Shown here: positions 1 to 60,329 of the stretch, in pieces | Layout of the letters: each line of letters opens with the position of its first letter | How positions within the stretch are numbered: position 1 is the stretch's first letter | Source of the DNA: Bdellovibrionales bacterium | GTDB taxonomy: Bacteria > Bdellovibrionota > UBA1018 > CAIMNF01 | Reading direction: 5' to 3' | Length of the DNA stretch: 60,329 nucleotides | NCBI GenBank assembly: GCA_040380025.1 | Contig: JBEIJY010000012.1 | Coordinates: 1 to 60,329, forward strand | Program-made: the position numbers and the translations under genes | The notes under the pieces: model-generated | What the model was told of the DNA's origin: nothing | What the model saw: the letters and a program-made list of their open reading frames with translations, nothing else | The model's database searches: none

Positions 1-121
1 AGCCGGGTCCTCCGGCCTCGCTTTCGCCATCCTGGCTCGCGAGAGTCGGCAAAACCTTTTTGTTTCCCAGCCCCTTTCCCAAACCACCGTACTAATCAGG
101 AACACTCAAAGGGGGCAGTTT
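1..121. repeat. Hairpin element copy E1 (left part truncated by window start)
   Basis: Core CCGGCCTCGCTTTCGCCATCCTGGCTCGCGAGAGTCGGCAAAA at ~12-54 and right terminus AACACTCAAAGGGGGCAGTTT ending at 121, both matching the other copies. Confidence 0.85.
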
Positions 122-187
122 GTGCGTGACTCGATCCGTTGCAACTAAATCCTTGCAACTCGAAGCACAGAGGATTATTCACGAATC

Positions 188-1285
188 ATGCCCAAAATCT
201 CGAAGTTTCTGGTCCTTTTCGCGCTGCTTCCCGGTGCGGCCGGAGCAGGCCCCTTCACTCCCGCGGATCTCCCCGATCTCGTCGACCGGGTCGCTCCGTC
301 GACCGTGCACATCTCGACCCGACTCGATCAGCGCCGGCAGTTCCGGATGCAAGGATGGGGCGACTTTTACCAATTCTTCGGCATCCCCGAGGGACAAGAA
401 AACGGCTCTCTCGGCACGGGCTTCATCATCGATCCGACCGGCACGGTGATCACGAATTTTCATGTGGTGGAACAAGCGGCCGAGAACAGTGCCGTCGAGA
501 TCGCCATCACGCTCCGGGACAAACGCCAGTTCGGCGCGCGAATCATCGGCAAAGACCCGAAAACCGACATCGCGCTTCTGCAGATCCAGGACAAGAACGG
601 ACGCCCCCCGGCCATGTTGCTTCCAGCGCGTCTTGGTGACTCCGACAAGGTCCGGATCGGCGAACCCGTCGTTGCGATCGGAAACCCCTTCGGCCTCGAT
701 TACTCGGTTTCGGCCGGAATCATCTCTTCAAAAAACCGGAACATCGGACAAGGCCCCTTTGACAACTACCTGCAGACCGATGCGGCGATCAACCCGGGCA
801 ACAGCGGCGGTCCGCTCTTCAACACCCGGGGCGAGGTCATCGGGATCAACTCGGCGATCTTCAGCCGTTCAGGCCAATTCGGCGGCATCGGCTTTGCGAT
901 CCCGATCAATGACGGAAAAAGCATTCTCGAGACGCTGAAGCGCTTCGGCCGCGTCCCGCGCCCTTGGCTCGGTGTGATCACCCGGCAAGTCACCCCCACC
1001 CTCTCCTTCATGTACCAGTTACCGGTCGATCAGGGACTCCTCATCGTGAACCTCGTGCAATCCGCACCCGCCAACCGGCAGGGTCTCCGCGCCGGCGACA
1101 TCATTGTCGAGCTGAACGACAAATCCGTCCGGGACCAGACCGAAGTCGAGCGCGAGCTTTCCAAGCTGAAGCCCATGGACTCGGCCCGACTCAAAATTCA
1201 AAGAGGGATGCGAAGAATCCCGGTTACAGTGAAGCTCGAGGAATTCCCCCCGGGCCTGAACCGCGTGCGCGAAGGAGTGCTCTGA
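188..1285 (+). CDS. htrA: HtrA/DegP-family serine protease with one PDZ domain and signal peptide
   Basis: Motifs TNFHVV, TDIALL, QTDAAINPGNSGGPL; C-terminal PDZ (WLGV...GLRAGDII). Confidence 0.93.
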   Translation: MPKISKFLVLFALLPGAAGAGPFTPADLPDLVDRVAPSTVHISTRLDQRRQFRMQGWGDFYQFFGIPEGQENGSLGTGFIIDPTGTVITNFHVVEQAAENSAVEIAITLRDKRQFGARIIGKDPKTDIALLQIQDKNGRPPAMLLPARLGDSDKVRIGEPVVAIGNPFGLDYSVSAGIISSKNRNIGQGPFDNYLQTDAAINPGNSGGPLFNTRGEVIGINSAIFSRSGQFGGIGFAIPINDGKSILETLKRFGRVPRPWLGVITRQVTPTLSFMYQLPVDQGLLIVNLVQSAPANRQGLRAGDIIVELNDKSVRDQTEVERELSKLKPMDSARLKIQRGMRRIPVTVKLEEFPPGLNRVREGVL

Positions 1286-1287
1286 CC

Positions 1288-1962
1288 ATGAAACCCGAAA
1301 AACGGATCCGGAATCAAAAAAACACCGCAAAACCGGTTGATTTGCCACTCGATTTCCTGAAGCTCGTCGACGAGACGATCACCCAGGCGCTCGAGCCTGG
1401 ACTCATCGAGCTCCGCAAGATCCATCCCGAATCGGGGTTCCAGTCGAGCGGATCGGTCTTTGGTGATGAGCTTTTGTTGTCGATCTCGCTCACCCACGGC
1501 ACGCAGATCCTTCATGCCACCACGGTGCATGCGAGTGTCGACTACGATCCAAACCGCGAGACTCCGAGCATCAATGATCTTCTTGCGATGTGCGTGGATA
1601 CGGCGGGGATTGTGTTCCAGCATTACCTCGACCCCGGCTTCCCCGAACGAATCGCCCGGATCGCCGAGAGCTCGCTCGGGGCGCTCGAAGAGGCCCCGTT
1701 CGAGTGGAGCGCGATTCCCGCTCCAGAGGCCAAGGGCGTGGTCGTCCATGTGAAGATCGACAAATCAAATCCCGTACTCGATCGTCTCGCCGAGGAATGG
1801 TTGCAGAAGAATGACCCGGCTCGCGCCAAAACAGGCGAAGCCGGAGCCGAGGCCCGGATCGAAGCGGCCGAGGATTTTCTGGAAGAGCGGATTGAAGCGA
1901 TCCGCGCGGCGAAATCCGGTTCCGGCGGAATCCCGGGCGGCAACGGTCCGATCCGGCACTGA
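1288..1962 (+). CDS. Hypothetical protein (probable start ATG 1288, MKPEKRIRN...)
   Basis: 3' part of ORF 964..1962; ATG 2 nt after the htrA stop; normal protein composition. Confidence 0.75.
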   Translation: MKPEKRIRNQKNTAKPVDLPLDFLKLVDETITQALEPGLIELRKIHPESGFQSSGSVFGDELLLSISLTHGTQILHATTVHASVDYDPNRETPSINDLLAMCVDTAGIVFQHYLDPGFPERIARIAESSLGALEEAPFEWSAIPAPEAKGVVVHVKIDKSNPVLDRLAEEWLQKNDPARAKTGEAGAEARIEAAEDFLEERIEAIRAAKSGSGGIPGGNGPIRH

Positions 1963-1967
1963 TCGCA

Positions 1968-2166
1968 CGACGCCCCCGGTTGATTGTGCTTGGTTATGAT
2001 GCGGGATCGGCAGAGGCGGGTGGGTTGATTCGGTTTTTGCCGACTCTCGCGAGCCAGGATGGCGAGAGCGAGGCCGGACGATCCGGCTCGGAGGCATAAA
2101 CGGAATCAATCCACCCGCCTCTGCCGATCCCGCATCATAACCAAGCACAATCAAAGTGTGCCGCAC
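1968..2166. repeat. Hairpin element copy E2 (core in reverse orientation), between convergent genes
   Basis: ~62-bp arms, starting TTGATTGTGC at 1980 and ending GCACAATCAA at 2154, with 3 mismatches; they enclose the conserved core. Confidence 0.95.
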
Positions 2167-2170
2167 GCGA

Positions 2171-2917
2171 TCAGTAATCGGTATCGTCGAAGCCTTCGTC
2201 TTCCTTGCGAATGCTTCCGATCAGGGAATCGATCGAATCGCCGTCGTATTCGAGCTCGTCGATCGATTCGTCGAGTTCGAGATCATGAATCACCTTGGTG
2301 AAGTTCACCTCGGTCGAGAGGTCCTGGCGGATCACCTCGATGTATTTCTCGGGGTACTTGCTGACCAGCTCTTCGATGTACTGGTTCAGCTTTCCTTCCT
2401 TCAGGATCATCTCCTTGCGTTTGATCTTCTTCCAGTTCTTGATGTAATCGAGCCGGCAGTAGCCCTTGGTGGTGGGAGGGTTCTCGCATCCTGCCTCCCG
2501 GCAACCGCGATCGGAGTGCATCGACACGCCCGCAGGAGTCATGGGCGCCGGGCTCTTCCCCTTGGCCTTTCCTTTGGCGGCGGAGGCAACAGCAGGCGAT
2601 GCGGGCATCGGCTTCGGAGCAGGTTTGAGTTCCTTTTGAGGCACCGGCTTCGGCGCCGGTTTAGGAGCGGGCTTATCGGTCTTGGGGTGAGGGATCTTGG
2701 ATGTGGGTTTCAATTGCTTCCCTTGAGTCTTTGCAGAAGGTTTGGTGGCGGCGCCCTGCCCCTTGCCGACGGGAGGCGACTTGGTTTTGGGCTTTTGTTT
2801 GTTGCTTTTCGCCCCCATGGCCTTGACGATCCCCTTGGCAATCCGAGTGACCCGGTTCAGAACGGGGGTCTGCTTCGGGGTGGACTTTTTCTGGATTGGT
2901 TTTGCCTTTTTCGCCAT
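2171..2917 (-). CDS. Hypothetical protein: Lys/Pro/Ala-rich N-terminus, Cys-containing conserved-looking C-terminal domain, acidic tail
   Basis: ORF 2171..2926 with likely ATG at 2917 (MAKKAKP); CREAGC...GYCRLDYIKNWKKIKRKE. Confidence 0.75.
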   Translation of the reverse strand: MAKKAKPIQKKSTPKQTPVLNRVTRIAKGIVKAMGAKSNKQKPKTKSPPVGKGQGAATKPSAKTQGKQLKPTSKIPHPKTDKPAPKPAPKPVPQKELKPAPKPMPASPAVASAAKGKAKGKSPAPMTPAGVSMHSDRGCREAGCENPPTTKGYCRLDYIKNWKKIKRKEMILKEGKLNQYIEELVSKYPEKYIEVIRQDLSTEVNFTKVIHDLELDESIDELEYDGDSIDSLIGSIRKEDEGFDDTDY

Positions 2918-3059
2918 GGTTTTCATTTCCCTTTGATTCCGTCCCCAGTCCTGTTTTCGTGCCTTATTCTACAACTTGCGTCAAGCTTTTTCTTGACAAG
3001 GACAGGGTTTTGATCGAACGTCTATCCTCTAATTTTACACGATGAAAGGGTAAGATCCA

Positions 3060-3272
3060 ATGGCAGTTCCTAAGAAGAAAGTATCCCGCAGCCGCAGAAA
3101 CCAGCGCCGCTACTCCGCAGCTTACCAGCTCGATCCGATTTCCGAGACCACCTGTGCCTTCACCCAGAGCCCGGTGCGCTCCCACACGGTTTCGATCAAG
3201 GCGATCAAAGAAGGCCTGTACGAGCCCCGCGCCAAGACGGCAAAGAGCAAAGCGACCGGCGCCCAGGCTTGA
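3060..3272 (+). CDS. rpmF: 50S ribosomal protein L32 (lacks CxxC pairs)
   Basis: MAVPKKKVSRSRRNQRR N-terminus; lies upstream of the fab genes. Confidence 0.92.
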   Translation: MAVPKKKVSRSRRNQRRYSAAYQLDPISETTCAFTQSPVRSHTVSIKAIKEGLYEPRAKTAKSKATGAQA

Positions 3273-3312
3273 TGCCAGGGCCGCTCTTTCAAAACTGAAT
3301 CAAATCAAATCT

Positions 3313-3351
3313 CCCGGGGGGACCGTATCAGGATCCTCCGGGTTTTTTTTT
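3313..3351 (+). terminator. Probable intrinsic terminator after rpmF
   Basis: CCCGGGGGGACC...GGATCCTCCGGG stem followed by T9. Confidence 0.6.
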
Positions 3352-3362
3352 GGAGACATCGA

Positions 3363-4379
3363 ATGAGTGCAGGATTTTTTCCTGGCCAGGGTTCCCAGCA
3401 AGTGGGAATGGGCCGGCAGTTTTACGATGAGTTCACTGTGTTCCGCCAAACCATCGAGGAGGCATCAGACTCGCTCGGAATGAACCTCCGGGGGCTCCTG
3501 TTCGACGGTCCCGAGTCCGAGCTGACCTTGACCGAGAACGCCCAGCCCGCGATTCTGGCCGTTTCGGTGGGTTGCTTCCGCGTGGCCGAGCAAGAGCTCG
3601 GTCTCAAGACCCGCGTGAATCTCGGCCATTCCCTGGGCGAGTATTCGGCCTTGGTGGCCTGCGAGGCGATTCCGTTCGCAAACGCCGTCTCGTGGGTTCG
3701 TGCCCGCGGCCAGGCCATGCAAAGAGCGGTACCGGTCGGCGAAGGAACCATGAGCGCGGTGATCGGCGCAGAAGACTCCCAGATCGAGGAGTGGTGCCGA
3801 ATCGCAACCGAAACCGCGAGCGCAAACCGCAAAGAAAAGGGCTTGAACTCTCCGGCAAACGCGCCCGCCCGCTCCACCGTCGAGCCCGCGAACTTCAATG
3901 CTCCGGGGCAAGTAGTGGTGTCCGGATCAGTGGACGCAATCGAAGTGCTCGAAAAAAACATCCAAGCCATGGGAATCCGCGGCGTGCTGATGAAGCGCCT
4001 CTCGGTGAGTGCGCCCTTTCACAGCTCGCTCATGAAGCCCGCGCGCACCGTGATGGAGGGGATTTTCGAGGACGCAAAAAAAGAAGGCCTGCTCTCGCCT
4101 CTGCAAACTCCGTACATTCCGAACCGCACGGCGAAGATCACAAGCGAACAGGGCGTGGTGTTTCCGCTCCTCTCTGAGCAAGTCGATCACTCCGTTCTCT
4201 GGAAGCAAAGCGTGGAGACCCTGATCGGATCAGGATCGAAGGTGGCCTTCGAGTTCGGACCCGGCAAGGTCCTGCAAGGTCTCGCCAAGAGAATCGCGAA
4301 AAACCTCGACACCGGTTTCGAAACCTATCCGGTTTATGACCTCGAGAGCCTGAAAACCGCACAAGGAGCCGCAAAATGA
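3363..4379 (+). CDS. fabD: Malonyl-CoA:ACP transacylase
   Basis: FPGQGSQ, GHSLGEYSAL, VSAPFHS motifs. Confidence 0.97.
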   Translation: MSAGFFPGQGSQQVGMGRQFYDEFTVFRQTIEEASDSLGMNLRGLLFDGPESELTLTENAQPAILAVSVGCFRVAEQELGLKTRVNLGHSLGEYSALVACEAIPFANAVSWVRARGQAMQRAVPVGEGTMSAVIGAEDSQIEEWCRIATETASANRKEKGLNSPANAPARSTVEPANFNAPGQVVVSGSVDAIEVLEKNIQAMGIRGVLMKRLSVSAPFHSSLMKPARTVMEGIFEDAKKEGLLSPLQTPYIPNRTAKITSEQGVVFPLLSEQVDHSVLWKQSVETLIGSGSKVAFEFGPGKVLQGLAKRIAKNLDTGFETYPVYDLESLKTAQGAAK

Positions 4380-5119
4380 ACCAAGCAAAACCCCTCGCCC
4401 TCGTCACCGGCGCTTCGCGCGGCATCGGATCCGGCATCGCCGAAAAACTCGGATCGATGGGATTCCATGTTCTGGTGAACTACGTGTCGCAAGAGGGCCG
4501 TGCGATCGAAGTCGTGAAGAAAATCGAAGCCGCGGGCGGGAGCGCCGAACCGCTCCGCTTTGATGTCTCGAAAGAAGAAGAGATTGTCGCCGCCTTCGAA
4601 GGGATCGCCAAAAAAGGAGTGCCCCTTGCGGTACTCGTGAACAACGCGGGAATCAGCGAGGACGGGCTCATCCTCCGCATGAAGAAGGAATCGCTCGATC
4701 GTACTTTGCAAACGAACCTGGTCTCGGCGGTGCTTTGCTCGCGAGAAGCTGCAAAGCTCATGATGAAGGCCCGCTCGGGCTCGATCATCCAGATCTCCTC
4801 GGTGGTCGGAGAAATGGGGAATGCCGGGCAGGTCGCCTATGCGGCCGCGAAAGCCGGCATGATCGGACTCACGAAGAGCCTCGCAAAAGAGCTCGCCTCG
4901 CGCCAGATCCGCGTGAATGCCGTGACTCCGGGCTACATCGAGACCGACATGACCGGTGCGTTGAATGACGTGCAAAAAAAGGCCATCACCGACAACATCC
5001 CGCTCGGAAAACTCGGCCGGACAACGGATGTGGCTGAATTGGTGGGATTTTTGGCATCTCCCGCCTCGCAGTACATCACGGGCCAGGTCATCGGGGTGAA
5101 TGGCGGTCTTTACATTTGA
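4376..5119 (+). CDS. fabG: 3-oxoacyl-ACP reductase
   Basis: TGASRGIG, NNAGI, YAAAK SDR motifs; fab operon context. Confidence 0.96.
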   Translation: MNQAKPLALVTGASRGIGSGIAEKLGSMGFHVLVNYVSQEGRAIEVVKKIEAAGGSAEPLRFDVSKEEEIVAAFEGIAKKGVPLAVLVNNAGISEDGLILRMKKESLDRTLQTNLVSAVLCSREAAKLMMKARSGSIIQISSVVGEMGNAGQVAYAAAKAGMIGLTKSLAKELASRQIRVNAVTPGYIETDMTGALNDVQKKAITDNIPLGKLGRTTDVAELVGFLASPASQYITGQVIGVNGGLYI

Positions 5120-5173
5120 CCGGATGCAAGCTAGCGTAACCACGAAATATCCAACGTTTAAGGAGAGACAGCA

Positions 5174-5422
5174 ATGTCAGCAAACACAGAAGACAGAGTC
5201 CGTTCGATTATCTGCGACCAGCTCGCGGTTGAAGCCGAAAAAGTGAAGCCTGCGGCTTCGTTCATCGAAGACCTCGGCGCAGACAGCCTCGACATCGTCG
5301 AGCTCGTGATGACCATGGAAGAAGAGTTCGACATGGACATCCCCGACGAGGAAGCCGAAAAAATGAAGACCGTGGGTGATGTGATCAACTACATCAACGC
5401 CAAGGCCAGCGCGAACCACTGA
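5174..5422 (+). CDS. acpP: Acyl carrier protein
   Basis: [14 protein letters not shown] phosphopantetheine attachment motif. Confidence 0.97.
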
Positions 5423-5443
5423 GTTCCCGCCTGTTCGATTTTT

Positions 5444-5484
5444 TGAAAAAAGCCGCATCCCTCCTCGGGGTGCGGCTTTTTTCA
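5444..5484. terminator. Bidirectional intrinsic terminator between acpP and the convergent large gene
   Basis: TGAAAAAAGCCGCATCCC...GGGTGCGGCTTTTTTCA, with A and T tracts on both sides. Confidence 0.85.
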
Positions 5485-5521
5485 TGATTTTTCACTTTCT
5501 CCCGGTTTTTCACCGGGCACC

Positions 5522-8500
5522 TTATTTTCGGGTCCGGATCAGACGGAATCCGAGTTTCCAACTCGAAGCGGAACGGGTTCCGGCATCGGCATCTTGGATC
5601 CACTCCGCAACTGAGACCGACGGATCATTCGCCCGGAACCGGCCGATTTTTTCGACCACGGGGACTCCGGCCTTGTACCGGATCAGCAGATCCTGCTCGA
5701 CCCGAGTGGGAAGCCTGTACTGAAACAGCGGATCCGCGGCGTTCAGGTTTGTCAGGAATTGCTGGACGTCATGCCACGAGACATTGACGATTCTGGGCCC
5801 CGCAAGAACCTTCGATTCGGACCAAAGATCGAACGCCGGCATCCTCGCACCGGCCGATCCCGATCCCATCACCAGTCTCCATTGAAGCTCGGTCACGGTA
5901 CGACTTTGCACCTCGAACTCCCCCCCCGCACCGATCGCGCGGTGGAACTCAAAACTTTCGCGGGTGCCTTGCTCCAAAAGGAACTCCTCCACGCCTCGCT
6001 TTTTTGCGATCGCGCGAAACACGGGCAGAGCGGTTTTTTCAGAAAAATATTCCAAAACAGCACGTTCCTGTTCCGCAGGTATCCGCTTCAACCATGAAAG
6101 GAACCCTGCTCCGGGAACACCGATCAAGGAAATCAAAAACTCGGACTTCTCCCCGACAGCAATCCGGGGGTTCTCAATCCATGCCGAGAGTTCCCGCAGA
6201 AAACCCGTTTGGGTGTCGTCGGCGGTACCGAGGAGTTGATGATACAGTTTCATAAGGGAGGTTCCCGCGATCGCCTGAGCATGCCTTTCCCGGATCCCGT
6301 TCAGACGTACCAGATGGACTCCGAGTTCGAAGGCTTCTGCTGCTTCATGAAACAACAACTCCGAGAGACCCCGTTCGACCTGCAAGTCGTCCGTCCCCCA
6401 GTGGTGATGAAAATGCGAGGTCGCAAGCCGGAACAGATCGGCACGCACCCCGGCGCCCCACTGGGTTCGTAAAAGAGGCAAAAACTCATCGACCGTGCCC
6501 GAGGACACTGCCCACTTCAAGTTCTCCAAAAGATCGAGCAGCTCGGAATCCGCCCATTCCCGGCGCTGCAAAAGCCCCGGAAGAATGCCCCTGACCTCGG
6601 TCTCAAAACCGGTGTTCCAAGGAAGATCCGCAAGATAAGGACCAACCAAGGCATTCACAATCGCAGTACGGTGCCGGAAGCGTACGAGAAGCTGCTGGAT
6701 CAACCGGGGGTCCCCTGTTTCGATCTGCTCGAAATACCGGGGCGTATCGAGGAGATTCTGGATCACCGTCACCTGCTCCGCAGGGTTGAAATAATCAAGA
6801 AGCGCCGGAAGCGACTGCTCCCCGTTTGACCACATTTCGATCAAAACCTGCTTTCTGACCTTGAAGTCCACAGCCGGATCACGCATCCAATCTTGCAAAA
6901 TCCGATCAAAATCAGGATCGATCGTGAGGCCTCTTTGGCGCATGACCATCATCAGCACGACATATTTGATTTGGTCTCCGGAATTACCGTGCTTCAGGGA
7001 AACCGCGGTCCTCATGAACTCCCCGGAGGAGATCTCGTCGAGCGTCCAGGATTGCACGACCTCTCCCGGCCTCAGTTTGATGGCCGCGGATTCGTTCATC
7101 GGAAGAACTTCGTGGCAATCGAGATTGAGGAATGCTCGCGAAAAATCCCGTTCTCTCGGGTCGCGGAACGGATATCCGTTCGGACGCGGCTCGAAGGAAT
7201 GAATCACGGTCTCTCCGACCCGGATGCGATGGGGAATCGCAGCCACCACTTCACCCTGATTCGAGATGGCCATGGGCACTACTCCAAGATCGGAGGGAAG
7301 GGCGAGACGGAAGCCCTTCTCGGCAACCGACCGGCGGACCCCCTCGATCATGGGAGCGAGATCCTCCACGGAAATGCCCTGGATCTTGTCCAAAAACGCC
7401 ACCGGAACGGCATTGCCACCCGGCCCGATTCCCGAACCCAGAACCACGCTCACCTGCCCCGAGGAGCTCCCGTTCGGATCGGTGATGGTGAAAAAATGAA
7501 ACTCCGGGTCGAGGCCGATTTTCGGAAATAACCGGGTCGAACAATCCCCGCCGATGCATCCGCGAAACGGCGACTCCATCAACGAAAGATGACGGACCGT
7601 GCGCTGGGTGAAGTCCTCGACACTTCCGCCCTCCAAGATACCGTCCTCGAGCACTGCGAGTGTTTCGAGAATCTGTTGCTCGGAGTGGGTTCCGGTGGCC
7701 TGATCGATGCGCATCCGGACCAGGAACGTCCGAAATCCCGATAACAGCCCCACCGATTTCAGGAATCGCTCCCGCTCCGCGAGAATTTTTCGATAGGCCT
7801 CGAGCCGCTTCATCCCATCCCGATCCAACAGCGCCTGTCGTGCCGTCGGATCGTGATAGCCGATCGAGTGCACCAAATCGACGATGGCCTGATTCCGCGC
7901 GGGCGTCTCGGGTTGCTGTTGCAAAAACCTGAACAACTTCAAAGCGCGGTACTTTCCTGTGACAAAATCGGCGAGAGGAAGCGGCTTCAGGAATTCTGCG
8001 GGAATTCTTGCTTCGAGGAACTTCGCAAAATCTCCGTCATTCCCGGGGCGATACTGTAAAATCTCTTTCCAAGGCTTCGGATTCTCGGCGATCCGGAACA
8101 GCCTTGCATGGCTCTGGCCGAAGGCCATCTTCTGGGCGGTGATGAACCGGTGCAAGGCATCGGTAACCGGATAGCTGATTTTGGCCATCGAGAGCTCGAA
8201 ATTCCGAAACGGTTCCTTGCGAAGATTCGGATGTGCAAGAAAGGCATCCATGATCTCCCGATCAAGCGCATTGGGCATGAGATACGTCGGATCTCCGAGA
8301 TACAGAATCCGGTAGAACTCGAACAAGTCCAACTGCTCAGGAGCCATGGGGGCGGGCAAGAAGCCGCGGGCGAAGAGAGCGGGCAAATCTTCGGCTTGTT
8401 TGGGGTTTGATCCGGGAACGAGCGGATCGAATCCGCCACTCAGCAGGCGATCGCAGGGGTTGTCGCCGTCCGCCGCTCGTGCCTGCGCGATGCCATTGGG

Positions 8501-8575
8501 GAAGGCAAGCACGGCCAGCAACCCCAGGATCCCGATCGTCCTACGAAAAAAGTAGATTTTCTCGAACCCTTGCAT
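5522..8575 (-). CDS. Large secreted protein, paralogue 1, with C-terminal FGE/SUMF1-like domain
   Basis: Likely ATG at 8575 (MQGFEKIY, then signal peptide); RHLSLMESPFRGCIGGDCST block; C-terminal VTELQWRLVMG...NVSWHDV...YRLPT...AEW...GFRL. Confidence 0.8.
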   Translation of the reverse strand: MQGFEKIYFFRRTIGILGLLAVLAFPNGIAQARAADGDNPCDRLLSGGFDPLVPGSNPKQAEDLPALFARGFLPAPMAPEQLDLFEFYRILYLGDPTYLMPNALDREIMDAFLAHPNLRKEPFRNFELSMAKISYPVTDALHRFITAQKMAFGQSHARLFRIAENPKPWKEILQYRPGNDGDFAKFLEARIPAEFLKPLPLADFVTGKYRALKLFRFLQQQPETPARNQAIVDLVHSIGYHDPTARQALLDRDGMKRLEAYRKILAERERFLKSVGLLSGFRTFLVRMRIDQATGTHSEQQILETLAVLEDGILEGGSVEDFTQRTVRHLSLMESPFRGCIGGDCSTRLFPKIGLDPEFHFFTITDPNGSSSGQVSVVLGSGIGPGGNAVPVAFLDKIQGISVEDLAPMIEGVRRSVAEKGFRLALPSDLGVVPMAISNQGEVVAAIPHRIRVGETVIHSFEPRPNGYPFRDPRERDFSRAFLNLDCHEVLPMNESAAIKLRPGEVVQSWTLDEISSGEFMRTAVSLKHGNSGDQIKYVVLMMVMRQRGLTIDPDFDRILQDWMRDPAVDFKVRKQVLIEMWSNGEQSLPALLDYFNPAEQVTVIQNLLDTPRYFEQIETGDPRLIQQLLVRFRHRTAIVNALVGPYLADLPWNTGFETEVRGILPGLLQRREWADSELLDLLENLKWAVSSGTVDEFLPLLRTQWGAGVRADLFRLATSHFHHHWGTDDLQVERGLSELLFHEAAEAFELGVHLVRLNGIRERHAQAIAGTSLMKLYHQLLGTADDTQTGFLRELSAWIENPRIAVGEKSEFLISLIGVPGAGFLSWLKRIPAEQERAVLEYFSEKTALPVFRAIAKKRGVEEFLLEQGTRESFEFHRAIGAGGEFEVQSRTVTELQWRLVMGSGSAGARMPAFDLWSESKVLAGPRIVNVSWHDVQQFLTNLNAADPLFQYRLPTRVEQDLLIRYKAGVPVVEKIGRFRANDPSVSVAEWIQDADAGTRSASSWKLGFRLIRTRK

Positions 8576-8585
8576 AGACGCGCGG

Positions 8586-8594
8586 ATTATAACA
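8586..8594 (-). promoter_or_regulatory. Possible extended -10 promoter (TGnTATAAT) for paralogue 1
   Basis: Minus strand reads TGTTATAAT, ~10 nt upstream of the ATG at 8575. Confidence 0.45.
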
Positions 8595-8610
8595 CATTGA
8601 GTCAAAAAAC

Positions 8611-11600
8611 TCACCGAGGAATTCGCACCAACCGAAACCCGAGTCTCCAGTTCCTGGTGTTCTTCCACCGCTCCCCCGGATTCTCGATCCATTCGGACAA
8701 CAAAAACGCCCCGTTGCCCGCCTCGAACCGACCGACCCTTTCGGGGAGCCGCAGGGTCTCGCCCGACCGCACCAGCAATTCTTGCTCTTCTGCGGTCGGA
8801 AGACGGTACCGATACCTCGCATCCTTGGCATTCAGGCGTTCCAGGAACTCCCGGATCTCCTCCCACGAGACTTCCGCGATGCGCGGACACGCGACCCGGA
8901 CGCCGGTCAACACATCGAGCGCAGGCACTCCGATTCCGGGGGCTTTCTCGCCCATCACGAGCCTCCACTGCAACTCGGTCACGGTTCTTCCCTGCACCTG
9001 GAAGGCCTGGCCGTTCACCCGAAAGAAAGCAAGACTCTCGCGCGAGCCGTTTTCGAGGAATCTTGCCTCGGCGCCGGCTTCTTTTGCGATGGCATCGAAC
9101 ACCGGAAGCGCCGTGGTCTCAGCAAGGTGCTCTCCCACGGCAACGGCAGGGTCTCCCGCGAGCCGCGCCCGCCAGTCCGACATCCGCGCTTTGGGTGCGC
9201 CGATCAGCCCGAGCAAAAACGAAGCTCTTTCGGGAGCGGGAACCCGGGGATTCTCGAGCCAGGCCCCGAGCGCCAGCAGGAACTTCTGTTGGTCGCCGCC
9301 CGTGCGATTCAGGATCCTCCGGTACAATGCCACCGCCGGAAATCCCGGATTCGCCGTCACGCTTCGGCCCGTGAGCTCCGCCACCCGGTTCAGAATCCGC
9401 TGTCCGAGTTCGAACGCCGCGGGGTTTTCTTGCAAAAGCAAATCCGAGAGCCCGCGCTCGATCAAATACGGATCCCCCTCCCAATTCCAGAAGAGAACCG
9501 AGCTTGCGATCCGGAACAAATCCTCGCGAACGTCGAAGGGCCAGTTTTCGTTCAAAATCGCGACGAAATCCGCGCTTCGCTGGGAACGGAAAGGAACCCG
9601 CAATTGCCGGAGCAAAGCCTCAGCGCGGGAGGCATCGATTCCGGCATGGTCGGGAATCCCAGCCAAAACGGGGTAAATCTCGTCATCCGCCCGGACCCGG
9701 AACGTCGAGCCCTGAAGATACAGTTTCGTCAGCGGGCTCACGAGGGCGGAGCTCTTCCGGAACCGCACCAAAAGACCGGGGAGATTCGAAACCGGTTCCA
9801 GGATCAATCCGAGGTACCGCGGAGTATCGAGGATGTTCTGGACCAGAACCACCTGTTGCTCCAAAGAAAACGAATCGAGGAGCTCCAGCAGCGGTCTTTT
9901 TTGCTCGATCCAGAGCGCGAGGAACGATTGCTTTCTCACCCTGAAATCGATCGCTGGATCCCGCAGCCAAGAATCGAGCGTCCGCTCCACATCGGGATCG
10001 ATGATTTTTCCGGCCCGGAGCTGGCTTCCGAGAGCGATGTATTTGATTTGTTCAGAAGGAGATCCGTTCTTGAGCTCGACCATGAATTTGAACAAATGCT
10101 CGACAGACATCTCTTCTGCATTCCACGCCTCGACTGCTTCGCCCTTCCGCACCGTCACGAACGGGGATTCCTGGAGCGGAAGCACCTCATGGCAGGAGAA
10201 TTTCTTGAACGCCCGGGAATACAACTCGCTCTCCTTCCTGAAATTCGTGACAGCGGTCCTGAGCCGGAAAGACCGGATCAGCGCATCCTTCACCCGGATC
10301 CGTTTCTTGATCCAATACTCGAAGTATTCGTCGTTCGTGATTTTAAGCTGATCCTCCGATAAGTTCCGGGACAAGGCGAGAACATACCCTTTCGATGCCA
10401 CCGACTGGCGGATGCCCTCGATCATCGGAGCAAGGTCTTCTTCGGTGACCCCCTGGATTTTATCGAGGAACGCGACCTTGATCCCTCCCCCATCGGGACC
10501 AACCCCGGTGCCCAGTGCCACGGTCACCTGACCCGTGGAGTGCCCATTCTGATCGGTGAGAGTGAAATAATGAAAATCCGGATCAAGACCCAGAATCGGA
10601 TACATCCGTGTCGAGCAATCGCCGCCCAGGCATCCGCGATACGGCGACTCCAAAAGCGAAAGATGTCGGATCGTGCGTTGGGAGACCTCGGGAATTCCGG
10701 CATTCAAAAAAAGTTCATTCTCGAGGGCGCCCAGAACGGACTGGATCTGCGCCTCGGAGTGGGTCCCGGTCGCTTGGGCGACAGTCAGGTCTCTCATGAG
10801 ACCGCCGAATCCGTTCTTGATTCCCATCACCGAACAAAACACATCCCGTTCATCGAGAATCTTGCGATACGCGCGGATGCGTTCCAGGCCGTCCTCACTG
10901 CCCAAGGCCCTCTTCAAGGCGGGATCATGATATCCGACCGTATGGACCAGATCGACCAGCAGCTGGTTCCGGGCAGGGGTCTTCGGCAGTTTCCACAAAA
11001 AATCGAAAAGCTCCTCGGCACGATTTCTTCCGGACCGGAGATCATCCTTGAACGGCGGATCGAGAAACCGGCTCGGCAGACTCCGACCCAGGAATTCCCG
11101 GAACTCGCCATCCGTCGCCGCATGATAACCCAGAATTTCTTTCCAGGGCTTCGGGTTCTCTTGAATGCGGAACAAGCGCGCGTGAACCTGTCCCATCGCC
11201 ATCTTCTGGGATTTCACGAACTCGCGCACCGGGTCCGTCAACGGGTAACGCTTCCGGACCATGAAGAGCTCAGCGTCGGGAAAGGGCTCCTTTTGGAGAT
11301 CCGGATTCGCTTTCAAGAACCCGAGAAGCTCGTCATCGAGTTTCGGAGAAACCGGCGCAAGAGGGTCGCCGAAATACAAAGTGCGGTAGATCGCGAACAT
11401 CTGCCGTTGCTCCTCGACCGCAAGATCGGGAAGAAAGCCGCTCGTGAAGAGCCGCGCCAGATCATCGAGCGTACGGGGGCTCTGCACGCTCCGGAGTTTT
11501 CCCTTTGCGGTCCACTGCCGGGTGGCGTTTTTCACCTTCTGAAGAAGACGACTGCAAAAGTTCCCGTCTTCGGGCGATTGCGCCCGGGCGGAAATCGCAG

Positions 11601-11673
11601 GCCCGGCAACCGACAAAAGCAGCGCGAGCATCACGGAAAATGACGAAATGGACACCAAAGAGCGTGTTTTCAT
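8611..11673 (-). CDS. Large secreted protein, paralogue 2, with C-terminal FGE/SUMF1-like domain
   Basis: Signal peptide, NFCSRLL, RHLSLLESPYRGCLGGDCST, same C-terminal motifs as paralogue 1. Confidence 0.85.
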   Translation of the reverse strand: MKTRSLVSISSFSVMLALLLSVAGPAISARAQSPEDGNFCSRLLQKVKNATRQWTAKGKLRSVQSPRTLDDLARLFTSGFLPDLAVEEQRQMFAIYRTLYFGDPLAPVSPKLDDELLGFLKANPDLQKEPFPDAELFMVRKRYPLTDPVREFVKSQKMAMGQVHARLFRIQENPKPWKEILGYHAATDGEFREFLGRSLPSRFLDPPFKDDLRSGRNRAEELFDFLWKLPKTPARNQLLVDLVHTVGYHDPALKRALGSEDGLERIRAYRKILDERDVFCSVMGIKNGFGGLMRDLTVAQATGTHSEAQIQSVLGALENELFLNAGIPEVSQRTIRHLSLLESPYRGCLGGDCSTRMYPILGLDPDFHYFTLTDQNGHSTGQVTVALGTGVGPDGGGIKVAFLDKIQGVTEEDLAPMIEGIRQSVASKGYVLALSRNLSEDQLKITNDEYFEYWIKKRIRVKDALIRSFRLRTAVTNFRKESELYSRAFKKFSCHEVLPLQESPFVTVRKGEAVEAWNAEEMSVEHLFKFMVELKNGSPSEQIKYIALGSQLRAGKIIDPDVERTLDSWLRDPAIDFRVRKQSFLALWIEQKRPLLELLDSFSLEQQVVLVQNILDTPRYLGLILEPVSNLPGLLVRFRKSSALVSPLTKLYLQGSTFRVRADDEIYPVLAGIPDHAGIDASRAEALLRQLRVPFRSQRSADFVAILNENWPFDVREDLFRIASSVLFWNWEGDPYLIERGLSDLLLQENPAAFELGQRILNRVAELTGRSVTANPGFPAVALYRRILNRTGGDQQKFLLALGAWLENPRVPAPERASFLLGLIGAPKARMSDWRARLAGDPAVAVGEHLAETTALPVFDAIAKEAGAEARFLENGSRESLAFFRVNGQAFQVQGRTVTELQWRLVMGEKAPGIGVPALDVLTGVRVACPRIAEVSWEEIREFLERLNAKDARYRYRLPTAEEQELLVRSGETLRLPERVGRFEAGNGAFLLSEWIENPGERWKNTRNWRLGFRLVRIPR

Positions 11674-11734
11674 GCGTGCGGGAACGCTAACGCATGGCGC
11701 AAAAAAAGAAAAGCTTGAATCCGGTCACGCGCAC

Positions 11735-12091
11735 TCAGCGCGGATCATCGTGCGTGTGCACCCGACAGCTCGCGCTCAGAACCACGAGGCAATTCGCCGT
11801 GAAGGGACCATCCTGATGAAAATACGTCGCCCCCTCGGGAACCCGGCAGTTGTAGCTGCAGCCGTGCACCCGGAAATCCGGATAAAACGGCCCCATCGGG
11901 CTCCGGGAGCAAGACCATTCATAATGGATCTGATCGACGATCTGCGGCCTCCCGGTGAAGTTCGGGGCCAGACACCCGAGCATCCCGCTCCCGGTGACAT
12001 GTCCGTACAGGACCGCCGCCGTGGCCGGAACCGAAGCGAGAAGAGAAGCAAAAAGCAAAACCCACGAACCCGAAATCCCCCGAAGATTCAT
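11735..12091 (-). CDS. Small Cys-rich secreted protein
   Basis: Signal peptide ending ...VPATA; 6 Cys in the ~90-aa mature part. Confidence 0.6.
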   Translation of the reverse strand: MNLRGISGSWVLLFASLLASVPATAAVLYGHVTGSGMLGCLAPNFTGRPQIVDQIHYEWSCSRSPMGPFYPDFRVHGCSYNCRVPEGATYFHQDGPFTANCLVVLSASCRVHTHDDPR

Positions 12092-12138
12092 CGAAAAGAA
12101 TGCTGTGCGAGGAATCGGGGATTTTCAAGCGAAAAGAT

Positions 12139-15054
12139 TTATTTCGGCTCGCGAATCAACCGGAATCCGAGGGTCGGGCCCTTCCTCACGCTCCGGCCAT
12201 GGGCCGGATCCTGAATCCACTCCGAGACCCCGCGCCCCAGATCCTGCCAGATTTTTTCGAACAGATTCACCCGAACCGGAAGCCCCCCCTCCCAAGCCTG
12301 GATTGCCTTCTGCTCGGCATCGGTCGGAATCCGATAGCGATAGTGTCCGTCTTGTTCGTTCAACCGGCGCAAGAATTCCGTGATCTCGTGGAACATGACC
12401 GTTTCGACCGGACTCCACGGAGCCACGATCTGGGACGGGTTTGATCCCATGATCAACAACCACTGCAGCTGGGAAACGGGGGCGCCCTGGACCTGCATTG
12501 CTCCCTGCGGAGCCGGCACGAACTGAAAACTGTCGAAGAAAGTTTCATCGAACAGGGGTTCGCGGAGCCCTTGTTCGGTCGCAATCCGCTCGAAAAGCCG
12601 AAGATTGCTCGTGCGGGCCATCGGTTCCCAGATCCGGGAACGCTCGGATTTCGGCAGGGCTTCGAAGGCCCGTGCGAAACTCCCCCGGCGCGTGCCCATG
12701 AGACTTGCCAAAAACCAGGCTTTGCGTTCGAGATCGATGTCGGAACGGCCCATCCAGAGCCTCAATTCCTGATGGAATCGCGAGAGCTCCTGCCATCCGG
12801 CACGGGCCAGGATTTCGCGATAAGTCTGCAACGGAATCGATGCCCGGAACCCCGTGAACGATTCGCTCTCCTCAGCAATTCCGGCCGCGAGCCGCCGGGT
12901 TGTGCGGTCGGAGGACTCGAACAGGATTGCGAGCGATTGAACGAGTTCGGACTCGCTCGTTGCCCGGAACAGATGAAACCGGGACAAGAACCGGAGCACC
13001 GCGGGCTCCACCGCCCTGCCCTCGAAACTCTCGAGCCCGGCCCGGAGATCGGCGAGCTGATTCGTCCAGACCGCGAGTCGCAGATGTTCGACACTTTCGA
13101 AGATTTGCGCCTTGCTCTGGAGCGGTTCCCGAAGAACAGCGGTGATCACTGCGATGATTTCATCAAAAAATCCCTCATGAGCCATCCCCCAGCGTGTTCC
13201 GAAATATTCGCCGATCAGTTCCCGCAAGACCGCCGGCTTGTCACGAGCTCGGATCATGAGGTCGGACAGGATCTGACTCTCGAGCTCGAGCCTGACCCTG
13301 AATCTCGGGGTATCGAGCAGGTTTTGAATCAGGACCACCTGCTCCGTTTCGCTGAAATGATCCAGCAGCCCCGGAAGATTCATTTCTTCTGCCTGCCAGC
13401 TGGTGAGGAGAATCTGTTTCCGGACCCGGAAATCGACCGAACGGTCCGAGATCCATTCCTTCAGGGTTGCCGCGAAATCCCGCACTGATTCCGGATTCCC
13501 GAGAAGCCCCGTGCGCTCGAGGGCGGACATCACCAGGACATACTGAATCCGCTCATCGATCGACCCTGCCTTCAAGCGCGGCAGGGAACCAAGCAGATGC
13601 TCATGAGCGACTTCCCGTTTCGATACGGCGGATTGCAAGGGTCCCGGCTCCAGCCGCGCGCCCGAAATCTCCTTCATCGGCAAAACTTCCCGAAGCGGCA
13701 ACTGATCGAACGCCCGCGAATACGAATCCCCCACCCTCAGTTCCGGTACGCCCCGCCCGGGCTTGAAGTTGCGAATCCACGCATCCTGCCGGACCGGCAC
13801 ATCGCTGCGAATCCACGAGATGATCTGCTCCCGGTTCGAGATCGCATTGTCCCCCTCCCCGAGGTCCACGGGAAGCGCGAGCGTGTAGCCATCCTCGGCC
13901 ACCGAGCGCCGGATCCCCTCGATCAGGAGCGGAAGATCTTCTCTCGAAACATTCTGGATTTTATCGACATACGCGATCGGCTTCCGGCCCGAAGACAAAA
14001 CCCCCTCCCCGAGGACCACGGTGACCTGGCCCGAGGAATGTCCCGTTTCGTCCGTGATGGTGAAGTAATGAAAACTCGGATCAAGCCCGTAAAGTGGATA
14101 ATTCTCGGTCGAGCAATCATCGCCGAGACAACCCCGGAAGGGCGATTCCACCAGCGACAAATGACGAATCATTCTTTGCCGGATCACCGGCGCGACCGCG
14201 TTTTCGATCAGTTCGGATTCGAGGGCTTGCAGGGTTTTCTCGAGCTCCGCCGTGGAGTGGACTCCGGTGGGCTGGATGACTCCCAGGGATTTCATAAATC
14301 CCTCGAAGGATTCCTTGATTCCCACCGCTCTCAGAAACTCCTCGCGTTTTGCGAGAATCGTACGATACGCCCGCAAGCGCACAAGGCCATCGGCGTGTTC
14401 CAATTCCGCCTTGATTGCGGGATCGCGATAGCCGCTCGTGTGAACCAGATCAACCGCCGCCTGCCGGGCGACTCTTGGGTTTCGACCTGCATTCGCCGCA
14501 TCCAGAAGCCAGAAAAAAAGCTCCTCGGGATGGGCCGGAACGGGACCCGTCACGGCCAGCTTTTTCCAGAGCCCGGCATCCGCGCCGCGCTCAAACAAAC
14601 GCGTCTGGACTTTTCCCATGGCCGTCTTTTGCGCATCGAGGAACCCCTTCAGCGCCGGCGAAACCGGATGAACCCGCTCTTCGGTGAACAAAAGGAAGTT
14701 CCGGAGCGGCTTCTTTTCGAGATCGCGATGCCGGTTCAATGCCCGGACGATTGCGCGGTATGACTCCACGGGAACGACCGCTTGGGGATTTCCGAAGCGA
14801 AGAATCCGATAGAGCTCGAAGATCGCCCGCTGATCGGGCTTCGTGAAGTCGGGGACGAACCCCGAGCGGAAGAGATCGAGAAGCTCGTCGATCGTGGCAG
14901 GGTGGATCGGCCCCCGGTCTTGCCGAAGCAAGCGATCGCAGGGATTTTCGGAGCCCGGTGCTTGCGCCTGCGCCGCAGGGGGCAGGGCCAGGAGGAACAA
15001 GGCAAAAGCCAAAACGAGGCCAGCCGAATTCCGCATGGATCGCGAAGCGCTCAT
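12139..15054 (-). CDS. Large secreted protein, paralogue 3, with C-terminal FGE/SUMF1-like domain
   Basis: Signal peptide, NPCDRLL, RHLSLVESPFRGCLGDDCST, VSQLQWLLIMGSNPS...YRIPTDAEQ...VSEW...GFRL. Confidence 0.85.
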   Translation of the reverse strand: MSASRSMRNSAGLVLAFALFLLALPPAAQAQAPGSENPCDRLLRQDRGPIHPATIDELLDLFRSGFVPDFTKPDQRAIFELYRILRFGNPQAVVPVESYRAIVRALNRHRDLEKKPLRNFLLFTEERVHPVSPALKGFLDAQKTAMGKVQTRLFERGADAGLWKKLAVTGPVPAHPEELFFWLLDAANAGRNPRVARQAAVDLVHTSGYRDPAIKAELEHADGLVRLRAYRTILAKREEFLRAVGIKESFEGFMKSLGVIQPTGVHSTAELEKTLQALESELIENAVAPVIRQRMIRHLSLVESPFRGCLGDDCSTENYPLYGLDPSFHYFTITDETGHSSGQVTVVLGEGVLSSGRKPIAYVDKIQNVSREDLPLLIEGIRRSVAEDGYTLALPVDLGEGDNAISNREQIISWIRSDVPVRQDAWIRNFKPGRGVPELRVGDSYSRAFDQLPLREVLPMKEISGARLEPGPLQSAVSKREVAHEHLLGSLPRLKAGSIDERIQYVLVMSALERTGLLGNPESVRDFAATLKEWISDRSVDFRVRKQILLTSWQAEEMNLPGLLDHFSETEQVVLIQNLLDTPRFRVRLELESQILSDLMIRARDKPAVLRELIGEYFGTRWGMAHEGFFDEIIAVITAVLREPLQSKAQIFESVEHLRLAVWTNQLADLRAGLESFEGRAVEPAVLRFLSRFHLFRATSESELVQSLAILFESSDRTTRRLAAGIAEESESFTGFRASIPLQTYREILARAGWQELSRFHQELRLWMGRSDIDLERKAWFLASLMGTRRGSFARAFEALPKSERSRIWEPMARTSNLRLFERIATEQGLREPLFDETFFDSFQFVPAPQGAMQVQGAPVSQLQWLLIMGSNPSQIVAPWSPVETVMFHEITEFLRRLNEQDGHYRYRIPTDAEQKAIQAWEGGLPVRVNLFEKIWQDLGRGVSEWIQDPAHGRSVRKGPTLGFRLIREPK

Positions 15055-15071
15055 GGATCAAACTCCCGGGG

Positions 15072-15767
15072 TCAGAATCTATTTTTCAGTTTGTCCTTGA
15101 ACTTCGGAGAGACAAAATAGCGATCCCTCTCGGAAGTCCAGACCGTGAAAAGATCTTTTTTCATGTTTTTCGAGAAATCCAGATCCTGAACCAATGGAGT
15201 TTTGGTTTGAACCCCCACCAGTTCCATTCCATGCGCCCAGGATTCCCACTCCAGTCTGGACGGATCCTCCAGACGGATCCCCTTCGGTTCGCCTTCCAAC
15301 GGAGTGGTCAATTCGGCGTACAAATCGAAGATTTCTTCGATGACTCGCAGGTCCTTCTTCCAATACAAATCGAAACGCACGGATCCCAGTGGTGTTTCCA
15401 GAGTCAGGTATCGGAGAGTCTGCCCGATGAAATCACGCTCGGTAACCATACATCGCTTCAGAACCGGAATCGCAATCCCTCGCTCCACCTGCATCTCGGT
15501 GATCCTCGCACTCAGTGGATTTTTCGGATCCGCCAAACGAGTGCTGAACTCGACCAAGGGATCCACGAGAATCAGATACAACTGCCCCTCTCTGAACTCC
15601 CGGACCGTTCCCGGACCCACAATCGAATTATCAAAAACCGTGGGCGATCGGTACGACTCCAAACGCTTGTCGGAGCAATGCCGATCTTGCGAAAACGGCC
15701 CTGCAAGCGCCGCATTCGAAATTCCCAGAACCAAAGAACACACCCAAATCCAATTCCAACTCTTCAT
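15072..15767 (-). CDS. Hypothetical secreted protein
   Basis: ATG at 15767 (MKSWNWIWVCSLVLGISNAALA signal peptide) within ORF 15072..16340. Confidence 0.7.
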   Translation of the reverse strand: MKSWNWIWVCSLVLGISNAALAGPFSQDRHCSDKRLESYRSPTVFDNSIVGPGTVREFREGQLYLILVDPLVEFSTRLADPKNPLSARITEMQVERGIAIPVLKRCMVTERDFIGQTLRYLTLETPLGSVRFDLYWKKDLRVIEEIFDLYAELTTPLEGEPKGIRLEDPSRLEWESWAHGMELVGVQTKTPLVQDLDFSKNMKKDLFTVWTSERDRYFVSPKFKDKLKNRF

Positions 15768-15914
15768 ATTGCAGCGCACAATACACCACCCCCAAAGACA
15801 ATTCAAAACAAAAATGATCAAGATTCCTCGCTTCAACCGAATCAATTCACAAACCCCTTCCAACCCCCTCATTTTCATTCCCAATTCCGGCAGGGATTCG
15901 GTAGAGTGCCCGCC

Positions 15915-17234
15915 ATGTCTCCATTCGGAAAATTTCGCGTTGTGGTCACTGGCATTGGCATTGTCAGCCCTGTGGGGCTCAATCGGGAGTCCTCCTGGAC
16001 CTCGATAGTCGAAGGAAAATCCGGCATCGACCGGGTGTCGCTGTTTGATCCGGGCGATTGCTCCTGCCAGATCGCAGGCGAGGTGAAAGGATTCGACCCG
16101 ACCGCCCCCCTTCCTGCCCCGCTCCACCCGCGCGGAAAAGACGGCACGCCCGTCACCCAAGCCGTTTCGGCGCGCGAAATGAAGCGCATGGACCGATTCA
16201 TTCATCTGGCCCTGGCGGCGGGAGTCGAGGCGTACGCTGATTCCGGCCTCGATTCGGTTCGCGACCGGATCTCGCCGACCGAGATCGGCGTCAACATCGG
16301 AGTCGGCATGGGCGGCCTTCCCGGAATCGAGGACACCCACACGACCTTGAGAGAAAAAGGCATCCGCCGGATTTCTCCGTTTTTCATCCCTCAGGTGATT
16401 CCGAACCTCGCGGCAGGACAGCTTTCGATTTTATTGAATACCCAGAACACAAACTACTGCTCGGTCTCGGCCTGCGCCTCGAGCGCGCACTCGATCGGCG
16501 AATCGTACCGCACCATCCAGCGCGGAGAAGCGACCGTGATGATCGCAGGTGGTGCCGAATCGGTGGTCTGCGCCCTCGGGATCGGCGGATTCGCGGCCAT
16601 GCGCGCCCTCTCGACCCGGAACGACGAGCCCGCACGCGCCTCGCGCCCCTTCGATACGGGACGCGACGGATTCGTGATGGGAGAAGGCTCGGCCGTGCTG
16701 ATCCTGGAAGAGTATGAATTCGCCAAAAAACGCGGCGCCCGGATTTACTGCGAAATCGCGGGCTATGGTGCGACCTCGGACGCCTTCCATATCACCCAGC
16801 CGCTCGAAGACGGCGATGGCGGCTATCGCGCCATGAAGAACGCCCTTGCCGAATCGGGACTTTCTGCGAGCAGCATCGAGTACATCAATTCGCACGGCAC
16901 CTCGACTCCGCTCGGAGACGTGCAAGAAGCGATCGCCGTGAAGCGCCTCTTCCCCGAGACCAAGAACCTCCATGTGAGCTCGACCAAATCGATGACCGGA
17001 CACCTGCTCGGTGCCGCCGGCGCGATCGAAGCCGCCTTCTCGGCGCTCTCGATCCGCGATTCGATCGTGCCTCCGACGATCAACCTCGAGAACCTCGACC
17101 CGAAGTGCGCCGAGACCGGCATTGACTTCACGGCCCACCATGCCGTGAAAAAGCCCGTGAATGCGGCCCTGAGCAACAGCTTCGGCTTCGGCGGAACGAA
17201 CGTCTCGCTCCTCTTCAAGAAAGTGAATTCCTGA
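15915..17234 (+). CDS. fabF: 3-oxoacyl-ACP synthase II
   Basis: RVVVTGIGIVSPVG, SACASSAHSIG, NSHGTST, KSMTGHLLGAAG, SFGFGGTN; ATG at 15915. Confidence 0.96.
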   Translation: MSPFGKFRVVVTGIGIVSPVGLNRESSWTSIVEGKSGIDRVSLFDPGDCSCQIAGEVKGFDPTAPLPAPLHPRGKDGTPVTQAVSAREMKRMDRFIHLALAAGVEAYADSGLDSVRDRISPTEIGVNIGVGMGGLPGIEDTHTTLREKGIRRISPFFIPQVIPNLAAGQLSILLNTQNTNYCSVSACASSAHSIGESYRTIQRGEATVMIAGGAESVVCALGIGGFAAMRALSTRNDEPARASRPFDTGRDGFVMGEGSAVLILEEYEFAKKRGARIYCEIAGYGATSDAFHITQPLEDGDGGYRAMKNALAESGLSASSIEYINSHGTSTPLGDVQEAIAVKRLFPETKNLHVSSTKSMTGHLLGAAGAIEAAFSALSIRDSIVPPTINLENLDPKCAETGIDFTAHHAVKKPVNAALSNSFGFGGTNVSLLFKKVNS

Positions 17235-17237
17235 AGC

Positions 17238-17684
17238 ATGGACCTCCTCATCGCGTCGGATCACGCGGGCTTCGCACTGAAGGAAGCCCTGAAGCGCCGG
17301 GCGGGTGAGATCGGAGTCTCGTTCACCGATCTCGGCACGGACTCGAACCAAAGTGTCGACTACCCCGATTATGCGACCCTGCTTTCGCGCGCGCTCATCG
17401 CCCGCGGAGCGGAGGCGAATCTCGGGGTTTTGATTTGCGGAAGCGGTGTGGGCGTCTCGATCGCGGCGAACCGGAACCCGGCCATTCGCGCCGTATTGGC
17501 GGAGTCGCCCCTCGTTGCGAAGCTCGCACGCGAACACAATCATGCGAATGTGCTTTGTCTCGGAGCCCGCATCGTCACCGAAGATGCGGCCCTTCGCATC
17601 CTCCGCGAATTCCTCCTGGCCCTCCCCGATGCGGGCGAACGCCATGCCCGTCGGATCGAAAAACTGAAAGGACCTTCCTCATGA
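17238..17684 (+). CDS. rpiB: Ribose-5-phosphate isomerase B
   Basis: [37 protein letters not shown]. Confidence 0.95.
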
Positions 17685-18958
17685 GTCAGAATCCGTTTTT
17701 AAGCTCCCTTGCCTCGGTCGATCCCGAGATCTTTCGCTCCATCGAGGCCGAGAGCGTGCGCGAGGAGGACGGCCTTGAGCTGATCGCCTCTGAGAACTAC
17801 GCATCGAAAGCCGTGATGGAGGCGCAGGGATCGATTCTGACCAATAAATATGCCGAAGGCTACCCCGGCAAGCGCTACTACGGCGGCTGTGTGAACGTCG
17901 ATGCGGCCGAGAGCCTTGCCATTCAGCGCGTCTGCGCGCTGTTCGGAGCCGAAGCGGCGAACGTGCAACCCCATTCGGGATCGAGCGCGAACATGGGCGT
18001 GTATCATGCGATTTTGTCGCCGGGTGACACGATCCTCGGCATGAGCCTCTCGCACGGCGGGCACCTGACCCACGGAAGCCCCGTGAACTTCAGCGGAAAG
18101 CTCTTCCGCGCCCTTCATTACGGTCTCGAGGCCGATACGGACTTGCTCGATTACAATCAGGTGCGCGAAATGGCAAAACGCGAGCGCCCGAAGGTGATCA
18201 TCGCGGGAGCCTCGGCCTACTCGCGGATCATTGATTTTCAGACCTTCGGCGAGATCGCCCGCGAAGTCGACGCCAAGCTCGTGGTCGACATGGCCCACAT
18301 CGCGGGCCTCGTCGCGGCGGGACTCCACCCGAGCCCGATTCCGCACGCCGACTACACCACTTCGACCACGCACAAGACCCTCCGCGGCCCGCGGGGCGGA
18401 ATCATCCTTTCTTCGGCCGCGAACATCAAGGCCGTGAACTCGCTCATCTTCCCCGGAATCCAAGGGGGTCCGCTCATGCACGTGATCGCGGCCAAGGCGG
18501 TCGCATTCGGCGAAGCCTTGAAGCCAAGCTTCAAGACCTACCAGGAACAAGTCATCAAGAATGCGCGGGCCCTGGCCTCGGCGTTGATCGACGGGGGCTT
18601 CAAGCTCATCACGAACGGCACCGACAATCATCTGATGCTGGTCGACCTCTCGCGGAGCCTTGCCGGAGAGGTCTCGGGCAAGGATGCCGAGGCGTGGCTC
18701 GATCTTGCGGGCATCACCGTGAACAAGAACACCGTGCCGAACGAAAAACGCTCGCCCTTTGTGACGAGCGGAATCCGGATCGGGACTCCGGCGATGACCA
18801 CACGGGGCCTGAAAGAATCCGAGATGCGCCTCGTTGCCGGTTGGATCAAACAAGTCATCGACTCCAAAGGAGACGAATCGACCCTGAAGCAGGTGCGCGC
18901 GAAGGTGCTCGAGCTTTGCAAGTCCTTTCCTGTCTACGGAGCCCATCATGCTGTTTGA
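17681..18958 (+). CDS. glyA: Serine hydroxymethyltransferase
   Basis: [34 protein letters not shown] at 17681. Confidence 0.97.
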
Positions 18959-20099
18959 TTCTTCGTTCGAAACCGAAGCACAGATCGAGATCCGCGCGCT
19001 CGCCAAGAAATTCGCGCGCGAGCGGATCAGCCCGATCGTCGAGCATGACGAAGAGACCGAGACCTTTCGCCGCGATGTGATCGCGGAGCTCGGCGCGCTC
19101 GGCCTTGCCGGAATTCCCACCTCTGAAACCCATGGCGGAATCGGTCTCGGGTACCAGGAATATTCGGCCGCAATCGAAGAACTTGCCGCCGCCTCGGGCG
19201 CGTATGCGGTGAGCGTCGCCGTCTCGGGGCTTCCGCAGGTGATTCTCGAGACCTTCGGGAACGCGGCCCAAAAACAAAAATTCATTCCGAATCTCGCCTC
19301 CGGGCAATGGATCGGATCGTTCGCGCTCTCGGAGGCCGGAAGCGGTTCGGATGCGGCAAGCCTCCGCACGACGGCGGTGCTTCAGGGCGACCACTATGTG
19401 CTGAACGGCACGAAGCTCTGGATCACCCAGGCCGATGAGGCCGATGTGTTCATCGTGATGGCGCGGACCGGCGGCCCGGGCGCGAAAGGCGTCTCGGCAT
19501 TCGTGCTCGAAAAAGGCACGGCCGGGCTCCGCATGGGAAAACGCGAGAAGAAAATGGGCATGAGCATCTCGCACACCATGGAGATCATCCTCGAAGATGT
19601 GAAAATTCCCGCGGCGAATTTGCTCGGGAACGAAGGCGACGGAATGAAAGTCGCTTTCAGCGCGCTCGATTCGGGACGGATCACGATCGCGGCCACGGCT
19701 CTCGGAATCGCACGCGCGGCGATCGAGACTGCCGTCCATCATGCGAACCTCCGCGAGCAATTCGGAAAGCCGATTCTGGAGTTCCAGGGCGTCGGATTTT
19801 TACTCGCCGACATGCTGAATGAATATCAGGCCGCAAAGCTCATGGTTCAGCGGGCGGCCTCCCTGAAGGACAGCCAAAAGCCCTTCTCGATCGCGGCGGC
19901 GCAAGCCAAGGTGTTTGCAACCGACATGGCCATGAAAGTCACGACCGATGCCGTGCAGGTGCTCGGCGGATCGGGCTACACAAGGGAGTTTCCGGTCGAG
20001 CGCCTCATGCGCGAGGCGAAGGTGCTCCAGATCGTCGAGGGCACGAACCAGATCCAGCGGCTTGTCATCTCGCGGGCCATGAAAGAAGAAAGGCACTGA
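18948..20099 (+). CDS. Acyl-CoA dehydrogenase
   Basis: [38 protein letters not shown]. Confidence 0.95.
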
Positions 20100-20101
20100 C
20101 C

Positions 20102-21454
20102 ATGTCCATCACCGCATCCCGCTTCGGAAGCGCGCCACTCTTGCTCGATTGGAGCGGAATTCAGACGGATCTCCCGGCCGGAAGACGCGATGAGCTCCAC
20201 TCCGCATGGACGAAAACCCTCCGCGGGCTCCACGACGGGGTTTCGGGGTTTTACAACGCGGTCATCGATCCTTCGATCTCGCAGATCGATGCGTCCGAGT
20301 CGCTTGCAAAAAAATTCCTCGCGCGTCCCGAAATCAAGAATTGCCTCTTCATCGGAATCGGCGGAAGCAGTCTCGGGCCCCTCGTGCTGACCGATGCGCT
20401 GAAGCACCGGGCGCAGAGCAAGATCCGCTTTCATTTTTTCGAGAACCCGGATCCGATCGACTGGACCTACCGGATCGCGACCCTCGATCCGCGCGAAACG
20501 CTCGTATGCGTGATCACAAAATCAGGCACGACCTATGAGACGATCTCGATCTTCATGCTGGCCTTTGACTGGCTCGTGAAGGCGCTCGGACGCGAAGCCG
20601 CCACCAAGCAGTGTGTGGCGATCACCGACCCCGAAAAGGGCGAGCTTCGGGAGTTTGCAAAAAAAGAGGGAGTCGAGACCCTTGCCATCGCCCCCTCGGT
20701 CGGTGGCCGCTACAGCGTGTTCACGCCGGTGGGCTTGTTTGCCGGCGCGCTTGCGGGCCTCGACATGCGGGGCTTCGTTCAAGGCGCAAAAAAAATCCGC
20801 GATGCCTGCGAGAAAGCCACCCCCGAAAAGAACCTGTTCCTGACCTGGGCCCATGCGCTTTTCGCCCGCGCGCAGAGCCATCCGGTGCACCTCATGATGC
20901 CCTACTCGACCCCGCTCCGGCTTCTTGCCAACTGGTGGGTGCAGCTCTGGGCCGAGAGCCTCGGAAAGAACGGCAAGGGCTACACGGCGGTGCCCGCCCT
21001 CGGGGCCATCGACCAGCACTCGATGCTTCAGCTTCTTCGCGACGGACCGAACGACAAGGTGATCTGGTTTGTGAATGTCTCGGACTTCAAAACGAAGATC
21101 CGGATTCCCTCGATCGACTTCCGGGTGAAGACCTTTGAGCTTCTGGAGGGGCAGGAGCTCGGGAGCCTCCTCGATACCGAATTTCGCGCAATCCAAAGGG
21201 TGATGACCAATCAAAAACGCCCGCACCTGCAGGTCCAGATCGACGAGCTGAACGAGGAATCCTTGGGGGCTTTGTTCTTTTCGTTCTCGGTTTTGACCGC
21301 CTATATGGGCGAAATCATGGGAGTGAACCCCTTTGACCAGCCTGGGGTCGAAGAAGGAAAAGTCTACATTCGCGAGAAGCTCGAGCAGGCAAAACAGGCG
21401 CTTTCGCGCGAGGAAGAGGAATCCGTCCACCGGTTGCGCCTGCATCGGGAGTAA
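20102..21454 (+). CDS. pgi: Glucose-6-phosphate isomerase
   Basis: GIGGSSLG, KSGTT, VGGRYSV, QLWAESLGK, PFDQPGVEEGK. Confidence 0.93.
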   Translation: MSITASRFGSAPLLLDWSGIQTDLPAGRRDELHSAWTKTLRGLHDGVSGFYNAVIDPSISQIDASESLAKKFLARPEIKNCLFIGIGGSSLGPLVLTDALKHRAQSKIRFHFFENPDPIDWTYRIATLDPRETLVCVITKSGTTYETISIFMLAFDWLVKALGREAATKQCVAITDPEKGELREFAKKEGVETLAIAPSVGGRYSVFTPVGLFAGALAGLDMRGFVQGAKKIRDACEKATPEKNLFLTWAHALFARAQSHPVHLMMPYSTPLRLLANWWVQLWAESLGKNGKGYTAVPALGAIDQHSMLQLLRDGPNDKVIWFVNVSDFKTKIRIPSIDFRVKTFELLEGQELGSLLDTEFRAIQRVMTNQKRPHLQVQIDELNEESLGALFFSFSVLTAYMGEIMGVNPFDQPGVEEGKVYIREKLEQAKQALSREEEESVHRLRLHRE

Positions 21455-21522
21455 GGGCGAACATACCGACCGGATTTATTTTTGATTGATTTTGTCAACA
21501 ATTGGTGGTAACATCCGCGCCT

Positions 21523-23247
21523 ATGAAACTCGGACCTTTGCTTTCTGTTTTTCTCCTTCCCGTTTTCGCCCTCGCACGGCCAATCGCAAATTCGCATCCG
21601 GAATCCCGAAGTCACATCATGGTGCTCTCGGGCGGGGTCTCCTCGTTCCAGAATCACTACAGTCAGTACCTGCAAACCAAGCTCCTGGCCGAGCACATGC
21701 GAAGCCGGCTCACTCCCGAACAGGTCGATTTGTTTTTTGCGGCAGGGAACAACGAAACCACGAAGGAGCTGTTCCCGGACGTGCATCGGTACATCCAAAG
21801 CTCGGGACTCAGCCGGGTGGATCAGCTTCTGCCGGGAATCATTTCAGGAAATCGTCCGGCGACGCCAACGGTCGTGAAGGAGTACTTTGATACAGAACTT
21901 CCCGCCAAGATCGATCCGTCCGGGACGTTGTTTCTGCTGGTCACCGATCATGGCGCCCCGAACCCCCGTCTCATCGATGCTACCGATCCCTATGCGGACA
22001 ACTGCATCGATCTTTGGAGCGGAAAGGCGACGACCAGGGACAACAGCCTTTATGAGGATCTGCGGAATTGCTTTTCGGTGAAAAAGCTTGAGCAGGGCCT
22101 GAAAAAATCAAGCCCCGGACGGACGGTCTTCGCCATGACCCAGTGCCATTCCGGCGGGTTCCACCGTTTGTCGGTCAAGAAAGACGGAAGCTCCCGTTGG
22201 ACCGCGAATCCCGCGATTTGCGGATTCACCGCATCCGACGAGAACACGGTTGCCTCGGGGTGCACCTCGGATGTGAATGACGAAAACTATCGCGGCTATG
22301 AGCGTTTTTTTGCGGAGGCGCTCTCGGGAACGGATGTGATCACCCGAAAGCCCAAAGGCACCCCCGCGAAGAGCCTGCAAGAGGCCCATTATTCTGCCGC
22401 CGAAATCGACACCACCCTCGACATCCCGCTCTCCACGAGCGAGTACTTTCTCAGGAACTGGGCCGAGGACATCGCGAGCTCCGGCTTTGAGCCAAGGACC
22501 CGGGTCTTGAACCGGAGACAGGCGAAGAAGTTGCTGACTCAGGTGATGCGGAACAAAATCCCGCGCGAAGAGATTCTGAGCAAAGCGGGCCCGTTCGAGA
22601 GCTGGTTTGCGGCGCGCTTTGCACATCTGGACCGGATGGGAGAAAACCTCGCCGCGAGTTCCGGAACCGTGGGTTCCTTATGGAACCGTCCGCCCAAGGA
22701 GATCCGCGATGCGTTCAAAGGATTCCGGAAATCCAGCCTCGAGTTGGAAACGAAAAAAAACGAGATCGAAGAACAGTATGCGGCGCTGATCGACGAGGCC
22801 ATGAAACCGGATTACCTCAATTCCTTGATCCTCAAGGAAAAAGACCCTGAGTATCTGAAAGATCTCGAGAACCGCTACCATTCCTTCCTCGTGAAAGATC
22901 CGGACCTGTATCAAACCAGACTCTTCAGTCTGACCCGTGCGGGCAATCCGGATGCGGTGGTGCTTGCGGAACAAGAACAGAAATTTTTAGAGATCTTCGC
23001 TGCAAACGCGGCCCGTCTGCCCGGTGGAAAGTATGAAAATTTGCCGGAACAGCTGGATTTTTTGAAAGAAACCCATGATGCGCTCGAAGACCGGTACTCC
23101 GAACTCTCCCGCGTGCAACACATCCTGACCCGGATCATGATCCAACGCGGAGTCATCGCCGCGGCCCATGTGCTGATCCAAATGAAGGACGAGCAGGCGC
23201 TTGCGGATTTGCAGGGCTTGCTCGAGTGCGAGGCGACTCCGTTTTAG
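21523..23247 (+). CDS. Secreted clan CD (caspase/C13-like) peptidase with C-terminal coiled coil, paralogue A
   Basis: Signal peptide; LLVTDHG (His) and MTQCHSGGF (Cys) dyad motifs. Confidence 0.72.
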   Translation: MKLGPLLSVFLLPVFALARPIANSHPESRSHIMVLSGGVSSFQNHYSQYLQTKLLAEHMRSRLTPEQVDLFFAAGNNETTKELFPDVHRYIQSSGLSRVDQLLPGIISGNRPATPTVVKEYFDTELPAKIDPSGTLFLLVTDHGAPNPRLIDATDPYADNCIDLWSGKATTRDNSLYEDLRNCFSVKKLEQGLKKSSPGRTVFAMTQCHSGGFHRLSVKKDGSSRWTANPAICGFTASDENTVASGCTSDVNDENYRGYERFFAEALSGTDVITRKPKGTPAKSLQEAHYSAAEIDTTLDIPLSTSEYFLRNWAEDIASSGFEPRTRVLNRRQAKKLLTQVMRNKIPREEILSKAGPFESWFAARFAHLDRMGENLAASSGTVGSLWNRPPKEIRDAFKGFRKSSLELETKKNEIEEQYAALIDEAMKPDYLNSLILKEKDPEYLKDLENRYHSFLVKDPDLYQTRLFSLTRAGNPDAVVLAEQEQKFLEIFAANAARLPGGKYENLPEQLDFLKETHDALEDRYSELSRVQHILTRIMIQRGVIAAAHVLIQMKDEQALADLQGLLECEATPF

Positions 23248-23250
23248 TGC

Positions 23251-23451
23251 GAACTGTGCCCTTTGAGTGTGCTCCGTTTCAGTCCAGGATGGACAGTGGG
23301 GGTTGGAATCGCTCGATTTTTACCTCCATGCCGCATCCTGCGGCCTCGCTTTCGCGCATCACGCGCTCGCGAGAGTCGGCAAAAACCGAACGATTCCAAC
23401 CCCCTCTGTCCATCCTGCTCCTTCATTGAGTACAACCAAAGGGAGCAGTTG
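23251..23451. repeat. Hairpin element copy E3 (201 bp)
   Basis: GAACTGTGCCCTTTGAGTGTGC ... TACAACCAAAGGGAGCAGTTG termini; ~40-bp paired arms; conserved core. Confidence 0.92.
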
Positions 23452-23532
23452 ACATTAAACACAGCGGAAGGGGCGGTTCGCGGGTCGGCCAGTGAATTGT
23501 GTTTCGCCTGAGCTCGTGTTACGCTACGCGTT

Positions 23533-25218
23533 ATGAAGAATCTTGTCGTTTTTGCGGGCATTTTCCTTCCTGCATTGGTTTCATACGCCGCCCCCGAAGA
23601 TCGCGCCATCGTGCTCTCGGGCGGGCTTGATCCGTTTGAAAACCGCAATTCGCTGTATCTGCAAACCCAGATGATTCTCGAGACCCTGCATGGCCGCATG
23701 AGCCCCGGGCAGATCGATCTTTTTTTCGGTGCCGGAAACTCCCCATCCACCCGAAACCTGATCCCCGACGTTCATCGGTTCAGCACCCGTTCGCGGCTGG
23801 ATTTCGTCGATGAGCTGGTCCCGGGAATCCTGCCCGACAATCGCGCGGCGGACTCTCCGACTCTCGAGGAGTATTTTCATTCCGAACTTCCGAACAAAAT
23901 GAATCCGAAGGGAAATCTCTTTTTTCTCGTCTCGGATCATGGAATGCCGAATCCGTTCCTGCGCGAAAACGAGGCGTCCTACTCGAACAACTGCATCGTG
24001 CTCTGGAACGGGATGCCCGGTGCCGATGCCCAACCTCGAAATCCTTGCCTATCGGTGACCGACCTGAAATCCCGTCTGGAACTTGCGAATGCGAAGCGAA
24101 CGGTGTTCGCAATGACCCAGTGTTATTCGGGCGGATTCCACGGCATGTCGGTCCGCCGGGACGAAGAGAACCATTGGACTGCAAACCCGAAGGTCTGCGG
24201 ATTCACCGCGACCACCGAGGATGAAGTCTCGAATGGATGCTCGATGGAGGTCGACTCGCTCAAATACATCGGGTACGAGCGACGCATCACCGAGGCGCTC
24301 ACCGGGTTCGACATGGCAACCGGAGCCGCACTGGCACCGGCTGCGCGCTCTCTTTTGAGTGCCCACCGCAGAGCGGCCGAAATCGACACGAATTACGATA
24401 TCCCGCTCACCACGAGCGACGTGTTCCTCCGGAACTGGGCGCAGGACATCGAAACCCGCGGATTCAAGCCCAGAGCGGGCCGGGGGGCGAAAGCGCGCAG
24501 GGATTTCATCGAGGTGGCCGAAGGGAGAATCTCTCACGAAAAAATCCTGGCCTCGTCGAAATGGCTCAGGGCCTGGTTTGAAGCGAAATTCAATCACCTC
24601 GCGCGCATGGCGGCCACGGTCGGCGAGACCTCCGAGACGGTGAAGCGTCTTTGGGATCAGCCCCTCTCGCTCCTCAGGAAGTCCATCGATGAAATGAATT
24701 CCGAAATTGCTTCGAAACAAAAGGAACTTGCGACGATTCAGGAACAAATTGATGTTCTGAACCAGGGAACACTCCATCCGGCCTACTTGGATCATCTGAA
24801 TGCAAGAGCGCTTGAGCCGACGTTTTTACAGAATCCCGCGAACATGTACCACTACCAAATCGCGCTCACGCCCGATCTTTATCAGTCCCAGATGTACATC
24901 CTGAGCAAAGCGCAATCGCCGCTCGCCCTGATCCTGGCCGAGCAAATGCGCTCCTACGGCGAAGTTTCCCGAGACATCCTCCTCGGGTTGCGGAATGGAA
25001 CCTATCGCGACGAGGTTGGACTCCGGGATGAGTTGTACAAAAAAGAAGAGTCCGTTCAGGCTGATATTTGGGAACTCCAACGCGAACGAAACCTCCTGCG
25101 CCGGTTTCAGATCCAGCGCGAGGCACTCGCCGCAGCCCATGCGATCGTCCGAATGAACGACAAAAAAGCCCTCTCCGATTTGCAGGGCTTGCTCGAGTGC
25201 GAGGCGACTCCGTTTTAG
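23533..25218 (+). CDS. Secreted clan CD (caspase/C13-like) peptidase with C-terminal coiled coil, paralogue B
   Basis: FLVSDHG and MTQCYSGGF; collinear with paralogue A; same C-terminus DLQGLLECEATPF. Confidence 0.72.
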   Translation: MKNLVVFAGIFLPALVSYAAPEDRAIVLSGGLDPFENRNSLYLQTQMILETLHGRMSPGQIDLFFGAGNSPSTRNLIPDVHRFSTRSRLDFVDELVPGILPDNRAADSPTLEEYFHSELPNKMNPKGNLFFLVSDHGMPNPFLRENEASYSNNCIVLWNGMPGADAQPRNPCLSVTDLKSRLELANAKRTVFAMTQCYSGGFHGMSVRRDEENHWTANPKVCGFTATTEDEVSNGCSMEVDSLKYIGYERRITEALTGFDMATGAALAPAARSLLSAHRRAAEIDTNYDIPLTTSDVFLRNWAQDIETRGFKPRAGRGAKARRDFIEVAEGRISHEKILASSKWLRAWFEAKFNHLARMAATVGETSETVKRLWDQPLSLLRKSIDEMNSEIASKQKELATIQEQIDVLNQGTLHPAYLDHLNARALEPTFLQNPANMYHYQIALTPDLYQSQMYILSKAQSPLALILAEQMRSYGEVSRDILLGLRNGTYRDEVGLRDELYKKEESVQADIWELQRERNLLRRFQIQREALAAAHAIVRMNDKKALSDLQGLLECEATPF

Positions 25219-25262
25219 CGGGCACGACTATTGCTAATGACACCTCGGACAATGGAGGTGCC

Positions 25263-26060
25263 ATGAAGGATCAAGGTTTTTTTGGAACGATCGGGGTCGT
25301 TTTGTTTCTTGCGTCGGGCTTTTCAGCCCACGCCACACCCGAAGTGAGGTCGATTGTCGCGGTAGAAGAAGGAGCGCCGGATGATCCGTCCTCGGATCAT
25401 CTTCTGATGTACTCCGACGGAAGCGTCGAGTTCTTGAAGAACCGCGAGAAGGGGCGTCTCCGGCGCATCCAGAGCGAGCTCCGGAATCGCGTTCGCGAGC
25501 CACTGCCCGGCGATACCCTCAGCGCTCCCTTCGAGGCGGAGTACGAGCCCTCCGTGATCGAACCGCAAAAGGCCACCGAGATCTTCTCGACCATGAGCCG
25601 GAGAACCCGATCCCGCTCGCAGTGCTACAATCGCGCCCTCATTTGGGGTTACGATGCCCAGAACGCGCATCAGCTGAAGTCCATGAAGGTTTTCATGTTC
25701 TTCACCGCAAAATACATCCGCGAATTCCGCTATCGTTGGTGGTTCCACGCGGCTCCGTATACGCTGGTGCAAACGGCGACGGGGCCCGAAGAACGGGTCC
25801 TCGACCGGCAGTTCATGCGCGGGCCGGTCGACATGAAGACCTGGTCGGATTACTTCATTTATCCGAAAAAACCCTGCCCCACCGTCGAGCGCTACAAGGA
25901 CTACAGCGAACGACAATACGACCAGTACTGCTACTTCATCAAGGTGCCCATGTACTACTGGCAACCGCGCGACATCGAGGCCCGCGATCAGGGAAGGCCC
26001 CACGCTCTCGAATTCATTTCGAGCGAGGTTCGATACGCATACTGGCAGGCATTCCGCTAG
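25263..26060 (+). CDS. Secreted protein-glutamine glutaminase-like (Cys-His-Asp) protein
   Basis: ATG at 25263 after GGAGG; SQCYNRA, WWFHAAP, RVLD motifs. Confidence 0.65.
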   Translation: MKDQGFFGTIGVVLFLASGFSAHATPEVRSIVAVEEGAPDDPSSDHLLMYSDGSVEFLKNREKGRLRRIQSELRNRVREPLPGDTLSAPFEAEYEPSVIEPQKATEIFSTMSRRTRSRSQCYNRALIWGYDAQNAHQLKSMKVFMFFTAKYIREFRYRWWFHAAPYTLVQTATGPEERVLDRQFMRGPVDMKTWSDYFIYPKKPCPTVERYKDYSERQYDQYCYFIKVPMYYWQPRDIEARDQGRPHALEFISSEVRYAYWQAFR

Positions 26061-26304
26061 AAGCAGCCTGCAGCTCCGTAAGCAAATCATTCACACTGGG
26101 ATTCCGGCCGGCAACTCCGGCCGGAATCTCCACTCCGGTGAGTTTCTTCAAGCGAATCAGAAAATTCAATCCATCCATCGAATCAAGCTCCACCTGGTCC
26201 CGGATGGGACGGGTTGGGTCCAGCGAATCAAAGTCGGCTTCGGGTGCGACGGCTCGGAGGGCTTCGCGAATCCTGTTTCGGTCCAAACGGCATGGGTCAT
26301 TCAC
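26014..26304 (-). CDS. Phosphopantetheine-binding (ACP-like) protein
   Basis: VAPEADF...ELDSMDGLNFLIRL...GVEIP. Confidence 0.75.
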   Translation of the reverse strand: MNDPCRLDRNRIREALRAVAPEADFDSLDPTRPIRDQVELDSMDGLNFLIRLKKLTGVEIPAGVAGRNPSVNDLLTELQAASSGMPASMRIEPRSK

Positions 26305-27245
26305 CGGGGATCTCCGGCCGAGAGAATCTCGTCGATTTTTTTCAGAAACAAAGCACCGATGCGGCCATCACTCACCCGATGATCGCCCGAGAGCGTGACC
26401 TCGATCACGGTTCGAAACTCCACCCTCCCCTGCACTTCCATCGCCTCCCGAAACGGGGCACCGAGACCCACCATCGCCACCTGGGGAGGATGAATCACCC
26501 CGAACACGCGATCCACGCCGGAATCCATCAGATTCGTGACGGCAATCGTCCCTTCGCCGAATTCCGAGCTTCGAACGGTTCCACTCTCGCGGAGTCGCTC
26601 CACGGTTTTTTGAATGGAACTCATGAGTGCGGCGCTTGTCATCGCTCCCGCATCGGGAATGGCCGGCGCGATGCTTCCGCCCGAGCGAAGCGAAATGACC
26701 AGAGCGGGATGGATGATCCGGGAGGGAAGGAACTTCCCGTCACGGTAATGCCCGTTCAAAAGCGGCTGATCCAGACACGCCCGGATCACGGCCCGCAAGA
26801 CGGGTGCGATCAGCAGAATCCGGTCCTCGACCGCGCGGGTTTGGTTCTGTGCCTCCACCCATCGCAAAACGGCGTCGATGCCAACGCGACGGGAAAGATA
26901 ATAATGAGGGATCTCGCGCTTCGAGGTCTCCATGGCGCGCGCGATGACTTTTTGCAAAGGCGACAGCACAACCTCGGGGATCATCGGCTCCTTCGGAAGT
27001 TCTGATTCTTCGGACACCTCAAAGCGCGCAAGGACGGTTCCGACCGGCACTTTTTCTCGCTCGTGGATCAGGATCTCGCGAAGGACTCCCGTCTTCCAGA
27101 TCTCGACCTCAATGGCGGCCTTGTCGGTATCGACGATCGCCACCACCTGGCCTCTTTTTACGCGATCTCCGATCTTCGCCTTCCACTCGATGAGTCTCCC
27201 GGCTTCCATGTCAGCTCCGAGGGAGGGCATCCGGAACTCATACAT
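26301..27245 (-). CDS. 2-oxo-acid dehydrogenase E2 (lipoyl and catalytic domains, no evident E1/E3-binding domain)
   Basis: [19 protein letters not shown] lipoyl site, DHRVSDG. Confidence 0.9.
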
Positions 27246-28233
27246 GGAGCCGGACCTGCTCTTCTGCCACCGCGACCACCTCGGCGACCGAGGGAAGCGC
27301 CTCGTCTTCGAGGTGCTTCGGATAGGGAATCGGCACTTCTTTGGTGCAAACCCGTCCCACGGGTGCGCGAAGATTCCGGAACAGGTGTTCCCCGATCCGG
27401 GCCGAGATCTCGGCCGAAATCCCCCCCGAGCGCCAGCCTTCGTCGACGATCACCGCGCGACCGGTTTTCCGGACGCTCCCGAAAACAGTGCGATCATCGA
27501 GTGGCCGCAACGACCGAAGGTCGACCACCTCGGCCGAGATCCCCCTCGAAGCCAGCACCCGCGCGGCCTCCAGCGCCTTGAAGAGGCTACCGCCATAAGT
27601 GATCAGGCTCACGTCTTGTCCTTCCCGGCGAATTCGCGCCGAATCCAGATCGCTTGCCTGAATCGCGGCCGGGATCTCGTCCTCGGCCCCGAGGAGCATC
27701 ATGTGCTCGAAGATCAGAACCGGATCGGGATCCCGAACGGCCGAGAGAATCATCCCCCGAGCATCTTCGACTGTCGCGGGCGCCACAATCCGCAGGCCCG
27801 GGATGTGGGCGAACCAGCCTTCAAAGCTGTGCGAGTGCTGGGCGCCGAGCTGTCGGCCCGCTCCGGTGCTGATCCGGATGACGAGCGGAACATTGCATTG
27901 TCCGCCCGACATATGAAGCAAGGTCGCCGCATGATTCACGATCTGATCGAGCGCAAGCAAGCTGAAGTTCACGGTCATGATCTCGACGATCGGACGCATG
28001 CCCCCGATCGCCGCGCCGATCCCTGCTCCGGTGAACGCGGCCTCAGAAAGCGGCGTATCGCGAATCCGCTCTGGACCGAACTCGGCCAGAAGATCGCGGG
28101 TCACGGCGTAGCTTCCGCCATAGCGACCCACGTCTTCTCCCATAAGGAACGCCAAGGGCTCACGGAGCAACACCTCTCGCACGCCTGCCCGGAGCGCTTC
28201 CCGATAGGTCATTCTTACCCTTCCGTTCGCCAT
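27238..28233 (-). CDS. pdhB: 2-oxo-acid (pyruvate) dehydrogenase E1 beta subunit
   Basis: [25 protein letters not shown]. Confidence 0.9.
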
Positions 28234-29195
28234 CCGGCGCCTCCTCGTTTGTACACGTTCGACAGAAGCGCACTCACCGGCTCAAGGGTTCCAGCCTCGG
28301 CAAACCGGACTGATTCCAGGATCTCGCGATCGACCTCGCGCTCGAGCTCCATTCGGTCATGATCCGTGAAACCAAATTCATCCCGCAGACGCTGTTCTTC
28401 CAACAGGAGCGGGTCGCGCTTTTTCCACTCCGACACTTCTTCTTTGTTCCGGTACAGCTCGGGGTCGTACATCGAATGAGCACGAAACCGATAAGTCGCA
28501 AACTCCAAAAAGAAGGGACCTTCCCCGGCGCGTACCTGCTCCACGGCGCGCGAGGTTTCAGCGGCCACCGCGCGCACATCCATTCCGTCCACGCGGAGTG
28601 CGGGAATTCCATAGGTTCTTGCCTTCTCGGTCAGGTCCACCCGCGAGAGTTCCCGCTCGATTGCGGTTCCCATCGCGTAGCGGTTGTTCTCGCACAAAAA
28701 CAAAACCGGCACCTTCCAGAGCGCCGCAAGATTCATCGATTCATGAAACACGCCCTCTGCCGCGGCACCCTCGCCAAAAAAGCAGGCCGTCACGCGCTTT
28801 CGCTTGCAGAGCAGGTCCGAGAGCGCGAGTCCCACTGCAATCGGAATCCCCCCGCCCACGATGGCGCTTCCGCCATAAAAACGAGAAGCACGATGAAACA
28901 GGTGCATCGACCCTCCGCGGCCGCCTGAGCACCCTTCGGATTTTCCGAACATCTCGGCCATGATCTCGCGCATGGGGATGCCTCGCGCCAACGCGTGACC
29001 ATGATCGCGGTAGGCCGTGATGATTCCGTCCTCGGGTGTCAGAACCGACATCACGCCTGTCGCGATCGCCTCTTGTCCGACATAAAGATGCAAAAACCCG
29101 CGGATTTTCATCTCCCCATAAAGCTCCGCGCACTTCTCCTCGAATCTCCGGATCCGCATCATCGGGTGATGGAATTTTCTGGATTCCGGATTCAT
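28215..29195 (-). CDS. pdhA: Pyruvate dehydrogenase E1 alpha subunit
   Basis: [37 protein letters not shown] at 29195. Confidence 0.9.
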
Positions 29196-30931
29196 GGTCC
29201 TCCCTCCAAGGTCGAGAGATCCCCCTCCGGAAGCCCGAGCTCGCGGGCGCGCAACAGACGCCGCATGACTTTCCCGCTCCGGGTGTGGGGAATTTCTGGC
29301 AAAAATGCGATTTCCTTGGGTGCGATCGCGGGACCGAGGCGTTTTCTGGCATGGGCGAGAATCTCGATCCGGAGCGAGTCGTTTTCTTGAATCCCTTTTT
29401 TCAGGGCCACAAACCCCTTCACAATCTCTTTGCTGACCGGATCGGGTTTTCCGATCACGGCCGCTTCCCAGACCGCCGGGTGCTCCATGAGGACGCGCTC
29501 GACTTCGAAGGGACCGATCAGGTGGCCTGCCGACTTGATCAGATCGTCGGCGCGTCCCAAGAACCAAAAGTATCCGTCCTGATCGCGCATGGCGAGATCG
29601 CCCGTTAGATAAAACCCGTCCCGGAACCGGCTCCGGTAGCGGTCATCATCACCGAGATACCCACGGAACATCGAAGGCCATCCCGGGCGGATCGCACGCT
29701 CGCCTTTCACGAGGGGCGATCGCACCTCGCGCACACTGCCGTCCGGAAGACGCTCCACGATTGCGGCCTCGATTCCGGGCATCGGAACGCCCATCGAGCC
29801 CGGTTTCACGGGGACCGATCTGAAGTTCGAGATCAAGATCCCCCCCGTCTCGGTCTGCCACCAGTTATCGAGAATCGCCATCTGGAAGGCTTCTTTTCCC
29901 CAAAGAACCGCTTCGGCATTGAGTGGCTCACCCACGCTTGCGATCAGACGAAGCGACGAGAGATCATGCTTCGCCGCAAGCTCCGTCCCCTCGCGCATCA
30001 GCATCCGGATCGCCGTCGGGCTCGTGTACCAGACATTCACCGCCTCTTCCTGAAGAATCTTGTACCAGCGAATGGGATCAAACGGACCCTCGTCGAGGAT
30101 GCTCGTGACTCCGTTCAAAAGCGGCGAGAATACGCCATACGAGATCCCCGTGACCCAGCCCGGATCGGCCGTGCACCAAAATACATCACCTGGATGAAAA
30201 TCAAGGGCGAGTCTTCCGGAGGTGAAGTGCAGGACCGCAGCCGAGTGCGCGTGCAGGACCCCTTTGGGCATGCCGGTCGTGCCGCTCGTGAAGTGCAAAA
30301 GAGCGGGATCGTCCAAGCGGGTCGGCTCGGACTCGAATTTCGCGCGGCCTTCGTCCAGGAGCATGCTCCACGAAATCGCGCGAAGCGCCCGCGCTTCTTC
30401 GTAAGAAGCATCGGTCAGAATCACCGTCTCGAGCGAGGGGACCATCGCACGGATCGGCGCGATTTTTTTTCGATATGCGTCCGTGGTCGTCAGGATTGCC
30501 TTCGCGCGCCCGAGCTCCATTCGGGTCCGAATCGGCTCAGGACCGAAGGACGAGTACAAGGGGGCGAACACAGCGCCATTCCACAAGGTTCCGAGAATTC
30601 CGAGAAGAAACTCCGGCGTTCGGCCCAGAAGACTGAACACCCGATCGCCTTTTTTGATGCCGAAGGTGCGAAGGCCCGAGGCGGCCCGGAGCGACTTTGC
30701 GTGGAGCTCCCCGTAAGTCCAGTCGGTGCGAGAGCCCCCCGCCCCCACAAACCGAACTGCCCTTTGCTCCGAAAGTCCCGACCGGACCGCCCTTGCCGTG
30801 GAAAGCTCCGCCAGATTCACCGACTCCGAAAGGGAGGGGCCGAGGAGCGCTTTCCATTCCTGATCCCAGCGGAATTCTTTCGCCGCCGCCGGGTACGATG
30901 CGAGATTCGGCTCAAGAATTCTGAGATTCAT
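29192..30931 (-). CDS. acsA: Acetate--CoA ligase (AMP-forming)
   Basis: [32 protein letters not shown]. Confidence 0.9.
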
Positions 30932-30934
30932 GAT

Positions 30935-31438
30935 CTACACCGCCACAATCCGACCGGGCTCGCGCTCGTAAAGCCCGACCAGCTCCGCCGTGCCAATGAC
31001 GTGATTTCGAAGGGCCTCCAAAAAGGCCCAATAATCAGCACCCGGAGGAATGCCGAGCGGCGAGCGAAGCGCATACAATCGAAAATGATAATGATGAACC
31101 CCGTGCCCGACCGGCGGAAAGGGCCCGCCGTAGCCGGTTTTTCCGAAAGAATTCACCCCCTGATCGAGCGAAACCGGAATCAGCACCCGATCCTGCGCCA
31201 GAACTCCCTCGGGAAGCGCGCTCACGGACGGAGAAATGTTGTACACAATCCAGTGAATGAACGGTTTGTCCGAGACATTCCGCTTCGGAGCATCGGGATC
31301 CTCACAAACGATCGCAAAGCCCTTGCAACCCTTCGGCTCCCCGCTCCAACGAAGCGGCGGAGAGACGTTTTCTCCCGCGCCGGTGTAACGACGCGGAATC
31401 CACTGGCGATTCTCGAATGCGGTGCTGGTCAATTCCAT
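30935..31438 (-). CDS. YbhB/YbcL (PEBP/Raf kinase inhibitor-like) protein
   Basis: EDPDAP, FIHW, YGGPFPP, HHYHFRLYAL. Confidence 0.92.
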   Translation of the reverse strand: MELTSTAFENRQWIPRRYTGAGENVSPPLRWSGEPKGCKGFAIVCEDPDAPKRNVSDKPFIHWIVYNISPSVSALPEGVLAQDRVLIPVSLDQGVNSFGKTGYGGPFPPVGHGVHHYHFRLYALRSPLGIPPGADYWAFLEALRNHVIGTAELVGLYEREPGRIVAV

Positions 31439-31495
31439 GGTTTCCGGGTTCTCCCTTCCTCACAAAAGAAGAGAGAGCAGGAACCGTTCCAAGGC

Positions 31496-31801
31496 TTACT
31501 CTTTCGACAAAAGCCCGAGCAAAGCGTCCCTCGAGGCCGTGGCGAGGAAGGCGAGCTTCTTGACCCGGCTCATGCGCTTCAGGCGAGCCTCGATTCTGAG
31601 CGCCTCGGAGCGCGTGAATCCGTGATGGAGGAGCTTGATTTCTTTTGGCGGCGAGCGCCGGAAGAACTTCGCGGCCTTCTTCGGATCGCCGCGATGCTCT
31701 TCGAATCGACGCACCGGATCTGTCGTGATGCCGGCATAAAGATGCCCGTTTTCGGCCTCAATGAGATAAATCGACCACTCGCGATCCGTCGCTCCCGCCA
31801 T
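31496..31801 (-). CDS. GIY-YIG nuclease family protein (YhbQ-like)
   Basis: WSIYLIE...LYAGITTDPVRRFEEH...ALRIEARLK; likely ATG at 31801, since the upstream ORF extension is the repeat element. Confidence 0.85.
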   Translation of the reverse strand: MAGATDREWSIYLIEAENGHLYAGITTDPVRRFEEHRGDPKKAAKFFRRSPPKEIKLLHHGFTRSEALRIEARLKRMSRVKKLAFLATASRDALLGLLSKE

Positions 31802-31828
31802 GGAATCGAGAATACCGCGAAAGGATCC

Positions 31829-32029
31829 GAACGGATCCCTTTGATTGTTTTTTTTAAGGCGAGGAATGGGGAGAGGGTTCGGGAATGATTCGATTTTTGC
31901 CTCCGAGCCGCGTCCTGCGGCCTCGCTTTCGCGCATCACGCGCTCGCGAGAGTCGGCAAAAATCGAATCATTCCCGAACCCTCTCCCCATTCCTAGCCTT
32001 GCATCAAGCTCATTCAAAGAGTGTAGCCG
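31829..32029. repeat. Hairpin element copy E4 (~201 bp), between divergent genes
   Basis: 44-bp arms with 1 mismatch around the conserved core; CTTTGATTG ... CATTCAAAG termini. Confidence 0.92.
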
Positions 32030-32088
32030 GGAGACAATCCATTTTCGAAATCCCGATTCCTCATGCCGGATCGTGTTAGAGTCCCGAC

Positions 32089-33636
32089 ATGGATGACTCC
32101 GACCGTCTGCAAACAGCCCTGAAGCGCTTTGCGTTTTTGTCGCTCTTCGCCCTCGCCGTCACGGTGTTCATGGGAAAGCCCGAGGAGACCAGCCTCCAGG
32201 CCCTCGATTCCACCACTCACGCCACCATTGCGCTCGAAGTATCCAAAGGCGGGATTCTTCCGGTTCTTCCCATGCAGAACCTCTCCACCAATCTGCGTCC
32301 GGGCGGGCGCTTCAACGATCATCCCTTTCCGCTTTTTTATCTTTCCGGAAAAATCATGCGCGCCCTCGGCCCCGAGGCGTGGACCGCACGCCTTCTTCCT
32401 TGCCTGTTCTCGGCCGGATGCGTGCTCCTCCTTGCCTTGCTCGGAGCCGTCCTGTACACGCCCGCCTCGGGACTGGTGGCGGGGATCATCCTCCTGCTGA
32501 GCCGGGATTTCATCCTGATCGGTTCGCGCTTTCACCTCGACACTCCGATGATTTTTTTCATCCTGCTTTCGTTCTTTCTCTGGATCCGAAACATGCCCTT
32601 TTGGGCGGGCATCGCCGCCGGCCTCGGCCTCTGGATGAAAACACCGGTGACCTTTCTTTTGTACCCGTCCGTGTTTTTCGCCCTGCTCCTGACGGGCAAA
32701 CTCAGCCGCAAGGAGTTTTCGACTCTCACGAAAAGCGCAATGGTTGCGATCGCAACCGGTTCGCTGGTCTGGATCGCCACCGGTGCGATCGGTGGCTGGG
32801 ATCTCGTCCTCGACTACTGGAAGCGCCAGGTCTGGGGCACCGCCGTGGGCGGCCGGGGCGGGGGCGCGGTCGATCCGTGGATGCTTCCCGGAAGACTGAA
32901 GGCGAGTTTTCTTCCGTGGCTAGTGCTCCTGCTCGCCTCGCTCGGCGGCATTGTGCTCAAGAAGCGGTGGAACCGCGCCGAGGTGGCCCTGCCGTTCTCG
33001 GCGGCCCTCATCACGGGCCTCGTGATCTCCGCCATCCGATTCAAGTTTTACTGGTATTTCTTGCCGATTTTTCCGTTCCTGGCGCTTCTTTGCGTTGATC
33101 CGCTCGCGGGTTTCCTCGAGCGAAAGAAAATCGCCGTGTATTCGGCCCTGATCGCGCTCGGCCTTGCCGTTCCCTCTTTTCTTCTTGCCGTGCCGGTTCC
33201 GCTCGGCCCCGAAAACTTTCCGGCGCTCCGGAAATTCGAACCCTTCATCCAATCGTACGGCACTGCCGCGGACCGGGTGTTCTTCGTCGATGGAGGCCAG
33301 AAGTTCGGGGGGGATCTGGATCATCTCTACGAGCTCCAGTTCTACACCGGTCGCTCGATTCTTCAGGGCGACTGCAAAACTTCCGATGAGCTGATCTTGC
33401 GCCACAGGCCCGAGTGGGTCTTCGGATCGGGCGCGAATCTTTCTCTTTGCCTGAAGGAGTCGACCCGGGCCCTGTATCCGGTGAGCTACCGATACGGAGG
33501 ACAACACCTCCTTTCGCGGATCATTCCCAGAGATCAAGCGACCGATCTGACTCCGCTTCGGCTTGAGCTGAAGGCCCCGCTCGATGGCGTTCCCGTCGCC
33601 CTTCCACACGATCCGTATTTTGTGCCGGCCGAGTGA
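32089..33636 (+). CDS. ArnT/PMT-like (GT39-type) membrane glycosyltransferase
   Basis: Multiple TM segments; DHPFPLFY, ARLLP, LDTP, GLWMK motifs. Confidence 0.8.
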   Translation: MDDSDRLQTALKRFAFLSLFALAVTVFMGKPEETSLQALDSTTHATIALEVSKGGILPVLPMQNLSTNLRPGGRFNDHPFPLFYLSGKIMRALGPEAWTARLLPCLFSAGCVLLLALLGAVLYTPASGLVAGIILLLSRDFILIGSRFHLDTPMIFFILLSFFLWIRNMPFWAGIAAGLGLWMKTPVTFLLYPSVFFALLLTGKLSRKEFSTLTKSAMVAIATGSLVWIATGAIGGWDLVLDYWKRQVWGTAVGGRGGGAVDPWMLPGRLKASFLPWLVLLLASLGGIVLKKRWNRAEVALPFSAALITGLVISAIRFKFYWYFLPIFPFLALLCVDPLAGFLERKKIAVYSALIALGLAVPSFLLAVPVPLGPENFPALRKFEPFIQSYGTAADRVFFVDGGQKFGGDLDHLYELQFYTGRSILQGDCKTSDELILRHRPEWVFGSGANLSLCLKESTRALYPVSYRYGGQHLLSRIIPRDQATDLTPLRLELKAPLDGVPVALPHDPYFVPAE

Positions 33637-33646
33637 GCATTCCGGC

Positions 33647-34510
33647 CTATCCGGCTTTTTTCCGGAACTCCTCGATGGTCTCGGAAAGCCGGTTTGCGAC
33701 CTCGATGAGACGCCGGTGCTCATCGTTCTTTCGGAGCCGGAAGCGGGGATTTTCTCCGCGAAGAAGCGCCTCGACGTGCCGCTCGAAGGCGTAGAGCGCT
33801 CCGGCGCTCCGGTGCGAGATCACCACGCCCGAAAAAAACGCGATCGCCGTGAATACGAGACCCAAGGCGCCTCCGCTCAAGAACAGGGCCATGGATTGTG
33901 GAAAGGGCACGCCGAGCGAACGCATGCTGGTGAACATGAACAGGTTCAGGATCAGCATCATGCTGAACGCGATCAGGGACAGCAAAAACGCGGCGCGAAT
34001 CTGAAACACCCGATCGATCAAAAACTTCTGCCTCCGCGACCGGTCACGCCAGATGACCTGTTGATTCCGGAACACGAGGAACAGCACCCCCGCCATTCCG
34101 ACCCACATGAAGCAATCTGCAAGATTGAAGTACACGATCTGCGACCCGGACCGGATCAGGATGAAATCGGATACGGCCCCTTGGAACGCGCGATCCCAGG
34201 CATTGCCAGAAATGGAACCGAAAAAGATACTGACCGAGGCATGAAGGCCCCGCACCTCACGGGGAAGGAACCAGCTCAGAAAGCAGTACCCGAAAAACAA
34301 AAACCCGTAGAGGCTGCAAACGAAAACAACGCGGGCGAAGGGATTCACATCCGCGAACGTTTCGAGGATGAATCCCGGATTCACCCGATCCGCGAACTCG
34401 AAGGGCCCGAACGATCCCAGACGGACGAAAAAAGCCACGTTCGCCTTCGCGATCCGGTCGATCCCGAAGGTGAGTCCGAGAATGCAGAGTTGCATCCAGA
34501 ATGTTCTCAA
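33647..34510 (-). CDS. Signal peptidase II-like protein with C-terminal TM/HAMP-like extension
   Basis: NPG, GNAWDR, VSDFI, FNLADC motifs of LspA; then two TMs and HRSAGALYAFER...RLRKND. Confidence 0.7.
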   Translation of the reverse strand: MRTFWMQLCILGLTFGIDRIAKANVAFFVRLGSFGPFEFADRVNPGFILETFADVNPFARVVFVCSLYGFLFFGYCFLSWFLPREVRGLHASVSIFFGSISGNAWDRAFQGAVSDFILIRSGSQIVYFNLADCFMWVGMAGVLFLVFRNQQVIWRDRSRRQKFLIDRVFQIRAAFLLSLIAFSMMLILNLFMFTSMRSLGVPFPQSMALFLSGGALGLVFTAIAFFSGVVISHRSAGALYAFERHVEALLRGENPRFRLRKNDEHRRLIEVANRLSETIEEFRKKAG

Positions 34511-34606
34511 AGCCCGCGCCTCCTCCCTGACTGTTCGGCGAAGGTACGAATTCCCTTGAGGGGCACGGGTAAACGGGACCGGGTCAACGGGAACGGATGA
34601 CGGCCG

Positions 34607-35224
34607 TCACTTTCCTGTCGCGCCCCACTTCACTCGGGCGAGAGCGTCAAAAAAGAACGGATCAATCGGGGCGATCGCACCGCGGAAGTACCGGAGGGCA
34701 AGGCGGGAGATCCCCATCTCGGAACGCAGGCAGGCATCTTCGACGCGACCCATGCGCGCCAGAATCCGGCGATGGGCGGGCGTACCCTCAGCCGCCTCCT
34801 TCAGCTGATCCTCCAGTCGATGGAGCTCATGGACCCGCAGGGCGAGCTTCGGCTCCATGGCTTCAATGCGGCCCGATACCGCAGCAAGGGATTTCTCGGG
34901 AAGGGCTCGCGCAGCCAGCTCTTTCGCGGCCGTTTTCATCATTTCCAGAATCAGCCCCGGAAGCACCTCCGTGCCGACCTCGACATCGACCCACTTCTCG
35001 GTGGTCGAAAGGTTCGAGACGAAAATCTCGATGACCACGAATCCGGGCCGGTCCTCGGTGAGATTCAGGACTTGCAGGAATTTTCCGGCGAGTTTGCGGG
35101 AATGGGCGACGATCGACACCGAATCAGCAGAGGATTCCAGCACCGAGGCCTCGAAACCCGCACGGACGATGTTTTTTTTGACGGAGGAAAGGACGGAAGA
35201 AAAAGTGGAACTGCTTCGTTTCAT
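34607..35224 (-). CDS. Hypothetical protein
   Basis: ORF 34607..35290, likely start MKRSSS at 35224. Confidence 0.55.
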   Translation of the reverse strand: MKRSSSTFSSVLSSVKKNIVRAGFEASVLESSADSVSIVAHSRKLAGKFLQVLNLTEDRPGFVVIEIFVSNLSTTEKWVDVEVGTEVLPGLILEMMKTAAKELAARALPEKSLAAVSGRIEAMEPKLALRVHELHRLEDQLKEAAEGTPAHRRILARMGRVEDACLRSEMGISRLALRYFRGAIAPIDPFFFDALARVKWGATGK

Positions 35225-35322
35225 GGTCGAGACCATATCCGGTTTCGGTTGCGGAGTCAGGAGAAATCCCATGCTTCGCCCTCTTTCCAATCGTTCCCGT
35301 ATCGCGGTACAATCAAAACAAC

Positions 35323-36258
35323 ATGTCGGACCAACGAAAACCGAACGACCGGACCCGGATTCTCGGAACCGATCAGGAAACCATCAACCGGGAGCTCGAA
35401 AGAGCCAAGGAACAACCCCCGTGCCTGATCCTGATCCGGGGGACTCCCCAAGGACATCGTTTTTTCATCACCTCAAGCGAAATGATCGTGGGTCGGGATC
35501 CCAACGCGGAAATCTCGATTGCCGATTCCTCCGTATCAAGAAAGCATGCGCGGATCATTCAGGCCCAGGACGGGTCTGTCGCGATCGAGGATCTCGGCTC
35601 CTCGAACGGAACCTCCGTGAACGGAAAAAAAATCGCTCCGAACCAGCAAATTGTGCTCGCAAAAGAAGACCTGATCCAACTCGGAAATACGATTGTGAAA
35701 TACCTGCCGGCCGGGGAGATCGAGATTCTTTTTTACGGAAACCTGAACCAGGCCGCGAACACCGATCCCCTCACCCGATGCTTCAACAAGGGATATTTTC
35801 TCGAAGTGATCGAAGCCGAATTCAAACGTTCCAAAGCACTGCTGACCCCTTTGAGCCTGATCTTCCTGGATCTCGATCACTTCAAAAAAGTGAACGATAC
35901 CCACGGCCACGAAGGAGGAGACGCCGTCCTGAAGAACTTCGCGAATCTGGTCCGCGGGACCGCGGTTCTCGAAACCAACAAGGACATCTTCGCGCGCTAC
36001 GGCGGCGAGGAATTCTGCATTCTTCTTCCTTCGGTGGTGCTTGCCGATGCGGCCAAGCGCGCAGAACAGATCCGGGGCAAGGTCCAGCTCCATGAATTCC
36101 GTCATGACGGGACACGGATTCCCGTCACCTCAAGTCTTGGCGTTGCGGAACTCACACCTGAGATGGAATCCGCAAGCGATCTCATCAAGGCGGCGGACCG
36201 GGCACTATATGAATCCAAGAACGGGGGGCGGAACCGGGTCACGGTTTCCCGTGGATAA
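35323..36258 (+). CDS. FHA-GGDEF diguanylate cyclase (Bdellovibrio DgcB-like)
   Basis: N-terminal tail with Thr (DRTRIL); FHA motifs GR, SVSRKHA, SSNGT; DLDHFKKVND and YGGEEF. Confidence 0.9.
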   Translation: MSDQRKPNDRTRILGTDQETINRELERAKEQPPCLILIRGTPQGHRFFITSSEMIVGRDPNAEISIADSSVSRKHARIIQAQDGSVAIEDLGSSNGTSVNGKKIAPNQQIVLAKEDLIQLGNTIVKYLPAGEIEILFYGNLNQAANTDPLTRCFNKGYFLEVIEAEFKRSKALLTPLSLIFLDLDHFKKVNDTHGHEGGDAVLKNFANLVRGTAVLETNKDIFARYGGEEFCILLPSVVLADAAKRAEQIRGKVQLHEFRHDGTRIPVTSSLGVAELTPEMESASDLIKAADRALYESKNGGRNRVTVSRG

Positions 36259-36286
36259 GCGCGTTTTTTTCGGTTAAACCCTCTCC

Positions 36287-38077
36287 ATGTCGAAAATCCG
36301 CATTCTCCCCCCCCTGATCGCCGAGCGCATCGCCGCGGGCGAAGTGATCGAGCGTCCTGCGAGCGCCGTCAAGGAGCTTTGCGAGAACGCGATCGACGCG
36401 GGCGCCACCTCGATCGAGGTGCGGATCAAAAAAGGCGGAACCGACCTGATCGAAATCCTCGATAACGGATCAGGAATGGATCGCGCGGACCTTGAGGTGT
36501 GCATCGGCCGGCATGCGACGAGCAAGATTCGCGAGTTCGACGACCTGACCCGCTTGGGGACTCTCGGATTCCGCGGAGAGGCACTTCCGAGCATCGCTTC
36601 GGTTTCGGAGCTTTCGATCGCCTCGCGCGCCAAAGGGAGCGACGAGACCCATGAGATCCGGCTTGCCCATGGAGTCGCGAATCAGGTGTCTGCGGCACGG
36701 ATCGCGAACATTGCATTTCCCGGTGCGCCTCACGGCACACGGGTGCGGGTGGCTTCGCTGTTCTCGCAGGTGCCGGCGCGTCTGAAATTTCTGAAAAGCC
36801 CGGGCGCCGAGTCCAGCGCCGTGCGCGACATTCTCGAGCGCCTGGCCCTGGCCCGCCCCGATGTGCGCTTTCAGCTCGAGACCGAAGGGCGCACGGTGCT
36901 TGAGCTTCCCGCAGAGAGCCTTCGGGAGCGCGCGGTGCGGATGCTCTCGAACGACAATCCGTTTGATGCGAAGGAATTCAAGATCGAAGGCTCATATGGC
37001 ATTCATGTCATCTGGCTGAAAGGCCTGAGCCTTCCCCACACCCGCTCGATGATCCAGATCGTGAACGGGCGCGCGATCCGGGATCGAACGCTTCAGATGG
37101 CGATCCTGAATCCGCTCCGGCAATCCTTTTTACCGGGCAATTATCCTGCTTGCGTGGTGAATCTTGAAGTTCCGGCATCGGATCTCGACGTGAACGCGCA
37201 TCCCTCCAAAACCGAGATCCGCTTTCTTGATTCGGGCAAGATCTTTGCCCTCTGTTCGGCCGCGTTTCAGCACATTCTGGACGAAGAACGGATTCCTGCG
37301 CCGGCGCACTCCGGCGGATTCGGCGCTTCCTCGTGGATGCTCGAAGGCGGACGATCCTCGGGAGATCGAAGTTTCCCCACTGCTGGATTCTCTGCCGGAT
37401 TCTCTGCCGAATTCTCGCCGCCCCTGCCCGGCATGGGCGCTTCTCAACCCCGCGAGTTCACGCCCGCTCTTTCGTTCGACGAGAACCCGCTCGGGGAATT
37501 CCGGGGCACGCTGTTTTCGACCTACTTTGTCTTCGAGAGGGGCGACGAGCTCACGCTCATCGATCAGCATGCGGCCCACGAGCGGATCCGCTATGAAAAG
37601 CTGAAGGCAGGAATTCTCAGAAACGAAACCATCGAGACGCAAATCCTGCTCGTGCCCGAAGTGGTGAAGCTCCCCGCGGAATCGCTTGCCGAGATCGAGC
37701 CGAAACTTCCGGTTCTTTGCGCACTCGGCTTCGATGCCGCGGTCTTCGGGGGCGAAGCGGTGCTGTTTCGCGCCGTCCCGGCCGTATGGGGGAACCGTGC
37801 GCTCACCGAGCGCCTGAAAAACCTGCTCGAGCGGCTTTTCGTCGCCGAAATCGATGCCGAGTCGCTCGTCTGGGACGAGACCCTGTTCGAAAAAATCGCG
37901 ATGGAGGCCTGCCGCTCGTCCTTCAAGGCGGGCGACATGATCGATCCGATTCCGGCGATCGATCTGACCCGCAAGCTCTATCAGTGCGAACACCCGGGGA
38001 ACTGCCCGCACGGCAGACCCACTGCGATCCGGATCGCGAAATCAAAGGTCGAAGAATGGTTCAGTCGATTGTCCTGA
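36287..38077 (+). CDS. mutL: DNA mismatch repair protein MutL
   Basis: IAAGEVIERP, GFRGEAL, DQHAAHER, CPHGRP. Confidence 0.97.
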   Translation: MSKIRILPPLIAERIAAGEVIERPASAVKELCENAIDAGATSIEVRIKKGGTDLIEILDNGSGMDRADLEVCIGRHATSKIREFDDLTRLGTLGFRGEALPSIASVSELSIASRAKGSDETHEIRLAHGVANQVSAARIANIAFPGAPHGTRVRVASLFSQVPARLKFLKSPGAESSAVRDILERLALARPDVRFQLETEGRTVLELPAESLRERAVRMLSNDNPFDAKEFKIEGSYGIHVIWLKGLSLPHTRSMIQIVNGRAIRDRTLQMAILNPLRQSFLPGNYPACVVNLEVPASDLDVNAHPSKTEIRFLDSGKIFALCSAAFQHILDEERIPAPAHSGGFGASSWMLEGGRSSGDRSFPTAGFSAGFSAEFSPPLPGMGASQPREFTPALSFDENPLGEFRGTLFSTYFVFERGDELTLIDQHAAHERIRYEKLKAGILRNETIETQILLVPEVVKLPAESLAEIEPKLPVLCALGFDAAVFGGEAVLFRAVPAVWGNRALTERLKNLLERLFVAEIDAESLVWDETLFEKIAMEACRSSFKAGDMIDPIPAIDLTRKLYQCEHPGNCPHGRPTAIRIAKSKVEEWFSRLS

Positions 38078-38973
38078 CCGGCCCCACCGCGGTCGGAAAA
38101 ACCAGTCTTGCCTTGCAGATCGCGCGCACGCTCGGGCTTGAGATCGTGAACGCCGACACGGTCTGTTTTTACCGGCACTTCGACATCGGCTCGGCAAAAC
38201 CCTCTGAACTCGAGCAAAACGAAATCCCCCACCATCTGATCGACGTGGCCGATCCGCTCGAGAACTATCACGCCGGAAGATTCCTTTCGGATTGCAAGAA
38301 GGCCCTCGCAGAAATCCATTCGCGGGGAAAACGCGCGCTCATCGTGGGCGGAAGCGGCTTTTACCTGAAAGTGCTCCGCTACGGAATGTGGGATGCACCG
38401 GCGGGTTCGCCGGAATTCCGCGCGGAGTTGCAGGGTGTTCCGCTCGAGGAGCTGTTCTTGAGACTGCAGGCGCAGGATCCCGTACATGCGCAAAAAATCG
38501 GAGCGAACGACCGCTACCGGCTTGTCCGCGCGCTCGAGATTCTGGCGCTCTCCGAAAAAAAACCCTCCGAGCTCGAGTCCGGAATGAGCCGGACGCCTGA
38601 TCCGGCATTCCGGCTTTTTGTCGTCGACCGCGAGAAAACAGCGCTCGAAGAGAGAATGCTCGTGCGGATCCGCGCCATGCTCGACCGCGGCTGGATCGAG
38701 GAGACCCGCGTGCTCCGCGAAAAATTCCCGGGCTCGCGAATCCTCCGCTCGGTCGGCTACGCCCAGATCCTCGATCATCTCGACGGGGTCAAGCCGCAAG
38801 GTCGAAAGCTCCGGCCCGGAACCGCGGGCCTCATCGACGAGATCACCCTTGCCCACCACCAGCTCGCCAAACAACAACGGACGTGGTTTAAAAGCCTCGA
38901 ACCCGATGCGATTTTCACCCTCGATCGGGACGAAGCTGTGATACAAGAAAAAATACTGAAAACGTATCAGTAA
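38056..38973 (+). CDS. miaA: tRNA dimethylallyltransferase
   Basis: GPTAVGKT, DIGSAKP, VGGSGFY, LAKQQRTWF; ATG at 38056. Confidence 0.95.
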   Translation: MVQSIVLTGPTAVGKTSLALQIARTLGLEIVNADTVCFYRHFDIGSAKPSELEQNEIPHHLIDVADPLENYHAGRFLSDCKKALAEIHSRGKRALIVGGSGFYLKVLRYGMWDAPAGSPEFRAELQGVPLEELFLRLQAQDPVHAQKIGANDRYRLVRALEILALSEKKPSELESGMSRTPDPAFRLFVVDREKTALEERMLVRIRAMLDRGWIEETRVLREKFPGSRILRSVGYAQILDHLDGVKPQGRKLRPGTAGLIDEITLAHHQLAKQQRTWFKSLEPDAIFTLDRDEAVIQEKILKTYQ

Positions 38974-39033
38974 AGATCACAAGACCTTTGGATTCCGATC
39001 GGGTATCCATGGGTTTTCAAGGGAGAAATCACC

Positions 39034-39969
39034 ATGGCACGAGGGGACAAAATCTGGATCAACGGAACCATTCTCGGTGTGGAAGAGTCGAAAGTCAGCC
39101 TCTTCACCCATGCTCTTCATTATGGCACCGGCGCGTTCGAAGGAATCCGCGCCTACCGCCAGAAGAAGGGCGGCGGGGCCGTATTCCGTCTTCGCGAACA
39201 CATGGAGCGTCTTCAGGACTCGATGAAGATCATGGGGTTTGAGATCCCCTACTCGGTCGACCAGATGGTCGAGGCCGCGATCGAGGCATGCAAGGCAAAC
39301 CGCTTCGAGGAGTGCTACATCCGTCCGATCGCCTACATCGGCGACGGCCCGCTCGGCGTGTTCCCGGGCGCGAATCCCAAGATCGAACTCGCCATCCTGA
39401 CCTGGGAATGGGGCAGCTATCTTGGCGACAAGGGCGTGAACGAGGGCGCGCGCCTGAAGGTCTCGACCTTCGTGCGGCCGCATGTGAACAGCGCCATGAC
39501 CAAAGGAAAGATCACCGGCGGATATGTGACCGGAGTGGTCTCGAAGCGCGAGGCGATCACCCAAGGCTACGATGAGGCCCTCATGCTCGATCACGAAGGG
39601 TACATGACTGAGGGAACCGGCGAGAACCTGTTCATCATCAAGGACGGCGTGATCAAGACCACCCAGCTCACTTCGATCCTGAACGGCATCACCCGGAACA
39701 CCGTGCTCACGATGCTCCGGAAGATGGATCTGTCCGTGATCGAAACCCGCTTCACCCGCGACGAGCTGTACTGCGCGGACGAGGTGTTTTTGACCGGAAC
39801 CGCGGCGGAAATCACGCCCGTTTCGTCGGTCGACGACCGCAAGATCGGCCGTGGTCCGGATGCGGGAAAACCCGGCCCCCTCACCCGTCGCATCCAGAAG
39901 ACCTATGCGGATCTCGTCCGTGGCGAACTCGGCGGACTCCCCGAAGAATGGCTCACTCCGATCCGCTGA
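39034..39969 (+). CDS. ilvE: Branched-chain amino acid aminotransferase
   Basis: HALHYG, FEGIRAY, EGTGENLF, LTGTAAEI. Confidence 0.95.
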   Translation: MARGDKIWINGTILGVEESKVSLFTHALHYGTGAFEGIRAYRQKKGGGAVFRLREHMERLQDSMKIMGFEIPYSVDQMVEAAIEACKANRFEECYIRPIAYIGDGPLGVFPGANPKIELAILTWEWGSYLGDKGVNEGARLKVSTFVRPHVNSAMTKGKITGGYVTGVVSKREAITQGYDEALMLDHEGYMTEGTGENLFIIKDGVIKTTQLTSILNGITRNTVLTMLRKMDLSVIETRFTRDELYCADEVFLTGTAAEITPVSSVDDRKIGRGPDAGKPGPLTRRIQKTYADLVRGELGGLPEEWLTPIR

Positions 39970-40664
39970 ACCCACCCTATCGGATCTTGTTCGAGGATCA
40001 GCATCTTGCGGTCCTCTCGAAAGACCCGGGGCTTCTCTCGCAAGGAGATGCCTCCGGTGATCCCTCACTGGTCGATCTTTTGCGGACCCGCTTCGGGCGA
40101 CAATATGTCGGGCTCGTGCATCGTCTTGATCGCAACACGAGCGGCCTCATGGTCGTCGCGAAACGCTCGAAAAGCGCGGAGCGACTCACGAACCAACTGC
40201 AATCGGGCGAGCTCGAACGTCGCTACCATGCGATTCTTTTCGGCTCATTTGAATCGAATGAGCCCCGACGCTGGGAACACCTGATGCTGAAGAACCTGAA
40301 CACGAATGAGGTCCGGATCGTGACCCGTCCGGTCCCGGGCGCGAAGATCGCAATTCTCGAGATGACTCCGGTTCTCGGGTTCCCGCATCCTTCGACGGGG
40401 GATCTCCTGACTCTTGCCCGATTCACGCTCGAGACCGGGCGATCCCATCAGATCCGCGCCCAGGCGCTGGCGATGAATCATCCCCTGATCGGCGATCAAA
40501 AGTACGGCACGCCGAAAAGCGCGGGCCTCTTCCACCGTCCCGCCCTGCATTCGTGTTTTCTTTCGTTCTCGCATCCGATGTCGAAGGAACGACTCGAGTT
40601 CTCGGAGAATCTCGCCCCCGACATGGAAGAGCTTCTGCCCGCATCCCGAAGGAGCCTTGATTGA
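39948..40664 (+). CDS. RluA-family pseudouridine synthase
   Basis: HRLDRNTSG, TGRSHQIR, GDQKYG. Confidence 0.92.
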   Translation: MAHSDPLNPPYRILFEDQHLAVLSKDPGLLSQGDASGDPSLVDLLRTRFGRQYVGLVHRLDRNTSGLMVVAKRSKSAERLTNQLQSGELERRYHAILFGSFESNEPRRWEHLMLKNLNTNEVRIVTRPVPGAKIAILEMTPVLGFPHPSTGDLLTLARFTLETGRSHQIRAQALAMNHPLIGDQKYGTPKSAGLFHRPALHSCFLSFSHPMSKERLEFSENLAPDMEELLPASRRSLD

Positions 40665-42994
40665 AAGTCGTCCGCCTTGAATTTCGCGACGAGCGCACCC
40701 CGTATTCGCCGCTCTTCGAAGATGTGTATTTTTCGCCCGTCTCGGGGATCGAAGAATCGAATGAAGTTTACATCGAAGGAAGCGGCTTCGCCGAGTCGCT
40801 CGCCTCGGGGAAACCCCGCATCACGGTTGCGGAGATCGGGTTCGGTGTCGGGCTCAATTTTGTTCTGACCGTGCGCCACTTCCAAACTGCCCTCTTTGAT
40901 TGTGCAGGGTTAGGGAGTGCGACCGGCAGAAGGGATTGGAAGGATTCGGCTTTTGCCTCCGAGCCGGATCGTCCGGCCTCGCTCTCGCCGTCCTGGCTCG
41001 CGAGAGTCGGCAAAAACCGAATCCTTCCAATCCCTTCTGCCGGTCCCGTGCCATTACCCTGCACAATCAAAGAGGGCAGTTTGGGAGCCTCCACGAACAG
41101 TCCGGTTCTTGAGTATATCTCGTTCGAAAAGCATCCGGTCCATCGGGACGATCTCGTGCGCCTCTATTCGGCCTACCCGGAACTCGCGCGTTCATCGAGC
41201 GCGCTCTTGCAAGCCTATCCTTTGCTGGTTCCCGGGGTGCATTCCATCCGGCTCTTTGACGGCCGGGTGCGTCTCACGCTTGTCTTGGGTGATGCGGCTG
41301 CGATGCTCGGAAAAATGCAATTCCAGGCTGATCACTGGTACTGGGACGGATTCGCCCCGAGCCGGAATCCGGACGCGTTCTCGGACGAGATCTTCACCGA
41401 GGTTGCGCGCCATTCCAAAAAGGAGGCGCGGGGATCGAGCTTCACTTCTGCGGGCTGGGTCCGGCGGGCGCTCGAGTCGGCCGGATTCCAGGTCACCAAG
41501 GTTCCAGGCTACGGAAGAAAACGCGAGCGCCTGACGGGGGTTTTCGCGGCCGCCCCACGAACCTCCCCCAAACTGCCCCATTTGATTGTGCAGGGTAATG
41601 AAACGGGATCGGCCGAGAGCGGCGAAATGATTCCGCTTTTACCCTCGGGTCGGGGCTCTAGGACTCGCGCTCACCAATCGGGGTCGCGAGAATCCGAAAA
41701 ATCCGAATCCCTCCCATCCCTTCTGCCGATCGCGCCCCCTAACTCTGCACAATCAAATGGGGCAGTTTGGAGTTTGCAGGGACTGAGCCCTCCCCCGTGG
41801 TTCTCGCAAAAAAATCATTCGCGCCTGTCGCCCGACCGGAACCGTGTCGCCATCATCGGCGCGGGCCTCGCCGGCTCCGCGGTCGCACGATCCCTTGCCG
41901 GACGGGGTGCGGTGGTGCGCGTGTTCGATGCACATGGAATCGCCACCCGTGCTTCGGGAAATCCCGCAGGGCTGTTCAACACGCAAATCTCAAAACTTCC
42001 GAATCCGATCAGCCGGTTCGCACAGGCGTCGCTTGCGCATTTCTTGCGCGAGCTGGACTCGCTTCGCGTTCCGGCACGGCGCGGAATCCTGAGAAAGGAC
42101 TTCTCCGACCCGGCGCCCCTGATTGCTTCGGAGTATCCGGAGGATTTCTACGAGCTCCGCGAAAATGGCACGTTTTTCGGACTCGCGGGAATGCTGAATC
42201 CGGCAGAACTATGCCGCGCGCGGCTTGATCACCCGGGAATCTCCCTGCAAGCCGATGCGGTGATCCGGGTCGAACGAGAAGGCGAAGAATTCTCGCTCCA
42301 TCATCCGTCGGGAGCAGTTTCTCGCGGGTTCCATCACGTCGTGTACACCATGGGCGCGGATCCGCGCCTTCCGGGAAGCGCCCCTCTTCTGCATCCCCTT
42401 CTGGACGCCCTTCCAACGCGTCCGATTCGCGGACAGATCTTGCTATTGCGGCCCACGCCCGAATCAGCGCGCCTCCCGCATTGCCTGGTCGAAGAGGGGT
42501 ATCTGACGCCGCTCGCACCGGAAATCACGAAGAATGAGTTTCACCTTTTGGGCGCAACCTATCAGGCAAAGACGATTCTTCCGGATCAGGAAGAGATCGA
42601 CACGGCCCGACTGCTCGAAGACGCCGGGAAGTGGCCTGAGATCGGGAAGTTCACGCGCGATCATGTGGTCTCGACGCGGACAGGCTACCGGATGTCGACC
42701 CCCGACAAGCTCCCTTTGATCGGCCCCGTGGTGGATCCGGCATGGCTCAGGGACGCGTACCAGAGGACTCTGCGGGGCGCTCGGCAGATCGCGGGTCCCG
42801 ATCTGGAGCCCGAGCCGGGCGAGTGGATGCTCACGGGTCTTGGATCGCGGGGAATCACCTACTCGTCGTACGGCGCGGAGATTCTGGCCTCGATGATGAC
42901 AGGAGAGATGCCGCCGATCGAGCTGGATCTCCTTGAGCATGTTCATTCGGCGCGGTTTTTCGTGCGAAAACTTCGCGATGTTACGATAAAGTGA
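40661..42994 (+). CDS. mnmC: Bifunctional tRNA mnm5s2U biosynthesis protein MnmC, carrying two in-frame hairpin-element insertions
   Basis: FEDVYFS, EIGFGVGLNF, SFEKHP, DGFAPSRNP, IIGAGLAG, ASGNPAG, GLGSRG. Confidence 0.9.
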   Translation: MKVVRLEFRDERTPYSPLFEDVYFSPVSGIEESNEVYIEGSGFAESLASGKPRITVAEIGFGVGLNFVLTVRHFQTALFDCAGLGSATGRRDWKDSAFASEPDRPASLSPSWLARVGKNRILPIPSAGPVPLPCTIKEGSLGASTNSPVLEYISFEKHPVHRDDLVRLYSAYPELARSSSALLQAYPLLVPGVHSIRLFDGRVRLTLVLGDAAAMLGKMQFQADHWYWDGFAPSRNPDAFSDEIFTEVARHSKKEARGSSFTSAGWVRRALESAGFQVTKVPGYGRKRERLTGVFAAAPRTSPKLPHLIVQGNETGSAESGEMIPLLPSGRGSRTRAHQSGSRESEKSESLPSLLPIAPPNSAQSNGAVWSLQGLSPPPWFSQKNHSRLSPDRNRVAIIGAGLAGSAVARSLAGRGAVVRVFDAHGIATRASGNPAGLFNTQISKLPNPISRFAQASLAHFLRELDSLRVPARRGILRKDFSDPAPLIASEYPEDFYELRENGTFFGLAGMLNPAELCRARLDHPGISLQADAVIRVEREGEEFSLHHPSGAVSRGFHHVVYTMGADPRLPGSAPLLHPLLDALPTRPIRGQILLLRPTPESARLPHCLVEEGYLTPLAPEITKNEFHLLGATYQAKTILPDQEEIDTARLLEDAGKWPEIGKFTRDHVVSTRTGYRMSTPDKLPLIGPVVDPAWLRDAYQRTLRGARQIAGPDLEPEPGEWMLTGLGSRGITYSSYGAEILASMMTGEMPPIELDLLEHVHSARFFVRKLRDVTIK
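40884..41082. repeat. Hairpin element copy E5 (199 bp), in frame in mnmC
   Basis: Perfect TIR AAACTGCCCTCTTTGATTGTGCAGGGT / ACCCTGCACAATCAAAGAGGGCAGTTT; 37-bp inner arms; intact core. Confidence 0.97.
41570..41768. repeat. Hairpin element copy E6 (199 bp), in frame in the mnmC interdomain linker
   Basis: Perfect TIR AAACTGCCCCATTTGATTGTGCAG / CTGCACAATCAAATGGGGCAGTTT; degenerate arms and core. Confidence 0.93.
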
Positions 42995-43812
42995 CACCCA
43001 TGCGATCGATCAGCGCCCTCCTCATCGTGAAAAATGAAGCCTGCTATATCGAGCGCGCTCTTTTGTCGCTCCTTTGGTGCGATGAGATCGTGGTGGTCGA
43101 TGCGTTCAGCACGGATGAAACGCCGGCCATTTGTGGCGACCCCGCGAAACCCTGGGCGAAGAAAATCCGATTCCTACAAAAAGAGTGGATGGGATTCTCG
43201 GCCCAGCGGAATTTCGCGATCAGCCAGGCACGAAGCCCATGGGTTTTCTTTCTGGACGGAGATGAGGCCTGCTCGCCGGAGCTCGCAGAGCGCATCCAGT
43301 CGCTCTTGAAGAGTCCCGATCTGACTCCCGGACAGTACAAAGTCCGGCGGCAGGAGTTTTTTCTGAAGAAACCGATTCATCATGGAATCTGGAATCCGTC
43401 CTATCATGTGCGTTTGTTTTATCGGGATCATCTGCGCTTCACCGGCGAAGTCCACGAGGGGGTCGAGTGCGCGGACGAAGTGAGAAGGATCGACGAGCCG
43501 ATCATTCATGTGGAGGATCTGAGAATTGAGCGGATCCTGAACAAGATGAACCACTATACGACGATCCAGGCGGAAGCGGATTACAAAAGCGGCCTCAGGA
43601 CGAATCTGCTCCGGATCCTGCTCTCATTCCCGGCAATGTTTTATAAGAACTATGTGTATTACGGGGCCTGGAGGGACGGGACCGAGGGAGTGATGATCTC
43701 GGTGTTGGAGGGGGTCTCGAGAACCGTGCGCCATCTCAAGATCTGGCAACTCTCCCAAACTGCCCGCTTTGATTGTGCAAAATTAGACTCCAGTAAAAAA
43801 AATTCTCTCTAA
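42991..43812 (+). CDS. Glycosyltransferase family 2; last ~18 codons come from element E7
   Basis: LIVKNE, VVVDAFSTDET, FLDGDE, GEVHE. Confidence 0.9.
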   Translation: MTPMRSISALLIVKNEACYIERALLSLLWCDEIVVVDAFSTDETPAICGDPAKPWAKKIRFLQKEWMGFSAQRNFAISQARSPWVFFLDGDEACSPELAERIQSLLKSPDLTPGQYKVRRQEFFLKKPIHHGIWNPSYHVRLFYRDHLRFTGEVHEGVECADEVRRIDEPIIHVEDLRIERILNKMNHYTTIQAEADYKSGLRTNLLRILLSFPAMFYKNYVYYGAWRDGTEGVMISVLEGVSRTVRHLKIWQLSQTARFDCAKLDSSKKNSL

Positions 43813-43944
43813 ATTGCAAAAGCTTGCATCAAGACATTCTTAGGCCCTGGGCACGGCGATTTTCATCTGTCACTCGGTTACAGCGAATCCTCCGGCATAT
43901 GAATCCTGTTTTCGAAAACCATGCACAACCAAACAGGGCAGTTT
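43757..43944. repeat. TIR-bounded element E7 (188 bp, no core), upstream of the transposase
   Basis: CTCCCAAACTGCCCGCTTTGATTGTGCA ... TGCACAACCAAACAGGGCAGTTTG. Confidence 0.88.
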
Positions 43945-43977
43945 GCAGTTGGCACAGTCTCTGCCTTCTCCCCCCGC

Positions 43978-44901
43978 ATGCGAATCCAGTGTCCGAATCC
44001 ATTGTGCCCTAAAATCCATCCCTGTGCCCATATCCCCCGTCGCCGTGGTCCGAAACCCAGACCGATCGTCCGAAAAGGAAGCTACTACCGTTTCTCGGAC
44101 CGCAGGTTCATCGATCGCTATCAATGCCGATGTTGCGGAAAGAATTTTTCGAGCGCCACCCGATCTCCCGATTACCGAAAAAAGAAGCGGCACCTGAATT
44201 CCGAGATCTTCAATCTCTATTGCTCGGGAGTGAGCCAAAGAAGGATGGCGCATTTGCTCGAAACCACCGAAAGGACCATCGTCGACAAGTTCCGTCTGCT
44301 CGCGAAGAGAGCCAGGCAAGAACACGAGGAATGGCTCAAGGGCATCGAGCCGAATTCCATCAGGAGTGTCCAATTCGATGACCTCGAAACCTTCGAACAC
44401 ACGAAGTGCAAACCCCTGAGCGTGACCCTCATGGTGAAGAGCCAAACCCGTGAGATTCTCGGATTCCAAGTTTCGCAAATGCCGGCAAAGGGACCACTCT
44501 CGAAGATTTCTCTTCGAAAATACGGTCCGAGAAAAGACAAGCGGCATGAGGGATGGAACCGATTCTTCAAAAATCTCGAGCGGATTCTTCACCCCGAGGT
44601 CCTGATTGAATCAGACGAGAATCCCCATTACCCAAAGCATGTGAAACGGTATCTGCCCGAAGCCAGGCATACGCGGTATCAGGGAGCACGGGGAGCGATC
44701 ACGGGTCAGGGAGAGCTGAAGAAGATCGGCTTTGATCCGCTGTTCGCCCTGAATCACACCTGTGCGATGTTGCGGGCAAACATGAACCGCCTTTTTCGCA
44801 GGACGTGGTGCACGACGAAGACAGTCGAAGGGCTTGTGGATCATCTCTCGCTCTATGTGCGGTACCACAACACGCTAATCCTCCCAAACTGCCCGTCTTG
44901 A
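43978..44901 (+). mobile_element. IS1-family-like transposase (Zn ribbon, HTH, RNase H-like DD[E->N] domain)
   Basis: CPNPLC...RYQCRCCGKNF; GVSQRRMAHLLETTERTI helix-turn-helix; QFDDLE, ESDENPHY, LNHTCAMLRANMNRLFRRTWCTTK (compare IS1 InsB [24 protein letters not shown]). Confidence 0.75.
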
Positions 44902-45071
44902 TTGTGCATGAATAGAGACTTCCCATTTTTTTTCGCATGAAATTCCCAACAATTAACCCATTTTTCTGATTCGCCCGGATCGGCTCTGGAATCGCTCCCT
45001 GATTTCGGGCCAAATCAACGGGCGAAACGCCAATTCCGCCTAAAACCATGCACAATCAAAACGGGCAGTTT
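44886..45071. repeat. TIR-bounded element E8 (186 bp, no core), downstream of the transposase and supplying its stop codon
   Basis: CTCCCAAACTGCCCGTCTTGATTGTGCATG ... CATGCACAATCAAAACGGGCAGTTT. Confidence 0.9.
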
Positions 45072-45180
45072 CCGATTGTTAAATTTTCTTGACATTTATA
45101 CCCCCCTCCCCCAAAACTTGCCCCATCACGCTTTTGGTCCACTGACGGCACCAAGATCGATCACGGAGGAAGAGAGACCC

Positions 45181-46179
45181 ATGAGAACCATTTTCATCGT
45201 CCTGGTGGTTCTGATTTTGATCGGGGGGGGAGTCTGGTTGCTTAGGCCCGCGCAGATGGGGCCGGGAGTGCAGGTTCCCGCAGCAAAAACAACGGCGGTG
45301 GAAGACTCCACAATCGTAGATGCTTCGCAGCCAAACCCGGGTGATGACAATCCCGTACAAAATCCGAACCTCCCTACTCCCACCGCCGAGAGCCAAGCAT
45401 CGAAGCCCCGCGTCGGCGTCTGCCACCCGCAAACTGCCTCAGATGATTGTGCACCATTAACGACCGGAATGACGCCAACACCTCGGAATCATTCTATTTC
45501 TAATGCAAAGCCCGGACGTTCGGAATTAGCCTCCCCATCCGGGCTCGCAAACGAGGACAAAACCCGAATCATTCCGGCTCTGTCTGTTCATGGTCTTCCT
45601 AAACCAGGAACAATCAAAGAAGGCAGTTTGTGCTGGGTACGCGAGTACCGCCACAAGGCAAACTCCCGCGCCCTTCCCATCGACGAGTTCCTCGAGCACC
45701 TGAACGCCTTCCCTCTCGAGCGCCCCGACATCCAGCCAAAGAGCATTTGTGTGAAGGTGGACGGCACTCCCGTCGACTTTGTGGTTTCGAGCCGGGGGCA
45801 AAAAAAAGAGATCGTCATCGGACCCGTGGTGGGACCAGAGAGCATCATCCGCGTCTCGTACTGCACCGGAAGCGCGCGGTGCGGAGAAGCCTGCGCGAAA
45901 CCCGCACGACGGTTCATGGATGAGCTGACCGGCGATGTTCTCACACCACCACACGGCCCGACAGGCCGTGCAGACTCACCTGCCCCGACAGGCCGTGCGG
46001 CCGCAAACAGCCCCAGAACCCCGGCTCTCTCCCACCACGAAGCCGACACGGCCGAGCTCCGCGCGGGCCTGAACGAGCTGAAGGCCCTCGCCCGAACCAA
46101 TGATTCCCTCACCGATCACGCAATTCTGCGGGATTGGAACACCCTCGTCGCGCGCGAGCGCACCTGCAAGGAGAACTGA
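45181..46179 (+). CDS. Membrane-anchored hypothetical protein at the head of the gliding-type operon, with in-frame element E9
   Basis: ATG at 45181 (MRTIFIVLVVLILIGGG TM anchor); Cys-containing C-terminal domain. Confidence 0.75.
   Translation: MRTIFIVLVVLILIGGGVWLLRPAQMGPGVQVPAAKTTAVEDSTIVDASQPNPGDDNPVQNPNLPTPTAESQASKPRVGVCHPQTASDDCAPLTTGMTPTPRNHSISNAKPGRSELASPSGLANEDKTRIIPALSVHGLPKPGTIKEGSLCWVREYRHKANSRALPIDEFLEHLNAFPLERPDIQPKSICVKVDGTPVDFVVSSRGQKKEIVIGPVVGPESIIRVSYCTGSARCGEACAKPARRFMDELTGDVLTPPHGPTGRADSPAPTGRAAANSPRTPALSHHEADTAELRAGLNELKALARTNDSLTDHAILRDWNTLVARERTCKEN
45431..45629. repeat. Hairpin element copy E9 (199 bp, degenerate), in frame
   Basis: AAACTGCCTCAGATGATTGTGC ... AACAATCAAAGAAGGCAGTTTG; translates QTA...TIKEGSL, like E5. 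Confidence 0.85.
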
Positions 46180-46181
46180 CC

Positions 46182-46835
46182 ATGGAAATCCTCGACTTCA
46201 TCAAAAGCAACTTTCTTCATGTGGTGCCGATCTTGATTTCGGCCGTCTTCGCGGGCGCGATCATCTTCGAACGCGCACGGACGCTCTTCCGGAGCTACTC
46301 GATCGGAAACATCGAGGGATTCTTTGACAAAATGGGAGACCTCGTCGCTCACGGAAGAACCACCGAGGCGGTCACCCTGTGCGATCAGTTCCGCGGCAAG
46401 CCGAGCGCCGAGCTCATGCGTTCGGCATTGGAACGCGCGCATCAGCCCGAAGAGCTCATCCTGAACTCGATCGAGCTCTCGCGAAACCACTACGCGCAAA
46501 AAATCCAAAAACGGACGAGCTATCTCGCCACGATCGCAAACGTCGCAACCCTCCTCGGACTCCTCGGAACCATCGCGGGACTCATCGAATCCTTCGCGGC
46601 CGTGGGCCACGCCGATCCTCAGCAAAAAGCGGCCCTCCTCGCGAACGGAATCTCGACCGCGATGAACGCGACTCTTCTGGGCCTTGCGGTCGCGGTTCCC
46701 TGCATGGTGATCTTCAGCTTTTTTGCGAGCAAAGCGAACCGCCTCATCGCGGAGCTCGAATCCGCAGGGCTTCTCATTCTGGATTCGATTCAACGCGCGA
46801 CCCTTCAAAACAACCAAGAAGGAAGAACCCCATGA
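46182..46835 (+). CDS. MotA/TolQ/ExbB proton channel (AglR-like)
   Basis: ATLLGLLGTIAGLIESF, GISTAMNATLLGL. Confidence 0.92.
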   Translation: MEILDFIKSNFLHVVPILISAVFAGAIIFERARTLFRSYSIGNIEGFFDKMGDLVAHGRTTEAVTLCDQFRGKPSAELMRSALERAHQPEELILNSIELSRNHYAQKIQKRTSYLATIANVATLLGLLGTIAGLIESFAAVGHADPQQKAALLANGISTAMNATLLGLAVAVPCMVIFSFFASKANRLIAELESAGLLILDSIQRATLQNNQEGRTP

Positions 46836-47302
46836 TCGCCGATCCGCAAGGCGCGCTCACGCAGAGCTCGCTCCCGCAAGACGTCGAGGTGAACATCACG
46901 CCCGTGATCGACTGCTTCACGGTCCTGATCACCTTCCTTCTCGCGTCGGCAAGTTTTCTTTCGATCGGGTTCTTCGAGGCCGCCACTCCCGGAACAGACA
47001 TCGCTCCCGGCGCACAGGAGCCGCTCACCGAGCTTCATGTGCGGGTGCGGGACGGCAAGACAATCGAGCTTCGCGAGAAGGGCAAGAAATCGGGTTTTTT
47101 CACGTATTATCTCGAGAATCCGGAATCGGTGCGAAATTTTCGCGCCGAGCTCTCGGCCGCGAAAACGCCGGCAGTGGGAGCGACGAGGGTTCTCCTTTCG
47201 GCGCACGACAAGACCGACTTCGAAGCGATCGCCGCCACAATGGGATACCTGAATGAGGCCTCGCTTCCGGTCGTGATCGGAGACTTCGGAGATCATCCAT
47301 GA
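46832..47302 (+). CDS. ExbD/TolR family protein (AglQ/S-like)
   Basis: VNITPVIDCFTVLITFLL. Confidence 0.88.
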   Translation: MIADPQGALTQSSLPQDVEVNITPVIDCFTVLITFLLASASFLSIGFFEAATPGTDIAPGAQEPLTELHVRVRDGKTIELREKGKKSGFFTYYLENPESVRNFRAELSAAKTPAVGATRVLLSAHDKTDFEAIAATMGYLNEASLPVVIGDFGDHP

Positions 47303-47781
47303 GACGGAATCAACGGCGTTTATTTCAAAAGAAAAAGCCGCAAGGGGAATCGGGGCTCATGAGCCTCCAGATCACCTCGATGGCGGACATCTTCACGATC
47401 CTGCTGGTGTTCTTGCTAAAAGGCATCAGCACGGACGCGCTTGCGATCGCGCCTTCTGCGGGCACGCGGCTGCCACTGGGCCACAATTCGACGACCATTC
47501 CCGATACGGCGCTTCAGGTGGAGCTCGGCGAGGCGGGAATCCTGATCGAAAAGGAATTTGTGGCAGGCTATCGGGATTTCGAGGGAGCGCTCTCAAAACG
47601 CCTCGAAGTGGAGCGAAAAAAGCAGGACCTGATCGCAAGCAAGAACGATGCGGTAAAAAACGACGGACAGGTCTTGATTCTCTCGGATTCGAAGGTGCCC
47701 TTCTCGACCCTGAAGCGCGTCCTGAAGGCCCTCTCGGCCTACGGGTATTCCGATGTGAAATTCGCGGTGGTGCGGCCATGA
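47299..47781 (+). CDS. ExbD/TolR family protein (AglQ/S-like)
   Basis: LQITSMADIFTILLVFLLK. Confidence 0.88.
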   Translation: MRRNQRRLFQKKKPQGESGLMSLQITSMADIFTILLVFLLKGISTDALAIAPSAGTRLPLGHNSTTIPDTALQVELGEAGILIEKEFVAGYRDFEGALSKRLEVERKKQDLIASKNDAVKNDGQVLILSDSKVPFSTLKRVLKALSAYGYSDVKFAVVRP

Positions 47782-50700
47782 GCGGGGGGATTCTTCTTTC
47801 GATCCTGATCGCACAGCAGGGCCTCTCGGGCTCCGGGGGTGCCTTTGCCGCTACCATGCCGGCCGAAGCGACCCGGCTCGAGAGCGATCTTGCCGCCCTT
47901 TCGATTCAGGATCAGGGAATCCATAAGCTCGAGGCCCTGATCAAGACCCACCGGGGGACGCGCGAGGAATCCGAGCTCCTTCTTCGACTGGGCGACTTGT
48001 ACCTCGAACGCTCGGGGCTCTCCTTCCGGATCAGCGAGGGAAAGTCCGTAAAAGAACGCTCGCCCCTCCATACCCGATCGCTTCGGGGCGCGATCGACGC
48101 CTATTCCAGGCTTCTGCGCGAGCACCCCGACCATCCCCGCGCGCCGTTTGCGCGCTTCAAGCGCGGAAAAGCCCTGACGGAACTCGGAAATCGCTCCGCC
48201 GCCAAAGAGGATTATCTTCATCTCGTCCAGAACCAGCCGCGGTTTCCGCTGCTCGACTCCGCGCTCATGGATCTTGCGACCTTCGAGCAGGATCAAAACC
48301 AGCACGAAGAAGCGCTTCGGCACCTAAGCCGCGTGCGAAAAATGCCAGGCTCCCCCTACTTTGCGATGTCGATCCATAAGGCCGCCTGGAGCGAGTTCAA
48401 CCTCGGGCGCCACCAAGAAGCCATTCGCTCGCTCCTGGACGAAATCCGCTGGTATCAGGCCAAAACCCGCGGCGAAAAATCCGATTCCCGAGCAGCATCC
48501 TCTTCAGGCGCGAACAACCCCCAATCCCCGGGCGCCGAAACCGCGCTTCTCGAGAGCGCCTTCCATGATCTTGCGCTGTTTCACTTCGAGGCGATCCACC
48601 GCAAACAGCCCTTCGCCTCGGTCGAGGGAGCCCTGCGCACGTTCCGCGAAGCCGACCCGAGCGGCACGAACTTCGGGCGGACCGCGCTCGGATTCGCGAA
48701 GCTCCTGAAGGCCTACACCCTGACCTCCGAGCTCGAATCGGTAAAGAACCTCATGCTCCGCTCGCACCGCGCCCTTCCTGAAACCGCCGAAATCACGCTC
48801 CTTGTGTACCAAATGCACTTCGAGAAACGCCGTTGGGACCGGATCGCCGACCTTGCCGCCGACTCGAAATTACTCAAAAACGCGACCATGGCACCAAAAA
48901 TCGAAGCGCTGATTTCGCGCGCGCTTGCGGATCTGCATCAGCTCGTCCTGAAAAACAAAAAAGCCACTCAGCGCGAAGCACTGGGCGAGGTGTTGCTCGA
49001 GCCCCTGGTCTCGTTGACCGCATCGGTGCAAGAACTCCTCGGACGCGACTCCGGCCCCGCGATTCTCGCGCGCTACGCCTTGGCCGAGACTCTCTTTGAA
49101 GTCGGCGAGCATGCCCGGGCCGGCAAGGAATACGAGGCCCTCCTGGATTCGCGATTCGAAAAAGCCCTTCAGGCAAAAAAAATCACGCCTGAATCCCTTC
49201 GCATGCGTCTGCTCTCGGCGCTCTACCGGGACCTCGAAACCAAGGGCCTGATCCCAGAGAAAATGCCCATTTTGGCGCTCCGGGCCCCGGTTTTTACGAC
49301 CACGCCCGCAAACCTCGAGGCACTCCGCTCCTGGGTGGGCCGGGTCGATCGCGTCTTGTCTGAATCGGGCCAGGGCCAATCGAAGAGCGAAACCAACGAT
49401 CAAAGCATGATTCGCGGTCTGGTGCTTCAGGCAAAGAAAGCGGCCTACCTGTACTGGGACCGGCCCGGCGCCGTGGACTCCTTGCTCGATTTCGGAAAAA
49501 ACAATGCAAACACCCCCGAAGGAAAGTCCGCTCTCTCGCTTGCGCTCGATACCTATCGCGAAAGCAAGGACTGGAATCACCTCTGTGCTCTTGCTGAAGC
49601 ACTGACTCGATCTTCGCCAAGCGCACCCGCGGAATCGGCGATCGAAGAGGGGGATTTCATGAAAGGCCTCTCAGTGGTGCGCACGGATTGCAAGACGATT
49701 CATGCAAAGGCACTCGTCGCCTCGGGCGACTCTGCAACCGCCGAGACCGAGCTGACCGGGCTTCTGACCGACCCTTCCGACCCCACGCGAACGCGCGCGC
49801 TTTTGCTTCTTCGCGCCGAAGCGAGGCGGTCGCTCGGAAAAACCGAAGACGCCATGTCGGACCTCGAAGAACACCAACAAATGACCCGCTTTGCGGACGG
49901 GAACCTGACCCGCTCGATTCTGGAATACCGCTTTATGACCCGCGATGAGCAGGGCCTGAAGAGCCTTCTTGCCACCCCCTCGGCGTGTTCGGGCATGAAT
50001 TCCGCATTTTGTGCCCAAATTCCCCTCATTCGCGTTCTCGATCAGGGCCAGGAGCGCACGACTCCCTACCCCGTGGCCTTCCGGAACACGATCAAGGCCC
50101 CGCCATCCCACCGCGCACTGTGGGCCCTGATTGCGATCAAGAATCCGGCAAAGCTTCCGTTTCAGGATCGTCTGGTTCTTCTTCAACGCCTCGGGCAGTC
50201 GTACGAATCGCTGAGTCCCTCGCTTCAGGTGCGGTTTGCGCCGCTTCTGATCGAGCGATCCGAGACCGCCATGCGTGCGATTCGTCAATCGGCACCCGGA
50301 ATCGCTCCGCTCAGGGCCTCTCCGGGATCGATCGAGCGCCGGATGCGGCTCATGGCCGAAATCGACCTCGCGTTTTCGAAGGTCATGCGCCTGAGCTGGG
50401 CCGGAGTGAAAAAGGCCGGACTCCGCGAACTCGAGCAGATTCACGCCGATCTCGTCGCGGGTCTTCGCGCGATCCATACGCCAGACGACTTGCTGAAGCC
50501 CTTTCAAAACAAACTCACCGAGCTTGCAAGCGCCGCAAGCAAGTTCGACGAGGTCGTCTTCTCGCCCGAGGGATCAGACCCGAGGACGATCCTGCTCTCG
50601 AATGCCGCAAAAGAGGCGATTCCTGCCGCGGTTTGGGAGGAATGGCGCATCAGCGTGGAATCCGGAAACACCGATTATCTGTTTCACCTCGCCGGATCGG

Positions 50701-50864
50701 CCGAACAAGCGGGAGAACCAGGAAAATCCACGGCACCGGTGCTGAGGGGCCTTGTGCTTGCAATGAACGGAACGGGCGCCGAGGGGCTTCAGCTCATCGA
50801 AGAGGCCCCCGACTCCGCGCTGAAAAAAGAGGCAATCCGGTGCTTCGAACGGAGGAAGCAATGA
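47778..50864 (+). CDS. Large TPR protein (GltD/AgmU-like)
   Basis: 1028 aa, signal-like N-terminus, multiple TPR-like helices (YKxAW-type HKAAWSEFNLG), operon context. Confidence 0.7.
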   Translation: MSGGILLSILIAQQGLSGSGGAFAATMPAEATRLESDLAALSIQDQGIHKLEALIKTHRGTREESELLLRLGDLYLERSGLSFRISEGKSVKERSPLHTRSLRGAIDAYSRLLREHPDHPRAPFARFKRGKALTELGNRSAAKEDYLHLVQNQPRFPLLDSALMDLATFEQDQNQHEEALRHLSRVRKMPGSPYFAMSIHKAAWSEFNLGRHQEAIRSLLDEIRWYQAKTRGEKSDSRAASSSGANNPQSPGAETALLESAFHDLALFHFEAIHRKQPFASVEGALRTFREADPSGTNFGRTALGFAKLLKAYTLTSELESVKNLMLRSHRALPETAEITLLVYQMHFEKRRWDRIADLAADSKLLKNATMAPKIEALISRALADLHQLVLKNKKATQREALGEVLLEPLVSLTASVQELLGRDSGPAILARYALAETLFEVGEHARAGKEYEALLDSRFEKALQAKKITPESLRMRLLSALYRDLETKGLIPEKMPILALRAPVFTTTPANLEALRSWVGRVDRVLSESGQGQSKSETNDQSMIRGLVLQAKKAAYLYWDRPGAVDSLLDFGKNNANTPEGKSALSLALDTYRESKDWNHLCALAEALTRSSPSAPAESAIEEGDFMKGLSVVRTDCKTIHAKALVASGDSATAETELTGLLTDPSDPTRTRALLLLRAEARRSLGKTEDAMSDLEEHQQMTRFADGNLTRSILEYRFMTRDEQGLKSLLATPSACSGMNSAFCAQIPLIRVLDQGQERTTPYPVAFRNTIKAPPSHRALWALIAIKNPAKLPFQDRLVLLQRLGQSYESLSPSLQVRFAPLLIERSETAMRAIRQSAPGIAPLRASPGSIERRMRLMAEIDLAFSKVMRLSWAGVKKAGLRELEQIHADLVAGLRAIHTPDDLLKPFQNKLTELASAASKFDEVVFSPEGSDPRTILLSNAAKEAIPAAVWEEWRISVESGNTDYLFHLAGSAEQAGEPGKSTAPVLRGLVLAMNGTGAEGLQLIEEAPDSALKKEAIRCFERRKQ

Positions 50865-51130
50865 GAATGGGGATCTCGGTCGTCGTCATCGCGGTGTTTG
50901 GAATTTTGGGGCAAATCCTCGTGAGCACTTCTGGAGCGCAAGAGACCAAACGCTCAAAGAACCTGAACTTCGAGGACGAGCTGGTCGAAGGAATCAACCG
51001 AAGGCCGCTCGATTCGTTCCAGCAAATCAGCGAGATCGACCGGGATGCAGATCGGCATTTGTATAAAAAGCGCTCAGGATTTGCCGATCGCGATGAGGTG
51101 CTCCTGAGCGAGATGGGAGTGATCCGATGA
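50861..51130 (+). CDS. Small secreted protein, CglF/GltF-like
   Basis: Signal peptide, then LNFEDELVEGINRRP motif; start overlaps the previous stop (ATGA). Confidence 0.6.
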   Translation: MRMGISVVVIAVFGILGQILVSTSGAQETKRSKNLNFEDELVEGINRRPLDSFQQISEIDRDADRHLYKKRSGFADRDEVLLSEMGVIR

Positions 51131-52248
51131 AGACGACAAACCGTGGTACTGCACGTGCTCCGCACCGCTACCTGATTCGTCTGAAGGGACGGCTCCCTGT
51201 GCGCTGGGATGGACTCGCCCCCCTGCCCTTGAATCGCTCCGGATCACTCGTTCTCGAAAAAAACGAGGGAACCTTGCGCCTTCGTGACCGCTGGACGGGG
51301 ATTCTTCCGATGGGCGAGATCCTCTCGGTCACGGATCTCTCTGCGGTTCCGGCCGTGAACTGGACCGAATCCCGCCGCGCGCTCCCGTTTCGCCTGCTCT
51401 CGCGGGGCGAGACCGCCCCCGAGGACCGGGTGTTTCAGCGCGATCTGAAGCGCGGCTTCGCCGCATTTGCGCTTCTGCTCCTTGCGGTGTTCGCCGTGCG
51501 GTCCTTCGAACCCGATGGGAAGGAGGAGCCGAAACTGATCCCCGCTCCCTATGCGAAACTCATTCTGACCCGTCCGAAGTATTTAAAACCCAAAGCAACG
51601 GGAGGAGCCTCCGCAGCGCGCGCCGAGGCCCGAGCGGTGGCGCGGGCGTTTCAGAGCAAAAAAGTGCAAACCGATATGCGTTCGGTCTTAAAGACCGGTC
51701 TTTCGCGCTACTCGCTCATGAACTCCGGAAAAGCCGTGAGTGACCTCTCGCGCGCGATGTCGGCCGAAGGATCGCTTGCCGGAAGCGGCACCCGAAAAAC
51801 CGCCGAAGGCCTCCTTGGCGCGGCCCTGCAAGGCTCCCCCAGGCTTGGGGCCGAGACCGGATACGGATCCGGCCGCGGAATCCGCGTGAAGGGCCAGGGC
51901 TCAGGCCAACTCGAGGTCGGACTCGACACCTCCGAGGCATCGGTCGACGAGGGGCTGACGCGCGAGGAAGTCGCACGGATCATCCACAAGCACATGAACG
52001 AGATTCGCTACTGTTACGAGAACGGAATTCTTCGTGATCCCACCCTCGCGGGGCGGCTCTTGGTGGATTTCAGGATCAATGCCAGCGGACAGGTCCCGCA
52101 GGCCGGCGTGAGCGAAACGGGCCTGAGAAGCGCCGAGGTGGCCGAGTGCCTGCTCCGGAAGCTCCGAAGCTGGAAGTTCCCCGAGCCCCGTGGCGGCGTC
52201 GTGGTCGCCGTAACGTATCCGTTCATTTTTAAGAGTCTTTCGAGGTGA
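51127..52248 (+). CDS. AgmX/PglI-type TonB-C domain protein (GltG-like)
   Basis: Single TM, Gly-rich linker, IRYCYE...L.G.L.V.F.I...CL...W.FP.P.GG.V.V.YPF. Confidence 0.8.
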   Translation: MKTTNRGTARAPHRYLIRLKGRLPVRWDGLAPLPLNRSGSLVLEKNEGTLRLRDRWTGILPMGEILSVTDLSAVPAVNWTESRRALPFRLLSRGETAPEDRVFQRDLKRGFAAFALLLLAVFAVRSFEPDGKEEPKLIPAPYAKLILTRPKYLKPKATGGASAARAEARAVARAFQSKKVQTDMRSVLKTGLSRYSLMNSGKAVSDLSRAMSAEGSLAGSGTRKTAEGLLGAALQGSPRLGAETGYGSGRGIRVKGQGSGQLEVGLDTSEASVDEGLTREEVARIIHKHMNEIRYCYENGILRDPTLAGRLLVDFRINASGQVPQAGVSETGLRSAEVAECLLRKLRSWKFPEPRGGVVVAVTYPFIFKSLSR

Positions 52249-54047
52249 AACCCATGATCCATCTTGCTCTTTTGTTCACTCTTAGCGGTCCTCCCCTTTC
52301 GGCATTGGCGCAAAGCACGGGTCCCGCCTCGGTTCGGGACCCTTGTACGACCTCCGAGCGCTGGATGTTTTCGGATTCCCAAAAAAAATCCCAATGGACT
52401 GCCGATTTTGAACGTTCGATTGCGGCCGATGCCCCGTTTCTTTCGGGATTGGCCGGATCGATCCGGCTCTCGCGGATTTCGGCGCTCCTGAAGAACTCTG
52501 GTTTTGAGCGGGATTTTGCCGAATACTGGGCCGGAAGATCGCTCTTTCGGATGGGGTTATTGCCGGTCGCCCGAAGCGCATTTCTCTCGCTCCTCGAGCA
52601 CACCCGCGACCGCACCTTGCGGCGTGCCTCGCAGGTGTGCCTTGCGCGGATCGAATCCGAATTCCCCGATCTTAAAAATCCCGACCTGAAAGCGCCGGAA
52701 CCGGCCCCGCGCGAGATCCTCGCTTGGAGCCCGGACGAGCTTGCGACCCTGATTCCGTTCCTGATGCAAAGCGAATCCCCGCTTTCCTCGGTGCTCCCCG
52801 AACCGCATCGCTCGCTCGTTTCGGGGTTCAAAGAACTGAAGAACCGCCGCTATTCTGGCGCGATTCCGCTTCTTTCGTCCGTGCTCCGCTCGATCGAACT
52901 CCATCCGGGAAGTCCGCTTGCGCGCTATCGCGACGAGCTTCATCTTGCCCTTGGTCGCGCGCTGTATTCGGTCGCGCGATTCCGCGAATCGGCGGCAGAA
53001 TTCCAAAAAGTGAGCAAAACCTCGAACCGCGCCATCGAGGCCCTGAGCAATCTTTCGTGGGCGTATCTGCTCGATCGCAGGCCCGACGATGCCTTGGGGG
53101 TCGGGATTCAAATCCGCTCGGGTGCCCTGCGAAGCGCCTTCGCGCCCGAGCCCCTCATGGTCTCGGCCATGGCCCTGAACGAGCTTTGCATGTTTCCCGA
53201 ATCGATCCGCATGATCCGCGCCTTCGTGCAAGGGTATCAGGACTCGTATGATTGGCTAAAAAAGAACCCGCACCCGGCCGATGGCTATGCACTCACGCTC
53301 GCGGCATTGAAGCGCCCCGAGGACTTTCCACGAAGGCTCGCAAGCGAGTGGATTCGCAGGCCGGGCTTTCTTTCGCGGCAAATCGCCTTGAATGCGCTCT
53401 TCTCGCATCCGGGCAGAATCAGCGCGATCCGAAAAGAGTCCGAGCAGGAGCTCGCACGGATGAGCTCCGACGCCAAAAAAGAAATGAAGTCTCTGATCGC
53501 AGAAGCAAAGCGCGCGATCGCGAGCCGTCGCAACTCGGACCCCCTCCCCGAGAAGCTCTCGCTCCGGTATCAGGATCTCAGAAAAGGCCTTGCTCGAATG
53601 GGAAGATTTCAGGAGGCCCTGCGCGCATGGTCTTCGCTCGCCGATCGATACGAGAGCGGGCTTCCGGCGCTTCGAAAAGATCTCGTGGCCCTAGTGAACC
53701 GCGACTTCACCCTGCAAAACCGGAGGCTCCTGAGCTCGCTTGAGGCCGTGCGCGCGAATGTCGACCTGATCGAGGTCGAGATTTACCGCGGGGCAAGCCG
53801 GGATTTGGTGTGGAAGAGCGTCCACCCGGAATTCGAAGGAGTCAAAGACCGCCTTGCCGATCAGAAGCCGGGCCCAAGCCACCGCGACACCTGGAGCTGG
53901 GGACGGATCGCCCCGGGCGAGATCGAGTCGACAGAAGTCTGGGAGGATGAGCTCGGAGCGATCAAGGCCGATGTTCACAGCCTTTGTGATGCGAAAGAAA
54001 AATACATCAAACTGGGATCGGACCAATCCCAAGGAGGAAATCGATGA
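52245..54047 (+). CDS. TPR protein (GltC-like)
   Basis: TPR helices, PEPLMVSAMALNELC, C-terminal EVWEDELG...C. Confidence 0.65.
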   Translation: MKPMIHLALLFTLSGPPLSALAQSTGPASVRDPCTTSERWMFSDSQKKSQWTADFERSIAADAPFLSGLAGSIRLSRISALLKNSGFERDFAEYWAGRSLFRMGLLPVARSAFLSLLEHTRDRTLRRASQVCLARIESEFPDLKNPDLKAPEPAPREILAWSPDELATLIPFLMQSESPLSSVLPEPHRSLVSGFKELKNRRYSGAIPLLSSVLRSIELHPGSPLARYRDELHLALGRALYSVARFRESAAEFQKVSKTSNRAIEALSNLSWAYLLDRRPDDALGVGIQIRSGALRSAFAPEPLMVSAMALNELCMFPESIRMIRAFVQGYQDSYDWLKKNPHPADGYALTLAALKRPEDFPRRLASEWIRRPGFLSRQIALNALFSHPGRISAIRKESEQELARMSSDAKKEMKSLIAEAKRAIASRRNSDPLPEKLSLRYQDLRKGLARMGRFQEALRAWSSLADRYESGLPALRKDLVALVNRDFTLQNRRLLSSLEAVRANVDLIEVEIYRGASRDLVWKSVHPEFEGVKDRLADQKPGPSHRDTWSWGRIAPGEIESTEVWEDELGAIKADVHSLCDAKEKYIKLGSDQSQGGNR

Positions 54048-54724
54048 AAAACCCAATGCTTCTGCTCATTCTGTTGGCGCTCGGAAGCCCGCTGCACGCA
54101 TTTGCCCAAGGGGAGGCCGTGGATGTCTCGAAAATCACCGAAAAATACTGGGCGGGCGGAAAGGAATCCGAGCTCGGGGTGGTCCAGAACCGGCAGTACT
54201 CGAACGAGGGCCATGTCGAAGTCGATTTGCTGGGCGGAAGCGTCTCGAGCGATCCGTTTTTTTCGACCACGAGCTACGGGGGCTCGATCGGCTATCACTT
54301 CAGCAACGATCTGAGCCTTCATGCGATTGCGTGGAAGGCGAGCACCCGCGATTCGGACGCCTACGAAAAACTTCGAAGCGAGGCCCCCGCGGCCGATCTG
54401 TACCGGAATGCGCCGAAGGCCTTTTATGGATTGCAGGCAAATGCGAATCTTCTGTACGGAAAAGCCTCTCTCTTCGGGAAGCTCATCATTTACCTCGATT
54501 TGTTCTTACTGGGCGGCGCCGGCGTGACCGATACCGAGACCGGAAAAAACCTCACGCCGTTCCTCGGGATCGGGCAAAAGATCCGGCTGAACCGGTTCGC
54601 ACTTTTGCACCTTGATTACCGGATCATGCGATATTCCGAGACGGTCGGGAACTCGATCGGGGATCTTCGGGAGCGGACGAACACGAGCGATGCGGTCACA
54701 CTGGGGCTTGGGTTCCAGTTTTGA
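54044..54724 (+). CDS. Outer membrane beta-barrel protein (GltA/B/H-like)
   Basis: VVQNRQY, DPFF, LLYGKASL, terminal Phe. Confidence 0.8.
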   Translation: MKNPMLLLILLALGSPLHAFAQGEAVDVSKITEKYWAGGKESELGVVQNRQYSNEGHVEVDLLGGSVSSDPFFSTTSYGGSIGYHFSNDLSLHAIAWKASTRDSDAYEKLRSEAPAADLYRNAPKAFYGLQANANLLYGKASLFGKLIIYLDLFLLGGAGVTDTETGKNLTPFLGIGQKIRLNRFALLHLDYRIMRYSETVGNSIGDLRERTNTSDAVTLGLGFQF

Positions 54725-54922
54725 GCGGTACCCCTTCAGTTTGCCTGAGTTGACCTTCCGTCCGGAAAAGAGGTGGGAATAAAAAAGGGTTTCGCCTCCG
54801 AGCCGCGTCGTGCGGCCTCGCTTTCGCGCGTCACGCGCTCGCGAGAGTCGGCAAACCCTTTTTTATTCCCGCCTCTTTTCCGGCCGGTGTTTCAGTTCAG
54901 GCACACTCAAGGGGGACAGATC
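54723..54922. repeat. Hairpin element copy E10 (~200 bp), filling the gap between convergent genes
   Basis: Arms CCGGAAAAGAGGTGGGAATAAAAAAGGGTTT / AAACCCTTTTTTATTCCCGCCTCTTTTCCGG; core present; GCACACTCAAGGGGG terminus. Confidence 0.92.
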
Positions 54923-55652
54923 ACCCTGTCTTCAGCTTCAAGCGATAGCCCTCGCCGTAGACGGTCTTGAGTTCGGCTTGAAAAGCCGAGATCTTTTTTC
55001 GAAGCGAGGTTAGGTGCGCATCGATGAGGCGGTCGTTCTTGGACTCATCCCGCCACACAGCCTCCATGATCGCCCTTCGCGAGACGACGGCTCCGAGGTT
55101 CCTTAAGAACAGCTCCAAAATCCCGTACTCCACCGGGCCAAGGTCCAAAAGCTTTCCGTCCAGGAACACCTCCTGGCTTCTCAGGTCCATCACCAGATTC
55201 GCGATCTCGATCCGGTCCGAGGGCGGGCGGCGAAAATCCTCGGCCCGCGCAAGCTTCGAGTGAATGCGCGCAATGAGCTCCTCCACCTCGAAGGGTTTTG
55301 AAATGTAATCATCCGCACCGAAATCGAATGCGCGAATCCGTTGCCGCGAGGTATTGGCCGCAGTCAGCATCAAAATCGGAATCGAGCGCGTCGAGGGATT
55401 CTCGCGGATCTTCCGCACCGCCGAGATCCCGTCGAGTTCGGGCATCATCACGTCCATCAGGATCACATCGGGCCGGACCGACCGCGAGGCCTGCACGGCC
55501 TCGGCGCCGTTCGAGGCGAGCTCGACCGTGAACTGCTCCGACAAAAACTCCTTCAAAAGAAGCCGGATCTGCGGCTCATCGTCGACCACAAGGATCGTGC
55601 GCTTTTTTTCGGGGTTGCTTCGGGGGGAGCTCTCAGGAATGTCCTTCGCCAT
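54921..55652 (-). CDS. OmpR/PhoB-family response regulator
   Basis: [25 protein letters not shown]...TVYGEGY. Confidence 0.95.
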
Positions 55653-57549
55653 GTCGTACTGCCTTTTCGATCAAATCCGGTTCCACGCGGGCGCGGGGAA
55701 CGCGGAAATCAAACCACGATCGGACATCCTGATCCAGACCGATTCCGAGCATGTAGTTATAAACCGCCTTTTTTAAACCGAAACCATAGCGATCATGATC
55801 CGTTCCCGTGGGGTCTTCGAAGGGTAGATCATTCTCGGCAAAGAGCACTTCGGGCCTTGAGGTAATCTTGACCCCGAACGAATCCGGATCAAGCCCCACC
55901 GCCGAGTGCGCCGTGGTCGAGAACCGGTGCCAAAAAGCCGAGCTCAAGCATCCGGCCTGAAACAACTGCCGCACGCGCTCCAGACTATCCATCGTCTCTT
56001 GCTCCGTCTGGGTCGGGAACCCGTACATCAAATACGCATGCACAAGAATTCCCGCCTCCCGAAAATTCCTCGTCACCCGCGCGACCTGCTCGACCGTGAT
56101 TCCTTTTTTCATGCGCTTCAGCAGGCGATCGGAGGCGACCTCAAGCCCGCCCGAGACGGCGACACACCCGGCATCTCCCATCAAGGCCGTAAGCTCACGG
56201 TTGAAGGTCTTCTCGAAGCGGATGTTCCCCCACCAGCTGAAGGAATGGCCTTGGTCCAAGATCTTCTTTGAAAGCTCCTTCAACACCGCGGGCGGCGCCG
56301 CTTCGTCCACAAAATGAAACCCGCTCGACCCGCTCTCGGCCTGAAGCCGCTTCATGCGCTCGATCGTAAGGTCGACGGGCGAGATCTCGTAGCGTTTGAT
56401 GTAATCAAGGCTCACATCGCAAAAACTGCATTGGTGCCAGTAGCATCCGTGAGCGAGCATGAGCTTGTTCCAGTGCAAGTCCGACCAGAACCGGTGCATC
56501 GGGTTCAGCATCTCGACCAGCGAGAGATACTCCCCGATCGGAAGTCCGTCGAGCGTCGGAAACCCCGTCGAGGTCTGCGGGTGATCATGAATCGTCTCGT
56601 TCGAGCACCATTCCACGGCGGTCCGGATTTTATCCGAGCGCAAAAAGGTACGAAGAAGCCCTTCGCGTCCGCGTTCCCCGCGCCAGAACTCGAGCAAACA
56701 CTCGACCGGCCGCTCGCCATCGTCGAGCGTGATCGCATCGACCAAATCAAAAATCCGCGCGTCCTTCAGGCCCCGGAGCTCGGTGTTCACATAGCCCCCG
56801 CCGATGCCGATCCGGATCGCGGGGAATTCTTCTCGCAAGGTCTTTGCGATCCGGAGCGTGCCGAGCACACAGCCCGGAAACGGAATCGTGATCAGCACCG
56901 CATCGGGCGCGTGGGCGCGGATCGCGTCCCGCACGAGTTCGCGCAGGGTCGAGGCGATCAGGCCGTTTTCGTCCGAAAGCGCGGCCAAAAGCGGATCAAA
57001 CGTCGGAGAACTCGCCGCAAGACGATCGCCGTAGCGAGAGAGCGAGAACTCGGAATCGACCCCGCGCGCGATCACATCGGTCAGATCATCGATGTACAGG
57101 CTTGCGATGTGCTTGGCCTGATCCTGCGTGCCCATGAGGCCGAAGGCCCATGAGAGGTCCTCTGCTTCGAGCGCGGTGAATCTCGGCCCCTCGGGAAGAA
57201 GCGTGCGCGCAGCGATCCGGTGCGCAAGCGTCGGGTCTTTTCCTTGTAAGAACCGGACCACGGGCTCGATGGTGCGCTGGTAGTCCGCGGCGGCCTCCAA
57301 AAAGAACGAAATCGAGGGGTCCTGCAAAAGAGGCGCTTCGCGCTTCGCCCGCTCGCGAATCGAGGCTTCGACGCGGGCGATCCCCTCGCGCGAGAGCAAG
57401 CGGAGCACGAGCTTCAGCCCGAGATCTTCCTGCACGGCCGTGTAGCCCTTCGAGCGCAAGAACCCGGTCAGAAAGCTCGTGGCAGGGTACGGGGTATTGA
57501 CCTGCACGAGCGGGGGAATGATGCTGAGGATCTTCTGTGAGAAATTCAG
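55633..57549 (-). CDS. B12-binding/radical SAM protein (probable CTG start at 57549)
   Basis: [22 protein letters not shown] (CxxxCxxC), [13 protein letters not shown]. Confidence 0.88.
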
Positions 57550-58358
57550 AGGAGCTCTTCCTGCGCGCGGTCCGCGGCCTCAAGGGCGATCTTCGAGCGA
57601 CGGAGCTCGCAGTTCGAGCGGCGCCAGTAAGAAGCACCATCCTCTTTTTCGATATTGGTCTGGGCGAAGGTCTTCACCCAGCCGTCTTCGCCCCAAGGAT
57701 ACCCGCTTTGGAACTGAAGAACCGGATACTCGCGGAACATCCAGCGCACCGTTTCGGCGCACGAGGTGGCGGCGTAGGCGATCTCGCAGACGTTCTTCAG
57801 GTCTTCGAGGTTGTCGGGGGTTTTCGCGACGCGAATTTTTAGAATCGTATTATTCCCCGCACTGAGCTCCTCGTGATCGGGCGAAAACGAGCACACCGAT
57901 GCACCGGTCTGCGGAACCGCATCGCGGTAATAAATGGCCGACTGCGCCTCATCGACGGCCTTCACGGCGACACCTTGGCGACGGGAGTGGCACTCTGCCT
58001 CGTTCGGAAAAAACCGGTTTGCATAGTCGTGGCGGGAACTGCTCAGGTAGGAATACGCCCAGCCGCGATCGCCGTACTGATTCACCTCGGACTGAAACCG
58101 GATCTCAAAGCCCGTCCCCTGCCGCAAATGACAGTCGGTCACCGCGAGCGCGATGTCGCACACGGACTTCAGTTCGGTCAGATGGGCGTTCGTGCGGGCC
58201 ACGCGCACGGGGGCCGCCTTCTTCGGGCTTGCCGTCTCGGGGCTTGCGAACACCTGCGTGCCACCGGGCCCGATCGTGCAGGCCTCCCCGGCCAAAGCGG
58301 GATTTGCCGCAAATAAAGCGAAACCAAGAATGCCGACCATCCATTGAAAACGATTCAT
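57546..58358 (-). CDS. Secreted protein with an internally duplicated Cys-containing domain
   Basis: Signal peptide ending ...NPALA; two repeats of RVA.T...L..LK.VC.IA.A.T.C...FQS...G..GW...C..RR...A..A.D.AQ. Confidence 0.75.
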   Translation of the reverse strand: MNRFQWMVGILGFALFAANPALAGEACTIGPGGTQVFASPETASPKKAAPVRVARTNAHLTELKSVCDIALAVTDCHLRQGTGFEIRFQSEVNQYGDRGWAYSYLSSSRHDYANRFFPNEAECHSRRQGVAVKAVDEAQSAIYYRDAVPQTGASVCSFSPDHEELSAGNNTILKIRVAKTPDNLEDLKNVCEIAYAATSCAETVRWMFREYPVLQFQSGYPWGEDGWVKTFAQTNIEKEDGASYWRRSNCELRRSKIALEAADRAQEELL

Positions 58359-58421
58359 GTGTCGCCGGAGCCTACAAATCATGACCTAAAAAGTCAAGCT
58401 CTTCGTGGACGGGGGAAGCCC

Positions 58422-59207
58422 CTAAAAATGGAACTCACGGATGCGGTAAATCCCCTTGCCCGAGGGGGCCGGATGATCGCTGCTGACGGTGTCGATGAAG
58501 ATGTTCATCGTGTCTTTCGGAAAGCACTTTTGCATGGCGATCAGGTTCTTGGGCTCGTTCTCGAAGCTTGCCACCACACGGCCCAGGCCCGAGATCGTCT
58601 CGGCCGCCTTGGACTTGAACTCAAGATCATCGATGTGGCGCTTGGGCTTCAAAATCAGCCGCGTGCGATCGGTCTCGATCGGAAGCCCGTGGGCCCGAAG
58701 CTGATCAAACGTGCCGAAGGCCATGAGGGGAATGTCCCGCCCCGTGAGGTACACGATCATCGCGCCCATTTGATGCAAGCGGTTCACAAACTCGACCGCC
58801 CCCGGGGTAGGTTCGTCATGCACCAGATAATCATTGTTAAAAAAGCGTTTTCGCCAGAACTGCTTTGCGTGCTTGAAGTGATGGTCGAACGGGGCCTCGC
58901 CGTGCGGGATTTTTTTGATCTCCCAGACATCTTCGAGCGAGTAGCGCATGTCGCGCGATTCGATCGAGGAGAGCTTCTCGCGCGTCTCGGGAAAGCTCGC
59001 GGTTTCGGGGTGCTCGAGCCACTCTTTTAAAATCATGAGCGAACGGCCCGAGACATCAAACAAGGTGGAATCAAGATCGAACACCACCACCGGAAGCGCT
59101 CCCTCGCGAAGCACATGGGCGGTGCGCTCGAGCACCTGCTCCAAAACCGCCGCAGGAGAAAGATCGTGAAACTCAGTGTGCTTTTGCCAGTCGCCGCGAA
59201 TGTGCAT
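58422..59207 (-). CDS. HAD-superfamily hydrolase (acid phosphatase-like)
   Basis: FDLDSTL, YLTGR, K, FENEP. Confidence 0.85.
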   Translation of the reverse strand: MHIRGDWQKHTEFHDLSPAAVLEQVLERTAHVLREGALPVVVFDLDSTLFDVSGRSLMILKEWLEHPETASFPETREKLSSIESRDMRYSLEDVWEIKKIPHGEAPFDHHFKHAKQFWRKRFFNNDYLVHDEPTPGAVEFVNRLHQMGAMIVYLTGRDIPLMAFGTFDQLRAHGLPIETDRTRLILKPKRHIDDLEFKSKAAETISGLGRVVASFENEPKNLIAMQKCFPKDTMNIFIDTVSSDHPAPSGKGIYRIREFHF

Positions 59208-59298
59208 GATGGCGGGACTTTAGCAGAACCGGGCCCAAAAACGCAAACCGCGGCCGGAGAAACTCCCCGACCGCGGAAAAATCGAGTTCAAGTCCGGA

Positions 59299-60329
59299 TC
59301 AATAATCTCTTCTTACTTTGAAATTCTTATCCCCGCGATGCGCAGTCTCGGGGCCCGGGATTCTCGGACCCTGAACTTTCGACGGTTTCGCCGGCGCGGC
59401 TGCTGGTGATGGATTCATCGCTGTCTGTAAGGATTGGTTCACGATTTGATTCATTTGTTCACCAACATTTTGATTTTGCTCGGGACGAGGCGCCAGCCTG
59501 GTTACCCCAGGTATGAACGATTGCTTAGTCTTAACTACGGCGGGAGCTGCCGGAGCAGTCGCCTTTGGAGCCGCCGGTGTTTTGGCCGGAGCACTGGCGA
59601 CAGGTTTTGACTTGTCGGCGGGGTATGCATCCTTCAGCGGATCAACAGCTTTACCAAAAACATTGGTGAACTGATTGTTCCTTTGGTTTTGGTTCTCGCG
59701 ATACTGCGCGCTGTAAGAGGCTTGCGGTATCGTAAAAACGGTAGTCCTCGGGACACCATTCGAAGGGGACGGATTTCCCTAAGTCGCCGGAACAGAAGCC
59801 GCCTGATTCATTTGACCCGCCGAAGTGTGAGCCGTCAAAGCTGGAGCCACCGCCGGAACTTGAGCCGCCGGAACTTGAGCCACCGCCGGAACTTCAGCCG
59901 CCGGAGCGGCTGCCGCCGGTTGCTGCGTGGCATTTGATTGATCAAGCGGCAAGTGTTTCTCGAATGCTGCCTTGATCTCCTCGCCTGCCGCGCTCACCGC
60001 GGTTTTGGTTGCCTCGGTGTCGTCCTCGCCCTTCAAAAGAATGGTCCACTCGAGGGCGCTTTGCTGTTTGTTGTACTCGACATTATTGAAGCCGCTTTCA
60101 TCCACTATGACGTTTACTTTTTCTGGGCCCACAGCTTGATCGAGCTTTTCTTTGATCTGTTTTGCGACTGACATAGCACTATTTCGATTTTGCATTTTAT
60201 ACCGAAATTTCGCGTCAATCTTTGTAACGTATTGTTTATGTCTCTTAATCACTTCGATGACCTTATCAAGGTTATCAGGAGTGCCGTCACTAATATTCCC
60301 TCCATTTGTCTTAATCCGACAAACTCCAG
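59299..60329 (-). pseudogene. Partial Ala/Pro/Gln-rich ORF entering from the window end, interrupted by an in-frame TAG at 59779-59781
   Basis: Frame is open from beyond 60329 to the TAG, then open for 159 more codons of similar composition to TGA at 59299-59301. Confidence 0.5.

Follow-up and report, generated by a model that had tools for sequence, protein, structure and literature searches.

A hairpin MITE family of Bdellovibrionales whose arms are probably renewed in place by arm-to-arm exchange

Small, non-coding, multi-copy elements with terminal inverted repeats (TIRs) and target duplications, lying in intergenic DNA at gene ends, are represented among bacterial hairpin MITEs by bcr1 of Bacillus and by the Correia/NEMIS elements of Neisseria and ERIC, which we take to be similar. 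For bcr1, passages of PMC3184786 describe base-pair compensatory changes that preserve a cruciform-like fold. Template switching makes and repairs stems: in sections of PMC8794818, which concern RNA genes and laboratory reporters, a single event of template-switch, or quasipalindrome, mutagenesis copies arm onto arm, gives rise to compensatory changes of several bases and is able to invert the spacer. Here we deal with a dispersed transposon family of ~100 copies in a draft genome of a Bdellovibrionales bacterium, for which orthologous comparisons are at hand. It resembles the hairpin MITEs in all the traits just named; unlike them, it has the TIRs alone in common with its partner insertion sequence (IS), a conserved asymmetric three-way junction at its centre, and arms that are mostly unique to the copy (22 of 35 copies are singletons when clustered at 80% identity). 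We found no published description of it in the literature on hairpin MITEs and the IS1 family or among the papers listed for repeats of Bdellovibrionota (ISfinder was outside this search); the family itself is undescribed, and its kind is already known.

The sequence-only reading had reported eight hairpin copies in the window, the whole stretch of 60,329 nucleotides that was analysed, and these are real: an nhmmer profile built from seven window copies finds exactly those eight loci, including a degenerate one at 45432-45628 and a partial one cut by the contig start (1..121, plus strand), of which the right arm and some of the core remain (1-120 matches model positions 79-198; TIR at 100-121). 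E2 (1968..2166, 199 bp, minus strand) lies between two convergent stop codons and combines decayed termini with a near-perfect inner stem. The remaining copies are on the plus strand: a 201-bp full copy with a 53-nt core variant at 23251..23451, found by nhmmer and an inverted-repeat scan; E4 (31829..32029, 201 bp), whose termini are ~32% off the TIR consensus; E5 (40884..41082, 199 bp), the top match to the family profile, with a perfect GTGCA-type TIR pair; E6 (41570..41768, 199 bp), with perfect TIRs (0/24 mismatches) and a diverged core; E7 (45431..45629, 199 bp), with recognisable TIRs and a degenerate core; and E8 (54723..54922, 200 bp), a full copy between convergent genes. The inverted-repeat scan returned hairpins at 1980-2154, 23243-23459, 31856-32000, 40879-41087, 41568-41770 and 54722-54923. 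Near-perfect pairing of the arms had been claimed for each copy. This stands for E2 (62-nt arms, 95% complementary, 3 mismatches) and E4 (46-nt arms, 98% complementary, 1 mismatch), for which the quoted arm strings are present in the sequence, and fails for E6 and E7, which are poor hairpins internally (16/41 and 20/41 inner mismatches). As single-stranded DNA, E5 folds at -93.6 kcal/mol, compared to -31.2 +/- 3.5 for shuffled sequences (z = -17.6), none of 200 of which equalled it.

Throughout the 2.35-Mb draft genome, the profile finds 105 loci: 37 of full length, 35 at contig ends, one of which is also full length, and 34 internal partials. As the element occupies 35 of the 106 contig ends, it accounts for where the assembly breaks; contigs from four DNA runs break at the multi-copy core and yield no readable empty-site or flip joint. 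Full copies measure 177 (one), 196 (one), 197 (three), 198 (two), 199 (ten), 200 (four), 201 (twelve), 202 (two), 204 (one) and 223 bp (one). The proposed fixed length of ~199-201 bp is thus borne out in so far as 35 of 37 full copies fall between 196 and 204 bp, but a selected spacing between the termini is at odds with the 34 shorter internal loci and with other species, in which the core is flanked by arms of ~30 to ~140 nt. The modes at 199 and 201 bp arise because the parts add up to 74+51+74 nt and to 74+53+74 (or 76+51+74) nt, and common descent, with no ruler, accounts for the "fixed length".

Each element is laid out as a 22-nt TIR (AAACTGCCCCCTTTGATTGTGC), a 74-nt arm per side and an asymmetric core of 51-53 nt. 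At up to five mismatches the TIR has 128 matches, 104 of them within family loci; pairwise identity between copies is 0.76 (mean) in the TIRs and 0.81 in the core. Direct repeats of ~9-11 bp, with at most one mismatch, flank 7 of the 37 full copies, where permuted flanks gave a mean of 0.24 and a maximum of 2 in 200 permutations; the other 30 have no clear target duplication. The orthologous site of E2 is empty in four of five relatives searched (G001, G007, G011 and G016), with an intergenic region shorter by ~190-200 bp, and that of E8 is empty in G002, where the region is ~210 bp shorter. The 40-nt flanks show no convincing enrichment of a target-site motif, and an ATTGCAA motif apparent by eye did not survive the enrichment test. 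With conserved TIRs, target duplications, empty sites and a matching autonomous IS, the elements are non-autonomous transposons, that is, MITEs. The earlier doubt about MITE copying is not supported on these grounds, and ordinary subfamilies with alike arms exist.

What moves these elements? In the relatives G002, G010, G013 and G016 (four loci), the TIRs of the MITE frame a transposase gene, forming an IS of 1028-1036 bp, and the TIR variant shifts with the species in IS and MITE alike. The genome studied here has copies of this gene on contigs C5, C38 and C46 and an intact one of 307 codons in the window (43978..44901, plus strand), the candidate mobiliser. On its 5' side lies a 188-bp TIR-bounded element without core or palindromic arms (43757..43944; TIRs at 43757-43778, plus, and 43923-43944, minus), and on its 3' side a 186-bp one with an unrelated interior (44886..45071), identified by an inverted repeat and TIR matches, neither with an assigned strand; the stop codon of the gene falls inside the TIR that follows. 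Within the genus, the transposase occurs in 8 of 10 genomes positive for the core model vs 2 of 7 negative ones (the positive genomes G003 and G004 have no match), and in a second family in 4 of 4 vs 0 of 5. TIR identity and co-occurrence thus establish the partnership of IS and MITE. The core has no similarity to the IS interior beyond chance 9-10-mers, so the interior of the MITE is not a deletion product of the IS.

The affinity of the transposase is with IS1, at a distance. The IS1 family includes a single-ORF subgroup, and with this branch the partner shares its size of ~1 kb, ~22-nt TIRs and ~9-11-bp direct repeats. Its Cys-rich N-terminus (C5, C50 and C53 being invariant in 20 sequences) and acidic residues (D134/D135, D213 and E246, likewise invariant) may correspond to a zinc-finger/HTH region and DDE catalytic residues. 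Against the NCBIfam IS1 model NF033558, the window protein scores E = 1.4e-10 at 41.7 bits, short of the curated cut-off of 100 bits, and all 20 aligned homologues match the model below that cut-off (42 vs 100 bits), with a best E of 1.5e-14. Unlike IS1, it has no Pfam IS1 domain, Pfam yielding just a sub-threshold Mutator match, and lacks a frameshifted InsA/InsB; in its TIR sequence it presumably differs from IS1 as well. Its 3881 homologues are mostly unnamed; a tblastn search of plasmids gave no match, and a profile search of solved structures nothing meaningful. Most likely the elements are moved by a ~1.03-kb IS whose one ORF would specify a DDE transposase distantly akin to that of IS1.

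As had been noticed, the arms pair within copies and vary from one copy to another: over a 44-nt variable segment in 35 copies, with two aberrant C6 copies omitted, identity is 0.80 within vs 0.55 between copies. At 80% identity, clusters of 5, 4, 2 and 2 copies stand beside the singletons. Paired arm cells amount to 92.8%, vs 75.1% after shuffling and 32-47% when the partners are slid, and 243 cells are altered on both sides vs 72 in shuffles, none of 500 of which reach the observed value. Mismatched positions in 37 copies comprise 80 G:T, 117 A:C and 256 others, and long-stem cells 18 one-sided (wobble), 216 two-sided and 86 unpaired. The decay of the ends need not extend to the inner stem: mismatch rates of outer and inner stem are uncorrelated (r = -0.10), E2 has 8/24 outer vs 3/41 inner mismatches, and E4 12/24 vs 1/41 (Fisher p = 7e-6), where its TIR decay predicts ~22 in the inner stem (binomial P = 1e-12). 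Four copies have intact TIRs and unpaired interiors, which implies that arm correction is not always at work.

Orthologous copies in sister species capture such changes at fixed loci. Three of the 10 orthologous pairs differ in core orientation: once their cores are aligned in the same sense, the unique flanks are found on opposite sides. Within the genome one paralogue, C42_4408, has its core flipped relative to three copies of its subfamily. In the well-paired inner stems of the 10 pairs, 175 base pairs divide into 147 unchanged, 16 changed on one side, 9 compensated doubles and 3 other doubles; 0.76 compensated doubles would be expected (P = 1e-7). They are concentrated in two deep pairs, six in L087/L055, whose orthology is based on a 76% BLAST alignment over 373 nt and swapped-side flank scores, and two in L083/L056; arms overwritten by gene conversion from a paralogue would leave an identical pattern. 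L087/L055 also has a 2-nt indel placed symmetrically in its two arms, and in L062/L078 a cluster of three changes renders one TIR pair perfect. A short orthologous element (L059/L081/L051) has one-sided changes only (5/19 pairs), and in the orthologue L102 pairing is simply lost.

We consider it probable that these non-autonomous MITEs, most likely moved by the IS1-like IS, have their arms renewed in situ by an exchange between the arms at the DNA level that also flips the core. After insertion, the arms would act as closely spaced inverted repeats that swap sequence, be it by template switching during replication (quasipalindrome correction), by intramolecular recombination with gene conversion, or by both. 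A change in one arm would be either erased or copied onto the other, so that a copy would drift from its relatives and yet remain self-complementary, and the flip of the core would be a product of the same exchange. The data show the MITE anatomy, the flips of the core and, in orthologous copies, the compensated changes; the enzymology of the exchange and the role of this transposase as mover are what we infer from them. Arm-to-arm templated copying, already suggested from the hairpins alone, is the best explanation for the core inversions, the compensated doubles in orthologues and the old copies with perfect inner stems.

The core itself, a three-way junction, has been conserved in two families of the order, with 3.3% change vs 12.5% in its flanks, and is under purifying constraint. 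Between the families it has structure-preserving changes, in P2 from GCCGC/GCGGC to AAACA/TGTTT and in P3 from CTCGC/GCGAG to CTTGC/GCAAG, and at the closing position of P2, 23 G-U and 15 A-U pairs occur on one strand. In G054, the core is present in palindromes without the family TIR. Conceivably, though we hold this as a tentative idea only, the core is a functional module of its own, active in the form of a single-stranded DNA fold or at a cruciform tip, and would nucleate hairpin extrusion, driving both the flipping and a renewal in which the arms serve as their own template. On this view the element would be a palindromic replicator that repairs itself, persists by vertical descent and rides various termini, IS1-like TIRs in the genus and other ends in G054, and not an IS remnant left passively by deletion.

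Compensated arms could also result from selection at transposition only, if the hairpin were needed for mobilisation and compensated master lineages left the descendants, without any correction in place; the divergence among copies would then go back to many old lineages of this sort. Sections of the REPIN literature read compensatory changes in this manner (PMC3116915), and the subfamilies with alike arms as well as the higher between-copy identity of TIRs and core than of arms would fit. However, perfectly or nearly matched TIRs with unpaired interiors exist (0/24 vs 16/41 mismatches; 2/24 vs 17/41), so good ends can be kept without interior pairing; copies that look immobile, their TIRs decayed, retain near-perfect inner stems; and compensated doubles, the symmetric indel and core flips occur in orthologous copies that have not transposed, which makes this account unlikely. 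We regard as still less likely that the pairing is kept by selection on a transcript, with the element working as a structured RNA or in cis at the RNA level, for instance by stabilising 3' ends or terminating transcription in both directions. The changes in P2 and P3 and the G-U and A-U pairs that close P2 agree with such a role, as does the position of the elements directly behind stop codons, with a convergent context in 14 of 24 scorable cases vs 17% of all junctions. These context counts are indicative only, as they come from a crude home-made gene caller that covers 24 of the 105 loci, overlooks an ORF of 1148 codons and runs another across two elements. Yet in tandem contexts 4 elements are co-directional vs 5 opposite, the core flips relative to neighbouring genes at orthologous loci, and the long stem has no enrichment of wobbles. 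A single pair in a stem of 40-70 bp would moreover be too weak a target to preserve 40 of 41 pairs when the ends are ~30% decayed. In the window, Rfam 15 gave no match at gathering score, in line with the proposed check against described ncRNA families; at E <= 1, generic miRNA-precursor models appear far below it on both strands. Jointly, the lack of wobble enrichment, the decayed-end copies with near-perfect stems, the compensated doubles, the indel and the core flips favour arm exchange at the DNA level over selection at the RNA level.

As to the mobilising enzyme, the elements might instead be REPIN-like and moved by a RAYT-type Y1 (HUH) transposase. Two genes of the genome are Y1_Tnp-like (PF01797, 27.5 bits, above cut-off) and have an element 3' of each, C13 34583-35182 being followed by an 82-bp deletion derivative (35203-35284) and C25 18392-18895 adjoining a full copy (18121-18319), and all five element-rich genomes have a Y1-like gene. 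HUH Y1 transposition, however, is not known to produce target duplications, and here these are seen at 7 of 37 copies; the TIRs match those of the putative DDE-type IS, and the Y1-like genes are flanked on the 3' side only. Such a gene occurs in 6 of 7 core-negative and 7 of 10 core-positive congeners, so it does not seem to track the element as a RAYT gene would track its REPINs, and at ~200 bp the elements also exceed REPINs (~70-100 bp). We therefore consider a Y1 mobiliser very improbable and retain the IS1-like IS as partner.

Compensatory change in stems is usually taken to indicate selection on RNA structure, and the family is a warning to covariation-based RNA discovery: in some 100 natural replicates, with orthologues in sister species, stems would stay paired via copying of arms at the DNA level, the loop flipping as a by-product. 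The analysis also brings to notice a large, unannotated family of IS1-like transposases, and the strongly conserved core offers a defined, testable target. The family is a useful natural system in which to measure rates of template switching or palindrome conversion in bacteria.

How do the two arms of these ~200-bp hairpins stay complementary within a copy, when the arms differ from one copy to the next? An inverted-repeat scan recovered the hairpins described in the sequence-only reading and agrees with the figures given there, with arms of 62 nt at 95% complementarity for the copy E2 (1968-2166) and of 46 nt at 98% for E4 (31829-32029), and a profile built from seven window copies matched exactly the eight window loci listed there. 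Across the draft genome (2.35 Mb, 53 contigs, 58% G+C), in which the window is the whole 60,329-bp contig C12, the profile finds 105 loci, comprising 37 full-length copies, 35 at contig ends (one also full length) and 34 internal partials. Since 35 of the 106 contig ends fall inside a family element, the family is a main cause of assembly breaks in this genome and its true copy number is uncertain; this also accounts for the window beginning within a copy. Length lies between 196 and 204 bp in 35 of the 37 full copies and is most often 201 bp (12 copies) or 199 bp (10 copies); the commonest layouts are 74+51+74 nt (8 copies), 74+53+74 (4) and 76+51+74 (4). The proposal of a selected, fixed spacing between the termini was not borne out, as there is no sign of a measured spacing and the constant length follows from a single ancestor whose arms measured 74 nt, to which indels handled symmetrically may add. 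At C6 23795-24200, two copies are separated by 6 bp, one of 223 bp with a duplicated terminal stretch and one of 177 bp lacking about 25 nt of the core.

From the outside inwards, each arm consists of a 22-nt terminal inverted repeat (TIR; AAACTGCCCCCTTTGATTGTGC), a poorly paired stretch (arm positions ~25-33) and a variable but paired stem (~34-74) ending in TTTTTGCC/GGCAAAAA, and the two arms enclose an asymmetric core of 51-53 nt. As single-stranded DNA, the copy at 40884-41082 folds with -93.6 kcal/mol (z = -17.6 against shuffles). For the core, RNAalifold predicts from 42 copies of three species a three-way junction, which would join the long stem to a hairpin of 5-6 bp (GCCGN/NCGGC) and to a helix, CTCGC/GCGAG, that bears a small variable hairpin. 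Between orthologous copies the core is more conserved than flanking sequence lying over 100 nt off and coding in part, with 17 of 522 positions changed versus 176 of 1413 (Fisher p = 7e-11). On either side of E2, CTGATCGC and GCGATCAG (window 1955-2180) are inverted repeats of each other over 8 bp and contain the stop codons of the two convergent genes, so that the palindrome of this copy reaches past its decayed TIRs.

The family is a MITE with an identifiable partner insertion sequence (IS). The same TIR bounds short elements with unrelated interiors, at 43757-43944 and 44886-45071 in the window and as 55-95-bp TIR pairs elsewhere, and between the two window modules lies an intact transposase gene of 307 codons (43978-44901). 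The encoded protein is recognised by the NCBIfam model for IS1-family transposases (E = 1.4e-10), though well below the curated cut-off, and so, also below it, are all 20 aligned homologues; the protein family counts 3881 almost entirely unnamed members at E <= 1e-5, one relative carrying the source-record label Bdellovibrionales. In four relatives, the same TIRs frame the transposase gene in canonical inward orientation, yielding an IS of 1028-1036 bp, and the TIR variant shifts with the species in IS and MITE alike; the interiors of the two have nothing in common. Direct repeats of ~9-11 bp surround 7 of the 37 full copies, where 0.24 are expected from permuted flanks. Of five relatives searched, four have an E2 intergenic region that is ~190-200 bp shorter, with the two convergent genes 13-30 nt apart, and the site of E8 (54723-54922) is ~210 bp shorter in the relative G002. 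In the genus, 8 of 10 genomes positive with the core model carry the transposase, versus 2 of 7 negative ones; in a second family of the order it is 4 of 4 versus 0 of 5. As related genomes are not independent, we give these as counts alone. A RAYT-type partner also deserves a note, given that two Y1_Tnp (PF01797)-like genes in this genome each have an element immediately 3' (C13 34583-35284, with an 82-bp internally deleted copy; C25 18121-18895, with a full copy; loci L103 and L104). However, such a gene occurs in six of seven congeners without the element and in 27 of 41 relatives without tracking it, and the family has target duplications and the ends of a DDE-type IS.

The modules on either side of the transposase gene are ~187 bp each and lack the core, and the last codons of the gene (LPNCPS*) lie with its stop within the TIR of the 3' module; the whole, 43757-45071, may be a composite IS of 1315 bp. 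At C5 100094-101002 the layout recurs with a core-bearing copy on each side, and PNCPL or PACPL forms the C-terminus of several distant transposase homologues. A glycosyltransferase-family-2 gene (42991-43812) terminates inside the 188-bp TIR-bounded module, which thus supplies its last ~18 codons and stop. A 777-codon ORF (40661-42994) runs through the copies at 40884-41082 and 41570-41768; only the part past 41768 matches a protein family, the FAD-dependent oxidoreductases, so the long reading frame is spurious, a product of frames that happen to be open within the elements.

In other species, BLAST finds the core only. Of 116 genomes of the order, 14 contain matches to a covariance model of core and inner stem (R1), and they belong to the genus (10 of 17) or to another family (4 of 75). 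Arms there range from ~30 nt to ~140 nt and differ from copy to copy. In G054, a genome of that other family, the core fold is kept with changed helices, AAACA/TGTTT for GCCGC/GCGGC and CTTGC/GCAAG for CTCGC/GCGAG, in palindromes of ~330 bp (L067-L072) whose outer ends vary by copy and lack the AAACTG TIR, unlike the IS of the same genome, which carries it. The core may travel with different termini.

Among 35 copies, the two aberrant C6 copies having been dropped, a 44-nt variable arm segment is 0.80 identical within a copy versus 0.55 between copies; the TIRs and the core, compared pairwise, reach 0.76 and 0.81. In 19 of the 35, no arm in the genome matches better than the copy's own partner arm, and at 80% arm identity 22 are singletons, the remainder forming ordinary subfamilies of 5, 4, 2 and 2 copies. 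With four degenerate copies and one identical row omitted, a 42-sequence alignment has 92.8% of its cells paired, a share that falls to 75.1% when columns are shuffled and to 32-47% when partners are slid; 243 cells are changed on both sides versus 72 in shuffles, the observed value being reached in none of 500 shuffles.

Ten orthologous pairs with shared unique flanks (in G002, G010 and G013) follow such changes in place. In their well-paired inner stems (175 bp), 147 base pairs are unchanged and 16 differ on one side; double changes are compensated in 9 cases, where 0.76 would be expected under independence (P = 1e-7), and of another kind in 3. Most of the compensated ones belong to two deeper G010-G002 pairs (6 and 2), the orthology of the pair with most doubles resting on 76% identity over 373 nt, and in one of these two pairs both arms have also lost the same 2 nt. 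Among the closer G010-G013 pairs, one-sided changes prevail (10 versus 1 compensated double), the pattern to be expected if single changes are resolved with time. At L062/L078, three clustered changes in one TIR create a perfect palindrome in one species. With core orientation held fixed, unique flanks and asymmetric outer arms change sides in 3 of the 10 pairs, which means that the core has turned round in situ, between breakpoints that lie within the inner stem; within our genome, C42_4408 is flipped relative to three copies of its subfamily. Conversion from a paralogue could have replaced arms, instead of exchange from arm to arm.

Could selection on an RNA account for the pairing? With an RNA-level element, the location behind stop codons would make sense, as would the surplus at convergent junctions (14 of 24 scored elements versus 17% of all junctions, with a crude gene caller), but such an element is hard to reconcile with the lack of a wobble signal, the core flips and a 4:5 orientation split in tandem contexts. 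Wobble pairs are not favoured, given 80 G:T, 117 A:C and 256 other mismatches in the arms besides 91 gaps; the long stem holds 18 one-sided, wobble-type cells versus 216 two-sided and 86 unpaired, and many arm swaps turn G:C into C:G, for which passage through a wobble pair is impossible. Selection acting only at transposition, for its part, leaves unexplained both old copies with perfect inner stems and the changes seen between orthologues. Across copies, the mismatch rate of the outer 24 stem positions does not correlate with that of the inner 41 (r = -0.10). E4 is off consensus at 14 of 44 TIR positions and has lost 12 of 24 outer pairs, but 1 of 41 inner ones, where uniform decay predicts ~22 (P = 1e-12), and E2 is alike (8/24 versus 3/41). 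Conversely, E6 (41570-41768), E7 (45431-45629) and two C20 copies combine good TIRs with unpaired interiors (e.g. 0/24 versus 16/41); thus inner pairing is not needed for good ends, and correction does not always operate.

From these sequence comparisons, we conclude that the arms are probably kept complementary mainly through exchange between both arms of one copy, the arm-to-arm copying that the sequence-only reading had offered as an option and that perfect inner stems in old copies and the orthologue changes bear out. Either of two routes could underlie such an exchange. Recombination between closely spaced inverted repeats would yield it together with inversion of the spacer, and such short inverted repeats can recombine without RecA. 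Alternatively, one arm would template the other by template switching during replication, a mechanism described in PMC8794818 by which a single event generates perfect stems, restores pairing and introduces compensatory changes at several bases. ISfinder aside, we found no description of this hairpin family or its transposase in the literature. Hairpin MITEs and REPINs with compensatory changes are already in print (for bcr1, see the review PMC3184786); what is added here is the IS partner, the target duplications and empty sites of the hairpin family, its in-place core inversions, and an orthologue-based test of arm co-evolution.

What the first reader, a model, noticed from the sequence alone, without database searches (positions are those of the whole stretch)
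40884..41768. Two independent in-frame insertions of the element inside mnmC
Seen: E5 adds ~67 aa (QTALFDC...TIKEGSL) between GLNFVLTVRHF and LEYISFEKHP in the methyltransferase domain. E6 adds ~67 aa (KLPHLIVQ...QSNGAVW), read in a different frame of the element, in the linker before the FAD oxidase domain. The ORF stays open (777 aa). Known: in-frame palindromic insertions in enzymes are described for Rickettsia RPEs. Inference: either tolerated peptide insertions in loops, or removal at the DNA or RNA level. E6 has decayed internally but keeps a perfect 24-bp TIR and the exact length, suggesting the ends are still functional.
Basis: partly seen in the sequence, partly recalled or inferred. 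Interest (0 to 1): 0.8.

Follow-up and report, generated by a model that had tools for sequence, protein, structure and literature searches.

The report
Two mobile hairpins translated inside mnmC
Two copies of a small jumping-DNA hairpin sit in frame inside a tRNA-modification gene of an uncultured Bdellovibrio-like bacterium and are most likely read as floppy extra loops, a habit already known from Rickettsia and other bacteria.

Summary
The 777-aa mnmC ORF (40661-42994) carries two 201-nt copies of a dispersed hairpin repeat: E5 at 40883-41083 and E6 at 41569-41769. They lie in the same orientation but are read in different element frames. All 18 aligned orthologues lack both inserts, and none of the 119 other listed database homologues (532-736 aa) is as long.

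The repeat is a true MITE. It has 107 loci in 2.35 Mb and 23-bp terminal inverted repeats. Eight of 31 end-bounded copies have 9-bp target duplications matching at 7 or more of 9 positions. Two IS1-like transposase genes are bracketed by units with the same ends, one just downstream of mnmC.

The gene looks functional. It keeps 63 of 63 invariant residues, its branch length is normal, both domains model confidently, and mnmE and mnmG are intact. The inserts fall in the loop after the SAM-motif helix and in the interdomain linker, and they model as disordered.

A third in-frame copy sits in a neighbouring gene. All three in-gene copies are exactly 201 nt and stop-free only, or nearly only, in the frame used. 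This argues for translation rather than excision.

No RNA or protein data exist. Earlier reports of this scan described in-frame MITEs in many other genomes. Verdict: a new member of a known kind.

The parts
40661..42994 (+). mnmC, the bifunctional tRNA mnm5(s2)U34 enzyme: N-terminal SAM methyltransferase MnmC2 and C-terminal FAD oxidoreductase MnmC1. 777 aa including two inserts.
   Evidence: ORF. Pfam PF05430 and PF01266 above cut-off. NCBIfam TIGR03197 at 235.5 bits (cut-off 174.2) and NF033855 at 191.6 bits (cut-off 136). PDB MnmC 3pvc at E 8e-70. AF2 model matches solved MnmC with TM 0.81-0.84.
40883..41083 (+). E5: a 201-nt MITE copy read in element frame 0 as residues 75-141. It has a 28-bp perfect terminal stem and an intact family core (49 of 53 positions match the majority).
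   Evidence: Absent from 18 of 18 orthologues.
41569..41769 (+). E6: a 201-nt MITE copy read in element frame +1 as residues 304-369 plus two split codons. It has a 25-bp perfect terminal repeat. Its interior and core are diverged (34 of 53 core positions match the majority).
   Evidence: Absent from 18 of 18 orthologues. A run X1 contig bridges it with 0 differences.
40874..40882 (+). The 9 nt left of E5, where a target duplication would lie. It matches the 9 nt right of E5 (41084-41092) at only 4 of 9 positions.
41560..41568 (+). The 9 nt left of E6. It matches the 9 nt right of E6 (41770-41778) at only 3 of 9 positions.
43756..45072 (+). IS1-like insertion sequence. Its transposase gene (about 43978-44901, 307 aa) lies between two units bounded by the same terminal repeats (43756-43945 and 44885-45072). 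The transposase stop codon lies in the inner repeat of the right unit.
   Evidence: tblastn shows 64% identity to the C5 copy. ORF. End motifs. NCBIfam IS1 hit on the C5 paralogue (E 2.3e-9, below cut-off). Atlas neighbours are named IS1 family. Folds.
45430..45630 (+). Third in-frame copy, 201 nt and heavily diverged, read in element frame 0. It sits in the variable linker of a membrane-anchored hypothetical protein (ORF 45178-46179).
   Evidence: Orthologue alignment shows the conserved C-terminal domain starts right after the element.
42991..43812 (+). Family-2 glycosyltransferase gene. Its last 19 codons and its stop codon come from the left unit of the IS.
   Evidence: ORF. Pfam PF00535 at E 2.6e-20. 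The end motif starts at 43756.

Best explanation
Two separate insertions of a roughly 201-nt hairpin MITE landed inside mnmC. The MITE is a non-autonomous element, most likely moved by an IS1-like transposase that makes 9-bp target duplications. Both insertions survived because 201 + 9 = 210 nt keeps the reading frame, the frame that fell into register has no stop codon, and both sites tolerate extra peptide. One site is the loop between the helix after the GxGxG SAM motif and the next strand of the methyltransferase domain. The other is the linker between the methyltransferase and FAD-oxidase domains. The inserts are transcribed and translated with the gene as roughly 67-residue disordered loops, and the enzyme still works. 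Both insertions are old: no target duplication is left, and E6 has lost most of the family's conserved core. An IS copy with the same ends lies 760 nt downstream of mnmC, and a third in-frame copy lies in the next gene but one, so local hopping probably seeded this cluster. Shown: the anatomy, absence from orthologues, family membership, target duplications in the family, and conservation of the host gene. Inferred: translation of the inserts, enzyme activity, the transposase-MITE link, and local hopping.
For: Inserts absent elsewhere:
- All 16 same-genus genomes match the query in three pieces that skip residues 76-143 and about 300-375.
- 18 of 18 aligned orthologues have gaps at both sites. 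One further orthologue, L007, was dropped because a contig end truncates it.
- The six nearest database homologues (57-62% identity) also lack them.
- None of the 119 other listed homologues exceeds 736 aa.

Host gene intact:
- G000 keeps 63 of 63 columns that are invariant in the other 18, and 119 of 123 columns invariant in the other 15 same-genus rows. The leave-one-out range for the other same-genus rows is 0.952-1.0.
- Its end branch is 0.41, against 0.50-0.55 for sister paths from the same node.
- AF2 gives pLDDT above 90 over most of both domains. The only segments below 50 are 83-144 and 302-377.
- The model matches solved MnmC with TM 0.81-0.84.
- mnmG and mnmE are present above cut-off without stops.
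- No second mnmC turned up in the genome; all other G000 matches are repeat-derived.

Sites:
- HMMER against 3pvc places insert 1 between chain residues 81 and 95, and insert 2 between 245 and 254.

Frame filter:
- The three in-gene copies are all exactly 201 nt. Only 8 of the 28 other end-bounded copies have a 3n length.
- The used frame has 0 stops in all three copies. Their other five frames carry 5, 11 and 16 stops.
- Random decay from the family majority leaves the used frame open with P of 0.13, 0.12 and 0.08.

MITE nature:
- 107 loci, of which 39 are full length and 31 lie at contig ends.
- 9-nt flanks match at 7 or more of 9 positions in 8 of 31 copies, 4 of them perfectly. Shuffled pairing gives 0.39 expected.
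- Transposase genes on C5 and in the window are each bracketed by units with the same ends.
Against: - No RNA run holds the locus and no proteome is available, so transcription, translation of the inserts and enzyme activity are all untested.
- The disorder call is weak evidence, because the alignment has no sequences covering the inserts.
- E5 as RNA is a -152.6 kcal/mol hairpin with a 28-bp perfect stem. That could hinder translation or attract a double-strand RNase, so expression may be reduced.
- No target duplication flanks E5 or E6, so the 210-nt arithmetic is inferred from other copies.
- E6's ends are much better kept than its interior, which simple neutral decay of a translated fossil does not explain.
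- The transposase match to IS1 is below the curated cut-off (37.5 bits against 100), and Pfam finds no IS1 domain.
- No closer relative than 62-63% identity exists in the databases searched, so the insertions cannot be dated and no empty site is seen within the species.
Confidence: 0.8

Rival explanations
1. The inserts have been co-opted. The peptide loops, or the mRNA hairpins with their 25-28-bp perfect terminal stems, now serve the cell. They might tune mnmC expression through cleavage by a double-strand RNase, or uncouple the two enzyme domains.
For: E6's terminal 25 bp are perfectly paired and each arm differs from the family consensus at one position only, while its core is 34/53 and its interior stem only 29 of 49 Watson-Crick. 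By model columns, E5 and E6 are the only 2 of 39 full copies with 25 of 25 terminal pairs. Both fold far better than shuffles. E6 sits exactly between two domains that are separate proteins in some bacteria (recalled; the stand-alone MNMC2 entry 3vyw appears).
Against: By ungapped comparison from the termini, 6 of 35 copies have perfect runs of 25 or more, so E5 and E6 are high but not unique. The variant bases in their ends are shared with other copies of the same sub-lineage, so no in-place compensation is shown. The third in-gene copy has decayed ends, 18 of 25. No orthologue has anything comparable. No promoter- or terminator-like site is tied to the elements.
Confidence: 0.1
2. mnmC is a recently disabled gene. 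The ORF is still open only because too little time has passed.
For: Insert 1 interrupts the methyltransferase fold 10 residues after the SAM-binding glycine motif. No expression data exist. The full-length NCBIfam equivalog score of 453.8 is under its 540 cut-off.
Against: The insertions are old: target duplications are gone, and E6 differs from the family majority at 53 of 201 positions. Yet the 643 host codons show no stop or frameshift, a normal branch length and full retention of invariant residues. The domain-level NCBIfam models pass their cut-offs. The sub-threshold full-length score follows from the match being split by the inserts.
Confidence: 0.07
3. The inserts are removed before or after translation, by precise DNA excision in part of the population, RNA processing with re-ligation, ribosomal bypass, or protein splicing.
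For: The perfect terminal stems bring the two insert ends together in a folded RNA.
Against: Removal would lift the need for 3n length and a stop-free frame, yet all three in-gene copies meet both. There are no matching take-off and landing codons or direct repeats at the borders. Rfam gives only a sub-threshold chance hit over E5, 27.7 bits against a gathering score of 73. There is no Hint or intein domain, and the inserts begin with Q and K, not the Cys/Ser/Thr that inteins need (recalled rule). Contigs of run X1 carry E6 intact, and no empty-site contig was seen in 4 runs.
Confidence: 0.03

Closest known systems
Rickettsia palindromic elements (RPEs; Ogata et al. 2000, 2002, seen here only as summarised in passages of the review PMC10969869)
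   Same: Both are small palindromic mobile repeats found many times in a genome. Copies sit in frame inside unrelated housekeeping genes and are read as extra peptide at positions compatible with the fold.
   Different: The taxon differs (a Bdellovibrio-like MAG) and no sequence relation was tested. This element is about 201 nt rather than about 150. It has clear terminal inverted repeats, 9-bp target duplications and a candidate transposase. Most copies here are intergenic: only 3 clear in-frame, both-sides-coding cases were found among the 59 loci of 150 nt or more that were examined. Its low stop content is explained by dinucleotide make-up, not by a conserved peptide.
Bacterial MITEs with intragenic copies (ERIC, QMITE1 of Coxiella, Anabaena MITEs; passages of PMC10969869; listing of PMC5896051)
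   Same: TIR-bounded, non-autonomous, hairpin-forming elements with target duplications, occasionally fused in frame to host ORFs.
   Different: This is a new family, with a strongly conserved 53-nt core and variable stems. Two copies sit in one enzyme and are read in two different frames.
IS1 family insertion sequences
   Same: The transposase has an N-terminal zinc-ribbon-like CxxC pairs region and a weak match to the IS1 transposase model. Language-model neighbours are named IS1 family. The 9-bp target duplication is the size I recall for IS1.
   Different: The score is far below the curated cut-off, and no Pfam DDE_Tnp_IS1 hit was found. It is a single 307-aa ORF. Each IS end is a 190-200-nt unit bounded by both repeats, not a simple repeat.
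Earlier reports of this scan on in-frame palindromic MITEs in other genomes (e1-995674 leuS, e1-1101334 murD, e1-3006482 IS1380-type MITE)
   Same: The same phenomenon: hairpin MITEs translated as loops inside housekeeping genes.
   Different: Those are different element families and hosts. They are unchecked AI notes, not evidence.

Membership tests
MITE (miniature inverted-repeat transposable element) | Terminal inverted repeats | tested here: met
   A 23-nt end motif occurs 105 times with up to 3 mismatches, forming 35 inward-facing pairs. E5 has 28 bp perfect and E6 25 bp perfect.
MITE (miniature inverted-repeat transposable element) | Target-site duplication of fixed length | tested here: met
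   For the family, 9-nt flanks match at 7 or more of 9 positions in 8 of 31 copies (4 perfect), against 0.39 expected. For E5 and E6 themselves this is not met: 4/9 and 3/9.
MITE (miniature inverted-repeat transposable element) | Small, multi-copy, no transposase gene of its own | tested here: met
   107 loci in 2.35 Mb, full length 198-206 nt. The frames encode no recognisable protein.
MITE (miniature inverted-repeat transposable element) | A cognate autonomous element sharing the ends | tested here: inconclusive
   Two transposase genes (C5 100088-101011; window 43978-44901) are each bracketed by units with the same end motifs. No target duplication surrounds these composite units, and mobilisation is untested.
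MITE (miniature inverted-repeat transposable element) | Presence/absence polymorphism (evidence of movement) | tested here: inconclusive
   Orthologous mnmC sites in other species are empty. No within-species empty site was seen in 4 runs.
Rickettsia palindromic elements | Sequence membership in one of the described RPE families | not tested
   No RPE sequence was available from a tool. Only the way of working was compared.
IS1 family transposase | Match to curated IS1 transposase models | tested here: inconclusive
   NF033558 gives E 2.3e-9 and 37.5 bits against a cut-off of 100. Pfam finds no PF03400 hit at E 0.01. Atlas nearest clusters are named IS1 family at 0.98-0.99.
IS1 family transposase | 8-9-bp target duplication | tested here: met
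   9 bp. The family value is recalled, not taken from a call.
MnmC (bifunctional MnmC2/MnmC1) | SAM methyltransferase domain plus FAD oxidoreductase domain in one chain | tested here: met
   PF05430 at 118.6 bits and PF01266 at 100.5 bits. NF033855 and TIGR03197 are above cut-off. The fold matches 3ps9, 3awi and 3pvc.
MnmC (bifunctional MnmC2/MnmC1) | Conserved cofactor motifs (GxGxG for SAM, DGF.P, GxGxxG for FAD) | tested here: met
   G60, G62, G64, D229, G230, F231, P233, G400, G402 and G405 are among the invariant columns kept by G000.
MnmC (bifunctional MnmC2/MnmC1) | Enzyme activity on cmnm5s2U/nm5s2U tRNA | not testable with these tools
   Needs a complementation or nucleoside assay.
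Intein / self-splicing intron | Hint domain or catalytic RNA fold | tested here: not met
   No Hint-type Pfam hit on the 777-aa protein. Rfam gives only a chance miRNA hit at 27.7 bits against a gathering score of 73.

The most novel reading that the evidence does not exclude
The terminal 25-28-bp stems of both mnmC copies are being kept perfectly paired in place while the rest of E6 decays. The cause could be a DNA process that copies one arm onto the other (template switching in quasi-palindromes) or selection for a hairpin in the mnmC mRNA that controls its processing or translation. If so, the inserts are not inert fossils but an acquired control device inside a tRNA-modification gene.
Probability: 0.12. 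Interest if true: 0.55.

Novelty: new member of a known kind. Interest (0 to 1): 0.3.

Why it matters
This adds a free-living, Bdellovibrio-like lineage and an IS1-like-associated element to the short list of bacteria in which mobile hairpins are carried in frame inside housekeeping genes. It gives a natural map of two positions where MnmC tolerates about 67 extra residues: the loop after the SAM-motif helix and the interdomain linker. That is useful for tagging or engineering the enzyme. It also shows coding regions acting as a museum for old MITE copies. Only length-neutral, stop-free changes are allowed there, which lets one compare how the ends, stem and core of the element decay once it is trapped.

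Tried and rejected
- Expression: no RNA holder is listed for the locus, so expression could not be examined.
- Empty sites: laying contigs of 4 DNA runs showed no empty site. X1 bridges E6 with 0 differences but breaks inside E5. The two 'joints' at 41014/41025 to 41747 have short sides (23-29 nt) and come from other repeat copies. X2-X4 cover only fragments.
- 'Pre-adapted to be translated' was rejected. The family has 45 of 216 open frames (the three in-gene copies left out), against 15.3 for mononucleotide shuffles but 50.8 for a first-order Markov resample. Dinucleotide make-up therefore explains the paucity of stops.
- 'Copies are born as perfect palindromes at each transposition' was rejected. 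The four copies with intact 9/9 duplications have only 33-38 of 49 interior Watson-Crick pairs.
- 'In-place compensatory changes in the E5 and E6 ends' is not shown. The variant end bases also occur in other copies, and E6 shares 17 derived states with the copy at C20 38083.
- A transposase gene between simple long-range repeat pairs was sought; no pair 260-3000 nt apart appeared in the end-motif list. Only the composite arrangement was found.
- A scan of species-representative genomes for the exact end motif gave 4 single hits in unrelated bacteria, taken as chance. Records of the window's own genome may be left out of that scan.
- Pfam gave nothing for the C5 transposase or for the 45178-46176 protein.
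- Literature: 'Bdellovibrio' + 'miniature inverted-repeat' returned one unrelated preprint. A search for IS1-family target-duplication data gave no usable statement, so that value is recalled.
It was replaced by counts on real copies.
Full report
**What is there.** The window is contig C12 of a 2.35-Mb, 53-contig assembly. Earlier notes of this scan ascribe it to an uncultured Bdellovibrio-like bacterium. Source names of homologues ('Bdellovibrionales bac...') and the taxa of the transposase's nearest Atlas clusters agree with that.

The + strand ORF 40661..42994 is open for 777 codons. It is a bifunctional MnmC:
- Pfam Methyltransf_30 (residues 174-294) and DAO (395-744) are above cut-off.
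- NCBIfam domain models NF033855 and TIGR03197 are above cut-off.
- The best solved relative is Yersinia MnmC 3pvc, E 8e-70.

Upstream lie a class-IV aminotransferase and an RluA-type pseudouridine synthase gene. Downstream lies a family-2 glycosyltransferase gene.

**The two inserts.** The repeat finder pairs 40882-41084 with 41568-41770 (203 nt, 74% identity) and shows each to be a long inverted repeat. An iterated nhmmer profile and an end-motif scan fix the element borders at CAAACTG...CAGTTTG. This gives E5 = 40883-41083 and E6 = 41569-41769, each 201 nt and both in + orientation.

E5 begins at codon position 1 and is read as Q75-L141. E6 begins at codon position 3 and is read as K304-V369 plus two split codons. 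The two copies therefore use different element frames. As RNA, both fold far better than shuffles: E5 at -152.6 kcal/mol (z -18.1) and E6 at -100.9 kcal/mol (z -8.8).

**Orthologues lack them.** A six-frame search of 40 relatives found mnmC in all 16 same-genus genomes. Each match came as three pieces that skip query residues 76-143 and about 300-375.

I aligned 18 full-length orthologues: 15 from the same genus, one from the same family and two from the same order. L007 was dropped because contig ends cut the gene. All 18 have gaps at both places.

A search of 5.8 billion clustered proteins listed 119 other homologues of 532-736 aa. The nearest, at 57-62% identity and 645-679 aa, also lack both inserts. 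Three same-genus genomes that do carry the repeat's core (G002, G010, G013) likewise have insert-free mnmC.

**What the element is.** The family has 107 loci in the genome. Of these, 39 are full length and 31 lie at contig ends, so the true number is probably higher.

Full copies are 198-206 nt. They consist of 23-25-nt terminal inverted repeats, a variable stem and a 53-nt core that is the best-conserved part. Core identity to the majority is 0.79-1.00 in 35 of 39 copies. The four exceptions are E6, the 45430 copy, C20 38083 and a deleted copy on C6.

Nine-nucleotide flanks match at 7 or more of 9 positions in 8 of 31 end-bounded copies, four of them perfectly. Only 0.39 such matches are expected when flanks are paired at random. 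The element is therefore a MITE that makes 9-bp target duplications.

A 307-aa ORF on contig C5 matches the IS1 transposase model weakly (E 2.3e-9, 37.5 bits, below the 100-bit cut-off). It is bracketed by two full MITE copies. A 64%-identical paralogue lies in this window at 43978-44901, between two 188-190-nt units with the same end motifs. In both copies the transposase stop codon lies in the inner repeat of the downstream unit.

Related transposase genes are multi-copy in 14 of 40 relatives. Calling this an IS1-family element is a lead, not a demonstrated membership, because Pfam sees no IS1 domain.

**Is the gene alive?**
- G000 keeps 63 of 63 columns that are invariant in the other 18 orthologues. 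These include the SAM and FAD glycine motifs and the DGF.P motif.
- It keeps 119 of 123 columns invariant in the other 15 same-genus rows. The leave-one-out range for the other same-genus rows is 0.952-1.0.
- In a maximum-likelihood tree built without the insert columns, its end branch is 0.41. The paths to its three sister sequences from the same node are 0.50-0.55, so there is no speed-up.
- AlphaFold2 on the orthologue alignment gives mean pLDDT 80.1, with 471 residues at 90 or above. The only segments below 50 are 83-144 and 302-377, that is, the inserts.
- The model's best structural matches are solved MnmC entries (TM 0.81-0.84 by target length).
- mnmG and mnmE, which make MnmC's substrate, are intact.
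- No second mnmC was found.

**Where the inserts sit.** Insert 1 follows helix 65-82, which comes after the G60-x-G62-x-G64 loop, and precedes strand 149-156. In 3pvc the equivalent gap is chain residues 82-94, a loop whose length varies among orthologues. Insert 2 lies between chain residues 245 and 254, the link between the two domains. Relatives already vary in length there.

The low confidence of the insert models is only weak evidence for disorder, because the alignment is empty at those columns.

**Translated or removed?** A third copy (45430-45630) sits in frame in the variable linker of a membrane-anchored protein. Its conserved C-terminal domain starts right after the element.

All three in-gene copies are exactly 201 nt, while only 8 of the 28 other end-bounded copies have a length divisible by three. 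In all three the used frame has no stop, while the other five frames hold 5, 11 and 16 stops. Starting from the family majority, which itself has one stop in each of the two used frames, random change at the observed divergence leaves the used frame open in 13%, 12% and 8% of trials.

Such filtering makes sense only if ribosomes read through the inserts. Excision at the DNA, RNA or protein level would remove the constraint. In addition:
- There is no direct repeat or codon match at the borders.
- There is no Rfam family beyond a chance hit.
- There is no intein domain.
- There is no empty-site contig in four runs.

No RNA run holds the locus, so none of this is direct evidence.

**Age and origin.** E5 and E6 have no recognisable target duplication (4/9 and 3/9). 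E5 differs from the family majority at 30 of 201 positions, E6 at 53 and the third copy at 74. E6 and the third copy have largely lost the conserved core, at 34/53 and 31/53.

E5 and E6 share 14 derived states, and E6 shares 17 with a copy on C20, so they belong to one sub-lineage. Three family copies and an IS with the same ends lie within 4.8 kb (40883-45630). The genome average is one locus per 22 kb, which suggests local hopping. This is an inference.

**What stays unexplained.** E6's terminal 25 bp are perfectly paired and nearly consensus, while its interior stem is 29 of 49 Watson-Crick and its core is diverged. By model columns, E5 and E6 are the only 2 of 39 full copies with 25 of 25 terminal pairs. 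By ungapped comparison, 6 of 35 copies reach runs of 25 or more, so they are high but not unique.

Perfect ends do not mark recent insertion, since the four copies with intact duplications have runs of only 6-18. Arm-onto-arm copying by template switching in quasi-palindromes (recalled mechanism) or selection on an mRNA hairpin could account for this. Neither was tested.

**Comparison with what is known.** In-frame fusion of MITEs with host ORFs is described for Rickettsia RPEs, ERIC, QMITE1 and Anabaena MITEs (passages of the review PMC10969869). This case works the same way. I did not test sequence membership in RPE families.

The element's low stop content follows from its dinucleotide make-up. 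It is therefore not visibly built for translation: about a fifth of frames are open, and about 3 in 10 copies have a 3n length.

I found no paper on MITEs of Bdellovibrio-like bacteria (one unrelated preprint). This scan has earlier notes on the same repeat family in this genome and about 97 notes on in-frame mobile inserts in other genomes.

**Verdict.** This is a new member of a known kind and of modest interest. Its added points are the 9-bp duplications and the IS1-like partner, two insertions in one enzyme read in two frames, and a natural map of two permissive sites in MnmC.

Noticed in passing
window 43756-45072: An IS1-like insertion sequence. A 307-aa transposase gene lies between two 188-190-nt units, each bounded by the MITE's terminal repeats. 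Only the terminal ~25 bp of these units pair; their interiors are not palindromic. The transposase stop codon lies in the inner repeat of the right unit. The same layout occurs on contig C5 99901-101245, there with true hairpin MITE copies.
   Followed up: partly
window 42991-43812: The family-2 glycosyltransferase gene takes its last 19 codons and its stop from the left unit of the IS, read in the same element frame as E5 (QTARFDCA...).
   Followed up: partly
window 45430-45630 (ORF 45178-46179): A third 201-nt copy, heavily diverged, is in frame in the low-complexity linker of a membrane-anchored protein with a conserved Cys-containing C-terminal domain and no Pfam family. It is syntenic with mnmC in G002 and G010.
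   Followed up: yes
G000 contigs C7 20908-21110, C25 18120-18320, C26 15342-15544, C39 16139-16341: Four MITE copies have perfect 9-bp target duplications and are presumably the youngest insertions. Their stems are only 33-38 of 49 Watson-Crick. The two most perfect palindromes (C20 974-1174, C20 34821-35019) have no duplication left.
   Followed up: partly
G000, 31 of 107 repeat loci: Nearly a third of the repeat loci lie at contig ends, so this MITE is a main cause of assembly breaks and its copy number is underestimated.
   Followed up: no
window 5500-15000: Three paralogous units spaced 3074 and 3498 nt apart (direct repeat families D1, D5, D11, D13, D16, D19, D20). Probably a tandem gene triplication.
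   Followed up: no
window 22100-25230: A pair of paralogous segments 1971-1977 nt apart at 75-82% identity (D9, D12, D18).
   Followed up: no
G002, G010, G013 (same genus): Only the roughly 90-nt core of the element (query positions about 54-148) is conserved in these genomes, at 77-86% identity with 16-21 matches each. The stems and ends differ between species.
   Followed up: partly

Follow-up and report, generated by a model that had tools for sequence, protein, structure and literature searches.

The window (the whole stretch of DNA that was analysed, 60,329 nt of contig JBEIJY010000012.1 from a Bdellovibrionales bacterium) carries the gene mnmC, into which two copies of a palindromic element are inserted in frame, followed by an IS1-like unit with a transposase ORF (Table 1). 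Segment 40950–41016, in which an earlier note had seen a conserved branched core, is the apex of the first inserted copy, a 201-nt palindromic MITE. Its sequence is as that note had quoted it.

The inverted arms of this MITE (40879–40957 and 41009–41087) are 79 nt each and 90% complementary. The termini lie at 40885 and 41081, and flanking positions −1/−2 and +1/+2 are conserved as CA and TG. The element is non-coding and has no transposase of its own; open frames across the copies (0–3 of six) are incidental. Copies are dispersed, with the core present on most contigs. The 21-nt terminus motif has 137 matches in the genome, and pairs of termini are spaced 195–200 nt apart in 30 of 35 copies. 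This insertion is missing from mnmC in 16 of 16 congeners. Another ORF with a MITE copy, the 778-aa ORF of contig C9, had no Pfam match.

Table 1. Coordinates of the MITE copies, the three-way junction and the neighbouring features in the window
Feature	Position	Strand	Details
mnmC ORF	40661–42994	+	777 aa; reads through both MITE copies
Complete MITE copy	40883–41083		201 nt, CA...TG ends; inserted in frame in mnmC
Left terminal inverted repeat	40883–40905	+	CAAACTGCCCTCTTTGATTGTGC
Left variable arm	40906–40949		pairs with 41017–41060
Core, three-way junction	40950–41016		P1: 40951–40957 with 41009–41015
Junction strands			TCCGA 40958–40962; AGTC 41005–41008
Hairpin 1	40963–40977		GCCGGA tcg TCCGGC; covariation in 6/6 pairs of the wide alignment
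Hairpin 2, outer stem	40978–41004		CTCGC 40978–40982 with GCGAG 41000–41004
Hairpin 2, internal loop			TCTC 40983–40986 and TC 40998–40999
Hairpin 2, tip			GCC 40987–40989 with GGC 40995–40997; loop GTCCT 40990–40994
Right variable arm	41017–41060		partner of 40906–40949
Right terminal inverted repeat	41061–41083	−	from terminus motif and conserved ends
Copy cut by contig start	1–125		core 1–55, right terminus about 100–120
Copy called E2 in the earlier note	1967–2167		core on minus strand (2034–2100)
CCGC/GCGC-type copy	23250–23452		junction variant CCATG
Copy with worn termini	31828–32030		ends approximate
Second mnmC copy	41569–41769		in frame; core decayed, 26.8 bits to model at 41631–41707
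Copy filling convergent intergenic gap	54715–54927		ends approximate
IS1-like unit	43756–45072	+	transposase ORF 43921–44901 between two ~185-nt terminus-bounded units
Tip-less units flanking the ORF	43758–43943, 44887–45070		MITE termini; neither has the Y-tip

Fold and covariation of the core

As single-stranded DNA the core folds into the two hairpins that the earlier note had drawn, with a free energy of −20 kcal/mol (z = −4.15; none of 200 shuffles did as well), and the complement strand folds equally well as DNA (z = −4.53). The compensatory changes claimed from the window are real: its six copies divide 3:3 between paired variants, with CCGG..CCGG and GCC..GGC in the copies at 1–55, 2034–2100 and 40950, and CCGC..GCGG and GCGC..GCGC in those at 23317, 31894 and 54789. 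The proposed division into two subfamilies is too coarse, as the combinations CCGC with GCC and CCGC with GGC..GCC exist too. At the tip of hairpin 1, 41 of 65 copies pair C with G and 21 pair G with C; two pairs of hairpin 2 take three and two pair types. The covariation score was reached by 0 of 500 shuffles, and every slid register fails (30–50% paired versus 91–92% in the true register).

The bases of the hairpins had to be redrawn. Four pairs of the original version (GAG/CTC and CTCTCGC/GCGAGAG) are broken without compensation in 5–9 of 64 copies, while hairpin 2 in the register CTCGC/GCGAG, TYTC/TC loop and GCC/GGC is 99.4% paired. Distant copies covary in this hairpin as well (TCTTGC/GCAAGA, TCCAGC/GCTGGA and TTGTTC/GAACAA).

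In a wide alignment of 70 copies, fitted to the model and drawn from this genome (G000), six other genomes of our set and three named MAGs (with possible overlap among these sources), both sides have changed in 25 of 27 pairs, and pairing holds in 95.1% of cells versus 64.3% after shuffling. Pairs show three or four pair types while the loops stay fixed (ATCCT/GTCCT/ATCGT and CATCCTG); the J3 junction strand is AGTC in 59 of 67 copies, and TNTC/TC forms the internal loop. On the written strand the two hairpin loops share the form R-TC-N-Y, which is AGGAY on the complement. A branched, structure-selected module, as first proposed, is thus upheld: constancy of loops and junctions with varying stems is the pattern expected of a folded single strand read by something, and since helices of 3–6 bp stay paired beyond the reach of arm-to-arm recombination, selection acts on pairing itself. 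Judged from sequence, the core probably acts as a folded single strand, whether of RNA or DNA, to which a protein binds.

Copies, arms and orientation

A blastn search found 93 core matches in the 2.35-Mb genome, and the ratio of read depths (2716 over the core versus ~31 in the flanks) corresponds to ~88 copies. The MITE breaks assemblies in practice: for 35 of 83 cores, the nearest contig end is no more than 300 nt away. Two joints in contigs from four DNA runs link the two mnmC copies; these look like repeat mis-joins. An empty site was absent from the same contigs.

Target-site duplications are expected for a MITE moved by a DDE transposase. Direct repeats of 10–11 nt flank three of 35 copies (null expectation, 0 at ≥9 nt) and the remaining 32 show none; one further flanking direct repeat, of 13 nt, was read by eye. 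Inverted repeats in the flanks are not enriched (3 of 35 versus a null of 2.7%).

Arm-to-arm identity has a median of 0.80 within a copy versus 0.50 between copies (n = 49), and 46 arm changes are compensated. Sister copies have 82 arm mismatches in common, in the same sense (up to 13 between sisters). Regeneration of the palindrome at every copying, considered as a candidate, is ruled out by these mismatches: inherited unchanged, they mean that the stem is not rebuilt from a single arm whenever the element is copied, and that tip and arms are passed on jointly as duplex DNA.

The inverted core that had been reported for the copy at 1967–2167 is simply the orientation of the whole element, whose arm asymmetries match those of its nearest relative (two same, none swapped). 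Inversion of the core between the arms has one clear evolutionary case: in the copy at C42:4409–4607 the core is flipped relative to the arms, against three sisters (one flipped among 30 close pairs). Contigs of the four DNA runs showed no inversion joint.

Genome-wide, 44 cores lie on the plus and 39 on the minus strand. Relative to neighbouring genes, tandem copies are 9 sense and 11 antisense, and the numbers for copies within genes are 4 and 2; set against the sign of GC skew, orientations number 29 and 32. Core orientation has no bias with respect to GC skew, local gene-strand majority or neighbouring genes, which argues against a strand-specific role in cis. Most placeable copies (38 of 46) lie downstream of genes (convergent 18, tandem 20, divergent 2), and none of 89 cores in G000 is within 400 nt of a tRNA gene. 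Mismatches over all copies comprise 60 G:T versus 95 A:C; counted by cluster the numbers are 12 against 5 (p = 0.14), so that the wobble test for the active strand yields a trend only.

Terminal repeats and the partner transposase

The transposase-like ORF matches the NCBIfam IS1 model (NF033558) at residues 65–186 with 41.4 bits (E 1.4e-10), which is partial coverage and below the family cut-off of 100 bits. Pfam gave no IS1 domain in this ORF, and the sole match was a weak Mutator hit below cut-off (E 0.0048). Homologues number about 4973 and are roughly 300 aa long. A Cys-rich N-terminal region and an IS of ~1.0 kb with inverted repeats of ~21 nt are shared with the IS1 family; the visible duplications, 10–13 nt, differ from those of IS1, which are 8–9 nt.

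The terminal inverted repeats of the MITE match those of an autonomous IS found in this genome or in related ones. Canonical ~1.0-kb IS copies in G002, G003 and G039 have the MITE terminus motif at their ends, in MITE orientation, and are without the Y-tip. MITE termini also track the local IS variant, ...CCCCCTTTGATTGTGC in G000 and ...GGCCTCTTTGA(A/G)TGGGC in G002 and G015. The transposase is present in all five genomes with high-copy tip-bearing MITEs and in 12 of 15 tip-bearing genomes; it was not detected in the other three (G008, G009 and G012).

Distribution beyond the genome

With the covariance model the core was found in two families of the order (15 of 116 genomes). Tip-bearing MITEs reach high copy number in G000, G002, G013, G015 and G044, and in another species their length is 198 nt. 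In G044 the stems that carry the tip end in other termini at each of 20 loci. Three congeners (G003, G004 and G014) have the tip behind tRNA-Ser and tRNA-Pro genes, at four loci; one arm of these copies is an inverted copy of the tRNA 3′ end, and the written strand is co-directional with the tRNA. The hairpin 2 pattern had no match in viral contigs and four matches in metagenome contigs.

Relation to known elements

The architecture of the core is that of the TwoAYGGAY RNA motif (Rfam RF01731; Weinberg 2010, PMC2864571). A 2026 preprint (10.64898/2026.09.22.753630) describes it as two hairpins on a common basal stem, present in multiple copies and proposed as Csr/Rsm sites, and calls the link between mobility and any regulatory role unresolved. 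The core likewise has two successive hairpins on a common basal stem that is sometimes long, GGA-containing loops of similar sequence, some copies in coding regions and variants with additional loop-bearing hairpins (here the C40 copies). Its complement strand aligns full length to the TwoAYGGAY model, both AGGAY loops falling on AYGGAY loops. The best score, 34.2 bits, is reached at one of 15 loci and is below the gathering threshold of 43 bits. Against Rfam, the window gave no match at gathering score, and the element at E ≤ 10 gave only microRNA-precursor hairpin noise. AYGGAY was not found in both loops, the complement loops being AGGAY or ACGAY, with UGA in one subtype; GGA (TCC on the written strand) stands in both loops in 18 of 45 G000 copies, in one loop in 19 and in neither in 8. 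Other differences are the loop AGGAY, one base shorter than AYGGAY, the occurrence in a Bdellovibrio-like order rather than in Pseudomonadota or Bacillota, and the frame of transposase-matched terminal repeats.

Bacterial MITEs such as Correia/NEMIS, ERIC and Nezha are similarly short, non-coding, multi-copy and dispersed, mostly downstream of genes, with ends equal to those of a transposase-bearing IS of the same genome and a full length that can fold as a hairpin. Unlike them, the present element has at its apex a three-way junction with covarying stems, better conserved than the arms and also present on non-MITE hairpins in other genera; its length is kept within ±2 nt, its duplications are seldom visible, and IS copies in G000 end in whole MITE-like units. 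A description of Bdellovibrio MITEs, or of a MITE with a three-way junction, was not found in the literature searched.

In parvovirus terminal hairpins, inverted terminal repeats take the shape of a T or a Y and exist in flip and flop forms. Here, too, two small hairpins cap a long palindromic stem, and in one subfamily the asymmetric tip occurs in both senses relative to the stem; by contrast, the element is chromosomal and interspersed rather than at a genome end, a linked HUH nickase was not found, and sisters inherit arm mismatches unchanged. Rickettsia palindromic elements persist within protein genes as palindromic repeats inserted in frame, as do the two copies in mnmC; they differ in that most copies of the present element are intergenic and an autonomous IS partner can be identified.

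Proposed explanation: a folded module on a mobilised MITE

We consider it rather probable that the Y-tip is a fold-selected module, predicted to be protein-bound, on a ~201-bp MITE that is moved in trans by the IS1-like transposase. This DDE transposase, encoded elsewhere in the genome, would mobilise the MITE via its terminal inverted repeats of 21–23 bp. The apex, with its closing stem and two covarying hairpins, would be a separate module with its own selection for the fold; a protein, probably a dimer, may read the folded single strand through the two similar loops. On this model a TwoAYGGAY-like module hitch-hiked on the MITE and was amplified by it. Candidates for the active form are complement-strand RNA, with binding of the Csr/Rsm type, and DNA, extruded or single-stranded, with a part in transposition of the element itself.

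In the RNA version, which is possible though we lean against it, the AGGAY loops of the complement strand would bind Csr/Rsm, and the ~90 copies would act as a sponge or place 3′ UTRs under CsrA control. The complement loops are CAGGAUG and CAGGACG, the unpaired segments of that strand are purine-rich, and csrA is present in G000 (C36:14459–14614, 92.9 bits). The full-length alignment to the TwoAYGGAY model and the Csr/Rsm binding proposed for that motif (10.64898/2026.09.22.753630) point the same way. Mismatches in arms and P1 lean towards complement-strand wobble (95 versus 60 and 32 versus 11), and the position of most copies downstream of genes makes transcription by read-through likely. 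Against this, 8 of the 45 copies have no GGA loop and 19 a single one, the loops are one base short of AYGGAY, core orientation is unbiased relative to transcription, and the wobble trend is not significant by cluster. A look-up of RNA runs covering 40500–42000 listed none. The strict length of 197–199 nt is left unexplained, and in the tRNA-linked copies it is the written strand, not the complement, that runs with the tRNA.

That length would find an explanation if the tip, in single-stranded or cruciform DNA, bent or nucleated the element, alone or with a host protein, and so brought the termini together for the transposase, as a cis-acting aid to spread; we regard this as unlikely. The spacing of 195–200 nt and the 198 nt in another species are kept despite ~50% arm divergence, both strands fold equally well as DNA, and orientation is neutral to transcription and replication. 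High copy number was seen only in tip-bearing MITEs (the five genomes named above), and the one tip flip together with the 46 compensated arm changes suggests frequent arm-to-arm exchange, folded or paired. However, the same termini recur without the tip, both in canonical IS and in units beside the IS (in the window and in G004), so that the transposase is probably independent of the tip. Single-copy hairpins behind tRNA genes have the tip too, as do three genomes in which the transposase was not detected. To our knowledge, no DDE transposase needs a hairpin tip, which we count against this explanation.

It is very unlikely that the tip is a tiny single-strand mobile element in its own right, of the IS200/IS605 or REP-RAYT kind, which would insert into hairpin loops or generate inverted copies of its flank, with the MITE as one landing site. 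The same tip on unrelated stems and the arms of tRNA-linked copies, inverted from the tRNA 3′ end, would fit such an origin, as would the resemblance of its side-by-side hairpins to the left and right end hairpins of IS200/IS605. But the Y1 transposase (PF01797), found in 79 of 116 genomes, is unrelated to the tip and was not found in the tip-bearing G003, G004 and G014; replication strand bias is absent (29 against 32), the 82 same-sense mismatches tie arms and tip together in copying, and a MITE subfamily with the same arms and an empty apex was not found.

Also very unlikely is a core that serves as a mere spacer, conserved through youth or gene conversion and with incidental hairpins: cores within G000 are indeed 82–98% alike, decayed ones persist at 41631–41707 and 45432–45628, and the copy at C6:24090 has a deletion between its two TCCTG loops, but two families of the order have retained the core despite turnover of the arms (those of the same copies are only ~50% alike between subfamilies), and its stems take three or four pair types per pair around fixed loops.

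Implications

The family offers a clean natural case of arm turnover with a small fold held by selection, and also of a conserved enzyme gene, mnmC, that tolerates in-frame insertion of palindromes. TwoAYGGAY-type repeats are widespread and highly variable in copy number, and neither their function nor their means of spread has been shown. Here an element with a look-alike module inside has ends that match a transposase of a named kind. Both questions can therefore be tested at the bench with a known set of parts, namely a single transposase gene, the 201-nt element and a single csrA gene. As a more tentative proposal, which we hold with low confidence, transposition of a MITE with a TwoAYGGAY-type protein-binding module may distribute, over 3′ UTRs and even reading frames, ~90 sites at which a global regulator, Csr/Rsm or another dimer, would bind. 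If true, a module carried on a MITE would supply what has been missing to connect mobility with a regulatory role in TwoAYGGAY-type repeats.

Element plan and copy number

The 67-nt core at 40950-41016, whose sequence the earlier note quoted without error, lies unpaired in the middle of two arms of 79 nt each (40879-40957 and 41009-41087), which are 90% complementary. The genome that holds the window as its contig C12 (G000; 53 contigs, 2.35 Mb, 58% G+C) gave 93 core matches in a blastn search with the core as query. In the best DNA run, read depth was 2716 in the core bin vs ~31 in the flanks, which corresponds to roughly 88 element copies; 35 of 83 cores had a contig end no more than 300 nt away.

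All well-kept copies follow a common plan: terminus, arm of ~45 nt, core, complementary arm and inverted terminus. The terminus is 21-23 nt long, CAAACTGCCCCCTTTGATTGTGC; spacing from terminus to terminus is 195-200 nt in 30 of 35 pairs, and the modal element has 201 nt, counting the conserved CA and TG outside the termini. Within a copy, the left arm agrees with the reverse-complemented right arm at a median identity of 0.80 (n=49), while the identity of left arms from different copies is only 0.50 (n=49).

Coordinates of the element copies, the transposase gene and the related loci (C, contigs of G000; L, loci in congeners)
Feature	Location	Remarks
Element copy	window, core 1-55	cut by contig start
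Element copy	window, about 1967-2167	
Element copy	window, 23250-23452	
Element copy	window, 31828-32030	
Element copy	window, 41569-41769	decayed core
Element copy	window, 54715-54927	
Transposase ORF	window, 43921-44901	Cys-rich N-terminus
Flip subfamily, flipped copy	C42:4409-4607	
Flip subfamily, sisters	C7:20910-21108, C2:111165-111363, C39:16141-16339	
Copies with 10-13-nt direct repeats at flanks	C25:18122-18318, C39:16141-16339, C7:20910-21108, C26:15345-15541	
tRNA-linked tips	L070, L071 (tRNA-Ser); L074, L084 (tRNA-Pro)	congeners G003, G004, G014

The window has other repeats as well. Direct repeats of 63-79% identity are found at 7416-7611, 10490-10685 and 13988-14183 (about 3.1-3.5 kb apart) and at 22194-22496 and 24171-24473 (about 2.0 kb apart); both sets resemble paralogous genes in tandem and have no relation to the element. 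Close to the window end, at 59817-59882, two 33-nt units in tandem are 73% alike.

Fold of the core

Folded as single-stranded DNA, the flagged core forms two hairpins with TTTTGCC/GGCAAAA as the closing stem (−20 kcal/mol, z = −4.15, equalled by 0 of 200 shuffles); the complement strand folds equally well (z = −4.53). The fold was tested on an alignment of 65 copies, 45 from G000 and 20 from three other MAGs. The structure proposed in the earlier note held in outline, with 91.4% of cells paired and all 500 shuffles beaten, but not at the base of hairpin 1 or in the register of hairpin 2: of 64 copies, 6-7 had mispairs in the GAG/CTC base, and two pairs of hairpin 2 were disrupted in 5 and 9, uncompensated in each case. 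RNAalifold places hairpin 1 as GCCGSN-TCN-NSCGGC and hairpin 2 as CTCGC/GCGAG with an internal loop TYTC/TC and a 3-bp tip; in this register the CTCGC/GCGAG helix is 99.4% paired and the variable columns land at unpaired sites. Both folds are better than 500/500 shuffles and than every slid register.

Distant copies have the helix of hairpin 2 replaced by TCTTGC/GCAAGA, TCCAGC/GCTGGA, TTGTTC/GAACAA or CCGGC/GCCGG, and hairpin 1 by GGAC/GTCC, GCGC/GCGC, AAAC/GTTT, GCAC/GTGC or GAC/GTC. Judged from sequence, these copies settle the predicted register in favour of RNAalifold; the 7-bp CTCTCGC/GCGAGAG of the earlier fold is possible in the flagged copy, not in the family. Among 70 copies, 95.1% of cells were paired vs 64.3% in shuffles, and both sides had changed in 25 of 27 pairs, in an alignment that was fitted to the model and hence favours the fold.

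The unpaired loops (ATCCT/GTCCT/ATCGT and CATCCTG), the junction strands (TCC-NN, and AGTC in 59 of 67) and the internal loop TNTC/TC are fixed. This pattern, in which the stems vary and the loops do not, indicates a single strand that folds and is recognised by something. Recombination between the arms cannot hold stems of 3-6 bp paired, and we regard selection on the Y-shaped fold as settled; the original observation of a conserved branched core is upheld, with its fold corrected.

Upkeep of the arms and inversion of the core

Twenty pairs of sister copies (80-99.5% alike) contain 213 one-sided and 46 compensated arm changes, 11 of the latter in a single pair, C20:976 and C20:34823, each 97% palindromic. 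The 46 compensated changes, vs ~13 expected by a rough estimate, point to arm-to-arm conversion, selection or both. Sisters also have same-sense arm mismatches in common (82 in the 20 pairs, up to 13 in one pair), so both arms were copied unaltered; rebuilding of the palindrome from one arm at each copying is ruled out by these mismatches.

The flipped copy in C42 matched its three sisters at 0.91-0.92 with the arms swapped vs 0.84-0.86 unswapped; 5-7 of its asymmetries were swapped and 1 unswapped, and the tool alignment agrees. The tip was thus inverted against the arms at least once, an outcome that would be expected from recombination between inverted arms. The window copy that the earlier note had considered inverted (E2, at about 1967-2167) gave no flip, with 2 asymmetries the same and 0 swapped. 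Weaker hints of a second flip come from the C18/C46 copies compared with those at C42:6690 and C9:86995.

Relation to an IS1-like insertion sequence

The transposase ORF in the window matches the NCBIfam IS1 transposase model with E 1.4e-10, at 41 bits, far under the cut-off of 100; Pfam gave a weak Mutator match alone. Its homologues number ~4973, with lengths of around 300 aa, and many of them lie on contigs of 1.0-1.4 kb. In three other genomes of the order (G002, G003 and G039) the gene lies in a plain unit of ~1.0 kb with the MITE terminus motif at its ends, oriented as in the MITE, and three partial IS copies in G000 stop at this motif, with different flanks beyond. The terminus variant goes with the species: ...CCCCCTTTGATTGTGC is common to IS and MITE in G000, and ...GGCCTCTTTGA(A/G)TGGGC is found in both in G002 and G015, where the spacing is again 198 nt.

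At 43756-45072 in the window the transposase gene is flanked not by simple inverted repeats but by two complete terminus-to-terminus units, which lack the Y-tip. A copy at C5:99903-101243, 61% identical, has the same unusual layout with a Y-tip in both units; the flanking units in the two copies are about 185-200 nt each. In this layout the last codons of the transposase gene extend into the right unit.

Among 116 genomes of the order, which are kin, the transposase was found in 42 and the tip in 15, with both in 12, the tip alone in three (G008, G009, G012) and the transposase alone in 30; all five of these related genomes with at least 18 tips have the transposase. Target-site duplications are the weak point of the MITE reading: of 35 copies, 3 have direct repeats of 10-11 nt at their flanks (null: 0 at ≥9 nt) and 32 are without, and one further case, of 13 nt, was found by eye. 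Repeats of 10-13 nt are long for a DDE-type duplication. We file the whole element as a MITE, and take its assignment to an IS1-like insertion sequence as settled.

Genomic setting and orientation

Gene calls were home-made (1952 genes, 89% coverage); by these, the placeable copies lie in convergent gaps (18), tandem gaps (20), divergent gaps (2) and inside genes (6). The distance from core to gene end is often 66-81 nt, so that the element adjoins or provides the stop codon. A glycosyltransferase ORF at 42991-43812 enters the left terminus of a unit at 43758, and its C-terminus and stop are element-derived. The core faces both ways: 9 sense and 11 antisense in tandem gaps, 4 sense and 2 antisense inside genes, and 29 vs 32 relative to GC skew.

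Isolated arm mismatches on the written strand (that on which the core is quoted) comprise 60 G:T, 95 A:C and 160 others. Mismatches in P1, the closing stem, stand at 11 vs 32 on that strand, and the lean counted by cluster is 12 vs 5 (p = 0.14). Wobble pairs in the arms show no excess over other mismatches, and thus the long arms show no sign of RNA-level selection.

The mnmC gene at 40661-42994 (777 aa, Methyltransf_30 and DAO) holds two in-frame, stop-free element copies, which add about 67 and 70 codons. Both insertions are absent in 16/16 congeners, whose ORFs have 628-683 aa except for one cut by a contig end. A 367-aa ORF at 45076-46179, with no Pfam domains, has a decayed copy in frame at 45432-45628.

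Likeness to TwoAYGGAY and possible function

The element had no description in the literature searched, and no Rfam match reached thresholds. On 15 loci, the model of the Rfam motif TwoAYGGAY (RF01731) gave 34.2 bits (threshold 43) for one metagenome copy, at full length on the strand complementary to the written one; the loops CA-GGAUG and CA-GGAC align to the AYGGAY loops of the model, each one base short. In a 2026 preprint, TwoAYGGAY is portrayed as a pair of hairpins that share one basal stem, with a median of 11-23 and a maximum of 202 copies per Pseudomonas genome, some copies within CDS, some variants with additional AYGGAY hairpins, loops that are proposed Csr/Rsm sites and a means of spread left unresolved (10.64898/2026.09.22.753630).

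The motif and the G000 tip have architecture and habits in common, and the extra-hairpin variants are paralleled by two tip copies (C40:12665-12788 and C40:2420-2540) with ~57 nt extra and one more ATCCT in hairpin 2, the CTCGC/GCGAG stem being kept. At C6:24090-24156, a deletion between two TCCTG loop motifs shortens the core and leaves one hairpin. Unlike TwoAYGGAY, only 18 of 45 G000 copies have GGA in both loops, and 8 of 45 have it in neither. By analogy, we file the tip as one that may work like the TwoAYGGAY motif but as a non-member of that family.

The tip is possibly an RNA, a putative binder of Csr/Rsm or a similar dimer, which we hold only tentatively; csrA is present in G000. Somewhat less probable still is a DNA fold, a putative aid to the element's own transposition. 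Minor rivals together take the remainder.

Spread of the tip beyond the MITE

Of 16 congeners, 10 have the tip in a search with R1, its covariance model; of 75 genomes in a second family, 4 have it. In one genome of the order (G044), 20/20 fetched copies sit on arms of ~110 nt with different conserved blocks and termini, and 0/20 are near a tRNA. Three congeners (G003, G004, G014) carry 1-3 tip copies each, which follow tRNA-Ser(tga) or tRNA-Pro(cgg) at 39-44 nt and have one arm that repeats the 3' end of the tRNA in inverted form; in G000, none of 89 cores has a tRNA within 400 nt. These low-copy Y-tips occur at the same two tRNA genes across different species. The tip is absent from canonical IS copies and from the tip-less terminus-bounded units beside the IS in the window and in G004. 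We consider it settled that the tip is independent of the present MITE; it is also older than this MITE and wider in its distribution.

Follow-up and report, generated by a model that had tools for sequence, protein, structure and literature searches.

The segment at 43756-45071 of the window (the whole stretch of 60,329 nucleotides that was analysed) is best explained, with a probability that we put at roughly 0.6, as a copy of an ordinary insertion sequence (IS) family that has taken the form of a MITE-transposase-MITE compound element and lost its own inverted repeats. Four copies of a 23-26-bp terminus, T, are ordered T1> <T2 - transposase gene - T3> <T4. T1 (43756-43779, plus strand) is the outer end of the left module, E7, and of the whole 1316-bp unit; T2 (43922-43945, minus strand) faces the transposase gene, with its outer end 34 nt 5′ of the ATG; T3 (44885-44910, plus strand) faces the right side of the gene, with its outer end next to codon ~322; and T4 (45047-45071, minus strand) is the outer right end of the unit. 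T1 and T2 are 88% complementary and T3 and T4 96%. The outer ends of the modules adjoin the gene at -34 and +3, the last five codons and the stop of the open reading frame (ORF) lie inside T3, and the transposase's own inverted repeats are absent (about 55 bp on the left and about 39 bp on the right). Canonical copies of the family have internal IS sequence where the outer end of T2 sits here. The initial annotation had described four termini bracketing the transposase as two modules, and T1-T4 lie where it placed them.

The terminus is not a chance pattern: it matches the genome 44 + 46 times, versus 0 + 2 for a reversed control. Its outer end reads (C)AAACTG. We considered an inside-out IS, in which T2 and T3 are the true ends with TGCACA outermost, and rejected it because AAACTG is outermost in the MITEs that bear target-site duplications (TSDs) and in all canonical copies. 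T1-T4 all belong to the TGTGCA subtype, which has 13 termini genome-wide, 9 of them within 5 kb of the transposase gene.

The transposase gene (43978..44901, plus strand; alternative ATG at 43921) is a single ORF without a frameshift and encodes 307 amino acids, with an N-terminal CxxC...CxxC zinc finger, an HTH and an RNase-H-like DDE domain. The encoded enzyme is a DDE transposase with a distant relationship to IS1, as the initial annotation had proposed. The NCBIfam IS1 model matches all 34 aligned family members (best E 1.5e-14); the window protein itself scores 41.7 bits against NF033558, the IS1 profile, below the curated cut-off of 100 and over profile positions 20-134 of 199, and no Pfam IS1 domain was found in it. 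A fold search with the modelled protein pointed to DDE transposases and integrases, with the ISCth4 transposase (E 1.9e-6) and retroviral integrases at the top. Residues C5, C10, C50 and C53 are invariant or nearly so. D134/D135, on strand 1, and D213, placed after strand 4 of the model, are invariant, and E246 or N259 is the candidate third residue. The window copy sits on a long terminal branch of the tree with its ORF intact, and it retains all 70 invariant columns of the 34-homologue alignment. A conserved motif, TGGCACAGTCTCTGC (43950..43964, plus strand), lies 28 nt 5′ of the ATG. The pattern TGGY-N8-TGC occurs at about -28 in 20/61 loci and in 0/61 control windows; judged from sequence, it probably serves the transposase gene as a promoter or control element, and it may resemble sigma-54 promoters.

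This gene belongs to a widespread IS family of Bdellovibrionota that Pfam leaves unannotated, distant kin of IS1, whose normal members are ~1.0 kb long and encode a ~300-aa transposase. We collected 3881 homologues, many on contigs of ~1-1.4 kb. Ordinary ~1.0-kb ISs with one T pair account for 48 of 63 homologue loci, the canonical loci having one T> between -46 and -100 and one <T between +26 and +154, and 59 of 80 further loci counted are likewise ordinary ISs with one inverted-repeat pair. Identical copies of family members occur at different sites (L056, L057, L059). TSDs are absent in 46/48 canonical copies; palindromic target sites were rejected, since the flanks of canonical copies are barely more complementary than shuffled pairings (6.9 vs 6.2 of 14). 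The nearest protein, P0001, is 75% identical and encoded on a 1336-bp contig; the closest relatives in the metagenome and genome scans were 61-66% identical. The family is patchy and multi-copy, with matches in 15/41 related genomes and up to 13 per genome. In this genome tblastn gave four matches including the window gene: a full-length copy on contig C5 (100094-101068, 61% amino acid identity) and two C-terminal fragments at contig ends, on C46 and C38. The window contains no other transposase homologue, in line with the initial annotation, whereas the genome does.

The dispersed ~200-bp hairpin elements that carry T are MITEs of this transposase's IS family. The genome holds 144 termini and 39 paired modules, the long pair C2:109189-109582 (394 bp, 4 mismatches) being omitted from the module lists. 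Standard MITEs are long perfect hairpins whose stems vary between copies around a conserved ~60-nt core, and the population as a whole is diverse, not uniform. Across 41 intervals tested for TSDs, perfect 9-bp duplications were found in 4, agreement at 8/9 in 2 and at 7/9 in 2, and shifted controls never reached 7; the perfect duplications belong to 4 of the 39 MITEs. Near-identical MITE triplets are also present. Together, the 9-bp duplications and near-identical copies indicate ordinary recent transposition of MITEs. Several MITEs are inside ORFs. In the window these include three 201-bp elements of the TGTGCA subtype, with no strand assigned: a standard hairpin at 40883..41083 and a second element at 41569..41769, both within an mnmC-like ORF, and one at 45430..45630 within ORF 45076-46179. 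The eight dispersed hairpin copies previously reported for the window are not what we count, which is 15 termini at PWM >= 12, forming 6 complete pairs and 3 single termini. The proposed tie between transposase and hairpin family through common termini is borne out, as is their co-occurrence: all six genomes with at least 17 pattern matches have the gene, and the 26 gene-less genomes have at most 4. This genome has by far the highest ratio, with 104 terminus pattern matches for 4 gene matches.

The two modules of the unit differ from these standard MITEs. E7 (43756..43945, 190 bp) and E8 (44885..45071, 187 bp), neither with an assigned strand, are bounded by T and lie in direct orientation, with extensions common to T1 and T3 and to T2 and T4. 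E7 has a unique non-palindromic interior without the core conserved in standard MITEs, and the unique interior of E8 is unrelated to it (77 identical columns vs 76.5 +/- 3.5 in shuffles), in agreement with what was first noticed. As single-stranded DNA, E7 is predicted to fold at -25 kcal/mol (z -3.2), compared with -95 (z -18) for a standard MITE, and a profile built from 26 standard MITEs aligns with E7 and E8 in their terminal 28-34 nt only. We found no further genome copies of either interior. A decayed MITE core, a transposase remnant and repeated DNA were each rejected as their source, nhmmer, blastx and blastn being empty beyond the termini. The absence of a TSD, also part of the initial annotation, holds throughout, with a best 9-mer agreement of 5/9 at E7, 4/9 at E8 and 4/9 around the whole unit. 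What E7 and E8 have in common with MITEs is therefore their termini only; with unique interiors and no duplication, these modules are only putatively mobile themselves.

The left side of the unit is fused to a GT2 glycosyltransferase ORF (42991..43812, plus strand; Pfam Glycos_transf_2, E 2.6e-20), the last 19 codons of which, from 43756, are encoded by E7; homology to orthologues ends after ...KIWQLS. On the right, T4 lies 17 nt before TTGACA (45089-45094), a sequence that relatives conserve ahead of the following gene. About 150 bp of GT2 tail and intergenic DNA found in relatives is missing at the site. No transposase homologue occurs at the orthologous GT2 locus in 15 other species of the genus, which are distant (GT2 protein 63-78% identical), and this indicates insertion in this lineage only; at the locus type of the C5 copy the count is 0/13 other species. 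Logan contigs cover 43300-43785 and 43851-45500 with no other letters or joints and agree with the assembled junctions; they probably come from the source run and are not independent of the window. Depth is 31.6 in the left flank, compared with 25.1 in the contig that extends from the gene through E8 into the right flank. At T1 the unitig graph branches, with loose ends at 43756 and 43779. Runs X2, X3 and X5 contain nothing but short fragments of low depth that match portions of the transposase gene or of GT2 exactly, none of which bridges or skips the unit.

The copy on contig C5 has the same four-terminus layout as the window copy, to which it is 61% identical, with T at -230, -34, +3 and +204; its modules are two standard MITEs in direct orientation. 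The termini around each copy are of different subtypes, TGTGCA around the window copy (on contig C12) and TGTGCT/TGTTCC around the C5 copy. A comparison of the C5 copy with C46 over the final 88 codons gives differences at ~14% of nucleotides and at only 8 residues. No second copy of either unit was found in the genome, the search for the window unit extending to near-identical copies, and the C5 unit has no TSD (2/9). Three foreign loci, L003, L073 and L074, have the left module only. In L003, the hairpin and T2 span -91 to -31, which is the span of the inverted repeat and hairpin in L002 and is suggestive of inversion. Any module is present at 5/63 loci, and both modules only at the two loci of this genome; the expectation that homologues would be flanked by similar modules thus applies to these few, and 48/63 are ordinary ISs with a single pair.

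The junction positions recur: -34, -34 and -32 on the left and +3 and +3 on the right. These are copies that the tree separates, with at least three origins of the module-type junction, so random deletion end-points would not yield them. One ancient origin of the module type was rejected, since the tree forces at least three changes and the fragments C46 and C38, 85% identical to the C5 copy, keep a canonical right end. An in-place inversion of the terminal segment was also rejected; it does not fit the flanks of the C5 copy, which are complete standard MITEs. Abutting ends that are possible precursors are found at L022 (7 bp), L012 (11 bp) and C6:24017/24024 (6 bp). None of the loci examined is an intermediate that retains the old repeat next to a nested MITE.

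The compound element that we favour would be built like a composite transposon (IS1-cargo-IS1 or a TIME-COMP) in which the cargo is the cognate transposase, with the gene core, from the -28 motif to the stop, abutting on either side the outer end of a module bounded by T. The protein would bind T through its zinc-finger/HTH part and cut at the AAACTG ends, and any inward-facing T pair could be a substrate: T1 with T2, or T3 with T4, would move a module, T1 with T4 would move the whole 1316-bp unit, and T2 and T3 face the wrong way for mobilisation. Against this reading stand the recurrent junction positions, the missing intermediate and the lack of a TSD at the window unit (4/9) and the C5 unit (2/9), which leaves movement of the unit as one piece a hypothesis. 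The least certain step is the origin, in which MITEs may have inserted next to both ends of an ordinary copy, after which IS1-type end-anchored deletions may have removed the IS's own repeats; end-anchored deletions are known for IS1.

The same layout and junctions in two copies that are only 61% identical, each flanked by termini of its own subtype and each with an intact ORF (the window copy keeping every invariant residue), might instead point to an autonomous IS subfamily with compound ends, whose ~190-bp modules are designed ends, whose T1-T4 transposes whole and whose solo modules arise by T1/T3 or T2/T4 recombination. We think this unlikely: neither unit has a TSD or a second copy, the nearest relatives of the C5 copy (C46 and C38) have a canonical right end, modules occur at just 5/63 loci with both only at the two of this genome, and the modules of the two copies are not homologous, those on C5 being standard MITEs with the core and those on C12 lacking core and palindrome. 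Quite unlikely, in our view, is an inert relic: insertions and deletions nearby would have removed the ends of an old IS copy, leaving it immobile and inactive in an arrangement without function. It would accommodate the lack of a TSD, the unique, non-palindromic E7 and E8, the missing ~150 bp of GT2 tail and intergenic DNA and the long terminal branch, but not easily an intact ORF with all 70 invariant columns, the retained -28 motif, the clustering of own-subtype termini nearby (9/13 within 5 kb) or the few residue changes (8, at ~14% nucleotide difference) between the C5 copy and C46. An assembly artefact, with a chimeric join at short repeats of a metagenomic contig, is scarcely conceivable. 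The assembler does struggle with this family (30/106 contig ends have a terminus no more than 260 nt away, and the unitig graph branches at T1), but Logan contigs span both parts of the region cleanly, the layout recurs on contig C5 and the repeats are just 23-26 bp.

The initial annotation had inferred a domesticated, single, RAYT-like system that could be undescribed. Spelled out, this would be a non-mobile enzyme of IS1 fold that the host or the repeat population retains to spread or process hairpins, as a DDE analogue of RAYT/REPIN. We consider this very unlikely. This gene lineage is indeed single-copy (depth 25.1 vs 31.6 for the flank), it has lost its own repeats and has cognate repeat modules on both sides, its long terminal branch ends in an intact ORF, and the genome combines the highest terminus/gene ratio (104 to 4) with a diverse rather than uniform MITE population. 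However, the expectation of single-copy, syntenic homologues fails: the family is multi-copy (4 matches here and up to 13 elsewhere), 48/63 loci are ordinary ISs, and neither the GT2 locus (15/15 species without a homologue) nor the C5 locus (13/13) is conserved. In addition, the predicted fold is DDE and not one for HUH-tyrosine chemistry, C46 and C38 in the same genome are canonical multi-copy relatives that could supply activity, and near-identical MITEs with TSDs speak for ordinary recent transposition. As the species compared are distant, a recent domestication within this species may have occurred. The finding of an ordinary IS plus MITEs, in many copies of the whole unit, had been named at the outset as the result that would speak against domestication; the former is in essence what we find, although the whole unit is not present in many copies. 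A further idea is a long shot: that end-less IS1-like transposase genes locked between MITEs are long-lived source genes, immobile or composite-mobile, maintaining a large, diverse hairpin-MITE population as an early convergent DDE counterpart of RAYT/REPIN, with the -34/+3 junctions marking a specific, repeatable conversion of an IS. The best reading is still that the architecture is unusual without being a new domesticated system, and that it consists of an ordinary IS and its miniature derivatives.

Members of the present family resemble the IS1 family in having an N-terminal zinc finger and HTH followed by a DDE domain, in being ~1-kb elements with ~23-bp terminal inverted repeats, and in having the IS1 profile as best family match (34/34). 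IS1-family target duplications are 8-9 bp; 9-bp duplications are found here on 4 MITEs, and are absent on 46/48 canonical copies. Unlike the IS1 family, the window protein scores well below the profile cut-off and lacks a Pfam IS1 domain, the transposase is encoded by one ORF with no frameshift, the ends have the sequence (C)AAACTG, and the window copy has four termini, two modules replacing the repeats, in place of the one pair seen at 48/63 homologues. The single-ORF IS1 members to which we liken it are presumably those of the subgroup ISMhu11 (ISfinder). No description of this IS family was found in the literature on Bdellovibrio insertion sequences and MITEs or on ISMhu11 and the IS1 family. 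MITEs with a parent IS include Correia and RUP, and Tn9 is a composite transposon bounded by two IS1 copies. The dispersed ~200-bp elements are like such MITEs in being short, non-coding, multi-copy, mobilised in trans and equipped with the parent's inverted repeats and with target duplications; they are unlike them in being long perfect hairpins with variable stems and a conserved ~60-nt core, several of them inside ORFs.

MITEAba12 (PMC6382973) is another MITE with a parent IS, and TIME-COMPs (PMC13367494, PMC4133298) are composite transposons bounded by two MITEs. Composite transposons and TIME-COMPs share with the window and C5 units two short direct-orientation elements that bracket a segment and outer ends that could move the whole; here, unlike there, the cargo is a cognate transposase without ends of its own, and the unit has no duplication. 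RAYTs, according to Bertels and Rainey (bioRxiv 10.1101/2021.07.10.451892), are HUH enzymes with a catalytic tyrosine (IS200-like) that are single-copy, keep the same extragenic position and have a host-congruent phylogeny. The likeness to RAYT/REPIN is a transposase gene that has, to its left and right, members of a dispersed hairpin population with matching termini. In contrast, the present enzyme is DDE, its family is multi-copy and patchy with no conserved position, and its repeats come with target duplications and are related to autonomous ISs.

As it stands, the finding is a variant of ordinary IS/MITE biology and does not represent a system of a new kind. It connects a family of hairpin repeats with a particular transposase family and end sequence, making the repeats testable as MITEs, and it documents a very large IS family, overlooked by Pfam, with its 3881 homologues across Bdellovibrionota. 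It also describes a repeatable route along which a transposase gene is stripped of its own ends and comes to lie between its miniature derivatives. Should a specific reaction underlie this conversion, it would bear on the origin of immobile 'servicing' transposases such as RAYTs.

The transposase gene lies between a GT2 glycosyltransferase gene and an ExbB/ExbD-type cluster on contig C12 of a 2.35-Mb genome in 53 contigs; this contig is the entire window. The interval holds four copies of a 23–26-bp terminus, T, whose outer end reads (C)AAACTG. Specifically, T1 (43756–43779, forward) and T2 (43922–43945, reverse) bound a 190-bp module, E7, T3 (44885–44910, forward) and T4 (45047–45071, reverse) bound a 187-bp module, E8, and the transposase ORF (43978–44901) runs between T2 and T3, with its stop codon inside T3. 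The interiors of E7 and E8 are unrelated (77 identical columns versus 76.5 ± 3.5 in shuffles) and each is unique within the genome; what the two modules have in common is T plus 12–15 nt per side, nothing more. No 9-bp duplication surrounds E7, E8 or the whole unit (43756–45071), where the best agreement is 5/9, 4/9 and 4/9, respectively. Comparisons of termini, shuffles and 9-mers thus bear out the layout described in the initial annotation: two T-bounded modules with unrelated interiors and without a target duplication. At the left edge, homology of the GT2 gene to its orthologues ends after ...KIWQLS, precisely at T1, and the final 19 GT2 codons (43756–43812) come from E7, so that the native C-terminal tail of relatives has been replaced. 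At the right edge, T4 ends 17 nt upstream of a TTGACA that is itself conserved before the next gene; about 150 bp of tail and spacer present in relatives are missing at the window site.

The same annotation noted this gene as the only transposase in the window; it is not alone in the genome, and the family is multi-copy. A tblastn search recovered a second full-length copy (C5:100094–101068, 61% identical) as well as a C-terminal fragment at the extreme end of each of contigs C46 and C38, and transposase matches are present in 15 of 41 related genomes and in 9 of 16 within the genus, with a maximum of 13 per genome. At E ≤ 0.001 the protein database yields 3881 homologues; Pfam assigns a domain to none of them, and many sit on contigs 1.0–1.4 kb long. 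A scan of species genomes gave 80 loci, many from Bdellovibrionales, Pseudobdellovibrionaceae or Bdellovibrio, and several of them share a genome. Read depths from the probable source run, 25.1 on the contig carrying the gene and 31.6 across the left flank, indicate one copy of the window gene.

To describe the termini of these copies, a weight matrix made from 91 termini was run over 63 homologue-encoding loci. Forty-eight are canonical insertion sequences (ISs) of about 0.97–1.12 kb, in which one gene lies between a single forward T at −46 to −100 and a single reverse T at +26 to +154, and at ten loci a flank or a detectable terminus is missing. The remaining five carry a module: the window copy (T at −221, −34, +3 and +188 relative to the gene), the C5 copy (−230, −34, +3 and +204) and three loci with a left module only (L003, L073 and L074), the last of which has a degenerate forward T straight after the stop codon. 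Among the 80 scan loci we count 59 as canonical, and the only module types are L101 and L168, apparently the L003 and L073 contigs again. A direct target duplication of at least 5 bp is absent from 46 of the 48 canonical copies (L002–L077). Inverted complementarity between their flanks slightly exceeds that of shuffled pairings (6.9 versus 6.2 of 14), and two identical ISs, L057 and L059, have a common left flank and different right flanks. In four species (L010, L028, L029 and L030, in genomes G007, G011, G016 and G001), a canonical IS with an intact 302-aa ORF directly follows the acpP stop codon; either the IS was inherited through speciation or it strongly prefers this site. L031 and L032 likewise have a common site. 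In this genome, acpP (window 5165–5422) is without the IS. Two small ORFs of 109 and 209 aa next to the C5 copy (C5:101251–102217) separate genes that are direct neighbours in three other species, and they may have arrived with that copy.

The window protein has no significant match in a Pfam search. Its nearest family is IS1 of the single-ORF type: the NCBIfam IS1 transposase model matches it at E 1.2e-10 with a score of 41.7 bits, which falls short of the curated cut-off of 100, and matches all 34 aligned relatives (best E 1.5e-14). In the alignment, a CxxC...CxxC pair is invariant or nearly so, one stretch resembles an HTH, and the motifs QFDDLET and SDENPHYP do not vary. In the AlphaFold model (pLDDT 79), D134/D135 belong to strand 1 of an RNase-H-like sheet and D213 comes after strand 4; Foldseek ranks the ISCth4 (IS256-family) transposase (E 1.9e-6), retroviral integrases and Mos1 highest. 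The gene is intact, and the window copy retains all 70 invariant columns and thus seems not to be decaying. Just upstream of the start, at about −28, a TGGY-N8-TGC motif occurs in 20 of 61 loci versus 0 of 61 control windows (43950–43964 in the window; also L004–L007, L013–L018 and others), with a spacing that resembles that of the sigma-54 −24/−12 promoter consensus. At many other loci, TTGA or TTGT takes the place of TTGC.

The dispersed elements of this genome qualify as miniature inverted-repeat elements (MITEs) of the transposase's family. The terminus pattern has 44+46 matches in the genome versus 0+2 for a reversed control, the weight matrix finds 144 termini, and MITE and IS termini form one sequence family. 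Across 41 genomes, all six with at least 17 pattern matches carry the transposase, and the 26 without it have four or fewer. We examined 39 paired modules, mostly of 197–204 bp; the standard ones form long hairpins with a conserved T, a conserved core of about 60 nt and stems that vary from copy to copy. In 41 intervals (these modules and two whole units), 9-bp duplications are perfect in four, 8/9 in two and 7/9 in two, and no shifted control reaches 7. A few nearly identical triplets show that MITEs moved recently. Termini of a tiny, clustered TGTGCA subtype lie mostly (9 of 13) within 5 kb of the window gene (40884–45629), with another three within 1 kb on C20 (37251–38283). Mini-modules of 55–95 bp, barely more than two termini, occur at C7:7721–7792, C13:35203–35284, C9:89232–89326 and C42:9804–9858. 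A terminus lies no more than 260 nt from 30 of 106 contig ends, which makes every copy number a minimum. The C46 and C38 contigs (C46:1–333, C38:18842–19174) both begin inside a transposase gene at the same base; the assembly is thus broken up within this family, and at least one multi-copy canonical IS is absent from the contigs.

Some MITEs lie within long ORFs and leave the frame open. Two (40883–41083 and 41569–41769) are inside an mnmC-like ORF (40661–42994; Methyltransf_30 plus DAO) that is open through both, one (45430–45630) is inside ORF 45076–46179, and others are at C9:63632–63830 and C2:114493–114689. For six of the 39 modules, a reading frame stays open for 60 codons or more on each side; in one of these cases it reads through into the C5 transposase. 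Of the 30 modules of 188–206 bp, 10 measure exactly 201 bp, a length divisible by three, and with a 9-bp duplication this becomes 210. The in-frame palindromic elements of Rickettsia are similar.

In both complete copies in this genome, the gene's own repeats are gone and the gene core meets the outer ends of inward-facing Ts at identical positions: on the left, 34 nt ahead of the start codon and immediately upstream of the TGGY-N8-TGC motif, and on the right, 3 nt after codon 321. The C5 copy is flanked, in direct orientation, by two complete standard MITEs that differ from each other. The C46 and C38 fragments share 85% DNA identity with the C5 copy, yet they keep a canonical right end, with flanks diverging directly after CAGTT. 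Because of this, and because the tree of copies requires at least three changes of layout, the compound layout must have arisen more than once. Separate elements also abut head to head, 6–11 bp apart: a MITE and an IS end separated by 7 bp (L022, about 500–600), an IS end with another terminus 11 bp away (L012, about 2520–2545) and two MITEs 6 bp apart (C6:23795–24017 and 24024–24200). These suggest insertion next to an existing terminus and could be precursors of the compound layout. We propose that MITEs would land beside the ends of an IS copy and that end-anchored deletions, classically described for IS1, would then remove the IS's own repeat. The protein would bind T and cut at the AAACTG ends, making T1+T2 and T3+T4, and possibly T1+T4, movable.

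The locus had been read as a domesticated, RAYT/REPIN-like system. Each of the other 16 genomes in the genus has a GT2 orthologue, but none of 15 fetched loci, from distant species (GT2 63–78% identical), has a transposase homologue beside it, and none of 13 other species has a counterpart of the C5 copy at the same locus; the usual signs of domestication are thus missing. The GT2-to-ExbB distance is about 1 kb in five of the 15 orthologous loci versus 2.4 kb in the window. Given the distance of the species compared, recent fixation of the window gene within this species is possible. Of the RAYT/REPIN features taken from Bertels and Rainey (bioRxiv 10.1101/2021.07.10.451892), the window locus shares only flanking by cognate repeats. 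In layout it resembles composite transposons with a short element at either end, such as TIME-COMPs and Tn9; here, the cargo is the transposase itself. Literature searches found no published description of this IS family. Rather than a RAYT/REPIN-like system, this is an IS accompanied by its MITEs, a system of an ordinary kind whose arrangement here is unusual and recurs.
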